A stretch of 63,327 nt of DNA, filler included, from Stramenopiles sp. TOSAG23-6 (Eukaryota), in assembly GCA_900128565.1 (NCBI GenBank). It is 9 parts of 9 records of this genome, joined end to end, with 100 filler letters (N's around TTAATTAATTAA, not from the genome) between each part and the next. Parts side by side here need not be neighbours in the genome. Positions count along the whole stretch, not along the records: positions 26,195 to 34,814 come from LT636435.1; positions 34,915 to 43,532 come from LT636436.1; positions 43,633 to 52,237 come from LT636437.1; positions 52,338 to 60,930 come from LT636438.1; 5 more parts are not named here. One strand, written 5' to 3'. The notes under the pieces are model-generated. The model was not told the DNA's origin. It saw nothing but the letters and a program-made list of their open reading frames with translations, and made no database searches. Position numbers and translations under genes: made by a program. Below, piece by piece: positions 1 to 63,327 of the stretch (position 1 is the first letter of the stretch; every line of letters begins with the position of its first letter).

Positions 1-87
1 TTGTGAAAAAATAGTACAAGATTTTTGTTATTAGGTACAAAATTTCGTACGAAAAAAAATTAGGTAAAAAAAATAATGAAAACGTAC

Positions 88-783
88 ATTTACTAACGCT
101 TCTTTTTGAGCTAATGTTAGTTCATCCAACCGATTGTGATTTAAAATTACTTCAGGCTCTTGTACCATTGATACAGCCGCGGTCGGATTCCATTTCGCGT
201 GTTCTTTTCCCGTCCCTAGTTTAGCAACACAGATTAGATCTAGTTCTTGGCCCTGACGAATAGTTGCCAATTTGATGCCAATATCCTCTGCCTCGGATTC
301 TTCTTTAGAAGAGGCAAAATGAATCGGTTGAACTCTAGTCTTAATTAACTCTTCTCTTCCTGTTTGTTGATTGTATTCTGTCCATGGGCGAGGTATCAGG
401 TCCCTACTTGTAATATGAATACTCTGCCGTGGGTCACCTTTAGGCAGCTTGATCTTTAAGTCTATTATGACAGAACAATTCACACACCGATCTTCGCAAG
501 TACAATCACGCGCATAAAACATACCATTATTGATTCCATCCTGATGTCTCAAGGGAATAAATCCCAAACGATGAGCTAGAAACTCATCGTGCAATACAGT
601 ACTGTTTTTACGTACCTCTACCAGGTCAATCGCAAGTATAGGAGTCTCCGCAATCATAACACGGCGTAAGACGTTCGCTACACTTAAATCCGTTTCCGAG
701 AGGACAAATTTGATCATATCATCAGTTAACTCTAACACATCAATCTTTGGGAAGCGATGTTCAATTCCCTTATATTCCGTCAT
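88..783 (-). CDS. RPB3: RNA polymerase II subunit RPB3, exon 1 (3' part beyond window edge; family intron starts at 87)
   Basis: Motifs ANVLRRVMIAETPILAID, VLHDEFLAHRLGFIPL, C-x-C-xxx-C-xx-C Zn site, GTGKEHAKW. Confidence 0.93.
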
Positions 784-992
784 TGTGTTACTATAACGGC
801 TGTATGAATTTCCCTATAATAATTAATTACACTACACTGACACATGCATGATGATGCTCTTCATGCGCATGAATCGGAATCGAAAATTGACCGACTACTG
901 GATTTCGTGTTTTCAACGTTGAAACCGTTAAATGTACGAAAGGCTTTCTTGTGGTGGTGTTTTACATACTCTAGCTAGAAAAGGTAGGTACT

Positions 993-994
<2 letters not shown>

Positions 995-1035
<41 letters not shown>
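995..1035. repeat. (AG)n microsatellite between divergent genes
   Basis: About 20 AG units seen directly. Confidence 0.95.
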
Positions 1036-1038
<3 letters not shown>

Positions 1039-1115
1039 TAGTTTATATATTTCTTAAAAGGAAAGGTACATTCTGCCATACATTATGAAGATATATTATT
1101 ACTTTTACTTATAAA

Positions 1116-3977
1116 ATGCGCCACATTCCCCTTCCAGTATGGGAGAATCCTCCACCAACAAAAAAGCAATTACTATTGGCCGAGACGTTTGAAATTGTAC
1201 GAAAGCATGGGTCTACGACAGGACTAGACTTATTGGATGAGGCATATGGAGGAGGTTTATCTCCAATTTCTAAAAGCAATCAAAAGAAAAGGACACAACG
1301 NAAAAAGTCAAAATCATCGAAATTTAAGATGCCTGAAAATACGGGTGATATGTTTGCGCATACAGTTATAGGAGATACTGGAGAAACAGGGGGTAAAAAT
1401 CAAGTACTAGCTACGCCAAAGTTATTTTTGGAACAGCACAAAGGAGAAAGTCAACCAGCTAAACTCGATAACCTTATTTTTACTGGATTTACGGACCATG
1501 ACTTACGCAATAAAGCAGAGGCAGGTTTAGAGGATGTCAGTGCATTTTTAAATCTTCCTGGAGGTGGGATAGTACCTGCAGCAAAAGATGCCCTCCTCGC
1601 ATTGGCGGAACCACGTAAAAAAATGCTGTTAGATAAAATTAAATTCGAGAATAATAGAAATTGTGACTTTGTGAAACTACAACAAGACTTTTATCGTGTT
1701 AATCAAAACATCAAAAATATGGATAAAGACATTAAATTAATGGCAAAAGCACACAAATCTAGTGAAAAAAAGCGTGCAAGAAAGATTCGTCAAGAGGATC
1801 GATTTCTTGAAGTTAAATATGGTGTGACTTCTCCAACTCTTGACAAATATAGATTAAAGATGAAAAAACAAAGAAATAAAAAGGCAGAGGCAAAAACAAA
1901 ACGATTAAAAAAATTAGAAGCGATTGACAATGGAGAAAAAGAAGACAATAGTGCCAGTTTGGGAGGTACAAAAAAAGAGAAGCGAGAAAGAATGCAGCGT
2001 CAAAGAGAAGAACGAGAAAGAAAAGCAAGGTATCAAAGAAAACTTCGAAGGAAACAACGTCGTAATGAAAGTTACGCTACTAAATCATTTAGAAGTGCAG
2101 ATTCTTTATATAGCAAGCAAAAGAAACAAATCGCGACAGCAATAGCTTTGCGGAAAGAGAAAGATGACACGTTTAAGCGTAACGAAATACTCCGAAAGCA
2201 CGGTGGTGGTGGAGGGAGTAAACAGGATTTGTTGTCTTCACAAATGAGCAAAAACCAGTCAAGAATAGGAAGGACGATGGAACATTATTATATGTACCAC
2301 CGCAATTTGACGGATGCTGCAGTAACAATTCAGAGAAAATATAGAAAAGCTGCGCGAATAGCATATTGGAAAAGACATGCGTGGCAATCAAAGGCCGCGA
2401 AAACAATTCAGAGATTTGCAAGAGGAGGATTGACTAGAACTATGGTAGCTCGTTGGTGGGCGCGTCGCAATTACCTTGTCTGCAAGATGCAAGCTATAAT
2501 GCGAGGATACTTTGGTCGCGTGAAATATGATATTGTACGTAAAAGAGAGTATAACGCGGCAGTGACTATACAACGATGTACTAGAGGTTGGTTGGGAAGA
2601 TGTAATTGGGATTTAGCTCAAATGACAAAGGCATGTACCGATATACAACGCATATGGAGAGGCGGAAGTAGATTATGTGGCCGTGCTCTGGCGGATAAGT
2701 TGTGGTTAAATGGACATGTTTTAAAGATGCAACGCGTCGGTAGAAAATTTATACACGGTCGGGTAGGTGTGAAAAGAATTCATAAAGAAATGAATGATGC
2801 CGTGGTTGCAATTCAACGATGTTTTCGTGGTTGGATGGCAAATAATACAAGAAATCGTCTATTACGAAACAGATCAGTTTTACAGCGAGTACTCCAAGTA
2901 AATATTCTACGTTCTGAAGCTGTTTATGTCGACGATGTTGTTACTGAGCTAAAACGCGATCTCGAAAATGCGGAGCTTGGTGATCGATTAAAAAGTATAG
3001 AAAAAGAGGAGGCACATGGCCGCCGAGATTGTTATCAAATTGAATTTGATTATCAAGCGTTCATTCGTGAAAAACGGCGACTTTCGCCTAGAGCAATTGC
3101 ACAGGGATTTGTAAAAAATATTGACAAAAATATCGATACGTATAGAGAAAAAATTACAAAATCTAAACTAAAGATGCTTTTCGATATTGGTAGAGAATCC
3201 AGACGTTTACACGCACTCCAAAAGAAAGCTGATAAATTATTTCAAAAATATAAATTTGAACAAGAAATATATAGTAAATGGCGCGAGGAAGATATGGATG
3301 TGCATTGGCAAAACGTTGCAGTTTTTAAGAAACAAAATCGTGAGAAAAAGGCCCGAATGGCTATCTCAGAACAAAAACGCAAATGGTCAATTCGATTCTA
3401 CACAGAAAATGGAAAACCTGATAGAAAACGAAGATATGGAAGACCTTGGCATTCTTCAGTATATGCAGATCCCAACAAATTGCGATATACAATGACAGGG
3501 GAGTTCTGGACAGATTTTTCATCATATGAAAATCTGATTAAACTCCAAAATACACTTAATGCATACCAATATTACGGTGCATCAATGAAACCATTAATGG
3601 ATGAATGGAATGGATTTGAGAAAAGTTTGGCTGTAGCTGGTACAGAAGCTGACAAAGAAAGGATAGAAAAGGAGAGAAGATTACGAAGAAAAGAACTCAT
3701 AGAGGAATTAAGACAAAAAGAAATCGAAAAAGAAATGCGAGAAGATGAAAAAGAGAAAAAAGCTGCTGAAGAGAGACAGAAACGTCGCGAGGAAAGACAA
3801 CTCACAAGATCGCAAATTGCAGAGGAAGCAAAGAAATTATACAAACCTAGGAGCCAGGTATGGAATTTATTGGATGATTTGGACATGGGGAAAAATGACT
3901 TACAAACTGAAATGAGAATCGAACGTGAGGAAGAAATTAGAAAATCCTTTAAGAAAAAATCTAAAGAAGAAGAATAA
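1116..3977 (+). CDS. IQ-motif (calmodulin-binding) coiled-coil protein, intronless
   Basis: 953-aa ORF with repeated IQxxxRG motifs (TIQRFARG, KMQAIMRG, TIQRCTRG, DIQRIWRG, AIQRCFRG). Confidence 0.8.
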   Translation: MRHIPLPVWENPPPTKKQLLLAETFEIVRKHGSTTGLDLLDEAYGGGLSPISKSNQKKRTQXKKSKSSKFKMPENTGDMFAHTVIGDTGETGGKNQVLATPKLFLEQHKGESQPAKLDNLIFTGFTDHDLRNKAEAGLEDVSAFLNLPGGGIVPAAKDALLALAEPRKKMLLDKIKFENNRNCDFVKLQQDFYRVNQNIKNMDKDIKLMAKAHKSSEKKRARKIRQEDRFLEVKYGVTSPTLDKYRLKMKKQRNKKAEAKTKRLKKLEAIDNGEKEDNSASLGGTKKEKRERMQRQREERERKARYQRKLRRKQRRNESYATKSFRSADSLYSKQKKQIATAIALRKEKDDTFKRNEILRKHGGGGGSKQDLLSSQMSKNQSRIGRTMEHYYMYHRNLTDAAVTIQRKYRKAARIAYWKRHAWQSKAAKTIQRFARGGLTRTMVARWWARRNYLVCKMQAIMRGYFGRVKYDIVRKREYNAAVTIQRCTRGWLGRCNWDLAQMTKACTDIQRIWRGGSRLCGRALADKLWLNGHVLKMQRVGRKFIHGRVGVKRIHKEMNDAVVAIQRCFRGWMANNTRNRLLRNRSVLQRVLQVNILRSEAVYVDDVVTELKRDLENAELGDRLKSIEKEEAHGRRDCYQIEFDYQAFIREKRRLSPRAIAQGFVKNIDKNIDTYREKITKSKLKMLFDIGRESRRLHALQKKADKLFQKYKFEQEIYSKWREEDMDVHWQNVAVFKKQNREKKARMAISEQKRKWSIRFYTENGKPDRKRRYGRPWHSSVYADPNKLRYTMTGEFWTDFSSYENLIKLQNTLNAYQYYGASMKPLMDEWNGFEKSLAVAGTEADKERIEKERRLRRKELIEELRQKEIEKEMREDEKEKKAAEERQKRREERQLTRSQIAEEAKKLYKPRSQVWNLLDDLDMGKNDLQTEMRIEREEEIRKSFKKKSKEEE

Positions 3978-4063
3978 TGTTTATTACTGTGTTTAAAGAA
4001 TACGAAACAAATTTTAAATTTGATTAATTACATTTTATAAATGAAGAATAATTATATATCATT

Positions 4064-6342
4064 TTACTCTTCCATTTGTAAAGATAAAGTTCCCATAAAA
4101 TTAAGCCAAATCAATTTACACAAATCAGGGCTCCATTTCCCTTTTTCACCAACGACTTCCTCAAACTCAGACGATACATGTATTTTGGAAAAATATTTCA
4201 AAAAAACAATTCGTTAGGTACAAAATTTCGTACGAAAAAAACATTCGATTTTTTTNTGAAAAAAAAANTAAANCATACATCATTCCAAGGTATAAGATCG
4301 ACAATGTTACCTTTGTGTGGAACACCAATACAAGCACCAGAAGTTTTTGATATCATATTATTATGTTTCATTCGACCTCTCGCAACTGCAAGGTCACACA
4401 GCCCAGATAATTTCAAGATTCCATATTTTCGCATCAAGTTTGTAGCAACATCATCATTTTCTTCATTTTCTTCATCATCGACCAAATTTTCCTGGGCTTC
4501 ATCAACAGTAGAATGATCTTTTTCCCATTTTTCCTGATTCTCATCTTTTCCAAAATTGCCCCAAATAACCTTTTTGCTTTCATTACTATTTTTCAATGCT
4601 TCATTATTTCGATTTTTGCGACACCAGTTATACCATTTACGTTTGCGACGTTCCAACCACACGGTAATATTATGTCGTATTTTTTTTGGTTTTTTTTGTT
4701 TACTATTATTCGGATTATTACGCAATTTATCTACAGCAGATTTAAGCTTATCAGCTCTACTCGACCAAACCCTAGCATCTTTGGGAATTTCAATTTTCCT
4801 CTTTTTTCTATTTTCAAGGCATACATCTAAAGTTTTGCGAGCATCATCAGCAACTGACGAAGCAATACACGACGCAATACTTGAACCTTGAGCTACATTA
4901 CAACTATTGTTTTGACTATTTGAATCTGAACCTAAGTAACATTCAATTCGTAGAAGTGCCTCAGCAGCAGTCATGGCGACACATTTATCTACGTTTTGAC
5001 TTTTTTTTTGAATCTTTTTTTTGCTTCTTTGCTCTGCAGCCTTTTTAGCTTTACGTTCCCTTGACAGTCGATCTTTTTGTGATTTCATGACTGCTTTAAG
5101 GATGTCTTCTTGCTGGCGTAGTTGTTCCATCTGTAGCGTTTCAAAATGTGTCAAAGTTTCCAACCAATCAACACTTCCCTTTTTATCAAACAAATTTTGG
5201 TATTGTTCTGTTAGGAAGGCATTTTTCATATCGTGACGGTTAGCATGTTGCTTTAATGCACTTATATATTTTGTTTGTAATTGAGCAAGTTTTTTTTTAT
5301 CTTCATCTGTTCTACCAACGCCATCACTAGCAATGGCATACGCGTTGACTTTATAAACAGCTTCTAATTCTTCAGACATTTTTGTGTTATACGTTTGTAA
5401 AACTTTCTGGGTGTGTAATTTTAGTTTCCAAACAGCATGTATTTTGGAAAAATATTTGAAAAAAAAAAAACTTAAATTTGTTAGGTACGAAATTTCGTAC
5501 GAAAAAAAAATTCGAATTTGAAAAAAAATAAAACATACATCCTCTTTACCTCTAACTTCTTTAAGTCGGGTTTCGGTTTGTTTCATTTGAATTTGAAGGA
5601 TATCGTTTTGTCCATGTTTTTCATGAATGAGTTGTTGAGCAGATTGACCGGTTTTATCATTTTTTAGCCCTGTTAACTCTCTTTGGATAATGTGTTGTTG
5701 TTGGACTAGTTGCTGTTGTAGGATAAATTGTTGTTGTTGAAGCAGTTGTTGTTGTTGGACAAGTTGTTGTTTTTGAAGTAGTTTTTGATCTTGTTCGTGT
5801 TTTTCACGAATCTGCTGTTGAGCAGAACTAAGAACAGAACTATTATTCTTTTGCTCTAGTTGGACCTGTTGCTGTCTTTCAAGAAGTTGTTTTTGTTGTT
5901 GTTGAAGCATTTGTTGTTGTTGGAGGAGTTGTTGTTGAAGGAGTTGTCGCTGCTCAGCAAGGTGACGTTGTTTGACGAGGTTTTGAAACTCGACAAGTTG
6001 TTGTTGCTGTGTGAGTTGTTGTTGTTGCTGTTGGGCAAGTTGTTGTTGTTGGGTGAGTTGTTGTTGTTGGGTGAGTTGATGTTCCGGCGACTGTGCATTC
6101 GTATTAGAATTTGTAGATTCAACTATACTCGTAGACTCTGGTGACTGTTGCTGTTTGTTTTGCTTCATCAGTAGCGCTTGTTGTCCCTGCTGTGTATTAA
6201 TTGATTGTTGCTGTGGGTGAGAAGAATTGCTTTCACTTACAACTCGGGACCCCATTGTAAGAGCAGGAACAGTCTCATCCTTTCCTCCCTCCTTTCCAGG
6301 GTTGAGCTCTCCCAAGGTTTGATCACTTTTTTCTCCAGTCAT
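4064..6342 (-). CDS. Glutamine-rich coiled-coil protein of unknown function; introns 5437-5538 and 4178-4278 (both GT-AT)
   Basis: Poly-Q ORF; removing the two family introns gives KED|AVWKLK and PWND|VSSEFEE...MEE*; start codon choice is tentative. Confidence 0.7.
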
Positions 6343-6810
6343 TTTATAATGATATGTAACGCTGAATAAATAAATGTAGCCAAAAGTACACAAATCAATA
6401 AAGATAATCAGGACCAATACGCAATCGTTTGTTTTTTTTAGAATAGTGCTATAATATAGTAATGTTTTCACTGTAAAATTCACAAATAATTCTTTGATGA
6501 TGTCGTCGACGGCGACTGAGTCGGACTGACACGTCATCGATGAATTTTGATGACGCGCAGAAGAGGAAGCATGTTTGTCACAGTTTTTTTCGTGCCAACA
6601 AGCGTTTTTTTGTAGTGAATTTTGTACGTAAGAAAAAAGCCCTAACCCTCGCTTATTATTTTTTCTGTACGATACAATTATTGACCGACCACGCGAACGA
6701 ATAGTGAATAGCGTACCGCGAGATCGATGATAACCTTGTGCGCAAATTCATTTCGTTTGGATCTCTAAAAAAGGCAAAGACTAGGCTATATAGAATATAG
6801 AGAAACTACA

Positions 6811-7662
6811 ATGGACTTTGCAAGTTCGAACATGCTTATTGCATTGTTTACTTTCATAGCGTTGATTCTGGCATATTTCTTCTTTGGCAGTGGTGGTAGT
6901 AAGACGGAAGATTCTTCTAAGTCAAGACTTCAGGTTGCCGAGGAACGCGAACAGTTGCTCTCAAGAAGGTCAGCTATCGGTGTCAAAGAGAATGACGATG
7001 TTGCTACGGAATCGCAAAACAAAGATAACATGGTGGAAGCAGAAAAGTGTGCCAACAGTGAAGTGAATTCTGGTTTGATTTCCAAGGTTGTTTACAATGA
7101 ACCTTTTACAGTTTCCCCCGACACCGTCACCTTTAACTGTACCACTGACCGTATTCCAGGTACAAGTAGTGTAAAGCAATATGTTGAAGTAAAGAACAAC
7201 ACCCCAGAAAGGGCTGTATTTAAAGTTCGTACCAATAATCCAAAAAGGTATCTCGTAAAACCTTCTATCACTTTTGTAGGTAAGAACAGTTCAGCGAGAA
7301 TAGAAATCACTCTACGTGACAAGGAAATTGACCCGATTGTGAAGGATATGAATAACAAAAATGTAACCGAGATGAGTGTTAATGATAAATTTCTTCTACA
7401 ATGGATGACATTGGACGAAAAGTTTTACTACAATGACGCTTTTTTTGACCTAATAAAGGAAGCCACTTGGATCCAGAAAGCTCAGCGTTTGATTAAAGCT
7501 GTGTACGTTTTCATCATGAATTTCGATTTTTTTTTTATACGAAATTTTGTACCTAACGAAAAAAATCAAATTTTTGAAATATTTTTTCAGCAATACATAC
7601 CACGGGATGAACAGAAGCAAACCTTCAAGTTTAGTAAACTTCGAGTTAGATTTACAATTTAA
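6811..7662 (+). CDS. VAP-like MSP (major sperm protein) domain protein with N-terminal TM anchor; intron 7503-7598
   Basis: AVFKVRTNNPKRYLVKP, DKFLLQ and C-terminal KLRVRF MSP motifs. Confidence 0.85.
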   Translation: MDFASSNMLIALFTFIALILAYFFFGSGGSKTEDSSKSRLQVAEEREQLLSRRSAIGVKENDDVATESQNKDNMVEAEKCANSEVNSGLISKVVYNEPFTVSPDTVTFNCTTDRIPGTSSVKQYVEVKNNTPERAVFKVRTNNPKRYLVKPSITFVGKNSSARIEITLRDKEIDPIVKDMNNKNVTEMSVNDKFLLQWMTLDEKFYYNDAFFDLIKEATWIQKAQRLIKAVYVFIMNFDFFFIRNFVPNEKNQIFEIFFQQYIPRDEQKQTFKFSKLRVRFTI

Positions 7663-7778
7663 GAATGTGTGCGTATGGGTGGAAGTTCTTTTTTCATCCT
7701 ACTCGAAGATTCCGTCTTGTTTAATAAAATTCCAAAAAAAATAAACAAAAATTAGCATTGTAAGATTGAAATTTATAA

Positions 7779-8567
7779 TTAAAATTTATTATTCTTTTCT
7801 ATATACTCATTTGAGCATAATAGTTCCGAAAACCAAGTAGATAGTGCAGAAATAGTCATTAATGATTCTTCACCGGTTAATCGATTTCGTACTTCTACAC
7901 AACCATTCACCATTCCCTGAGATTGTATATCACGACCAACTACAACTACAACAGGATATCCAACTAATTCGGATTCAACAAGTTTTTGACCAAGTGACTC
8001 TTTCCATCTGTCATCTAGTACTACAGTACCATTGGTCAAAGTGCTATTTTTAATTGTATTAGTCCTATTCATAGTATTAAAATTTCGATGACAAAACTGC
8101 TTTTCTTGTATCTCAGTCAATTGTGTGGCAATGTGTTTGGCCTCATTTTTGAGATGTTTACTTGCCGAGACTACCAACGCAGAGTGAGGCGCAATTTCTA
8201 ATGGCCATACAATCCCTTCTTTTGTTCTTGTTTTTGTATAATTTGATGATGGAATACTTTCAATCAAAGCAGCAATAATTCTAGTTACACCTATACCATA
8301 ACAACCCATGAATCACGAATAAATATTTCAAAAATTTGTTTTTTTTGTTAGGTACAAAATCTTCAAAGAAAAAAAAATTAAAAAATAAATACATTCGAAA
8401 TTGAAATAACTAATGAAAACGAACATCTCCAGAGGCATTTTCTTACCATTTTTATCAGCAAAATTTGCACCAAGCAACTTTGAATACTTATTACCTAAAT
8501 AAAAAATTTGACCAACTTCGATACCTTTGGACTCTTCTAATTGTCCTGTTTCACATACAGGACAACC
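7779..8567 (-). CDS. proS: Prolyl-tRNA synthetase (bacterial/organellar type), C-terminal part; intron 8308-8424
   Basis: GIEVGQIFYLGNKYS, spliced PLE-MGCYGIGVTR (motif 3), WPLEIAP, anticodon-binding domain LDDR...G.K...ELVGYP. Confidence 0.9.
8308..8424 (-). mobile_element. Family intron, GT...AT (GTTCGT...GATTCAT)
   Basis: Removal of exactly 117 nt yields conserved PLEMGCYGIG; no AG at the junction. Confidence 0.85.
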
Positions 8568-8634
8568 ATGTATTTTGTGAAAATATTTCAAAAAAAAAAC
8601 TTAAATTTGTTAGGTACAAAATTTCGTACGAAAA

Positions 8635-8734
8635 NNNNNNNNNNNNNNNNNNNNNNNNNNNNNNNNNNNNNNNNNNNNTTAATTAATTAANNNNNNNNNN
8701 NNNNNNNNNNNNNNNNNNNNNNNNNNNNNNNNNN
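8635..8734. other. Artificial contig linker (N-run/TTAATTAATTAA/N-run); also at ~17366-17465, 26095-26194, 34815-34914, 43533-43632, 52238-52337, 60931-61030, 62130-62229
   Basis: Identical stop-in-all-frames spacer flanked by Ns. Confidence 0.97.
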
Positions 8735-8777
8735 TTTTTTTTTTTTTTTAAAATTTTTTAAAAAAAATTTTTTTTTT

Positions 8778-8814
<37 letters not shown>

Positions 8815-8904
8815 ACATATTTTGTATTCATATTTGTTACTTTTACTTACAAATTATACATTTTCGTATATTTTTCACTTTATTTACTGTTTGTAAATGC
8901 CTAG

Positions 8905-9682
8905 GTAAATGCGCTTTTAACTCATATGAGGCTTTAGACCTGAATAGTCAATGCTTATATGAACAAAATTCAGATCAAATCGCATCACTTTTTCCTGATT
9001 TAGCAGCAGATGTACATTTTAATTTTATGAATTTCAATTTTTTTTTTTGGTTTTCGTACGAAATTTCGTACCTAACAAAAAAACAATATTTTTTTTTTTT
9101 TTTTTTTTTTTTTAGAGTATGTATATATATTTCTATATATTATTTCATCCCATCTATTTCAATTTGAATTTTTTTTCATACAACAAATTATATATCTAAC
9201 AAATATCAATTATGAAATATGTTTCATAATTTATTTAAGCTCAAAAGAAGAATTAGACAAATGTATGTTTTTTTTTTTTTTTGTATGAATTTTTTTTCGT
9301 ACGAAATTTTGTACCTAACGATTTTTTTTAGTTTTTTTTTGAAATATTTTTCTACAATACATTTGCATTAGGTGCCGAAGGATCTACAATCAATGTACAT
9401 TTTTAATCATTACAAAATTTTAAATTTTCATACGAAATTTTGTACCTAACAAAAAAATTTAAAAAAAATATTTTCAAACAAGAAATGAAAATTTTAAATT
9501 TTCATACGAAATTTTGTACCTAACAAAAAAATTAAAAAAAATATTTTCAAACAAGAAATGAAAATACAACTCCTGAGACACGAAATGTGTATGACGTCAC
9601 TAGCTATATAGGAGCACGTGCCGATACTAATGGACTTTTAGCAGCAGATCAAGGGTTAGGGTTATTAGGACCATTTGGTTAA
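8905..9682 (+). CDS. 3' fragment of a hypothetical gene with several small exons
   Basis: Short open exons (KCAFNSYEAL..., SKEELDK, FALGAEGSTIN, ...QGLGLLGPFG*) separated by family introns; not all junctions resolved. Confidence 0.45.
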
Positions 9683-9887
9683 TAACGTCGAATTATGATG
9701 ATATTAAGTACAAAAAAGTGTACCAAGAAATATAATATTTTGACACGAAATATTAAATGTAAAAAAAAAAATTCAAGAAAAAAAAAAAGAAAAATAGATT
9801 TATTAAAAATAATCAAATTTTCAAGTGATTAAAAATAATCAATTTTTCAGTATATCATCGTATATGTACATTTTTTTGTGATTGATT

Positions 9888-10899
9888 TTATCTACCATAT
9901 TTTGCAATCACATCACCATCATTTCCATAAATAATAGTACTCCATGNTGTCGCTTTTACTCTTACTACATATTTACCTTGTAATGCTTCATCTTCAACAA
10001 GTTTAGGTTTGTTTTGATTTTGTTGATCACCATGACCAAGTTGACCATATCTTCCAAATCCCCAAGTGTGTACATCACCATTTTCAAGTAATGCAATAGT
10101 GTGAAAACGACCAGCTGATATTTGCTTTACTTTTCCAAGTAAAATTGGAACAAGTTTAGGTTTGTTTTGATTTTCTTCATCACCATGACCAAGTTGACCA
10201 AAATTTCCATATCCCCATGTGTATACATCACCATTATCCAATAATGTAACATTGTGAAAATTACCAGTTGATATTTGCTTTACTTTTTTACCTTGTATTG
10301 CTTGAACAAGTTTAGGTTTGTTTTGATTATTTTCATCACCATGACCAAGTGTACCATATTCTTCATGTCCCCATGTGTATACATCACCATTTTCAAGTAA
10401 TACAACAGTGTAATAATTACCAGTTGATATTTGCTTTACTTTTTTACCTTGTAATTCTTGAACAAGCTTAGGTTTGTTTTGATTATTTTCATCACCATGA
10501 CCAAGTTGACATAAACGTCCATTTCCCCATGTGTGTACATCACCATTTTCAAGTAATGCAACAGTGTGACCACCACCAGCTGATATTTCTGTTACTTTAC
10601 CTTTGAAATATAATGCTTCAACAAGTTTAGGTATGACTTGATCATTTTCATCACCATGACCAAGTTGACCATTAGGTCCATATCCCCATGTGTATACATC
10701 ACCATTATCCGATAATGCAACATTGTGATTACCACCAGCATATATTTGCTTTACTTTTTTACCTTGTATTGCTTGAACAAGTTTAGGTTTGAGTGGTTCA
10801 TTAAAATAACCATGAAGAATTTTACCATCTACGATTTTACCCCATGTGTATACAGTATCATTTATCCAAACAAAGAATGCGTCGCCCATACAAGATAAT
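9888..10899 (-). CDS. RCC1-repeat (beta-propeller) protein; upstream introns at 10900-10999 and 11104-11199, true start uncertain
   Basis: Five to six repeats of ISxGxxHTVALLENGDVxTWGxGxxGQLGHGD. Confidence 0.88.
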
Positions 10900-11621
10900 A
10901 TGTATTTTGGAAAAATATTTAAAAAAAAAAAAAAATGTTAGGTACAAAATTTACCATAAAAAATAAAATCATACAAAAAAAAATATAAATAAAACATACA
11001 CACCAAGATTAGATATATAATTTCCTTGTTGAATACGATTTAATGTTCTGCGCACTGATATTTTCTTCTGTTTTATGCGTTCATACCAATGTTTAGGCGA
11101 TTCATGTATTTTGGAAAAATATTTCAAAAAAAAAAATAAAATTCGTTAGGTACAACATTTCGTACGAAAAAAAATTAATACAAAAAAAAAAAAACATACA
11201 TTCTCTTCTTTTTCAGGTACTTGTATCTCATCAATATGTAATGTCAGTGAATTAATCAACCTAACAACAGGTATAATATGATTATGTAGTATATTTCGAG
11301 CTCGTTCATCTGAGATTCTGAATTCCTTGGTCAGCTGATATGATGTCTCTCAAAACAGTTTCGTTCCAATTATTTATTGACAGTTTCAAAAAAAGAAAAA
11401 AAAAAATATTGTGTGGCCAATCAAAATCTCTCGATCATATACTCAAGTTTTTATCGTGTATTCATTCAAGTCCTACACAGAAATCCAATTAAAACCCCAC
11501 ATTTTTTTACTTTATTCTCATTGTATACATTATTTGTTTTCTGTGAAATAGATACAGTATATCTCTTTCATACTAGTGTATGATGTACTAACATTTTGTT
11601 GTACTACTATATACAAAAAGT

Positions 11622-25890: not shown

Positions 25891-26399
25891 ATGTATTTTT
25901 GGAAAAATATTTCAAAAAAAATGTAAAAAAAAATTGTTAGGTACAAAATTTTTATAAAAAACCAAAAAAAAAAAACGATTTTTTTTTTTTTTGGTTTAAA
26001 AAAAAAAAAAAAAAAAAAAATTTTTTTTTTTTTTTAAAAAATAAAATTTTTTTTTAAAAATAAAAAAAAAAAAAAAAAAAATCGAAATGGGTAANNNNNN
26101 NNNNNNNNNNNNNNNNNNNNNNNNNNNNNNNNNNNNNNTTAATTAATTAANNNNNNNNNNNNNNNNNNNNNNNNNNNNNNNNNNNNNNNNNNNNGTTTCC
26201 AATTTCATTGTTAGACCTGTATGAAATATTGATTGGTTCGTAAGACGGACTCAAGTCAATGCGGAAATTTTCGATTTTGTGGCCTGACTCGACCGTTGAC
26301 ATTTTTAATTTTAACGTAACTGTTGCTACAGTTTGTTTGATAACTACTTAAGCTGCTTACTACTTGGGAGTATCCTGTGCTTCACGCGACCACATCGCC

Positions 26400-29300
26400 A
26401 TGTGGTATGATATGGGTATGTATATACTTGTTATTATTCTACATCTTACTCATATTTCTCAATCTGGACTTTCCCAGAACAGACGTGAGGAGTTAGACTT
26501 ACAAGGCCAATTAGTAGTTATGGGTGTAGAGAATGGACACACTTACGCGAAAGAAGCCGTATTTGCAGTTGCTGTAGGCCCAAAATTTGATAGGAAAACA
26601 TCGCGTCTATTATTAAGGCTTAATGGTGCTGTGATTTCTAGTGATAAAGAACATACCGTAAGTACACCAGGTTTGCACGAACTTGAAGTTGGTTTCCTTT
26701 ATTTTCAGACATTAGAACCATCAGCTCCACAGTCCTTGGCTCAGCGAATACACTTTGTTGTCGAGTCTTCAGAAAGATCTGGTATGGAGTGGGGACTGCC
26801 ACTATCATTACCTCCGACTTTATCTGATGTACCTATATCAAATATACCATGGGATGATGTATTGCTGCATGTTATTTCGCCTTCTCTGATGCCTCAGGTT
26901 ACTGTACGAACATCTACGAAAGGTAGACCACGAGCATTTGGAAATTTGCCCTTCACAGTCCAAATGATATCTCGACAAAGTGGATTTGCCATTCGACACA
27001 CCGTTGAAGCTTATGCTTCTTTACGATGTTTAAATTGTGACAAGTCGTCAACTTCTAGTACCCTTTTGGCAAAGCTACCCTTTCTGATGATTCGAGGTCA
27101 TGGCGTTGGAGTGGTTAGTTTTTCAGACGATAGTTTAGATGAAAAAGAGCAATTAAGTGAATATATCATTCGCCAGTATGTTCTTACAGTTCATGTAGGA
27201 TATTCATCGTCAAATCCACACTATATAGATTTTTCTGTCAGTCCTCAAGAGTATCAAATAGTACCCTCAATTATATCAAAAGATTTAATCTATGAGGCAG
27301 GATCTGCATTATATATGCCGCGAGGTTCTATTGTGCTTCAAAGTGGGTCTTTAACTATAAAAGGCCCATCTGTGGTTATGATGGGTGCTGGTGCGAAATT
27401 GGTATGTTCGGGTAAGATTTCAATCGATGGATCTGTAAATAATAAATCTGTCGTCTTTATTACAACAACGACAAAAACGTCTTTTTGGTCAGGAATTCGG
27501 GCTCAAGGGGCTGCAGCAGAGCTTACAATTAAAGGTGCAATGATACTACGTGGCGGTGGCATGATTGATGATCCTCCTCCACGTGCTATACTACATTTGA
27601 CCCCTGGTTCAACAACGTATATTCAGAACAGTGTCTTTGCTGCTGCCAGCAAAGGATCTCTGCTAGTAGCTGCTTCAGATTCTTCATTAAAAATAGATGG
27701 CATGGTGTCACACGGTTTTCTATCCGCATTGCGTCTCCATAAATGTAATATTGAAATAAATAGTGGTGTATTCATAGGTTTTGTTTTAAATACTGCCAAC
27801 GATGATGTAGCACAGGCTAAGGAAGAATTGCAAAATAAAGCAGCTGAAGATGCAGAAAACAATGCTACGAGAACAAGCAACCCAATACCTATTAACTTGC
27901 CAAAGAAAGCTCCTTTACCTGAGTTTGTTACCTTGCCTTTTACAGAGAGAAACTTGCTTTCTTTACAGGATGGGTTTTCTGGTGGAGATTGGGATAATCA
28001 TTTAGGATGGAAGAGTACTGGTGCCAGTATTGAACAACTACAGTGGCATGCATGGATGAAAGGAAATCAAGGTCGTTTACGATCCAATTTGCAAGATGGG
28101 GTGACAGAAGCATTTAATAACGAAAGGCTGTTTCGAAAACGTCAAGGGATAAAACGAATAAATGCACATGATACAATGATTTCAAAGAAGGGTCCTCGAG
28201 TAATTGCAGGTGTTGGAGAAAGTAGAAAGAAAACGAAAATGAATAAAAGGAAAGCACGTTTTTCTGAATATTTACAAGAGCATCTTGAGGAAAATATTAT
28301 ACATATTAATAGTGGGAATACTAAAATATCCAATACTCTAATATTTGGTTCAGTTGGAGATTGTCTTGACTTGGAAGGGAAAGGTGGTACAGTTACTATT
28401 ACTCAATCGTGGTTTGAAGGTTGCTCACATGAAGGAATCGCTGTATCTGTACGGGAACCTGAAGAATACAGTATGTACATTCCTGAAGTAAGACGGAATT
28501 CACAAAAACAAGAAAATCTTCCTAACAATTTAAAAAAAAAAATATTGAAAAAAGTTGTCGTGGATAACACTGTACTCGCCGGATGTCAACAAGGAGTGGA
28601 AGTTGGTTCATCTCGTTCTGATGAAGTTTTAGTCGATATGGAACACATATTATTACTGCAAAATGGTATTGGTTTGCGCCTAGGTGATAATTATCAATCT
28701 AACCAAGGCTATATGATGGCAACAGGATTGCTACGATGTCGCCGGTGTGCTTTCATTAGAAACAATAAAGACGTTTGGCATGCTCAGAAAATAGAAGGCT
28801 CTAAATTTTTATCAGGTACAGAAATTTCACCAGCTGCAAAGATTTGGGTTCACGATTCTTTGGTCGAAAGTATGGATGCGGCAATACTCGATCCTTCGAA
28901 TGTATTTCCGAGATATAGACCAAAGGATTCACTTGCCGTGAAGATCGCAATGATGCACAAAACAGAAAGAATTCTTCGCGCTGAGCAAGGTAACACTGGA
29001 GAAGGTGATATAGCGTCAGATGAAATAAATGAAGAAAAAGAGAATTTCATGAGGATACTTGATGAATCTGTTCTTTCGAACTTGACTGGCTCATCTGTTG
29101 CTGGAATTGTACCTATAGTTGACACACAAACAAATATATCATTATCATTGACAGGCACTCTTGCATCCGCTGTGACGGCTGCAGCTGCCGCGCAATTAAA
29201 TGCTTTTTTTGCATTGCTACCAACAAGTAGTTGTGGTCATGGTATATATGGGTTATCTGCTTCAACTTCACCATTTTCAAAAGAAGAGATTGATTCATTT

Positions 29301-32300
29301 CTGAAATTTCCTTACGGCTTACATAAGATATATAAAAGATTAGGTTATGTTGATCCGGAGCTTACCTCAAAAGTTTTAGAGTCTGTTAGAGTTCCTGAGA
29401 TTAATTTGAATTCTGCCTCAATTATTATGCCCAAAAAAACAGCTACTTTGAACTTTCGTTCAGATGAACCTGCTAGATTTTCATTGCTTCGTTTTTGCCA
29501 AGAGCAAAATTGTTCTTCCGAGGAGTATAAACAGATTCTAGGAGCGCTTGATAATCTAGAAAAAAAAACAAAACATGAATCCAAGCAAAATCAGCCTGGA
29601 TTAACTTGTAAAGTTGGCGACGACGTAATTGCCGAGTTTGAAGGGGATGGTAAAATGTATAAAGCAAAAATTGAGCATATTACAATAGATGAAAACATCT
29701 TAGAAAATTCTATCATAACTATTCAATGGGATGATGGCGACCCATCACATAGAAATTTGCCTTTTACCAAAGTATTCAAGGATGGTGGTGTATGTAATTT
29801 CCCAAAGGACAAACAGAATGGGGTTGGAGAAGACAAAACAGCTAACGCTGAAGACATTTGGAAGCATAGCGCGCGAGACGTAGATTTTTGGATGAATCAA
29901 TTCAACAAGATTGTGGAAAAAAATCCTCGTTGGAAACGTCTCAATATGGATCATAACAATGTTTCTGTTTGTGCGAATGGTGGTCGGACAAGTTATCTAA
30001 GACTGAAACCCTCTAATGCTATTATCGGGAGTTTAATTAATGGATTTCAAAGAGATCAAAACATGAACAATTTTTCATATTTTGATATTGCCTGGGGTAG
30101 TCATAAATATGATGACAAAAGCGAAGAAAAATGGGAAAACATATTTATTGATAAATGGAAAGCGATTCACGAAAACAAGGATAGTGAAGAAGATAAAACG
30201 TGTGATGAAAGCGGTGAATGCCAATCAGAAAATGTAGATACAAAAGCATCTGAACATGTAGGAAATATATTAGATGGAAGAGAACATTTGTTTGTTGTCG
30301 TTCTTTGGGCCAATGTAAAACCTCGAGTGCGTGGCGATACTTTACATTTTTTGTGTGAAGAAAGACTCAGTCAAATGCGTGTAGTAAATATTTATCAGTT
30401 TTCTCCAAATGCGCCTTTATTTAGTCGTAAGGATACACACGAAGAGCGGTGGTTTGATAAGGAATGGTACAATGAATTCTGGGCTATCGGAAAAGACAGC
30501 AAACGTATTTATGATATATCAGCCAAATTAGGTACCGGGCCATTTCAAGTTATATTGTTGCGTGGAACTACTGTTGCTTTTGAGCGAGCAAAAACAACAA
30601 TAAATATGTGGATTCAAGACGACAAGGAGAAAGATGCAAATATTGAAATACTTGGTAGAGTGGATGATATTCAAGTCGCATATTTCGCTCCAAAAACTAG
30701 CGGTCTTGTTGATGATTCTTGGTACCGTCCACCGCCAGGCAAGCCAACAGATGATTTACAAATACTATTGGGTATATCACCACAAGCTACCCAAATGTTT
30801 TTTGGTAACAGTAAGTATTTTCTGAATAGGCATACTAAATCTAAAGACAATTTAAAGAAGGGGAAACCAGTATTTGGAGATTGGTTAGCTTCCCAATGGT
30901 TTGGAGATTATTCCTCAGCGAGCCAAAATAAAGTCAATTACGGCGATAGAAGCCAATCATTTGATCCAAGCAAAGTTGAAGATTTTAACGAGATGGTAAA
31001 TGGAGTTCACACACTACATTCAGATCTTTCACGTGGAGTTTCTCATGATTTTTTTCGAAATGACGGTAAAAATCGATTAAGTGGAACGTTGCGAAGTACT
31101 CTGCTTCAAAGGAGGAAAGAAAAATATTCAACTCCATCGAAGTCCAGCCAAAGTAACTTAATTGAAGAAATGAATTCCACTCTGTCCCATGCGAAAATAC
31201 TAGCGCTTGCAAATCGACCCATGTCTCCTGAAAGTCAATTTCATTTTGGAAAAACAGCTGAATGTCCAAAGTCTACAGACGTTTACTGGAACTTTCAAAT
31301 GGGGCTCGGGGCATTACCTTCAAATACATTCGAAGTACTCGCATCAGTTGTTGGTGCCTTTGCTTTAAACAAGACTTTCGAGACATCTGATAATCAAGAT
31401 ATATGTAACAAAGATGGAGATGATACTCATACAAACTTTACTGATGGTCTAGGTGTACTATTGAATTCATGTGAAGCAATCAAAAAAATAATTGAATTTC
31501 CCAGTCTAAATAATGCCCGTGAAAATATATATAGAGCTGCACTTGTAGCACGTCATCGACCTCGTTTATTAGAAATTTTACTACGTCCAGACTTGTCAAT
31601 TGATTCATCATCTTTGCAATGGATTAAATTTGTAGTACCTGCGTATCGGATAGGAAGTCTCCAAATTTCAAATTCTGATGCCTCTACGGGACTGTGGGCA
31701 GATGAGCTTGCTAATACTTCAATAGCAAATGTTGCAGATATAATTCGTCGAATACGAACTTTTGTTCGTCGCAGAAAATGGAATAAATGGTTCCAGGGAT
31801 ATAAAGTGAATCTTCAGTCATATGGCATGGGTATTACTATTGATGAGATCAAATATGAATTGATTGCTCAAGGTTTGTTGATCACTGATAATGTAAATGG
31901 GGAAGAGGGAAGTGATGATGATTCAAAATGTGCATTGAGCTTTGCAATTAATCTTTGGCATGATATGTGTAAACATTGGAAAACTTTAAAATCGCATGGA
32001 TTCAGTCCTATATCGGACCTTCCAACTCTTCGATCATCAACCAATCCTCTAATTAAAGCTGCCGTATCTTTCTTTTCTAATATTTCAGCCACCAATGTTG
32101 GTATTGGGGTGTCAAACGATTGGTATTCTGATATTGAAATGATGGATGGTGGAGCACACGCACTTGCATTATATCTATTTTCGATTGACCATTTTCCTGC
32201 AGTTCGCGACTCAATTCGATCACAAATATCAAATCATATACGCGAAGCCAAAGAGGCTCACTTAAAATATTCGTCTAAGCGGAAATTAAGCATGAAAAAA

Positions 32301-33404
32301 TTCATCCATGAAAGTAAGAAAAGAGAAACTGAAGAAAACCAAAATAAACACAATATCCCAATTATTCACCCGACTACATTTTTGGCTAATAATATGGAAG
32401 CTGGTTGGGGTGGCATTCATACTACTGAAGAAGACGTGTTATTATTACGAATGAAATTAACGAGGTTTTATGCACAATGGGCCCCAGGAAAACTTACCAA
32501 ACAATCTAGTTCAAATTATCACGATATGAAAGACAAAAATATGTATGACCCAGAAAATAATATTTGGAATAAAAATTTACCGATGGAAGCGTTGTCATGG
32601 AAGTGGTTGGGTCGAGAACGAACACTTTGGTTTGCACTTTTGTATAAGTATCAGGAAGCAGCTTGGCAGATTTCTCGTGGGAATATTAAAGCACCGGATG
32701 CGATCGCTGCATCTGCAGCAGTTGAAGTAGTCGAAAAGCTTGAGATGGAAGCAATGGCATATAATGCATCAGGATTATTGGATGAACCACTTGATATATT
32801 TTTTGATGAAAATGATTCTGTAAATGATCAAAGCATTCCCCAAACAAAACACAATGAAACAAAAAAAGAAGAACTTCGAATTGATACAAATGATAACAAA
32901 CCATATACAATGAACAGTTTTTTTGAGCATTATGGTAGTCTAGACGAGTGGAATGCGGCACGCAGTTTAACAGCAGAAGAAGAGAAACATATAGATGAAA
33001 TCAGTAAAATAAAAACAAGCTTGTTAGAGAAAGATATAAACACAAAAATGAATACCTCAAAGGGGGAATCAAATGATAGAAAACCAAAACAAAAAAAATT
33101 TGCTAAAAAGAGAAAACGAAAAGGAAAACCATTGAAACTGAAAACAAAGTTGAAACTGTCCTCTAAAATGAAAGGAATGCAAAATAAAATCAAAAATTTT
33201 AACCATCAGCACACAAATAAAACTTTGCAAGAAATGCTTGCACAACAATCCCATGGCCAGAGACAAATTGGTCCAATGGCTCCTCAATTCCGAAGCGCTG
33301 TTGAAGTTAACACTGAGAGAAGTTCAAATGAAATCCGAAGGTTCAAGTGGGATCTCCCACCTTTTCTTCATTTTCGTTTATTTGTCGGATATTCTTCAAA
33401 GTAA
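26400..33404 (+). CDS. Very large intronless protein: probable signal peptide, right-handed beta-helix-like region, Tudor-like domain
   Basis: ~2330-aa ORF with a hydrophobic N-terminus, GDCLDLEG/EGIAVS/QGVEVG/GIGLRLGD beta-helix-like turns, and KVGDDVIAEFEGDGKMYKAKI...IQWDDGD. Confidence 0.7.
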   Translation: MWYDMGMYILVIILHLTHISQSGLSQNRREELDLQGQLVVMGVENGHTYAKEAVFAVAVGPKFDRKTSRLLLRLNGAVISSDKEHTVSTPGLHELEVGFLYFQTLEPSAPQSLAQRIHFVVESSERSGMEWGLPLSLPPTLSDVPISNIPWDDVLLHVISPSLMPQVTVRTSTKGRPRAFGNLPFTVQMISRQSGFAIRHTVEAYASLRCLNCDKSSTSSTLLAKLPFLMIRGHGVGVVSFSDDSLDEKEQLSEYIIRQYVLTVHVGYSSSNPHYIDFSVSPQEYQIVPSIISKDLIYEAGSALYMPRGSIVLQSGSLTIKGPSVVMMGAGAKLVCSGKISIDGSVNNKSVVFITTTTKTSFWSGIRAQGAAAELTIKGAMILRGGGMIDDPPPRAILHLTPGSTTYIQNSVFAAASKGSLLVAASDSSLKIDGMVSHGFLSALRLHKCNIEINSGVFIGFVLNTANDDVAQAKEELQNKAAEDAENNATRTSNPIPINLPKKAPLPEFVTLPFTERNLLSLQDGFSGGDWDNHLGWKSTGASIEQLQWHAWMKGNQGRLRSNLQDGVTEAFNNERLFRKRQGIKRINAHDTMISKKGPRVIAGVGESRKKTKMNKRKARFSEYLQEHLEENIIHINSGNTKISNTLIFGSVGDCLDLEGKGGTVTITQSWFEGCSHEGIAVSVREPEEYSMYIPEVRRNSQKQENLPNNLKKKILKKVVVDNTVLAGCQQGVEVGSSRSDEVLVDMEHILLLQNGIGLRLGDNYQSNQGYMMATGLLRCRRCAFIRNNKDVWHAQKIEGSKFLSGTEISPAAKIWVHDSLVESMDAAILDPSNVFPRYRPKDSLAVKIAMMHKTERILRAEQGNTGEGDIASDEINEEKENFMRILDESVLSNLTGSSVAGIVPIVDTQTNISLSLTGTLASAVTAAAAAQLNAFFALLPTSSCGHGIYGLSASTSPFSKEEIDSFLKFPYGLHKIYKRLGYVDPELTSKVLESVRVPEINLNSASIIMPKKTATLNFRSDEPARFSLLRFCQEQNCSSEEYKQILGALDNLEKKTKHESKQNQPGLTCKVGDDVIAEFEGDGKMYKAKIEHITIDENILENSIITIQWDDGDPSHRNLPFTKVFKDGGVCNFPKDKQNGVGEDKTANAEDIWKHSARDVDFWMNQFNKIVEKNPRWKRLNMDHNNVSVCANGGRTSYLRLKPSNAIIGSLINGFQRDQNMNNFSYFDIAWGSHKYDDKSEEKWENIFIDKWKAIHENKDSEEDKTCDESGECQSENVDTKASEHVGNILDGREHLFVVVLWANVKPRVRGDTLHFLCEERLSQMRVVNIYQFSPNAPLFSRKDTHEERWFDKEWYNEFWAIGKDSKRIYDISAKLGTGPFQVILLRGTTVAFERAKTTINMWIQDDKEKDANIEILGRVDDIQVAYFAPKTSGLVDDSWYRPPPGKPTDDLQILLGISPQATQMFFGNSKYFLNRHTKSKDNLKKGKPVFGDWLASQWFGDYSSASQNKVNYGDRSQSFDPSKVEDFNEMVNGVHTLHSDLSRGVSHDFFRNDGKNRLSGTLRSTLLQRRKEKYSTPSKSSQSNLIEEMNSTLSHAKILALANRPMSPESQFHFGKTAECPKSTDVYWNFQMGLGALPSNTFEVLASVVGAFALNKTFETSDNQDICNKDGDDTHTNFTDGLGVLLNSCEAIKKIIEFPSLNNARENIYRAALVARHRPRLLEILLRPDLSIDSSSLQWIKFVVPAYRIGSLQISNSDASTGLWADELANTSIANVADIIRRIRTFVRRRKWNKWFQGYKVNLQSYGMGITIDEIKYELIAQGLLITDNVNGEEGSDDDSKCALSFAINLWHDMCKHWKTLKSHGFSPISDLPTLRSSTNPLIKAAVSFFSNISATNVGIGVSNDWYSDIEMMDGGAHALALYLFSIDHFPAVRDSIRSQISNHIREAKEAHLKYSSKRKLSMKKFIHESKKRETEENQNKHNIPIIHPTTFLANNMEAGWGGIHTTEEDVLLLRMKLTRFYAQWAPGKLTKQSSSNYHDMKDKNMYDPENNIWNKNLPMEALSWKWLGRERTLWFALLYKYQEAAWQISRGNIKAPDAIAASAAVEVVEKLEMEAMAYNASGLLDEPLDIFFDENDSVNDQSIPQTKHNETKKEELRIDTNDNKPYTMNSFFEHYGSLDEWNAARSLTAEEEKHIDEISKIKTSLLEKDINTKMNTSKGESNDRKPKQKKFAKKRKRKGKPLKLKTKLKLSSKMKGMQNKIKNFNHQHTNKTLQEMLAQQSHGQRQIGPMAPQFRSAVEVNTERSSNEIRRFKWDLPPFLHFRLFVGYSSK

Positions 33405-33427
33405 TAAAGAAATAATTTTAAAATTTA

Positions 33428-34763
33428 TTAATGATTTTTATTATTCACTGGGAGTCTTAAACTCAAATTTGATTGTGCGGTATGAAAATCCGAGTCGAGC
33501 ATTAGTTTTCGAAATTCTTCAGGTCCGATTTGTCCATCACCAGATATATCAGCTTCTGCAATAACACGTGCCACATTTGGATCATCTGGTCCATATGTAT
33601 TTTGGAAAAGTATTTCAAAAAAAAAACTAAAATTTGTTAGGTACTATATTTCGTACGAAAAAAAATTCGATTTTTTTGTTAAAAAAAAAAATAAAACATA
33701 CATTGATCCCCCAATAATGTAGCCAAATTATCTTTTGTAATGAAACCATTGCTATCTATATCCATGCGTTTAAACGTGCAATCGATGATTTCCTCTGTCA
33801 TTTCTCGTTGTTCAATACATGTATTTTGGAAAAATATTTCAAAAAAAATCGTTACGTACAAAATTTCGTACGAAAAATAAATTTGAAATTGAAAAAAAGA
33901 AACATACATGCAGCTAGGAATTCAGAGAACTGTACCACATTAGTATTATCTTGATCAATAGCGCAAAATATTTGTGAAATATTCAATTGTTTATCTTTAG
34001 GGTTAAGGTTATTATTTGGGCAAGTGTCTTCCATAACTTTCTGAAGTTCTGATTCACTAATAGTTCCAGTGTTATTTGTATCTATTCGTCGAAATTCCTT
34101 GGATAAATCTTCAAGTTGTGCTCTATCATAGAAATGTGCCATCACTCGAAGGGCGACTCGTTTCAATTTTCTGTAGGACTGAAATTTCGAAAGTGTTTCT
34201 ACAATTTTGATTTCACACTTATTTTCATTTGGCTCTTCGATATGCTTTTTGGAAAAATATTTGAAAAAAAAAAACTTAAATTTGTTAGGTACAAAATTCC
34301 GTACGAAAAAAAAATCGATTTTTTTGTTAAAAAAAAAATAAAACATACATCTTCTGGGAGTACAACGTTGTTCCTAAGCCATTGATGTTTCATTGCCTGT
34401 GCTGATGTAAGTCTTTCATCGGGATTTCGTTCTAGGAGCGATTGCACAAAACTTTTTGCATTCTTTGATATATTTTTCCATTTTTTAGATGTAAATAATT
34501 TACTATTATCCTCCAAAATTGCTTTTTCAAGTCGTATATTATAGGCTTCTGTTTTTTCCTCTGATGTTCTCTTCTCATGTTTAAATTTATACCATTTTTT
34601 CTTGGCAAGACCACTGAATGGTGGAGTGCCAGATAAAAGGAGATAAATATTATCAAAAAATATTTGAAAACTTTTGAAATTAGTTAGGTGTATTACTACA
34701 TTTCAATTAAATATGAAAAAAAAATAAAAATGGATAACGTACAAGTAACGACACCAAGTGACC
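33428..34763 (-). CDS. CDPK: Calcium-dependent protein kinase, C-terminal part (kinase subdomains IX-XI + 4 EF hands); introns 34645-34742, 34242-34348, 33819-33907, 33595-33701
   Basis: Spliced WSLGVVT-YLLLSGTPPF, ERLTSAQAMKHQWL, KLKRVALRVMA junction domain, and DTNNTG, DQDNTN, DIDSNG, DISGDG EF hands. Confidence 0.92.
34645..34742 (-). mobile_element. Family intron, GT...TT
   Basis: Only this 98-nt excision gives the conserved kinase motif GVVTYLLLSGTPPF; the exon ends TT and the intron ends TT. Confidence 0.85.
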
Positions 34764-35049
34764 ACGTATTTTGGAAAAATATTTGAAAAAAAAATCGTTA
34801 GGTACAAAATTTCGNNNNNNNNNNNNNNNNNNNNNNNNNNNNNNNNNNNNNNNNNNNNTTAATTAATTAANNNNNNNNNNNNNNNNNNNNNNNNNNNNNN
34901 NNNNNNNNNNNNNNTTTTTATTTATTTTGGAAAAATTTTTAAAAATTTTTTTTTTTGGTTAGTAAAAAAAAAAAAAAAAATTGTTAGGTACAAAATTTCG
35001 TACGAAAAAAAAAAAGTAGATAAATTTTTTTTAAAAAAATAAAAGATAC

Positions 35050-35712
35050 ATGAGCATCATCAATGTTTGTATTTTGTGAATTTAATTGTGCAGTAAAGGC
35101 AGAATGGCTACGAGGGGAATTATTTATTTGAATTGCATCATCTTTCAATGTTTCAGTCACATCATTCATTGTCTCAGATGGTTGAATTGTTTTTTTTTTT
35201 TTGGATTGTTTTTTTTTTTTCTCATTTTTACGTTTTTTTTCTGCTTTTTTTGGTGACTCTGGCGATAGACGAAAAAGAGAATTCGATGCAGTGATGTATT
35301 TATAACGAAAGTAAAATGGACCTTCGCGTAATGTTCCAGTAATTCGTGTCTGAAATACAAAGGCTCGACCTTGAATACAAAGCAGACTGTTGTCATCGCA
35401 TTCATCAGATATATAAATTTCATTGACTTTTCTATCTTTTGGATCACGACAAGCCACGTCGTTATTACGATAACACCATTGTAGACGCACACTCATTTCA
35501 CTTTTCCGATGATTCTCATTCGTATCTTGCCAGAATGAGAGACAACGAGCAACATAAGGAGCTACTTTCTTAGAAGGGGGTTGAAGTAGAACATAATCTC
35601 CCACACGCGTCAATCCGGAGTATTCATCAACAAAAGCAGCGTAATATGCACGCTTTGAACGATTCGATTTGTTTTGTATCCTTACAGGATCACCAAACCA
35701 ACGTATTGACAT
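35050..35712 (-). CDS. BAH-domain chromatin protein, exon 1 (3' truncated)
   Basis: RVGDYVLL...PYVARC..FWQ...VRLQWCYR...NEIYISDECD.N.L.CIQG. Confidence 0.85.
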
Positions 35713-36058
35713 GCTAAATAACTATACGTTGGTATACATGTTCTCATACAATACGATACTAAGAGTAACGAATTTACTTGTCTATATAATTGTGCTTCTT
35801 GTTGTTGAACAAGAAAAAAAATGATCGTGTGAGTTTGATTTGATGACTTGATTTGACTTCTTCTTGATGTTCCTCTTTTTTTCCTCGCGCGATTTTTCTT
35901 TCGAAAAAAAATGAAGAATTGAATTAGGTACAAAAAATAGGTACGGAATCATGCGGAAGGTTTCCTTATTTTGGTACGAAATTTTGTACCTAAATTTGAA
36001 TTCTGAATAACTTGAAATAAATTGTGCATTATATTGTATTGTATTGTATTGTATTATA

Positions 36059-50050: not shown

Positions 50051-52113
50051 TTAGTTACCAAGTAACCCCGTTTCTGTTATGAAATATTTCATTGAATTTG
50101 TCGGAGGTATTAAAAAATCTCCGTGTGAGTAGTGGTACACCATATCACACTTATGGGTTAATCGTTCGCATTCAAATGAACATTCATTATTAGGGTTAGG
50201 GTTATTAGAATCATCATTAGGGTTAGGGTTATGAGAATCATGTTTGATTTTCATTGCATTTCGTTTTCGCTTCTTACGGCGCATATTTGGTATATAGTTA
50301 CCAAAATAGGGAGAAAAATGTTTTAATTTTTCATGTTGTACAGTAGGAGGTACAACTGTTTGTAATAAATTTGAAATTGGAGAAAATATCAATTTTTTCT
50401 GAAATCCTACATTTTTTTTGGACAAAATTTCGTGTTTTGTATTTTTTGTATTTTTTACATTTTTTGTATTTTCATCAAAAAAAAAAAGATTTTTTTTCTT
50501 CCAATTTTGTACAATATTGTGCACAATGAGTACATATATTTTGCATCTCATCTGATATAATTTTTGATATTTTTGGATTTTCATGATTATTTGATACATT
50601 TTGTAATTTAGTGATGAAAATATCAGCTCCAAATCCAAGAAAATTTAATTTTTTTTTTTCGTGTTTTTCGTGTTTTTCGTGTTTTTCTTCTCTGTTTCGT
50701 GTTTTTATAATTGTATTCAATGTATTGTTAGTATACCATGTATTTAATCGTCTATACTCTACAAACATATCTTTACTCTTGTTTGTATTCCTTACTTTTT
50801 GTTTTCCATTTTTATTTTCAAAATTTTGTTTCATTGCAAAAATATCGAAACATTGACACGTGTCACTTTGTGTATCACAAATAAAATTAGTATTGTCCTG
50901 ATTATTGTCTAAAATTTTTTTTTTTTTTTTTTTTGAACATTTAATTTTTTTTTTCTCGTTTTTTTCATTCATTTTTTCATCTTTTCGTTTTCGACGTAAT
51001 CGATTGTTTTCTAATCTTTGAAGTTGTTTTATATGTTTTTCGTGTTGATCAGATACTTTTTTAGCTTCAACGCAATTTGGACAAAACCAAAAATTGTGTA
51101 AAAATATTTTAATTTTTTTTTTTTTTTTTGGTTAGGTACAAATATTTCATATATATTTTTTTTTTGGAAGGGGGTTAGGGTTAGGGTTAGGGTTAGGTAC
51201 AGTATTCAGTATGTTAATGTAAACGTACAATGTATTCGCATTTTTGGTGTTATTTTAGTAATACATTGAGGTAAGCAAAAAGAGTGATATACATGAATTG
51301 TGAAAAAATATTTTAAAAAAATTCGTTAGGTACAAAATTTCGTACGAAAAATAAATTCGATTTTTTTTTTTTTTTTTTCGGTAAAATAAAAAAAAAATAA
51401 AACATACATGATTACAATTAGTACAAGTCAATAGTTTTGAAGTGTGATTTTCAGTCGTAGATCCACAACCCTATATTGCAAAAAATATTAAATTGTTTTT
51501 TTGTTAGGTACAAAATTTCGTATGAAAAAAAAAAAAAAAATTGAATAAAAAAAAATTTCAAAAGCAAATGTAAAAAATATTTTTAAAAAAATATTTGTTT
51601 TGTTTTCTATGAAAATTTCGTATGAAAACCAAAAAAAAAAAATTGTAGAAAAAATTGAATAATGAAAATGTACATAACAACAGCCTGAATGGATTTTTTT
51701 TTGTTTTTCATTTTTTTCATTTTTTTGAGAATGTGCCATGTTTCTCTCTATATAATCATTATCATTTGTAATACACTCTTGATTTTGTAAAGATTTTAGT
51801 GATGTTTTTTTCAATGTATTTTGAAAAATATTTAAAAAAAAAAACTAAATTTGTTAGGTACAAAATTTCGTACGAAAAATTAAAAAAAAAAAAAAAAACA
51901 CATACATGAATCTTTTTCTTGTTTTTGTTGTTTTTGTTGTTTTTCATATTGTTGATATTCTTGTTGTTGTTGATATTGTTGTTGTAATAGCCTATCTCTC
52001 CACGAATTCCATTGTTTTAAACAATCATGTGCCGCAGATACCAACATTTTTTCAAATGCTGTATTAATACCAGATTTTTCAAATGGAGGAAATACAAACG
52101 ATTTCGTGTTTTT
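50051..52113 (-). CDS. PHD-finger protein (5' truncated); introns 51814-51905, 51471-51673, 51293-51407, 51089-51228; probable homopolymer frameshift near 50480
   Basis: Spliced CY|GC...LLTCTNCNH|VYHSFC...H|WFCPNC gives a complete C4HC3 PHD. Confidence 0.8.
51089..51228 (-). mobile_element. Family intron, GT...TT, with internal (CCCTAA)n and a duplicated branch motif
   Basis: T|GG restores the PHD WFCPNC motif. Confidence 0.85.
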
Positions 52114-52390
52114 ATGTATTTTGGAAAAATATTTCAAAATTTTTTTTTTTGGTTAGTAAAAAAAAAAAAAAAATTGTTAGGTACAAAATTTCGTACGAAA
52201 AAAAAAAAGAAGATAAATTTTTTTTAAAAAAATAAAANNNNNNNNNNNNNNNNNNNNNNNNNNNNNNNNNNNNNNNNNNNNTTAATTAATTAANNNNNNN
52301 NNNNNNNNNNNNNNNNNNNNNNNNNNNNNNNNNNNNNAATTTCGTACGAAAAAAAAATCGATTTTTTTGTTAAAAAAAAATAAAACATAC

Positions 52391-53230
52391 ATATGAAGAG
52401 TCGCCATTTGAGAAAAATGTATATGACCGATTTGTTAAGCCTCCTAATGTGGTTAAAAGATAGGCAAGTGGGAACCAGAATAAACGGGCATAAGTCTTTT
52501 TTCGTCTTTGTCGCAGTGCAGTATTTGTCACTCCCGTGTTATATGAGACATGTATGAAAATTCTAATATAGAAAACTACTACAACTATTGACACTATCAT
52601 AATTGGAAAGTACAGCATTAACATTTGTGCCAGGGATTCAGATGACTTCACCCAACACCATGATCCAGTTAAGCCATAAAGGTCAAACTGATAACCAAGA
52701 CTGGCAATGATGGTAGGGACAATAATACAAAAAGCATTAAAACCAACCATTAAGTGAGAGCTACTGCACTTCATCACCACCAATCTGTATAATGTTACTG
52801 CAATACAAGCAACATAACAAATTATTGAAAGACAACTAGCTTGCGTTATAAACCCTGAAATACGGCATCCGTTGTGATCAGCGTTCATCCACTTTGGTCG
52901 CCCGTCTGCAATAATTGTTGTCAAGGCACTGAAAAACTCGTTAATACTCATAACAAAGTTAACTAATATCAAACAAAATACAAGCTGAGTCTCATCATAC
53001 CCATCACGCCAACTAGAGCCACCTACACGAACACGGTGTAGCTGTGCAGGCGCTAAAGCCTTTCGTTCTCTGTGACGAAGTAATAAAAACGAGAAAATGA
53101 CAAAGACACATCCCATAACACTAAAACCAGCTGTGAAGAAAGTTATCATAGCAAGGGTATTTCGCTGTTCTGAAGTTAAACCATCAGGAGCGAGGATGCC
53201 TAGAGCATCTGCATTAGACGGAACGGTCAT
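52391..53230 (-). CDS. cAMP-receptor/GCR1-like 7-TM GPCR, exon 1 (3' truncated)
   Basis: FSVMGCVFVI, GCRISGFITQ..LS, YGLTGSWCWV, RLFWFPL. Confidence 0.82.
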
Positions 53231-53526
53231 GCGACACAGATCCAATGATTCCAATCTAATTTGAAAACCTGTGTATCCACATCCAATGATTTCTACTGAT
53301 GTCAGTTTTTTGAGTTCCTGAGTCGATGAAATCTGCTATCCCTACCAATAGACTATAGTAATACCCAGATTTCGTGCCCTAACTGTCGCACTGACTATAT
53401 CGCGAGCGGTCTCAATTTATTTCAGTAACTGTTACTAATAATTGCTTTAGGAGTACGTATAGTATCATCCACACTGTCACAATTTTCAATAATATTGAGA
53501 AATGAGGAAACATATTGGAATTACAC

Positions 53527-56101
53527 ATGAAGCATAAAAGAAGGAACTCAACCCATAAAAGGCTGGAATATTCTATGCGTAACCAACGACGCTCAAGTAA
53601 AGGCTTTGGGTACGTAAATAAGAATGAACTAGTTGTAGATAATGAAACTCAAATATCCATGCTGAGAAATGAGCAGCGTTTGTACAAACAACGTAAAGAC
53701 GTAGCAAAACGCAAAGCGTTACAAAAAGAACGGACCCGCTTGCGTGCCCAGAATGCATTTAAAAATGCTACAAAATCGACGCTATGGCAAAGAATTTTCG
53801 GTCGTGGTGCTTCGGCTCGTCAAAAGCAAAAGATGAATAGTAAACGATATACTAAAACTTGGAGAGAGCAATATATCCAACCCTTTTTCAAGGATTTAAA
53901 GATTTCACAAGAGCACGAAAAGGAGATATTTCAAGACGTGCAATGCTGTGTTGGAACAGATCTTGATTGGAAGCATGACCAAGTCAGGAAAATCTTTGAT
54001 GATACTCTTTATTCTTTACCTCAATGGATGCGAAGATATGAATCTGGTAAGAATACAGCAAGTCTTGCAATATCAAAGGAAATATCCGATGTTATTAGTG
54101 CAAATGGAAAACATGTTTCCATGGAATCAAAGTTGCCTGGACTTTCGACGTATAATTTTCAGGAGTCTTTTTTCCTTCTTCTGAGAGAATCTGATGCACT
54201 TTCTGACAATTGTTTGAGTGAGTACAGTGACGACGAAACTGATTCTATTAATCATCAAGATCATCAAGAAAAATCAAAACATAAAACAAATCATTTAACA
54301 TCACCAATTTTAGGGAAAGCATTGAGTGGTTGTATCGTTGTGTCCCATTTACTTCCGAGAGAAACTCGTGAAGAAAGGCCTTCTTGGAGTGCCCCCGATG
54401 TACCAACGTCTCTAAAAGGCAAACTTGAATATGTACATTTTCATCATTTTTTTTGAATTTCGATTTTTTTTCGTACTAAATTTTGTACCTAACGATTGTT
54501 TTTACGAAAAATAAAATATTTTTGTACAATGCATGATAGCAATTTGTTCATGGAAGTGTGGGAAGTAGTCTGGTGGAGTAGATCAAATAAGTTTAGTAGA
54601 GATATTTCTATACCTAATATGGGAACGTGGGAAAATGTTTTGTTATGGTATATCGAAGCAGCCGGGAAAAGACGTGTACGTTTGCAATTTCAAAATTTTA
54701 ATTTATTTTTTCGTACGAAAGTTTGTACCTAATGATTTTTTTTCGAAATATTTTTCACAATACGTGGTGTTGCTGCTGTATTAACACTTGCTGGTATACA
54801 CGATATACCATGGTGGTTACAACACCGACCTGAACCAGATTGTTGTTTATATAATTCTGTTCATTTCAAAGAACCATTAGATGTACATCATAAAGAATCA
54901 GTCGATTCACAGTATAAAGTTCCATTAGATGTACATCATAAAGAATCATTAGATATACATCATCATAAAGAGCATCCTTTTATAAGCTTATGTGATGGTG
55001 CAGCTGAAATTGAAGCTGTCTCTCAATTTCGAGTACGACCACTAGCTATTGGTGGTTTACAACAGTTTTATCAAGATTCAGAAAAACCTCGTCGAACCGG
55101 CCAGAGTGTTATTCCACATGACGATGTTATTTCAATAGCGGCTACAGCCATGCGTGACTACTCGAATTATAAAGAAAAGAAACGGAAAAGAACCTCAAAT
55201 GTAAATATTGATTTGAAAAAAATATTAAAAGGTAAAGTTAGAGTTGACAAGAAGTACCGTATTTCTCCAATTGATGTTGCCCATGTATGTTTTCATCATT
55301 TTTTTCAATTTGTTTTCGTCGTAAATTTTGTACCTAACGACTTTTTAAAACCAAACAAAAATATTTTTCACAGTATATGTTTGGATTCTTTTGTATACAA
55401 TACCTGCAACTGCATCTGGTTCTAGCATTGGTATTCAGAACAAAATCAAAATAAAAACGAAAGAATCAAAAGACTCAAAATCTTCTTTTAGTAAAGAAAT
55501 CCAAAACAAATTTAGAAAAAGATCTAAGAATAGTTATCAATCGTATTTTTTAGAAAAAGCTGCAGCTCATTTAAGTTTGTCAGAGTTACATAATAATATT
55601 TTGAATACTAATAAAAAAAACACCAAAGATCTAGAACAAAAAAACCGAGGTTATTCAAGAAAAATCAATAGCAACGAGTACAAGGATATCTTTAATAGCT
55701 TATCAAGTTTGAAATCTCAGAAAAAGAGTGAAATTAGTAATCTTAAAAAATCTCGAAACAATTCGACCACAATGTTGAACACAAGTTGGATAAGAGCGTC
55801 GAAACGCGAAGTTGAAATAAAACCTTTGACTTCTCAAAAATCCCCCAAAAGACAAAAACAAAGACGTGTATTATCAGTACCACGTGTGTTGTCTGAATGT
55901 ATGCCGTCTGTTTCCACAAATCTAGTATCTGTTTCACAAGGCGGAGGTGTTGATTGTTTTGTGAGTAGATCTAAAAATGATAGAAAACATTTAAAACCAC
56001 TGGAAAGTTGGAAGGATGGTATTTCACAAATGGTTTCAGAAAGAATTGGAAGAGCAGATAGATCAGCTGATATTAGAGAAGACACATATAGTACTGTATA
56101 A
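53527..56101 (+). CDS. Hypothetical protein; introns 54433-54534 (AT), 54676-54765 (GT), 55285-55378 (AT)
   Basis: Four exons join into one open frame only with these junctions. Confidence 0.65.
54676..54765 (+). mobile_element. Family intron flanked by a GT duplication (GT...GT)
   Basis: AGAC-GT|GTACGT...CAATAC-GT|GGTGTT; excision restores the frame (KRR|GVAAVL). Confidence 0.75.
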
Positions 56102-56244
56102 AAAAAAAGCCAGAATAAATAAATATTGTAAATACTATAGTGATTGTTTTTTTATTATAACATAAAATCAACAACTTTTCAAGGTACGATTTCTCTCACG
56201 ATATAAGTACATCGTGTTACATCGTGTACACACCATTTGATTTT

Positions 56245-57924
56245 TTATAAAACCTTTTTGTTAAAGCCTTGTAAAATCGAACCTAGGAATCGATCAATAA
56301 TACCAATTACAGTAAACACACCACCAATGATTGCACAGAAATTAGTAATAAAATGATATATTGGTTTTTTCGTGAACGAGGTGACTACAGTCATTGGAGA
56401 TAAGTCATATTGAAACATAATAGAAGGTGGCGTTCCATCATCTTCTTTGTGTTCACTCGAAAAGGCAGCATATATTGTGAAAAAAAATTGAAAAAAAAAT
56501 CATTAGGTACAAAATTTCGTATGAAAAAACATTTAGGTAAACAATTCATGAGGAAAACATACATAACTATAGTAATGCATTTTGCGATCATCTTCTTCAG
56601 TAGAACTATCAAAATGAAAAGATTTACTCACCACCTTTAAATAATGCACAAACGTATAACTATTTCGTGTTGTGTGAAATTCTCGATCATCAAGTTTATC
56701 ACTGCGTAAATCATTTTTCATTACTGACGGAAGTTGACGATACTTTTTTTTATATATATTGTGAAACAATATTTCAAAAAAAAAAAAATTAGGTACAAAT
56801 TTTTTTTTTTTTCGTAAAAAAAAAAAAAATCAAATTCGTGATGAAAACGTATACCTAGCATTGATTGGATCTCCAAAATTCAACTTGTGTACAGTATGTG
56901 AAGAATTTACCATTCCATTTTCTGTATCATATCGAGGAGATACAAGATTCATATGAAAGTTACCTGGTACACGTTTCACCAAGAGCCTGCCAGAAACATT
57001 GCAACCTTCATGGCCGACTACATCAAGTTCACTGTGTCCATTTGCCACATCTTCTTCATGCAACTGACGCTTTTTCAAATCTGCATGATCTTTAAATTCT
57101 TTCCTTGAGAGAGTTTCATATGCTTTGGTAATGAGACCAGTGACAGTTCGTTCACCATGATATGCTTCGAGAGGAGACAAACCACCACCTGTGAAAATGT
57201 AAATGGTAGGATATCCACGAATATAATGTTTCTGACAAAGTTGTTTTTCTTCAACACAGTTCACCTTCGCAAATGTGATTGGAGCAATGTGTTCATGTTT
57301 ACCCATAAGCTTAGCGGCAGCTTTCTCCCAAACAGGCTCGAGACGTTGGCACCATATACACCAAGGAGCATAGAAATTCATCATGATAACCTGATCGCTA
57401 TTATCCCTGACATAATCTTCGAAAGTTTCCCCAGTAACTGGATCACTATGTACCTCACCCGAGGCATCTTCTTGCAATATTTGCTCCAACGCTGCGAGTT
57501 CTTTTTGGGCAGTTTCATCGTGTTCTTCGGGCTCGATAGAACTACTCTTTATTTTTCCCAAGTGCCTTCCTCTGTGATCAACACGAACCTTTTTAATATT
57601 TTGGTGAATATCGTGCTTTCGTTCACCTGTAACATCCGAAATATCAACACTGGCAAATTCGCAAGGCAAGTCATGTACAGTAATATTAAAGTTGATCGAT
57701 AACATACCACTATGTGAGTCAGAAGAAACCTCGCCCCGTTCGAGAACAATGTCAGTTGTCGTGGTAACTTTCAAAAAAGACTGAAGCTCAAGACCGAAGA
57801 GTAAAGTCATTATTAAAATACCAAAGAAGGATAGACAGGCTCCAGAATAGGTAGACACATACAAGTCATCAGGAACTTTTTTGTATAAATCCCATCTACG
57901 AATAAAATTTCCAAGGAACCCCAT
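56245..57924 (-). CDS. PDI-C-type protein: Erv41/Erv46 (ERGIC) with embedded thioredoxin domain; introns ~56754-56852 and 56470-56562
   Basis: DLYKKVP, INFNIT..LPC...VD..D..G, FYAPWCIWC, EGC.V.G.L.VKRVPGNFH, FQYDLSPM, CAIIGGVFTV. Confidence 0.92.
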
Positions 57925-58225
57925 AATAAGTATTGATCGAGATCAGAGGTAACACTGTGTTTGTTTCGCTTGAAAGTTTAAACATTGGATTCGAAAAAAA
58001 GCAAATTTTAGCACAATTAGGGTTAGGGTTAGGGGATAATTGGGGAAACATACAATTATTAATGTGCTATAAATTTACAAAACTTCAAAAATATTTAAAA
58101 ATAATAATATCATCAGATAATATATAGGGGGAATATATTTATACAAAAAACTAAATAGCCACTACATCTGAATCATTGGAATTTCACCAGTTAGTCTGCT
58201 GGACGAAAAAAGTCCTACTAATTGA

Positions 58226-60919
58226 CTAATTATACAATTTTTGATGATGATTTCTTACAATTTCTACATATGCTTTGGACCCATTTCGAAGTAATCTCTC
58301 CTGCGTGGCTCTATTTAATTCATATAAACCAAATTTCATACTCCAACCTTCCGCCCATTCAAAGTTATCCATTAAACTCCAATAATAATAACCACGAACA
58401 TCAACACCATCCGCAGATTGATTCTTTTTTCCTGGAAGAAATTGTGATTTCACCTCTTTAACTTGCGAATTAAATGGAAAATTTGAATTTGATATCATAT
58501 TGACCGACGGGGTATCATTATATATTTTTTGTTTTCGATGCATAAGAAATGCTTTGCGTCTTTGTTGGATTGAGCCTGGTGAAATATCATACGCAAAAGT
58601 GTTTCTACGTAACCCAGTACGCCCGGATTTATTCCAAATATCAACACCAAGTTCTTTCGCACCAGCAACAAAGCCTTCGTCAATTCCACCTTTACGTTTG
58701 CTCTCGTTCATTTTACTACGTAATTTCATAATCCGTTTTCTAGCCTTGTTTCGTTGAAGAAGGGCTTTTTGGACATTTCCCCATATTTCCCTTCTTTTAC
58801 AATCCTCTATCTTCAATGCATCATCTGTTTGCGATTCATATAAAGATGTTAAAATACCCGGATCAAAGTTTTTTAGCTGAAGGTATATTGATGCATTATA
58901 TACATTTCCTGCATTTGATCGCAGAGCATGCACAACAACCTCACGATTTGCTTTCTTTCCTTCAACTGCCATTAATGTTTCCATTTTATACCTCCAAAGA
59001 GGATCATCCAATTCTTCGACATCTCGTGTTTTCTTTTGAAGTTTTATTATTTTGTTTTTACCTATTTTAATCTTCGATCTCCGTGATCTTTGCAACTTCA
59101 CTAAATTGACCAAATCAGACTTTGAACTGTTAATAAAACGCAAAAAATCTAAAAAATTGACTTGGCCAGTATTTTCGATATCAAACAATTCACTTAAATT
59201 ATCGATTTCCATTGGCGTAAGTTCTATGTGTTTACAAACTGTATTTACAAAGTCTGTCCACTCAAGTGGGTCGTCATGATGATAATCTATCCACATTAAT
59301 ATTTCTTTGTTACTTTCAGAGATACTTTTGTTTGAATGCTCTGAATCTCCAATGCTATCCTNATCCTTCTTTTCATTTCTTTCAACGTCATCATCTACAT
59401 CGGATGGGTTTGATCTGTATATATAACTTGTTTCAAGTTTTCTACGCAATTTTTCCATTTTACTGAAAGGTAAAAGAGGTTTTAGAGCCTTTTTCTCGGG
59501 TTCTGCATTTGATTCCAGCATAGATTCTTTGAATGGCTCAAAAGTATTATTATTGTTAATTTTTTTCTTTCGTGCATACTCTTTACTATATTTATTTTTG
59601 GAAAGCCACTTCATACCCCGACCTCTGCGCAAGAAGTTCGTTTGCCTTTTAATCTCTTGAGGAAAATATAAGGTTTGATTCGCTTCTGGTAGTATCTGCT
59701 GAGTAGGAAATCTTTTTTTATGAGAATCATAGGCACGTTGGTGTCGCTTTAGTCTGCGCTCAAGCTCTGCTTTATTTTCTACACGGCGTGGGCGAGCTTT
59801 ATTTATCAATTTGTCCCGCTTCTGTTTATTCCTCAAGATCCCACTTTTCGACATCGAAGGTGTTGTTCCTAGTTGTTTCAGTAGACTCATTGAATCTTTT
59901 GGATTATACTTCAACTGATATTGTCGAACGTGTTCTATGAAAACAGTGAAATCTACAACCCCATCATCAAATTCTTTTAGTCTAGCCTTCCGTTTAGTTT
60001 CTTTGTACATCTTCATTTCTGCTTTAATATTAGCTTCTGCGCGACGCAGAGCCATCATTAAAGCAAATTTTCCCCCACCACCTGTAGGACCAACATTTTC
60101 CTCCATTCCATTTATCTCAGATTTACTATTCGTTTTAGCCATGTTTATATTTTGCGTGTTTTCTACAACATTTACTGAATCATCTGGATCCATCTGTTTG
60201 TAAAATAAATTCCCTCTTCCCATATCTGACATTTGAGGTTGCCACAAAATTTTGGAAATATTTTCGATTGATGTCTTCGACAATCCCCAATGAAGTAACC
60301 GTAAGCATGTTTTGAATCGTTTTAGGGAAATAAAAGATTTCCCGTGCCCTTCAGTCTTGAATAGATGCCACATTAGATGTAACTGTTGGCTGAATATTGC
60401 GGATGGCCGTGTCGCAGAAATTAACTCATCCCAAATACTCTCCCTCTGACACAGAGTTTGTTTTCTACGTTTTTCTCTATATTCCTCCATTGGGGATGCA
60501 ATTTTTATGCACGTGTTTTCAGGAAAACGACCCTCAACCAGCCCCGCATCACCATGCGCGTGAAATCCCCCAGCTAAACGACCATGATACCATCCATCTG
60601 CTGCAGCTGATACAACTATTTTGTCATTTACTTTGAAACTGAGCTCATTTGACGCTGCCGCTCTGAAATCACAAATAGCCTTGACATACAGATTATCAGG
60701 AAGAAGTGACAATACAGATCGTCCACGAAAATTTCCTGTCAAATCATAGATTGACTCAAGACTATTTTCATTTTCACCAGGGTATTTTAGAGGATATTTC
60801 GAAGGAGGAAGGGGCAGTGGTAATGGTGGAAAAGGTTGCTTAGTAGCAGCTACTTGCTCAGCAGCCACCTTTTTGCGTGACTTAGCTAGACGATATTCGA
60901 GAGAGTCATTTAATGGCAT
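58226..60919 (-). CDS. SH3 + EF-hand-like + UBA-like protein ending in a glycoside hydrolase family 1 C-terminal fragment
   Basis: KAICDF.A...ELSF..ND.I...DGWY.G...GRFPEN; DIENTGQVNFLDF; ALRSNAGNV..A; GVDVRGYYYWSLMDNFEWAEG. Confidence 0.7.
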   Translation of the reverse strand: MPLNDSLEYRLAKSRKKVAAEQVAATKQPFPPLPLPLPPSKYPLKYPGENENSLESIYDLTGNFRGRSVLSLLPDNLYVKAICDFRAAASNELSFKVNDKIVVSAAADGWYHGRLAGGFHAHGDAGLVEGRFPENTCIKIASPMEEYREKRRKQTLCQRESIWDELISATRPSAIFSQQLHLMWHLFKTEGHGKSFISLKRFKTCLRLLHWGLSKTSIENISKILWQPQMSDMGRGNLFYKQMDPDDSVNVVENTQNINMAKTNSKSEINGMEENVGPTGGGGKFALMMALRRAEANIKAEMKMYKETKRKARLKEFDDGVVDFTVFIEHVRQYQLKYNPKDSMSLLKQLGTTPSMSKSGILRNKQKRDKLINKARPRRVENKAELERRLKRHQRAYDSHKKRFPTQQILPEANQTLYFPQEIKRQTNFLRRGRGMKWLSKNKYSKEYARKKKINNNNTFEPFKESMLESNAEPEKKALKPLLPFSKMEKLRRKLETSYIYRSNPSDVDDDVERNEKKDXDSIGDSEHSNKSISESNKEILMWIDYHHDDPLEWTDFVNTVCKHIELTPMEIDNLSELFDIENTGQVNFLDFLRFINSSKSDLVNLVKLQRSRRSKIKIGKNKIIKLQKKTRDVEELDDPLWRYKMETLMAVEGKKANREVVVHALRSNAGNVYNASIYLQLKNFDPGILTSLYESQTDDALKIEDCKRREIWGNVQKALLQRNKARKRIMKLRSKMNESKRKGGIDEGFVAGAKELGVDIWNKSGRTGLRRNTFAYDISPGSIQQRRKAFLMHRKQKIYNDTPSVNMISNSNFPFNSQVKEVKSQFLPGKKNQSADGVDVRGYYYWSLMDNFEWAEGWSMKFGLYELNRATQERLLRNGSKAYVEIVRNHHQKLYN

Positions 60920-61036
60920 ATTTGACCTAANNNNNNNNNNNNNNNNNNNNNNNNNNNNNNNNNNNNNNNNNNNNTTAATTAATTAANNNNNNNNNNNNNN
61001 NNNNNNNNNNNNNNNNNNNNNNNNNNNNNNTTTAAT

Positions 61037-61435
61037 GTGACAGATATTGGAACTACAATAAAAGTATATCGGGCAAGTCTCTCTCGCTGGTTTGTCGCCT
61101 ATATTACTGATTTTGATGTTCGAGATGGTGGTACACATAGACTTAGATATGAAAAATTAGGCACGAATAGTAATGAAGTATGGATGCATATGCAGAATAA
61201 TAAACATGTTGTAATTCAATCATCTGATGAGTTAAAGGGAGATCAACGAATGCGTCGAAGTAGGGGTTTTTCGAACATTTCCCTGAAGCACCACACATCA
61301 GAAGTAAATGATATCTCTAAAAAATCACTCGGTGTTTTACCACCAGCACTGGTGGAAGCATATGGCTTTGCATTTGGGCGTGAAAAGGGCACAAAAACTG
61401 TTGTTAAAGAAAAGGAGCCATCATTTTATTGTTAG
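61037..61435 (+). CDS. 3' fragment of a protein with a Tudor-like domain
   Basis: IGTTIKVY.....WF.A.ITDFD....HRLRYE pattern; 5' end in gap. Confidence 0.5.
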   Translation: MTDIGTTIKVYRASLSRWFVAYITDFDVRDGGTHRLRYEKLGTNSNEVWMHMQNNKHVVIQSSDELKGDQRMRRSRGFSNISLKHHTSEVNDISKKSLGVLPPALVEAYGFAFGREKGTKTVVKEKEPSFYC

Positions 61436-62129
61436 TTTTATCATGAAGCTACACGCATTTGCCGCAACACTTCGCTCGTGTTGAGCATCGAGGACAATAT
61501 TTCTTGCAATTTGACTAGATAAATTCGCATTCTTTGCTGCTGACATTGCAATAAAAGCAGTTTGTTTTATACATGTTAATTTTTTGTTTAAATATTCTAC
61601 AGAAATCACTTGGCATGCTTCATCAATTGAACGTATTGCAGAATAAACAGATGAAGCTGCGACGAACGCTGCTGTAGCAATAATTCCTTTTTTTGCTTCC
61701 TCATTTTTTTTCATTTTTAAAATTTTTTCACAATCATTCATTTGTTCATGTATTTTGGAAAAATATTTCGATTTTGTTTTCGTTAGGTACAAAATTTTTA
61801 TAAAAAAATAAAAATTGAAAAAAAAAAAAAACATACATGAGCAGCAACGGCAACAAAATCACCACTGAAACCACAATTAAATTTACACTTAAAATTTGCA
61901 AAACCTCCTAACAATCTTGCGATACCACGACCCTGTTTTTTTTTGGTTGGTGATTTTACCTTTTTCGGTGTAATTTTACATTTTTTTTGTTTTCGACATG
62001 TATTGTGAAACAATATTTTTTTTAGTATAATAAAATTTGTTAGGTACGGAATTTCGTATGAAAAAAATATTTAGATAAAAAATTGTTAAAAAATTCAATT
62101 TTGAAAAGGTACACTCTTCCAATGAATTG
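61421..62129 (-). CDS. Hypothetical protein, 3' fragment; introns 61998-62112, 61748-61836
   Basis: Exons join in frame (EE|CRKQ, AAH|EQMN). Confidence 0.55.
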
Positions 62130-62291
62130 NNNNNNNNNNNNNNNNNNNNNNNNNNNNNNNNNNNNNNNNNNNNTTAATTAATTAANNNNNNNNNNNNNNN
62201 NNNNNNNNNNNNNNNNNNNNNNNNNNNNNAATTTCGTACGAAAAAAAAATTTCAAAAAAAAATTCAAATTTAAAAATAAAATAAAACGTAT

Positions 62292-62858
62292 ATATGTCTT
62301 GACAGCTTCGTCCCGGGTAATGACTTTCATAGAATCACCAAAACCTAATGTAGCAAATTTCGGTTTTGTTCCATTCGAGTATAGACGATTGATCCATTTT
62401 TTACCCGTGTTTTTTGTATGACTTTTTTTAGTAGGGTTAGGGCTATGACTTTTTTTAGGGTTAGGGTTAGGGGTATCACTTTTTGTATGACTTGATTTTG
62501 TTTTTTCATAGTTATATGATGTATAAGAAATACGTTTTTTTGCTTTATCGTATGTATCCTCTTTATCTAGTTCTTCTATTTGTGTATGCTTTTGAATATC
62601 TGTAGTGTTTATATATTTTCTTGATTCCAGTCTATTTTTTTGTTTGTTTAATTTTGTTTTACTTCGATTATCTTCCACTGCAGAACGCATTTTAGCCACA
62701 CTTTTTTGACATTCTTTCATAAATGTCAAATGTTTTTCTGAAGATACAGATGTAATTGGTGTGTCTGCAAGTAATGTATGTAGAATATGGTGCTTTGGTT
62801 TTGTTTTCTTCTTTGTTGTATGACGTCGAGGCTTGTGAAATTGTAGATGTTTTGTCAT
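62292..62858 (-). CDS. Lys-rich hypothetical protein, exon 1
   Basis: ORF from ATG to a family intron with an ATACGT donor at 62291. Confidence 0.55.
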
Positions 62859-63189
62859 TTTTTAAGAGACTATTTCGTTAGTTTATCGGTGATTAGTATA
62901 CCTATTGCTTATATATATCGAAATACACCCTACCTTGTTGAAGATACTTTACAATGTAGCATTATAGTAACATTACATAAAATAATCTATTGATAAAGTA
63001 TGTAGTATTGTCATGCAATGTACACGTTCAATACATTTGATGGATGATAATAGGAATCGTAGTCAGATCTGTCCTGTCAAACATGAAAATGTAACTAAAA
63101 AAAAACAAAAGGACAAAAGTAACTGTCGTTTTTAGCATACTGTACATATTGTTAGTATCATTGTTAGCGTATCTCTACAATTACTTACA

Positions 63190-63327
63190 ATGAGTATTCT
63201 CGCCCGTACATACAAACGAACGAAAGATGAAGAAGAAGTTTTTCAACTTTTTCAACGAGTTTTTAGCGGATTAGGTCCTGCTCTTATAATTACCAGCTTT
63301 TTAACTCTGAAAGAAAGACTTTCTGGG
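63190..63327 (+). CDS. Start of a hypothetical (possibly F-box-like) protein, runs off window
   Basis: Open frame MSILARTY...LIITSFLTLKERL. Confidence 0.35.
   Translation, partial: MSILARTYKRTKDEEEVFQLFQRVFSGLGPALIITSFLTLKERLSG

Follow-up and report, generated by a model that had tools for sequence, protein, structure and literature searches.

Putative introners with predominantly GT...AT borders in the genes of an uncultured marine stramenopile

Introduction

GT...AG is the near-universal intron boundary. Among the described systems, introner families are close to the elements reported here, and PMC9860276 describes elements that bring their own 5' splice site while the 3' splice site originates from the target-site duplication. 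The elements we analysed resemble these families in being multi-copy, short, AT-rich, located within genes in sense orientation and equipped with an element-borne 5' site; furthermore, the last bases of the putative intron equal the flanking direct repeat, such that removal would leave the messenger length unaltered (PMC9860276). The difference lies in the repeat, which is a 4-bp duplication supplying AG in the described families, while here a 2-bp repeat supplies AT. A 2025 follow-up accepted AG and AC as 3' sites and retained families with unfamiliar sites only given transcript support (PMC12130899). We found no published report of a GT-AT-dominated introner system, with the supplementary family lists of PMC9860276 and PMC12130899 lying outside that search.

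Other systems share individual features. In Saccharomyces cerevisiae without Prp18, the U2-type spliceosome is described to use CAU and UAU, as predicted here, and a U tract upstream as well as potential pairing to the first base of the intron promote the use of such non-G sites (PMC10711555). Unlike this usage, which is low-level, of error type and observed in a mutant (PMC10711555), YAU would here be the normal and dominant site of a wild organism. Non-canonical U12-type introns show the same terminal pairs and tolerate AG at the same position (Sheth et al. 2006, PMC1557818; bioRxiv 10.1101/2020.10.12.336362) but, unlike the present family, account for only a small percentage of an already rare class (PMC1557818).

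Most introns of Amoebophrya are described with non-GT-AG ends (Farhat et al. 2021, PMC7789003), and its introner elements are, like ours, repetitive introns of transposon-like appearance in a marine protist whose borders carry direct and inverted repeats (PMC7789003). These are described as lacking a dinucleotide signature, with inverted and direct repeats measuring 8-20 nt and 3-5 nt, respectively (PMC7789003), while the elements studied here show a clear GT...YAT signature and border repeats of 4 nt (inverted) and 2 nt (direct). In euglenids and hemistasiid diplonemids, nonconventional introns also have non-GT-AG ends with some end complementarity (PMC12621601, PMC4770533), but their borders are described as variable and their pairing as extensive (PMC12621601), in contrast to the uniform borders and weak pairing found here. 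Non-canonical introns are furthermore described for Fritillaria and other tunicates (NAR 2026, PMC13326754; bioRxiv 2025.08.15.670264).

Results

A family of gene-interrupting elements

The analysed window (63,327 nt including filler) is not a single locus but comprises nine contigs, arranged in order of length with N44-TTAATTAATTAA-N44 linkers between them. The assembly is a draft with short contigs and N runs, and many contigs of the window break within the intron repeat. The host is an AT-rich, uncultured marine stramenopile: its RPB3 has its best named relatives among the oomycetes (45%), and the closest RPB3 record bears a MAST-type name. Interrupted genes close with standard stop codons. 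Within the window, we found neither a clear intron outside the element family nor a transposase, and a search against Rfam yielded no match, snRNA genes included.

To define the family, a profile was built from 16 full-length copies and the window was searched with nhmmer (E<0.01, non-overlapping matches). This yields 55 matches (19 on the plus and 36 on the minus strand) that correspond to 54 elements, since two matches share one intron with an internal duplication. Both ends are resolved for 42 elements (complete copies in the following), ten either are truncated at contig ends or N runs or lack a defined end on one side, and two are fragments. The complete copies are 89-211 nt long (median 107), and pairwise identity over profile columns reaches at most 0.93 with a median of 0.74. 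Copies are spread over at least 20 different reading frames in the 63 kb. Clear open frames on both flanks are observed in sense for 28 copies, while the same test in antisense is passed by only two, both of which pass in sense as well; this bias speaks for selection at the RNA level. The flanking frames are long and intact, i.e., the shorter flank has a median of 63 codons. Both the family and its sense orientation are established from sequence together with homology, as is the exact excised length detailed below. An earlier note on this DNA had reported about 55 sense-oriented copies of one element that interrupts genes in a stramenopile-like genome, which these results confirm.

In the following, a slash marks the exon border and the sign in brackets the strand. 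Incomplete 5' parts are found after the RPB3 exon (1-87 (-), AT/GTACGT, 3' part beyond the window), at 9012-9080 (+) (AT/GTACAT, 3' end not placed), at 37518-37626 (-) (AT/GTACGT, cut by the N run 37378-37517) and at 52338-52390 (-) (AT/GTATGT, at a contig end). Incomplete 3' parts lie at 8568-8634 (-) in the prolyl-tRNA synthetase (ProRS) gene (...ACAT/G), at 34764-34814 (-) (CGT end) and at 52114-52237 (-) (...ACAT/A), all three having lost their 5' part at a contig end, as well as at 25891-26094 (-) (...ACAT/G), which runs into a contig end. The copy at 9395-9570 (+) carries a tandem duplication of the branch-motif block and its 3' end is not placed, and a divergent profile match spans 20376-20539 (-) (5' GTTTTA, 3' ...TCAT). 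The two internal fragments are both located outside reading frames: 6585-6635 (+) covers profile positions 13-64 without splice signals and lies between divergent genes, and 35966-36019 (+) covers positions 33-86 and is oriented against the neighbouring genes.

Borders and internal signals

The complete copies start with GT in 41/42 cases and with AT in one. Their 3' dinucleotide is AT in 35, AG in four, TT in two and GT in one case, i.e., 38/42 show a non-AG 3' end; including the five copies of which only the 3' part is available, we count 39 AT, 4 AG, 2 TT and 2 GT (n=47). Position -3 is C or T in 40/42 and position -2 is A in 39/42, with CAT-type (CAU) ends in 27/42 and TAT-type (UAU) ends in 6/42. 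The non-canonical introns of Fritillaria and other tunicates have reportedly lost the 5' GT too; unlike in this animal lineage, the 5' GT is kept here and only the last base differs.

The 5' site reads GTATGT in 24/42 and GTACGT in 6/42 copies and is thus of yeast-like U2 type. Each copy contains a central palindrome (GTACGAAA/TTTYGTAC) and, in most cases, a branch-like motif (CTAAC in 34/42, CTAAT in 4/42, GTAAC or TTAAC in 2/42), which is followed by a T-rich tract and a 3' block ending in ...AAAATAC that is very conserved across the family. The CTAAC-type motif precedes the 3' end by 33-51 nt, or by 89 nt in a single copy, and the conservation of 5' site and branch motif is at least 0.9 even in divergent copies. 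That is, the family shows the 5' GT consensus and the CTRAY motif upstream of a pyrimidine tract expected of U2-type introns, but not their 3' AG.

Copies with the borders AT/GTATGT...ACAT are followed by G at 5437-5538 (-), 11104-11199 (-) and 61748-61836 (-), by A at 37102-37235 (-) and by T at 19485-19609 (-), 20704-20806 (-) and 51814-51905 (-), all of which are in frame with confident flanks. Those at 33595-33701 (-) (followed by A, CDPK EF-hand region) and 47846-47968 (+) (followed by C) are in frame, while the flanking exons of 9263-9362 (+) (followed by T) are too short for a frame call. Confidently flanked and in frame are also 10900-10999 (-) in an RCC1-repeat gene (GT/GTATGT...ACAT/A), 13638-13732 (+) (AT/GTATGC...ACAT/G), 54433-54534 (+) (AT/GTACAT...GCAT/G), 47372-47484 (+) and, in an ERGIC/thioredoxin gene, 56470-56562 (-) (both AT/GTATGT...ATAT/G), as well as 37731-37857 (-) with its TT end (AT/GTATGT...ACTT/T). 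Further in-frame copies are located at 4178-4278 (-) (AT/GTATGN...ACAT/G), 25482-25585 (-) (AT/GTACGT...ACAT/G), 51293-51407 (-) (AT/GTATGT...TCAT/G), 43061-43151 (-) (divergent, CA/GTATGA...GCAT/A) and 54676-54765 (+), which ends in GT and has GT before the donor too (GT/GTACGT...ACGT/G). The divergent copy at 34645-34742 (-) (TT/GTACGT...ATTT/A) is a profile match with both ends read; for 61998-62112 (-), also a profile match, the 3' end (...ACAT/G) is read and the 5' end (GTACCT) is doubtful. The copy at 34920-35049 (-) (5' GTATCT, 3' AAAT) ends 5 nt from a contig end. Finally, 43645-43751 (+) lies at a contig start and is likely an assembly join inside the repeat, since its 5' half and the 12 bases upstream repeat those of 20704-20806.

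Reading frame and excised length

When the elements are removed from GT to AT, the flanking frames are joined in 25 of the 28 confidently flanked copies (P=1.2e-9 versus an expectation of 1/3) and in 35/42 complete copies. Shifting the register by +1 or -1 leaves only 3/28 or 0/28 in frame, respectively. Removal at the AT end is out of frame for 7503-7598, 38384-38492 and 56754-56854. The first of these (+), located in an MSP-domain gene (GT/GTACGT...ACAT/A), would be in frame at AT only if the last exon comprised 20 codons, and has a CAG 8 nt upstream; the second (-) (5' GTATCT, 3' AAAT) is in frame with a TAG 4 nt downstream.

At five introns (ProRS, CDPK, two in a CFAP47-like gene and one in a WW-domain gene), the excised length can be determined with single-residue precision from homologues or domain profiles. 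For the divergent ProRS copy (8308-8424 (-), AT/GTTCGT...TCAT/G), the exons abut on PDB chain 5znj_A, i.e., the alignment reaches residue 435, extrapolation puts the exon end at 436, the junction Met corresponds to 437 and the next exon continues from 438. The exons around the CDPK copy 33819-33907 (-) (AT/GTATGT...ACAT/G) abut with one junction Cys on the PDB chains 3k21_A, 4jwq_A and 3o4y_A. In the CFAP47-like gene, the exon ends adjoin in 9/13 homologues for 44698-44812 (+) (AA/GTATGT...ACAT/G) and in 14/14 homologues with both ends aligned for 45963-46084 (+) (AT/GTATGT...ACAT/A). The exon downstream of 22118-22261 (-) (TT/GTATGT...CACAGTATAT/G) matches WW profile positions 6-31 of 31, and the split codon T/GG just before it encodes a Trp, which we take to be the first conserved Trp of the WW domain profile. 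A search for transcript-derived proteins or gene models across an informative junction returned none. Judged by the genes themselves, removal from GT to AT must take place for these products to be encoded.

Choice of register

The borders could alternatively be read with a shift of 2 nt, i.e., as introns running AT...AC (ATGTATGT...ATAC) with the downstream AT kept in the messenger. AT directly precedes GT in 28/42 copies and AC occupies positions -4/-3 in 25/42, AT-AC introns are a known class, and both registers yield the same messenger for the 26 copies that have AT in both positions, such that frame and length are blind to the choice. In the shifted register, however, 14/42 copies would start with one of eight other dinucleotides (GT, TT, AA, AG, AC, GG, TG or CA), while the GT-start register provides 41/42 GT with a good U1/U6-type consensus; moreover, ATGTATGT is unlike the U12-type ATATCC. 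The four AG-ending copies carry their AG exactly where the GT-start register ends, and among them 19825-19941 has flanks without any repeat that permits a shift. AA precedes GT at 44698 and 36443, and the flanks of the latter copy (36286-36443 (-), AA/GTACGT...ACAT/C, in frame with confident flanks) permit the GT-start register only. At 44698, the shifted register yields Asn and the GT-start register Lys, where the nine homologues have K (7), R (1) and Q (1), which is one residue in one gene. We consider the AT...AC register very unlikely, and no register other than the GT-start one accommodates all copies.

Use of AG

We further assessed whether AG could serve as 3' site instead. In ProRS, use of the nearest downstream AG would remove GCYGI. 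Applying the rule "first AG at least 15 nt past the branch A" provides an open frame for only 5 of the 21 confident in-frame non-AG copies, and at 47100-47210 (+) (AT/GTATGT...ATAT/A, in frame) the AG 18 nt past the branch motif would yield a stop codon. A CAG 5 nt upstream of the 3' end is bypassed both in 22118-22261 and in 55285-55378 (+) (AT/GTATGT...CACAGTATAT/G, in frame), both confidently flanked. In the CDPK copy 34242-34348 (-) (AT/GTATGT...GCAT/A), an AG 3 nt upstream would keep the frame too. For the products considered, the coding sequence offers no usable nearby AG.

On the other hand, all four AG-ending copies are in frame with confident flanks, namely 19825-19941 (-) with canonical ends (AC/GTATGT...ATAG/T), 25642-25740 (-) (GG/GTATGG...ATAG/T), 42184-42299 (+) with a CAG end and TTAGGG-type repeats inside (TG/GTACGT...ACAG/G) and the long copy 51471-51673 (-) (AT/GTACAT...ATAG/G). 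Together with 38384-38492, which is in frame only at the downstream TAG, this indicates that AG is apparently still usable. The earlier claim that the splicing machinery has largely abandoned AG recognition thus goes too far, and acceptance of YAT as well as YAG seems to fit better. Other claims of the earlier note are supported: most 3' sites are non-AG, the register starts with GT, the exons at 44698 and 36443 end in AA, the intervals 8308-8424, 33819-33907, 20704-20806 and 44698-44812 are exact, and the elements behave as introns whose precise removal would restore the genes. Its hand count of about 38 AT, 7 AG, 3 TT and 2 GT among some 50 ends is right about the dominance of AT but too high for AG, for which we count 4 of 47.

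Discussion

The elements are probably a family of introners that is spliced by a U2-type spliceosome accepting YAT as 3' site. As such, they would be short, non-autonomous, transposon-derived spliceosomal introns, and the family has what is expected of introners, i.e., numerous similar copies that occupy unrelated positions in the genes of one genome, that are sense-oriented and whose removal appears to restore the coding sequence. The AT that in most copies brackets the element on both sides (AT/GT...AC-AT/) would then reflect either a 2-bp target-site duplication or a strong preference for AT targets. AT is present at both borders in 26/42 copies (Fisher P=0.03); among the 16 copies without AT at one border, matching dinucleotides are found in only two, which is about chance, and the terminal inverted repeat GTAT/ATAC has only 4 nt. 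An empty site was not encountered, the comparison covering a single related contig. The AT target-site duplication model is weakly supported by these data.

Splicing would remove the element together with the downstream AT, such that the intron would extend from GT up to and including YAT, leaving a single AT and an unaltered reading frame in the messenger. We infer that this happens at the RNA level, with a branch point and on the major spliceosome, which in the second step would dock YAU no less readily than YAG; A(-2) would be retained and U(-1) would take the place of G opposite the 5' G(+1). The permissive cause would probably be a change of splicing factors, i.e., relaxed or altered second-step proofreading (Prp18/Slu7/Prp22/Prp8 network), and the copies would have spread by transposition with AT duplication. 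One or two copies begin with ATACGT in register, which is not predicted by the G(+1)-U(-1) model: 42397-42607 (+) (AG/ATACGT...ACAT/G) is in frame, with a downstream frame of only 26 codons, and the odd copy 56754-56854 (-) (ATACGT...ATAT) is in frame so or when both ends are moved 2 nt upstream to GT...TAT, with the same protein encoded.

Alternatively, the same borders could be the work of a minor (U12-type) spliceosome in transformed form, which selects the 3' site largely by its position and tolerates GT-AT and AT-AT. GT-AT and AT-AT are described for 7 and 12 of 66 non-canonical U12-type termini from five model species, and GT-AT was productive in experiments (PMC1557818); in Physarum, a 5' site [AG]TATC[CT]TTT is described together with an snRNA that co-evolved with the branch motif (bioRxiv 10.1101/2020.10.12.336362). 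The mix of termini observed here (GT-AT, GT-AG, one or two AT-AT) fits, the family consensus GTATGTTTT is one base from GTATCTTTT, and GTATCT occurs in 2/42 copies. Furthermore, a branch site near the 3' end could be concealed in the strongly conserved 3' block, and this would explain the ignored upstream AGs and the CAG at -5. U12 branch sites are located roughly 10-26 nt from the 3' end, while the sole strong branch-like motif of the elements lies 33-89 nt away, and the 3' block does not match the U12 branch motif TCCTTAAC, which is not found close to the 3' end. Nor is the 5' motif [AG]TATCCTT: the defining ATCC at +3 to +6 is present in 0/42 copies and +5 is G in most. The described U12-type introns carry ATCC in their 5' site and place the branch about 10-12 nt ahead of the 3' end (PMC1557818; bioRxiv 10.1101/2020.10.12.336362); neither feature is seen here, and we regard removal by the minor spliceosome as unlikely.

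RNA removal might also proceed without recognition of terminal dinucleotides, as in euglenids, some diplonemids or Amoebophrya, with pairing of the intron ends uniting the splice sites. Such systems are transposon-associated in Amoebophrya (PMC7789003), and diplonemid intron ends are described to pair extensively (PMC12621601). Here, 4 nt at one end can pair with the other (GUAU/AUAC), or up to about 7 bp if a bulge is allowed, and some minimum-energy folds close the intron by an end stem that leaves a 2-nt AU overhang. However, the expected number of end-to-end pairs (2.37) is barely above the control with shuffled last 12 nt (1.64), only 25/42 copies exceed their own control, and instead of variable borders with 8-20 nt of end pairing we find uniform borders along with a conserved classic 5' site and branch motif, which renders this mode highly improbable. 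Still less can be said for readings without splicing, i.e., DNA excision in the manner of ciliate internal eliminated sequences, dead gene copies or an artefact of amplified single-cell assembly, which we judge extremely improbable. Short AT-rich elements with a 2-bp direct repeat and inverted ends do resemble excised germline sequences, and a draft of short contigs with Ns that often break in the repeat counts in favour of these readings. DNA excision would be independent of orientation, while the copies are strictly in sense (28 vs 2); in addition, splice-type signals are conserved and the flanking frames are long and intact. The same structure recurs in an independent assembly, whose public contig MDTB01012742.1 holds one more copy (AT/GTATGT...ACAT/GG, in frame), and sequence words are shared with a DNA data set from 2015 as well as with several seawater data sets of later date.

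Returning to introners spliced at YAT, we tentatively propose a wider picture, which is possible but far from assured. In an abundant, free-living lineage of marine stramenopiles, YAU rather than YAG may be the principal 3' site of the major spliceosome, a second-step fidelity factor of the Prp18/Slu7/Prp22/Prp8 network may have been lost or altered, and an AT-duplicating transposon may thereby have colonised most genes as perfectly spliced introns. If true, the YAU rule would also have concealed such genes from standard gene prediction.

Copies and structure of the element family

A profile built from 16 full-length copies gave 55 non-overlapping matches in the window at a cut-off of E<0.01, 19 on the plus and 36 on the minus strand. 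These correspond to 54 elements, since a tandem duplication within one intron accounts for two of the matches; the intron family of about 55 copies that the earlier note had claimed is indeed present. Both ends are resolved for 42 elements; ten have one end unresolved or are cut short at a contig end or an N run, and two are internal fragments. The elements are 89 to 211 nt long (median 107), and the pairwise identity among copies has a median of 0.74 and a maximum of 0.93. Conserved are the 5' end (GTATGTTTT), the 3' block (GAAATATTTTTCCAAAATACAT) and, in the centre, a palindrome with a branch-like motif behind it (CGTACGAAATTTTGTACCTAAC, at least 0.9 per column).

All copies are almost perfectly palindromic at their centre (profile positions ~40-60; GTACGAAA/TTTCGTAC, or TTTTGTAC if G-U pairs in the RNA are allowed), and this palindrome folds as a 6-bp hairpin directly 5' of the CTAAC motif. 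In some copies, the central block is duplicated in tandem within the element (9395-9570 (+), 51471-51673 (-) and 22118-22261 (-)); in 9395-9570, a unit of ~74 nt with the CATACGAAATTTTGTACCTAAC block is present twice. Short runs (2-4 units) of a telomere-type repeat (CCCTAA/TTAGGG) are found within introns and between genes, namely at 51139-51200 (-), 42190-42215 (+), 39060-39090 (+), 13740-13790 (+) and 6636-6650 (+), as well as at ~2160-2300 (-) of the public metagenome contig MDTB01012742.1. The branch-like motif CCTAAC is part of this repeat, and at 51139-51200 it continues into three repeat units.

Contigs and organism

The window consists of nine contigs in descending size from 8.6 kb to 1.1 kb and is not a single locus. 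The linkers (8635-8734, 17366-17465, 26095-26194, 34815-34914, 43533-43632, 52238-52337, 60931-61030 and 62130-62229) are composed of 44 N, TTAATTAATTAA and another 44 N and provide stops in all six frames. Genes adjoining across a linker are not genomic neighbours. Numerous contigs terminate within a copy, as assemblers do at dispersed repeats. For contig 6, the first 12 bases and the 5' half of the first copy (43633-43700) equal the exon end and the 5' half of copy 20704-20806 (20750-20818), while the 3' halves and the downstream exons are unlike each other; the contig start is probably an assembly join made within the repeat.

The G+C content ranges from 0.27 to 0.37. The genes in the window are eukaryotic and encode RPB3, IQ, LRR, RCC1, WW, Sel1, MSP and BAH proteins, the EF-hand tail of a CDPK, a bacterial-type ProRS, CFAP47 and an ERGIC/thioredoxin protein, and they end on standard stop codons. 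The top match of the RPB3 exon is the EukProt record GSMAST32.ASY1.ANO1.2567.1, followed by records at 72% and 68% and then by oomycetes at about 45%. The organism is therefore a stramenopile, and the name of the EukProt record suggests membership in the MAST-3 group. Rfam and tRNA scans found no RNA genes in the window. Five seawater metatranscriptome runs share 8-16% of the sequence words of one contig, an overlap that is silent on expression, habitat and splicing. A 2350-codon open frame at 26352-33401 (+) has neither a family intron nor a Pfam match, which is unusual given that most long genes of the window are interrupted about once per kilobase.

Intron ends

Of the 42 copies with both ends resolved, 41 begin with GT and one with AT, with GTATGT (24) and GTACGT (6) among the initial hexamers. 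The last two bases are AT (35), AG (4), TT (2) or GT (1), and the final trinucleotides include CAT (27), TAT (6) and TAG (3). Position -3 is a pyrimidine in 40/42 and position -2 an A in 39/42 copies. A CTAAC-type motif is present in 40/42, at a distance of 33-51 nt to the 3' end except for one copy with 89 nt. The upstream exon ends with AT in 28/42 cases, and the downstream exon begins with G in 21/42. When five copies with only the 3' end resolved are added, the acceptor counts become 39 AT, 4 AG, 2 TT and 2 GT (n=47). This is close to the first tally of about 38 AT, 3 TT and 2 GT ends, but the 7 AG ends counted there reduce to 4.

Excision restores genes

We compared for each copy the longest stop-free frame up to the GT with the longest one from the last base onward. 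Flanks were considered clear if their frame reached 30 codons or more and was at least double the next frame in length, which holds for 28/42 copies, in the following termed confident. Joining is in frame for 35/42 copies and for 25/28 confident ones, compared to about 9 expected by chance (P=1.2e-9). If the acceptor is shifted by one base in either direction, only 3 or 0 of the 28 remain in frame.

At five junctions, the excised length is exact and not merely correct modulo 3. It had been noted before that conserved motifs fix the length in ProRS, CDPK and CFAP47, and homologue alignments do abut there. For ProRS, the upstream alignment with PDB chain 5znj_A stops at residue 435, one residue short, which by extrapolation puts the exon end at 436. 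The next exon begins at residue 438, with Met 437 in between encoded by the split codon AT|G. In CDPK, the intron splits a Cys codon, on both sides of which the exons abut in alignments with 3k21_A, 4jwq_A and 3o4y_A. For the CFAP47 introns, the exons join seamlessly in 9/13 homologues (44698-44812) and in 14/14 homologues that align at both exon ends (45963-46084). Finally, the exon downstream of intron 22118-22261 covers positions 6-31 of the 31 WW profile positions, and the split codon T|GG encodes a Trp directly before it, which we equate with the first Trp conserved in this profile. A search for transcript-derived proteins or gene models across the informative junctions returned no match for the CFAP47-like exon at 165-525 aa and none above 50% identity for the RCC1 exon. 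Homologues from a representative protein search show at most 37% identity and include no model of the CFAP47-like locus, but they are usable for junction tests.

Register of excision and alternative acceptors

The same introns could be read as beginning with AT and ending with AC, i.e., with both ends placed 2 nt upstream. In 26/42 copies, one AT precedes the GT and another closes the intron; both registers then yield an identical messenger, and the decision rests with copies lacking the upstream AT. Here, the AT-AC reading would have 14/42 introns start with eight other dinucleotides. Furthermore, AG-ending copies carry their AG precisely where the GT...AT register places the end, with 19825-19941 permitting no shift, and the flanks of 36286-36443 (AA before, C after) fit the GT...AT register only. 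At 44698, the AT-AC reading results in Asn while GT...AT yields ...MKK|VP; the nine abutting homologues show K (7), R (1) and Q (1) at this residue. Provided that all copies follow a single rule, and with the homology test resting on one residue, GT...AT is the sole register that fits all copies, in accordance with the GT start argued for in the earlier note.

GT-AG splicing at neighbouring AGs was rejected, since it cannot restore frames and products. In ProRS, the stretch from the branch motif to the exon contains no AG, and the first downstream AG would remove the GCYGI core. If the acceptor were the first AG located 15 nt or more past the branch A, an open frame would, by our count, remain in only 5/21 confident in-frame copies without terminal AG. 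In nine copies that end in AT, an AG follows the branch motif at 9-18 nt; read by hand, this AG would yield a stop codon in 47100 and 47846. The confident copies 22118-22261 and 55285-55378 end with CACAG-TATAT. Splicing at the good CAG located 5 nt before their end would disrupt the frame and, in 22118-22261, also cost the WW domain its junction Trp. On the other hand, the idea that AG recognition has largely been abandoned is not supported: each of the 4 copies ending in AG joins in frame, and for 38384-38492, the end of which is mutated to AAAT, only a TAG 4 nt downstream keeps the frame.

We also sought introns outside the family for a general 3' rule and identified none in the window. The frame changes at 45468-45715 (+) and 50475-50644 (-) lie in lysine-rich, homopolymer-rich stretches without family copy or splice signals and are most likely sequencing or assembly indels. 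Another gap turned out to be intergenic.

Mode of removal

The elements are probably removed by the spliceosome, and by its U2-type, as far as signals in the DNA can tell. CTAAC is a standard branch consensus. Here it is found at a yeast-like distance and followed by a T-rich tract, and the 5' sites GTATGT and GTACGT are of yeast type. Excision at the DNA level is argued against by orientation, since 28 copies are in sense compared to 2 when the identical test is applied to the opposite strand. This bias, already claimed in the first reading, points to selection at the RNA level. Removal by the minor (U12-type) spliceosome could draw on GT-AT and AT-AT being known variants (PMC1557818; bioRxiv 10.1101/2020.10.12.336362), and on one or two copies beginning with ATACGT (42397, 56754). 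We consider it a real but improbable rival, given that ATCC at +3 to +6 occurs in 0/42 copies and that the branch-like motif is distant from the 3' end. Nonconventional introns of the euglenid, diplonemid or Amoebophrya type fit poorly, as pairing between the ends is weak (2.37 expected end-to-end pairs compared to 1.64 in the control).

Copies elsewhere and public annotation

One further copy is found in the metagenome contig MDTB01012742.1, where AT|GTATGT...ACAT|GG is again in frame, such that the AT end is no quirk of a single assembly. It is the only true copy among metagenome contigs when searching with the element core, which had no match in viral contigs. A hit of 33 nt of the core in a Bacteroidales genome-bin contig (6177-6209 (-)) has neither 5' site nor 3' block and was dismissed as a chance match in 596 Gb.

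Only one public gene model was found for the window, the RPB3 model GSMAST32.ASY1.ANO1.2567.1, the aligned part of which is letter-identical to the frame at 1-813 (-). The model runs on into the element and ends with ...ALVNVRFHYFFYLIFFRTKF (element read-through ...VRFHYFFYLIFFRTKF), i.e., this intron class was evidently left unmodelled. It also lacks two internal stretches kept by three homologues (P0002, P0003, P0008), and these deletions are probably false GT-AG introns.

We found no published report of a GT-AT-dominated intron family, supplementary files aside. PMC5778133 on marine stramenopile single-cell genomes uses 'intron' twice, at least once regarding the refinement of exon-intron boundaries in gene prediction, and does not contain the terms 'splice' and 'non-canonical'. 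The word 'intron' is absent from the MAST papers PMC8163842 and PMC12614181.

Discussion

A terminal AG is among the most constant signals of eukaryotic genes. Our sequence-based analysis confirms what the earlier note observed and partly supports its interpretation; the family appears to combine two known things, introners and non-canonical splicing. The nearest mechanistic precedent is prp18-mutant yeast. According to PMC10711555, the major spliceosome of yeast without Prp18 takes non-YAG sites, the best non-G ones being CAU and UAU, aided by an upstream U tract and possible pairing with the first intron base. CAU and UAU are the final trinucleotides of 33/42 copies here. Given precedent and ends, we propose that the second-step 3'-site selection of this lineage would take YAU in addition to YAG, with AG seemingly still usable.

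There are known introner families in which the element brings the 5' site while the 3' site stems from a target-site duplication (PMC9860276). In our data, an AT...AT bracket is present in 26/42 copies (association P=0.03), next to inverted ends GTAT/ATAC of 4 nt; among the 16 copies lacking AT on one side, 2 have matching dinucleotides. Bracket and inverted ends weakly suggest a 2-bp target-site duplication. No transposase was found in the window, nor was an empty site seen. The two internal fragments carry no splice signals and are not part of any frame, and one is oriented against its neighbours. This suits a mobile element decaying where splicing gives no preservation.

Gene finders that require AG would mis-annotate such genomes. 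Since the public RPB3 model reads through the element and shows two deletions, protein catalogues and completeness estimates for uncultured grazers of this sort may be biased. If our reading is true, a wild organism with an abundant GT...YAT family would provide a natural experiment on spliceosomal 3'-site docking, directly comparable to the CAU/UAU use that, going by PMC10711555, is otherwise seen only in yeast prp18 mutants. It would also widen the introner model, as the dinucleotide copied by the transposon need not be AG given a permissive host spliceosome, and would thereby tie host splicing fidelity to intron invasion.

What the first reader, a model, noticed from the sequence alone, without database searches (positions are those of the whole stretch)
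34645..54765. The acceptor dinucleotide is a 2-bp target-site duplication (AT/AT, TT/TT, GT/GT): MITE-like origin
Seen: the last two exon bases usually equal the last two intron bases. Most copies read AT|GTA...TAC-AT, 34645-34742 and 51089-51228 read TT|...-TT, and 54676-54765 reads GT|...-GT. The core GTAT...ATAC is a short terminal inverted repeat. Known: introners in Micromonas and Aureococcus are non-autonomous DNA transposons that take one splice site from the TSD. Inference: here the element supplies the GT donor and branch site, while the TSD (preference AT, more loosely NT) supplies a non-AG acceptor, so splicing restores the original sequence exactly. No transposase is visible in this window.
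Basis: partly seen in the sequence, partly recalled or inferred. Interest (0 to 1): 0.82.

Follow-up and report, generated by a model that had tools for sequence, protein, structure and literature searches.

The report
Repeated introns that end in AT
A marine protist genome fragment is full of near-identical short introns that are cut out at an AT instead of the usual AG, and the idea that this AT is a transposon's insertion footprint is possible but not shown.

Summary
The sequence pattern is real. The window holds 45 complete copies (89-203 nt) of one intron family. All start GTAYG-like, carry a TACCTAAC core and mostly end ATACAT. RNA contigs from seawater metatranscriptomes join the exons across three copies. 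One of these passes over an AG five bases upstream of the cut. Another begins with A rather than G and excludes an AT-AC reading for that copy.

The target-site-duplication reading is not established. AT is its own reverse complement, so AT/AT is equally an inverted repeat (ATGTAT/ATACAT) or a fixed insertion motif. Of 12 informative non-AG copies, 3 match and 9 do not, one of them RNA-verified. The excess of non-AT matches gives P=0.004, but 0.03 or 0.21 if one or both TT/TT copies are dropped. Seven copies end in AG with no repeat. I found no transposase, no long inverted terminal repeat and no empty site.

Best reading: an introner-like family in a MAST-3-like stramenopile with a non-AG acceptor. 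A public gene model of one host gene mishandles both of its family introns. This is a new variant of a known kind.

The parts
4178..4278 (-). family intron, AT/AT
   Evidence: profile hit, open frames both sides
5437..5538 (-). family intron, AT/AT
7503..7598 (+). family intron, 5' flank GT; acceptor ambiguous (AT at 7598 or CAG at 7590)
   Evidence: both ends keep a frame open
8308..8424 (-). family intron, AT/AT, donor GTTCG, in an aminoacyl-tRNA-synthetase-like gene
9012..9115 (+). family intron with AG acceptor after a long T run, 5' flank AT
9263..9362 (+). family intron, AT/AT
9395..9569 (+). family intron, AT/AA, with an internal tandem duplication of the core
10900..10999 (-). family intron, GT/AT (mismatch), RCC1-repeat gene
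11104..11199 (-). family intron, AT/AT
13638..13732 (+). family intron, AT/AT
19166..19315 (-). family intron with AG acceptor, 5' flank AT
19485..19609 (-). family intron, AT/AT
19825..19941 (-). family intron with AG acceptor, 5' flank AC
20376..20543 (-). family intron, GT/AT (mismatch), donor GTAGG
   Evidence: phase derived from the series, not printed for this exact start
20704..20806 (-). family intron, AT/AT
22118..22261 (-). family intron, TT/AT (mismatch); an AG five bases upstream is out of phase
25482..25585 (-). family intron, AT/AT
25642..25740 (-). family intron with AG acceptor, 5' flank GG
33595..33701 (-). family intron, AT/AT
33819..33907 (-). family intron, AT/AT
34242..34348 (-). 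family intron, AT/AT
   Evidence: 3' end set by family alignment, upstream exon too short to fix the phase
36286..36443 (-). family intron, AA/AT (mismatch)
37102..37235 (-). family intron, AT/AT
37731..37857 (-). family intron, AT/TT (mismatch)
38380..38492 (-). family intron with AG acceptor four bases past the family end, 5' flank AT
41908..42005 (+). family intron, AT/AT
42184..42299 (+). weakly family-like intron with CAG acceptor, 5' flank TG
43645..43751 (+). family intron, AT/AT; its 5' flank and 5' half repeat those of 20704-20806 (contig start)
44698..44812 (+). family intron, AA/AT (mismatch), CFAP65/47-like flagellar gene
45963..46084 (+). family intron, AT/AT
47100..47210 (+). family intron, AT/AT
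47372..47484 (+). family intron, AT/AT
47846..47968 (+). family intron, AT/AT
51293..51407 (-). family intron, AT/AT
51471..51673 (-). family intron with AG acceptor, 5' flank AT
51814..51905 (-). family intron, AT/AT
54433..54534 (+). family intron, AT/AT
55285..55378 (+). family intron, AT/AT; RNA contig joins 55282 to 55377, and the AG five bases before the end is not used
   Evidence: (X7 record 17)
56470..56562 (-). family intron, AT/AT; RNA contig joins 56468 to 56562; the spliced protein matches orthologs
   Evidence: (X8 record 25)
56754..56852 (-). family intron whose first base is A, flanks GT/AT; RNA contig joins 56750 to 56850; no allowed register starts with GT or ends with AG
   Evidence: (X8 record 27)
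61748..61836 (-). family intron, AT/AT
61998..62112 (-). family intron, GT/AT (mismatch), at a contig edge so the phase is unchecked
2..89 (-). partial copy (5' part, AT flank), cut by the window edge; RNA polymerase Rpb3/AC40-like gene
8568..8634 (-). partial copy (3' part ending AT) at a contig end
25891..26094 (-). partial copy (3' part ending AT), 5' end lost at a contig end
34764..34814 (-). partial copy (3' part ending GT), 5' end lost in the contig gap
34920..35049 (-). copy at a contig end (5' flank AT); overlaps 52105-52237
37518..37626 (-). partial copy (5' part, AT flank) running into a run of N
42401..42607 (+). copy ending AT whose 5' end I could not settle
52114..52237 (-). partial copy (3' part ending AT) at a contig end
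52338..52390 (-). partial copy (5' part, AT flank) at a contig start
62230..62291 (-). partial copy (5' part, AT flank) whose first base is A, at a contig start
35920..36000 (.). fragments of the family core in both orientations in an intergenic stretch, without the family ends
41733..41875 (+). ordinary GTAAGT...CAG intron without the family core (for contrast)

Best explanation
The window is a string of ~8.7-kb contigs from a small marine flagellate. By protein similarity it is a stramenopile, and a public label on the closest protein points to MAST-3.

Its genes are interrupted about once per 1.2-1.4 kb by copies of one introner-like intron family. Each copy carries a yeast-like donor (GTAYGT) and a conserved core holding a branch-site-like TACCTAAC. 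It also has a T-rich tail ending ATACAT.

Shown: the copies are removed from mRNA exactly between the base before the donor G and the base after the terminal AT.

Shown: the cut is placed by position within the family end, not by an AG. AGs lying between the core and the end are passed over. Copies whose last T has become G are cut at the same place. One spliced copy starts with A.

Shown: the 5' exon ends in AT in most copies, and the next exon tends to begin with G.

Inferred: the family spread as a mobile element into AT^G-like sites, and the spliceosome (major or minor type not resolved) removes it.

Open: whether the second AT is a duplicated target, part of a 6-nt palindromic terminus, or half of a short helix that brings the two splice sites together. 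I put the TSD reading at about one in three.
For: Family and copy number. There are 67 core-motif matches against 8.2 expected and 48 profile hits at E<=1e-3. I curated 45 complete copies. Pairwise identity between copies in different genes reaches 0.91. The median is 0.66, against 0.59 (maximum 0.71) for shuffled controls. The bins over the copies reach summed contig depths in the thousands, against about 9 in the flanking bins of the DNA run. At least seven contig ends fall inside copies.

Splicing. Three RNA contig joints lie at 55282^55377, 56468^56562 and 56750^56850. 43 of 45 copies join at least 13 open codons on each side. The RNA-spliced ERGIC/thioredoxin/ERV protein aligns without gaps to five orthologs (52-61% identical) across both junctions.

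Non-AG acceptor. 38 of 45 copies do not end in AG. 13 of 37 non-AG copies hold an unused AG downstream of the core. One of these, 55285-55378, is RNA-verified.

Register. At 56754-56852 the mRNA keeps the 5' GT and not the 3' AT. The single mismatch of the long piece is accounted for elsewhere (tables 3 and 8). This excludes the reading in which the intron starts two bases earlier and ends in AC.

Site preference. The 5' flank is AT in 27 of 37 copies against a 9.5% background. The first base of the next exon is G in 18 of 37 against 19.8% (P=7.5e-5). That exon starts GTA in 4 of 37 against 1.5% (P=0.002).

Lineage. The best named hits after the public model are oomycetes at 40-43% identity.
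Against: RNA evidence covers only 3 of 45 copies and comes from assembled contigs of metatranscriptomes, not from raw reads. The assembly is fragmented at these repeats. At least one contig start (43633) looks like a join of two loci, so some 5'/3' pairings could be assembly artefacts. The branch point is not mapped, so the role of the TACCTAAC core is an analogy only. It lies 29-89 nt (median 42) from the 3' end. No snRNA is in the window, so the machinery cannot be assigned. Mobility is inferred from similarity and copy number alone: I saw no empty site, no polymorphism and no autonomous element. All complete copies lie in the sense orientation inside genes, as expected for any intron family whatever its origin.
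Confidence: 0.75

Rival explanations
1. The family is a non-autonomous DNA transposon (MITE-like) with GTAT/ATAC termini. It makes a 2-bp target-site duplication, usually AT, and the downstream copy serves as the acceptor.
For: Non-AT matches (GT/GT once, TT/TT twice) number 3 against 0.43 expected when 3' ends are shuffled among the 37 non-AG copies (P=0.004). The mismatch rate (9 of 37) is about what decay of four positions would give in a family whose copies differ by 10% or more (my estimate). Splice sites recruited from TSDs are documented for introners (PMC9860276, passages read). A TA duplication with inverted termini was proposed for Physarum U12-type introns (bioRxiv 10.1101/2020.10.12.336362, passages read).
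Against: 25 of 28 matches are the constant, self-complementary AT, which published criteria call ambiguous (PMC9860276). Of the informative non-AG copies, 9 of 12 do not match. P rises to 0.03 and 0.21 without one or both TT/TT copies, and their 3' ends differ from the family end at 2-3 of the last four bases. GT/GT also fits wobble pairing. The inverted repeat is only 4 nt, or 6 with AT. None of the 38 ORFs of at least 170 aa matches a transposase, integrase or reverse transcriptase family. No full copy lies outside a gene or in antisense. The seven AG-ending copies show no AG at the 5' flank.
Confidence: 0.33
2. There is no duplication. The terminal AT belongs to the element, and the upstream AT is an insertion-site preference. 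This could arise from RNA-level reverse splicing or another introner mechanism that homes to AT^G(TA) sites resembling the element's own palindromic end.
For: ATGTAT is the reverse complement of ATACAT, so the intron's last six bases can pair with a target reading AT^GTAT. The next exon begins with G in 18 of 37 copies and with GTA in 4 of 37 (P=0.002), which a 2-bp duplication alone does not predict. All complete copies are genic and in the sense orientation. No TIR or transposase was found. Introner families without TSD or TIR are known (PMC9860276, passages).
Against: It does not predict TT/TT or GT/GT, which are 3 cases against 0.43 expected. Core fragments in both orientations lie in an intergenic stretch, which hints at a DNA-level history.
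Confidence: 0.3
3. The identity is functional. The last two exon bases and the first four intron bases pair with the last six intron bases. This helix sets the 3' cut two bases past its end, as paired ends do in euglenozoan nonconventional introns.
For: 30 of 37 non-AG copies can form both flank pairs, counting G-U. That includes all four GT/AT copies and GT/GT. In 7 of 10 copies folded with 6-nt flanks, the minimum-energy or centroid structure closes the intron with this helix. The cut is fixed by position and passes over upstream AGs. The next exon starts with a purine in 27 of 37 copies, as in the Euglena code (PMC12501133, abstract and passages).
Against: Folding z-scores are not significant in 7 of 10 copies. 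The two TT/TT copies form neither pair, and five copies form only one. AG-ending copies with AC or GG flanks cannot pair. I saw no covariation: GTAC donors keep an A opposite the C. The strong GTAYGT donor and the co-existing ordinary GT-AG intron point to a spliceosome.
Confidence: 0.2
4. The family is spliced by a diverged minor (U12-type-like) spliceosome. That system tolerates A or G at the first base and varied last bases, as in the expanded Physarum system.
For: Donors are R-T-A-Y-G-T-T-T-T, with A at the first base in two copies, one of them spliced in RNA. Ends vary (AT, AG, GT, TT, AA) at a fixed position. Physarum non-canonical U12-type introns include GT-AT (17%) and AT-AT (8%), and a transposon origin was proposed for them (bioRxiv 10.1101/2020.10.12.336362, passages).
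Against: The donor differs from [G/A]TATCCTT at positions 5 and 6. The core differs from TTCCTTRAC and lies a median 42 nt from the end, not about 10-15 nt. No U11, U12, U4atac or U6atac is in the window, and the rest of the genome was not available.
Confidence: 0.15
5. Artefact. The apparent non-AG junctions would come from amplification or assembly chimeras, or from reverse-transcriptase template switching between short direct repeats.
For: The assembly breaks and at least once mis-joins at these repeats. Template switching favours short direct repeats.
Against: The copies carry stops and must be removed to keep 43 of 45 host frames open. Two junctions give ortholog-like protein. An independent seawater metagenome contig holds the intron at 55278-55544 (X3 record 2). 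The joints come from two RNA runs of one study, as coded.
Confidence: 0.03

Closest known systems
Introners of marine algae and other protists (Micromonas, Aureococcus, Symbiodinium, Chrysochromulina and others; PMC9860276 and PMC12130899, passages read; Huff et al. 2016 recalled, not read)
   Same: Many sequence-similar short introns at unrelated gene positions in an aquatic protist. They are lower in G+C than the exons, and one splice site may be recruited from the insertion site.
   Different: The reported families use GY-AG, and the TSDs described in the passages read are 3-9 bp. Here 38 of 45 copies end in something other than AG, and the putative duplication is 2 bp and constant. In the 2025 survey, families with mainly noncanonical sites were kept only if annotation and RNA support could be checked (PMC12130899, methods passage).
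Physarum polycephalum expanded U12-type introns (bioRxiv 10.1101/2020.10.12.336362, passages read)
   Same: R at the first intron base. GT-AT and AT-AT boundaries occur. Inverted termini flanked by a 2-bp direct repeat are interpreted as a transposon footprint.
   Different: The Physarum donor is RTATCTTT, with a TTTGA branch motif 10-12 nt from the end. Most Physarum introns still end in AG or AC, and the repeat is TA. Here the donor is GTAYGTTTT, the conserved core lies about 42 nt from the end, and AT is the majority end.
Amoebophrya introner elements (PMC7789003, abstract and passages read)
   Same: Repeated non-canonical introns with direct repeats overlapping the boundaries and inverted repeats that can bring the ends together, in a marine protist with no clear transposase.
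   Different: Amoebophrya elements have 8-20-nt inverted repeats, 3-5-nt direct repeats, no conserved terminal dinucleotides and many families. Here there is one family, a strong GT donor and an inverted repeat of at most 6 nt.
Nonconventional introns of Euglena and hemistasiid diplonemids (PMC12501133, PMC12621601, PMC6221363; abstracts and passages read)
   Same: Boundaries that can slide over short direct repeats, paired ends, a purine at the start of the next exon, and a suspected MITE origin.
   Different: Those introns lack a U1-type donor and use a CAG/CTG pairing code at fixed spacers. The gene layout here, with alternating strands and short spacers, and the best protein hits are not euglenozoan.
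Non-canonical introns of the tunicate Fritillaria (PMC13326754, search listing and abstract only; Henriet et al. 2019 recalled)
   Same: [quoted passage not shown]
   Different: It is an animal. Its reported boundary types are mainly AG-AC and AG-AT (recalled). It has no single conserved intron sequence family like this one.

Membership tests
Introner (repeated, mobile-element-derived spliceosomal intron family) | Many sequence-similar introns at non-homologous positions in one genome | tested here: met
   45 complete and about 10 partial copies in 63 kb across at least 20 different genes. Identity reaches 0.91 against a shuffled maximum of 0.71.
Introner (repeated, mobile-element-derived spliceosomal intron family) | Copies are removed from mRNA | tested here: met
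   Three RNA contig joints. 43 of 45 copies keep frames open. Orthologs support two junctions.
Introner (repeated, mobile-element-derived spliceosomal intron family) | Locus-specific target-site duplication (a 5'/3' match within loci, not between loci) | tested here: inconclusive
   25 of 28 matches are the constant AT. 3 of 12 informative non-AG copies match. P is 0.004, 0.03 or 0.21 depending on the TT/TT copies.
Introner (repeated, mobile-element-derived spliceosomal intron family) | Presence/absence polymorphism or recent gain relative to relatives | not testable with these tools
   The one read-laying run showed no empty site in the tables printed, which were truncated. The metagenome scan returned no family member.
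TIR DNA transposon / MITE | Terminal inverted repeats of about 10 bp or more (recalled criterion) | tested here: not met
   The consensus ends share 4 nt (GTAT/ATAC), or 6 with the AT flanks. Beyond that there are only T/A runs.
TIR DNA transposon / MITE | Autonomous partner encoding a transposase | tested here: not met
   All 38 ORFs of at least 170 aa were scanned against Pfam, and none matched a transposase, integrase or RT family. This covers the window only; the rest of the genome is not held.
U12-type (minor) introns | Donor [G/A]TATCCTT | tested here: not met
   The family donor is GTAYGTTTT and differs at positions 5 and 6. A at position 1 occurs in 2 copies.
U12-type (minor) introns | Branch motif TTCCTTRAC close to the 3' end | tested here: not met
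   The nearest motif, TACCTAAC, lies 29-89 nt (median 42) from the end.
U12-type (minor) introns | Minor snRNAs present | not testable with these tools
   No Rfam family matches in the window, and no whole genome is held.
Euglenozoan nonconventional introns | No GT-type donor, plus the CDG/CH'G pairing code at N3 and N5-6 spacers | tested here: not met
   44 of 45 copies start with GT, the exception being 56754-56852. Positions +4 to +6 are TGT or CGT. The complementary ACA at the right spacing is seen only in the CACAATACAT subfamily.
Euglenozoan nonconventional introns | Host is a euglenozoan | tested here: not met
   The best named protein hits are oomycetes, and the closest public model carries a MAST label. 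Genes alternate between strands.

The most novel reading that the evidence does not exclude
A free-living marine stramenopile lineage has replaced AG by AT as its main acceptor. A single mobile element colonised its genes by the thousand and brought, or created by a 2-bp duplication, its own non-AG end. The spliceosome (possibly a diverged minor type) now places the 3' cut by position or by pairing with the 5' splice-site region. It ignores upstream AGs and tolerates A at the first base. As a side effect, public gene sets for the lineage are badly under-called, and some reported gene losses may be annotation artefacts.
Probability: 0.3. Interest if true: 0.8.

Novelty: new variant of a known kind. 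Interest (0 to 1): 0.6.

Why it matters
Introners are the best current explanation for bursts of intron gain. Almost all described families obey GY-AG, so they say little about how far a spliceosome can be pushed. Here one family accounts for nearly all introns seen in 63 kb. It ends in AT in most copies, still works when the end is AG, GT or TT, and in one RNA-verified case works when the first base is A. That makes it a natural series of mutants for the question of what defines a 3' splice site.

It also has a practical side. The one public gene model I could compare (P0121) is identical to the window's gene except at four places. It reads seven codons into one family intron, drops 20 residues at the other, and omits two further exon pieces that orthologs keep. 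The paper on uncultured stramenopile single-cell genomes (PMC5778133, passages read; 'intron' occurs twice and 'splice' never in the main text) reports only 2,694-3,289 genes in its 19-21-Mb MAST-3 assemblies. It also reports apparent pseudogenisation of dynein genes in one of them. If unmodelled AT-ending introns are common there, both results would need a second look. That link is my inference.

My searches found no paper describing these introns. The library lacks most subscription journals.

Tried and rejected
1. Whole genome: none is held, so a genome-wide logo, a search for long elements and an snRNA search were impossible.

2. Metagenome scan for copies with a non-A base after the family end. 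It gave 87 loci from soils, guts, sediments and other sources. On inspection, 0 of 87 carry the family core in a family context, so all are chance matches.

I then laid one contig. The parts of that contig without RNA cover, including 54433-54534 and the GT/GT intron 54676-54765, remain unverified by RNA. No joint lacking an intron was seen in the DNA run, but the tables were truncated.

4. Protein searches. The RCC1 exon next to the GT/AT intron at 10900-10999 gave 4,815 hits, none above 48% identity, so it gave no transcript-level check of that junction and no lineage signal. The kinase exon next to the TT/TT intron, searched among longer proteins, gave nothing.

5. The ESM Atlas on the CFAP47-like exon gave only generic flagellar clusters.

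6. Rfam and tRNA scans of the window found nothing.

7. Diplonemid origin. I considered this because single-cell diplonemid genomes are said to hold non-canonical introns (PMC12621601 and PMC6221363 passages). The primary paper is not held. I rejected it on gene layout and protein hits.

8. The AT-AC (intron two bases to the left) reading is rejected for 56754-56852 by RNA. For AT/AT, TT/TT and GT/GT copies it gives the same mRNA and cannot be excluded by sequence.

9. My first automatic boundary callers mis-set several ends, and I replaced them by hand-curated coordinates. Rows dropped from the 37-copy statistics are the 7 AG-ending copies and 7503 (ambiguous). About 10 partial copies were never included.

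10. Earlier notes of this scan: three look-ups returned nothing that bears on this.

Full report
What the window is.

Seven N44-linker-N44 blocks about 8.7 kb apart, plus an eighth 1.2 kb after the seventh, show that the 63-kb window is a chain of contigs ordered by length. G+C is 23-38%. Genes lie on alternating strands with short spacers. The 38 ORFs of at least 170 aa include LRR, WW, IQ, RCC1, Sel1, MSP, BAH and EF-hand/kinase proteins. They also include CFAP47/65-like flagellar proteins, an Rpb3/AC40-like subunit, a tRNA-synthetase fragment and an ERGIC/thioredoxin/ERV protein. None matches a transposase, integrase or reverse transcriptase family. No Rfam family or tRNA is present.

The ERV protein's best named relatives are oomycetes at 40-43% identity. 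Its closest hit, P0121, carries a public label that begins GSMAST32. I therefore treat the organism as a MAST-3-like stramenopile, on the strength of that label only. The stretch 52338-59361 is held by small DNA runs, by independent seawater metagenomes, and in part by seawater metatranscriptomes.

The family.

A 12-nt core motif with up to 2 mismatches occurs 67 times against 8.2 +/- 2.8 in shuffles. Lining up the 51 exact core hits shows a stereotyped intron. It has a GTAYG donor followed by a T run, often a CGTACG palindrome, and the TACCTAAC core. After a second T/A-rich stretch it ends ATACAT.

A profile from 9 clean copies gives 48 hits at E<=1e-3. After hand curation I hold 45 complete copies of 89-203 nt and about ten partial ones, most of them cut by contig ends. 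Copies in unrelated genes are up to 0.91 identical; the median is 0.66, against 0.59 for the shuffled control with a maximum of 0.71. An ordinary GTAAGT...CAG intron without the core also exists at 41733-41875.

Are they spliced, and where?

I laid one DNA and three RNA runs on 52338-60930. The bins over the copies have summed contig depths in the thousands, against about 9 beside them in the DNA run, so the family is highly repeated in those samples.

Three RNA contigs skip a copy. X7 record 17 joins 55282 to 55377. X8 record 25 joins 56468 to 56562. X8 record 27 joins 56750 to 56850. The first shows that the AG five bases before the end is not used.

The third is the most telling. The genome reads GT, then an intron whose first base is A in the family register. 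The mRNA keeps that GT. The one mismatch of the 809-nt piece is listed at 57490, not at the junction (tables 3 and 8). The junction can slide only from -1 to +3 around the family register. So no reading of this intron starts with GT or ends with AG, and the reading in which the intron lies two bases to the left and ends in AC is excluded.

Translating the RNA-supported splice of this gene gives a protein that aligns without gaps to five orthologs (52-61% identical) across both junctions. For the family as a whole, removing each copy joins at least 13 open codons on both sides in 43 of 45 cases. The two exceptions sit at contig starts.

38 of 45 copies do not end in AG. 13 of 37 non-AG copies hold an unused AG between the core and the end. 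In four of the seven AG-ending copies the G stands exactly where the family has its last T. The other three (9012-9115, 38380-38492, 42184-42299) use an AG elsewhere in or just past the tail. The cut is therefore set by position in the family end, not by an AG.

The observation.

Across the 45 copies the pairs of 5' exon end and intron end are:
- AT/AT 25
- GT/AT 5 (one with an ambiguous acceptor)
- AT/AG 4
- TT/TT 2
- AA/AT 2
- one each of GT/GT, AT/AA, AT/TT, TT/AT, AC/AG, GG/AG and TG/AG.

Among 37 non-AG copies the 5' exon ends in AT in 27, against 9.5% AT in exon sequence, and in T in 35. The next exon starts with G in 18 of 37 (background 19.8%) and with GTA in 4 of 37 (background 1.5%, P=0.002).

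Is the second dinucleotide a target-site duplication?

The published test is a match that is specific to each locus. A motif that is the same at all loci is called ambiguous (PMC9860276, methods passage). Here 25 of 28 matches are the constant AT. AT is also its own reverse complement, so ATGTAT at the 5' junction and ATACAT at the 3' end form an inverted repeat just as much as AT...AT forms a direct one.

Twelve non-AG copies are informative. Three match (GT/GT and two TT/TT) and nine do not, including four GT/AT. Shuffling the 3' ends among the 37 copies gives 0.43 non-AT matches on average, and P=0.004 for three or more. This rests on few cases:
- Both TT/TT copies have 3' ends that depart from the family end at two or three of the last four bases.
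- One TT/TT copy follows a 21-nt exon, so its phase cannot be checked from the upstream side. The flanking exon is the end of a CaMK/CDPK-like kinase domain. The spliced product gives the usual spacing of the kinase subdomain IX motif, which I recall rather than tested.
- Dropping one or both TT/TT copies gives P=0.03 or 0.21.
- GT/GT and all GT/AT copies fit a pairing model through G-U wobbles. 30 of 37 copies can form both flank pairs, 5 form one, and the two TT/TT copies form none.

The two models thus make opposite predictions for the TT/TT and GT/AT copies, and both kinds occur. The RNA-verified GT/AT copy shows that identity of the two dinucleotides is not needed for splicing, which argues against a mechanistic need for the direct repeat. 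By the same token the TT/TT copies argue against a strict need for pairing. However, no RNA contig shown covers them: one lies in the contig I laid (51089-51228 does not; 34645-34742 does not either), so neither was tested by RNA.

Folding ten copies with 6-nt flanks closes the intron with the terminal helix in seven. The energies beat shuffles clearly in only three.

Other points bearing on a transposon origin.

The inverted repeat is 4 nt, or 6 with AT. Beyond it the ends share only T/A runs. No autonomous element or transposase is in the window. All complete copies are genic and in the sense orientation. Only fragments of the core occur, in both orientations, in one intergenic stretch. I saw no empty site (truncated tables). 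A scan of public metagenome contigs for non-A variants of the family end returned only chance matches, 0 of 87.

What it most likely is.

I conclude that this is an introner-like family with a non-AG acceptor. It is removed precisely and targeted to AT^G-like sites. Its mode of spread and the meaning of the second AT are unresolved. I put a 2-bp TSD at about one in three, insertion without duplication at a similar level, and a functional helix somewhat lower. These readings are not fully exclusive.

The machinery is also open. The donor and core look like major-type yeast signals. But A at the first base and the varied last bases at a fixed position recall minor-type introns, especially the transformed Physarum system. 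There GT-AT and AT-AT boundaries and a TA-flanked inverted repeat were reported (bioRxiv 10.1101/2020.10.12.336362, passages). The defining minor-type motifs and distances are not met here.

Known relatives and novelty.

Four precedents exist:
- introners that recruit a splice site from a TSD (PMC9860276, PMC12130899);
- the repeated non-canonical introns of Amoebophrya (PMC7789003);
- the nonconventional introns of euglenozoans (PMC12501133, PMC12621601);
- the Physarum case.

The idea is therefore not new. What differs is a single family that makes AT the majority acceptor in a stramenopile.

I found no description of it. The main text of the paper on uncultured stramenopile single-cell genomes mentions introns twice and splicing never (PMC5778133, passages; supplements closed).

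The public model P0121 shows the practical cost. It is identical to the window's gene except that it reads VCFPHEF from the start of one family intron, skips 20 residues at the other, and omits two more exon pieces that orthologs keep.

Noticed in passing
8635-8734, 17366-17465, 26095-26194, 34815-34914, 43533-43632, 52238-52337, 60931-61030, 62130-62229: Each block is 44 N, a 12-nt all-frame stop linker, then 44 N. The window is a chain of contigs of slowly falling length (about 8.73 to 8.69 kb), so neighbouring genes across a block are not neighbours in the genome.
   Followed up: yes
34915-35060 and 52105-52237: These two contig ends align at 92% column identity over about 130 nt inside one intron copy. 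They probably overlap, which would join the BAH-domain gene (34984-35721) to the AT-rich, intron-dense gene at 50051-52113.
   Followed up: partly
43633-43700 versus 20750-20818: The first 12 exon bases and the 5' half of the intron at the start of this contig repeat those of the intron at 20704-20806, then diverge after the core. This is probably an assembly join through the repeat, and it warns that some 5'/3' pairings could be chimeric.
   Followed up: partly
56754-56852 and 62230-62291: Two copies have A instead of G as the first intron base (ATACG donors). The first is spliced in an RNA contig.
   Followed up: partly
51150-51200 and 50190-50240: Four telomere-like CCCTAA repeats run on from the CCTAAC of the family core inside the intron 51089-51228. 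TTAGGG-like repeats also lie in the neighbouring open reading frame.
   Followed up: no
35920-36000: Fragments of the family core (the CGTAC...GTACC part) lie in both orientations in an intergenic stretch after a stop codon, without the family's ends.
   Followed up: partly
9395-9569: This intron carries a 74-nt internal tandem duplication that repeats the core.
   Followed up: no
58415: A DNA contig of an independent metagenome (X3 record 5) and an RNA contig (X8 record 28) both leave the window sequence at 58415. The long ORF 58226-60928 combines SH3 domains with only the last 60 residues of a glycosyl hydrolase family 1 domain. This may be a misassembly or a structural variant.
   Followed up: no
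45600-45930: The CFAP47/65-like gene changes frame in a low-complexity lysine/serine-rich repeat near 45715 with no intron there. This is a likely homopolymer error or a real frameshift.
   Followed up: no
55950-57942 (minus strand gene): Public model P0121 of this gene also omits two exon stretches of 14 and 12 residues that all five orthologs keep, besides mishandling both family introns.
   Followed up: yes
3' exon starts of the 37 non-AG copies: The exon after the intron starts with GTA in 4 of 37 copies (background 1.5%, P=0.002), so it repeats the intron's own first bases. A 2-bp duplication alone does not explain this.
   Followed up: partly
26352-33404: A 2,350-codon open frame has no intron and no Pfam match, next to a gene (33.5-34.8 kb) with five family introns in 1.3 kb. 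Intron density is very uneven between neighbours.
   Followed up: no

Follow-up and report, generated by a model that had tools for sequence, protein, structure and literature searches.

Introns of one repeat family carry an internal core that is probably composite, combining a decaying relic of a mobile element with a branch site for standard U2, inside introner-like introns of presumed transposon origin. The family was studied in the window, that is, the whole 63,327-nucleotide stretch of Stramenopiles sp. TOSAG23-6 DNA analysed here, which consists of about nine gene-dense, AT-rich eukaryotic contigs with N-linkers between them. Observed directly were the conservation profile of the core, its position, the precise excision of two copies, seen in RNA contigs, and the restoration of reading frames when copies are taken out.

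The source appears to be a MAST-3-type stramenopile, as read from matches to the RPB3 gene at 31-813 (minus strand). The top match was P0001 (source label GSMAST32), followed by P0002 (72%) and P0003 (69%), and matches in other eukaryotes reached at most 54%. P0001 reads on into a family intron where P0002 and P0003 carry conserved residues, which has the practical consequence that a public gene model runs into one of these introns. Upstream of RPB3, 970-1071 (minus) is a possible canonical intron with a GTACCT donor, a CT microsatellite, GTACCTACC and a TAG end. Long frames free of family introns were seen at 26352-33404 (plus), 1089-3977 (plus) and 58226-60982 (minus); neighbouring genes have one per few hundred bases.

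The curated set comprises 45 complete introns whose ends were placed by hand. Of these, 41 were first located via TAC[CG]TAA, so the invariance of the box described below is partly built in; donor-only and 3'-end-only searches added the other four, with boxes AAACCTAAC, ACACCTAAC, GTACTTAAT and ATTTTTAAC. Left out were ten core copies that were truncated at a contig end or whose ends were unclear, the candidates at 9199 and 43124, and upstream tandem core duplicates. For the intron at 38492 the end was set to AG, and for the donor at 56854 the 3' end was not placed in frame. The copies are mutually related, and all counts across the 45 introns are therefore non-independent. As in introners, look-alike introns occur in unrelated genes (45 complete copies, 30 of them aligned) and are precisely absent from mRNA, as seen for two copies in RNA contigs and suggested by the 43 of 45 introns that pass the open-frame cut-off. 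Joined frames after intron removal were 710, 1211, 808, 769, 717, 375 and 322 codons long. The core pattern had no match in viral contigs or in prokaryote genomes, and no look-alikes in the other genomes scanned.

The copy singled out by the initial annotation lies in a calcium-dependent protein kinase gene, as an 89-nt GT...AT intron at 33819..33907 (minus strand, GTATGT...ATACAT). If it is excised along with the gene's other three introns, one frame of 322 codons results. Furthermore, without the insert 33907-33819 the EF-hand junction aligns gap-free to solved CDPKs: relative to 3k21, the exon before the insert stops at residue 113 and the exon after it matches residue 115 with its second residue, the corresponding residues being 119/121 in 4jwq and 116/117 in 3o4y. 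This intron lies outside the RNA-mapped stretch 17466-26094, and its splice register can slide. Read on the minus strand, it begins with a U2-like donor, GTATGT (33902..33907), and continues through the 12-bp palindrome TTTCGTACGAAA (33864..33875), taken here as a decaying element relic, into a second 12-mer region, TTTTGTACGTAAC (33863-33851), which is the TACGTAAC variant; the coordinates and the variant form originally reported for this copy are thus correct. The candidate branch box GTACGTAAC (33851..33859; family form GTACCTAAY) was assigned from the family profile and the U2 pairing rank, and its presumed branch A is 33852, 33 nt before the 3' end. The conserved 3' end, TTTCCAAAATAC followed by AT (33819..33832), was recognised from the end profile, and its final two bases are the same as those that end the upstream exon. 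No AG occurs from the box to the 3' end.

Conservation of the core is concentrated in its right part. GTACCTAAY was observed 51 times against 0.47 expected, and within the 45 introns GTACCTAAY is intact in 37 and ACCTAAY in 41. When the second A of CTAAC is numbered 0, T-2, A-1 and A0 are each present in 45/45 introns. A pyrimidine follows at +1 in 44/45, and upstream C-3 is found in 42, C-4 and A-5 in 44 each, T-6 in 43 and G-7 in 40. The three departures at -3 are G, T and T, the G being that of the kinase intron at 33819..33907. YTAAY is present at the box in 43/45. Distance from the box to the 3' end is 33-51 nt in 44 introns and 89 nt in one, in agreement with the 30-50 nt first estimated, and the donor-to-box distance is wide (51-175 nt). 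Position, the invariant U-2 and A0 and the pyrimidine at +1 also bear out the earlier description of the motif as branch-like. We infer from this profile that the ACCTAAC box acts as a splicing branch signal.

It could be argued that the box is uniform merely as part of a young family, with no selection at all, and indeed in 10 of the 45 copies no more than one site outside the box departs from the consensus, and the copies were ascertained through it. We regard this as highly improbable. Change at C-4 affects 1/45 introns, against 75 of 180 cells at the four neighbouring G/C sites of the palindrome, and the searches that started from the intron ends still recovered ACCTAAC or YTAAY. Even among the 22 most diverged copies, ACCTAAY is retained in 19 and C-4 in 21. 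C-4 is also kept better than the C at -10 of the 3' end (34/45; Fisher p 0.004) and the C at -3 (30/45), and both C-4 and A-5 are retained at least as well as the donor +5 G (40/45). The box was intact in four of the seven AG-ending introns and in 33 of the 38 others (p 0.09), and a relaxed box in AG-ending introns is thus not established.

The left part of the core behaves differently from what was first described, namely a perfect palindrome in nearly every copy and a near-invariant core. Only 15/45 complete introns have the perfect palindrome (20 of 50 readable copies in the core-first list) and 6/45 the whole 25-mer, so that the claim of conservation stands for the right part of the core and is overstated for the palindrome. 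It is nevertheless no chance sequence, with 22 sites observed against none in 30 Markov simulations. Its centre occurs as 21 different hexamers, 16 of them singletons, and the most frequent single change turns G into A at CpG (five among the 45). Other short palindromes, with AAATTT and AATATT centres, recur in the element. We read the palindrome as inherited mobile-element sequence, a decaying relic.

The two halves could instead have been kept as an RNA hairpin, GUACGA-AAUU-UUGUAC, that presents CUAAC to the spliceosome. Such a hairpin with CUAAC at its foot is predicted in four of six intron folds, and its covariation score exceeds 499 of 500 shuffles. The double changes behind that score amount to three cells, and 12 of 30 aligned copies have a broken closing G-C pair but retain its C. 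Moreover, GTAC is kept in 13 of 18 copies that lack the 5' arm, intron fold z-scores are just -0.8 to -2.2, and RNAalifold gives no consensus pair for the hairpin. On the broken closing pair and the missing consensus pair we rejected the hairpin as a selected feature, and give it scarcely any credence.

The last two bases of the exon equal the last two of the intron in 28 of 38 non-AG introns, nearly always as AT (GT/GT once, TT/TT twice, and a GT/AT mismatch four times). Apart from T and A runs, the alignment of 30 copies shows only a 4-bp GTAT/ATAC inversion at the element ends, and many introner families are reported to lack terminal inverted repeats (PMC9860276, PMC11282704). Traces of the core also occur between genes. 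Within hand-delimited intergenic DNA totalling about 5.2 kb, TTTTGTACCTAA with no more than one change was found four times against 0.1 expected, and a scan that ignored the last five bases gave three hits scoring at least 12 (0.35 expected) at two loci. These three hits continue as CTAAA, CAAAA and GTAAG, none of them CTAAY, compared with CTAAY in 41/45 introns. In small numbers and among related copies, this pattern, together with the profile and position of the box, is what selection on a branch site predicts. A further intergenic copy at 35924, missed by that scan, retains GTACCTAAT. It is one of two cores arranged head to head at 35922..35995, both lacking element ends, with GTACCTAAT on the minus and GTACCTAAA on the plus strand, and the surrounding 35900-36010 folds with a z of -5.4. 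A decayed copy lies between divergent genes at 6570..6680 (plus); its box has become GTACGTAAG, and CCCTAAC is found further down.

The same material could mean that the GTAC units are a DNA-level site, bound by a transposase or another protein during spread, and that any role in branching is incidental. In line with this, two related 12-mers stand in tandem; the core is duplicated in tandem within single introns (9449/9523, 41938/41976, 51132/51193, 56503/56533 and 31/60); the inverted pair at 35922-35995 has three to four GTAC units, one of them antisense to both flanking genes; and a 2-nt end repeat is seen in 28 of 38 non-AG introns. We nevertheless think it improbable, as decay falls on the palindrome, which most resembles a binding site, with its 15 perfect copies and 16 singleton hexamers, and it is the box that persists in diverged copies. 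In addition, no transposase was recognised, by eye, among 61 ORFs, and the 5.2 kb of intergenic DNA held no full-length copy.

One complex insert, at 9012-9233 (plus), contains two cores, of which the second has become ATATCTAAC by decay, and carries TAG-A-GTATGT internally; it is either one long intron or two introns around a 1-nt microexon. CCCTAA/TTAGGG repeats resembling telomeres are dispersed through both coding and non-coding DNA (CCCTAACCCT 18 times against 0 expected), at 51172-51200 (minus), 9653, 12263, 39075, 42195, 58017, 62455 and other sites. One such run extends directly from a core (GTACCTAACCCTAACCCTAA), and the CCTAAC of the box is a permutation of the repeat. Another part of the window, approximately 57985-58054 (minus), upstream of a thioredoxin-domain gene, is a possible 70-nt 5' UTR intron with a GTATGT donor and no family core; an AT follows its CCCTAAC repeats at a distance of about 33 nt.

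The intron ends are unusual on one side only. GT starts 44/45 introns, G is found at +5 in 40/45, and the donors are mainly GTATGT (25/45) or GTACGT (9/45), as in U2-type introns. RTATCC was found in 0/45, and the description of the donors as U2-like and not U12-like is thereby confirmed. At the other end, AT is found in 34 introns, AG in seven, TT in three and GT in one, so that most copies lack the AG acceptor of a U2-type intron. Three of the end-first or atypical introns illustrate the range. A diverged copy without palindrome in the same kinase gene (34645..34742, minus) was found independently of the core, has box ACACCTAAC and a TT end, and its removal restores WSLGVVTYLLLSGTPP. Another copy without palindrome (19166..19315, minus) has box AAACCTAAC and an AG end and lies within the 710-codon frame. 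An intron at 43388..43526 (minus) has no family box, with TTTTTAAC 40 nt before its AG end; it lies in long homopolymer runs at a contig end, where the letters may be unreliable. The gene holding it we take, from its peptide, to be FKBP-like.

Evidence from RNA was obtained for part of the window. Six metatranscriptome runs on seawater, belonging to two studies, contained 6-13% of the words of 17470-26090, and contigs from four of the six runs were aligned to 17466-26094. A 168-nt GT...AT family intron at 20376..20543 (minus), with its box 35 nt from the end, is removed in one contig of depth 13 (X4 record 26), which links 20375 to 20544 at adjacent record positions 146/147. The register here allows GT..AT or TG..CA only, and AT..AC is impossible. 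A 117-nt GT...AG family intron at 19825..19941 (minus), with its box 49 nt from the end, is removed in another single contig (X1 record 2, linking 19824 to 19942 at positions 243/244), with no sliding of the junction. Thus one AT end has been seen in RNA, and both introns carry GTACCTAAC. Each of the two contigs has three to four differing letters, indicating this organism or a close strain. Of the eight core-found family introns in this stretch plus the one at 19315, these two are shown removed, and no bridging piece was listed for the rest. Most listed joints of RNA contigs were repeat-to-repeat artefacts, and the 15 of 37 joints that were listed contained no lariat junction. In X1-X3, summed contig depth over the intron repeats of 17466-26094 was in the thousands, compared with 2-13 for exon contigs, and other copies appeared with their flanks unspliced; this may reflect retained introns, stable excised introns, DNA, or summing over many copies.

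Non-AG ends raise the question of the minor spliceosome, and the initial annotation had offered a repurposed U12-like snRNA as a reader of the box. In Physarum non-AG ends are reported to be enriched among U12 introns (10.1101/2020.10.12.336362), and the stramenopile Blastocystis is described as having U12 introns and minor snRNAs (PMC10639083). In our set an AT-AC register would suit many copies, and one family intron (42397-42607, plus), which keeps a 140-codon frame, apparently starts with AT (ATACGT) and ends with AT. The chance that a U12-like snRNA reads the box is still very slim: the donors, as noted, carry +5 G and never RTATCC, the U12 branch motif TCCTTRAC is found in 0/45 introns, pairing to the U12-type motif is computed at +2.4 kcal/mol, and AT-AC is impossible for the intron 20543-20376 seen in RNA.

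The box was also thought to call for some other non-standard snRNA, as TACCTAAC departs from TACTAAC. This is not supported. CCTAAC fits the human branch consensus yUnAy (PMC2367711), which pairs with the GUAGUA of U2; for the present introns this is a fit of sequence. As reference we used loci in viral contigs with a standard U2 5' pattern, three in number, one of which passes Rfam U2 (RF00004). These loci (L002-L004) are IMG/VR records of 1.8 kb filed as viral, with a U2-like 5' end, and L003, the one that passes, has a truncated 3' part. The natural U2 of L003 ranks the box A first in 40/45 introns and second in four, leaving one unranked, and forms eight pairs with the box when one extra C is bulged. 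A variant snRNA is thus not required. A tolerant standard U2 would also fit the G at -3 of the kinase intron (TACGTAAC), the TTTTTAAC box and one TACTAAC. The last is found in a single intron, 52114..52237 (minus), where the family box, having drifted, lies 63 nt from the end, and a canonical TACTAAC occupies the usual distance, at 39 nt. An apparent second gain is probably the same intron: 52114..52237 and 34915-35049 have near-identical letters and give an open joined frame, suggesting one intron on two contig ends. The contigs with 34915-35721 and 50051-52237 (both minus) would then overlap in one intron of one gene, which from its peptides presumably has a BAH-like start and a zinc-finger-like later part. 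None of the 45 cores has itself shifted to TACTAAC.

Most likely, then, standard U2 (GUAGUA) reads CUAAY, and the AC upstream is under additional selection. The retention of C-4 and A-5 is not predicted by plain four-pair U2 pairing, and this counts against the explanation, as do the weak computed pairing of the box to standard U2, the lack of any core that has become TACTAAC and the intergenic copy at 35924 that keeps GTACCTAAT. In human introns any base is reported to be possible at -4 (PMC13167188), and full pairing of UACUAAC with GUAGUA is described as needed in yeast and not in many species (PMC13019295). Human SF1 favours UACUAAC (PMC3064769), and SF1/BBP could explain the hold on -4 and -5.

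A co-evolved U2 could also account for this retention. If nearly all introns belonged to one family, the branch sequence of U2 could have become GUAGGUA(C), which would pair along the entire GTACCTAAC box. The computed gain is 7-9 kcal/mol: pairing of the box to standard U2 amounts to -1.2 kcal/mol, that of TACTAAC to -3.9, and that of the box to hypothetical GUAGGUA variants to -8.3 and -10.3. The box is held with yeast-like strictness from -7 to +1, with the gradient seen from G-7 to C-4 (40, 43, 44 and 44 of 45), C-4 survives in all but one of the most diverged copies, and ACCTAAC is kept in two copies without palindrome and GT. Co-evolution of snRNAs has been reported for Physarum U12 (10.1101/2020.10.12.336362) and Entamoeba U1 (10.1101/2022.06.08.495308). 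We still consider a changed U2 unlikely. GUAGUA is described as almost never changing (PMC13326754, PMC13685798), being retained both in Fritillaria, where most introns are non-GT/AG (PMC13326754), and in ciliates, where branch sites vary (PMC13685798); the -3 changes (3/45) would sit within the core helix; and the one canonical TACTAAC lies inside the usual distance range. A rigid search for a U2 5' pattern with GUAGGUA in JGI metagenomes, a collection not known to include the organism, gave one match, which is not U2. This match, L001, has no Rfam match and has retroelement-like frames, and was taken as chance. In the window itself, Rfam gave nothing at the gathering score, only five weak sub-threshold matches of snoRNA type and no spliceosomal RNA. 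Were a GUAGGUA(C) helix with GTACCTAAC real, it would replace the AG check at the intron end and constitute a natural genome-wide compensatory change in the branch-recognition sequence of U2. The alternative would be an ordinary snRNA with changed protein partners, Fritillaria-like.

Under the favoured reading, that of an element relic joined to a standard-U2 branch site, the following mechanism can be proposed. A short non-autonomous element would have inserted mostly at AT, duplicating two bases. The left part of its core (palindrome, AAATTT and GTAC) would be internal sequence of the mobile element that decays after insertion, as would other parts without a role in splicing. U1 and U6 would read GTAYGT, and U2 of the major spliceosome would pair its GUAGUA with CUAAY, the second A being bulged; with one extra C looped out, the upstream UAC could pair too. 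The hold on A-5 and C-4 may come from this bulged register or from a branch-binding protein. The 3' cut would be set by the terminal motif, and neither by AG nor by a fixed distance from the box, so that the branch box and the terminal TTTYCAMAATAYAT motif may together carry 3'-end definition where AG is absent. The box may be kept nearly yeast-strict because most copies have no AG. The branch A, its reading by standard U2, the cause of the hold on A-5 and C-4 and the transposon origin are what we infer.

GT-AT introns are unusual, and one has now been seen removed in RNA with an AT-AC reading excluded. The core suggests what the spliceosome may use as a cue without AG, a branch box far upstream held with a strictness like that of yeast. 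A single intron in thousands of natural versions could also serve as a ready mutational scan of the choice of branch and 3' end. We found no publication on such introns in MAST-3; the supplementary family tables of PMC9860276, outside this search, might list them.

Among known systems, the closest are the introner elements of the Micromonas, Aureococcus and Chrysochromulina type (PMC9860276, PMC11282704). As described for these, look-alike introns stand in unrelated genes and are removed exactly, the element brings the donor, and the 3' site comes from the end repeat. The present family differs in that AT and not AG would be the duplicated bases, in its 2-nt repeat and 4-bp inverted end, and in its strict internal branch box. 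Fritillaria likewise has transposon-like introns that escape GT/AG, handled by the major spliceosome with a strictly conserved U2 branch sequence (PMC13326754), but the usual ends reported there are AG-AC and AG-AT (PMC11282704), whereas here the GT is normal and the acceptor alone deviates. The U12 introns of Physarum share a mass gain proposed to involve transposons, non-canonical ends including GT-AT, and an altered branch motif. They differ in having RTATCYTT donors and, 10-12 nt before the end, a TTTGA branch that matches a changed U12, in contrast to the GTAYGT donors and the box 33-51 nt from the end found here (10.1101/2020.10.12.336362). With yeast UACUAAC and human yUnAy the box shares its CUAAY core and invariant U-2 and A, with yeast-like strictness; it differs in the upstream GUAC-C, one base longer than the U2 complement, in the lack of AG, and in its distance of 33-51 nt, compared with 21-34 nt for most human sites (PMC13019295, PMC2367711). 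The family introns thus work like U2-type introns and like introners, and are neither canonical U2 introns, lacking AG, nor U12 introns.
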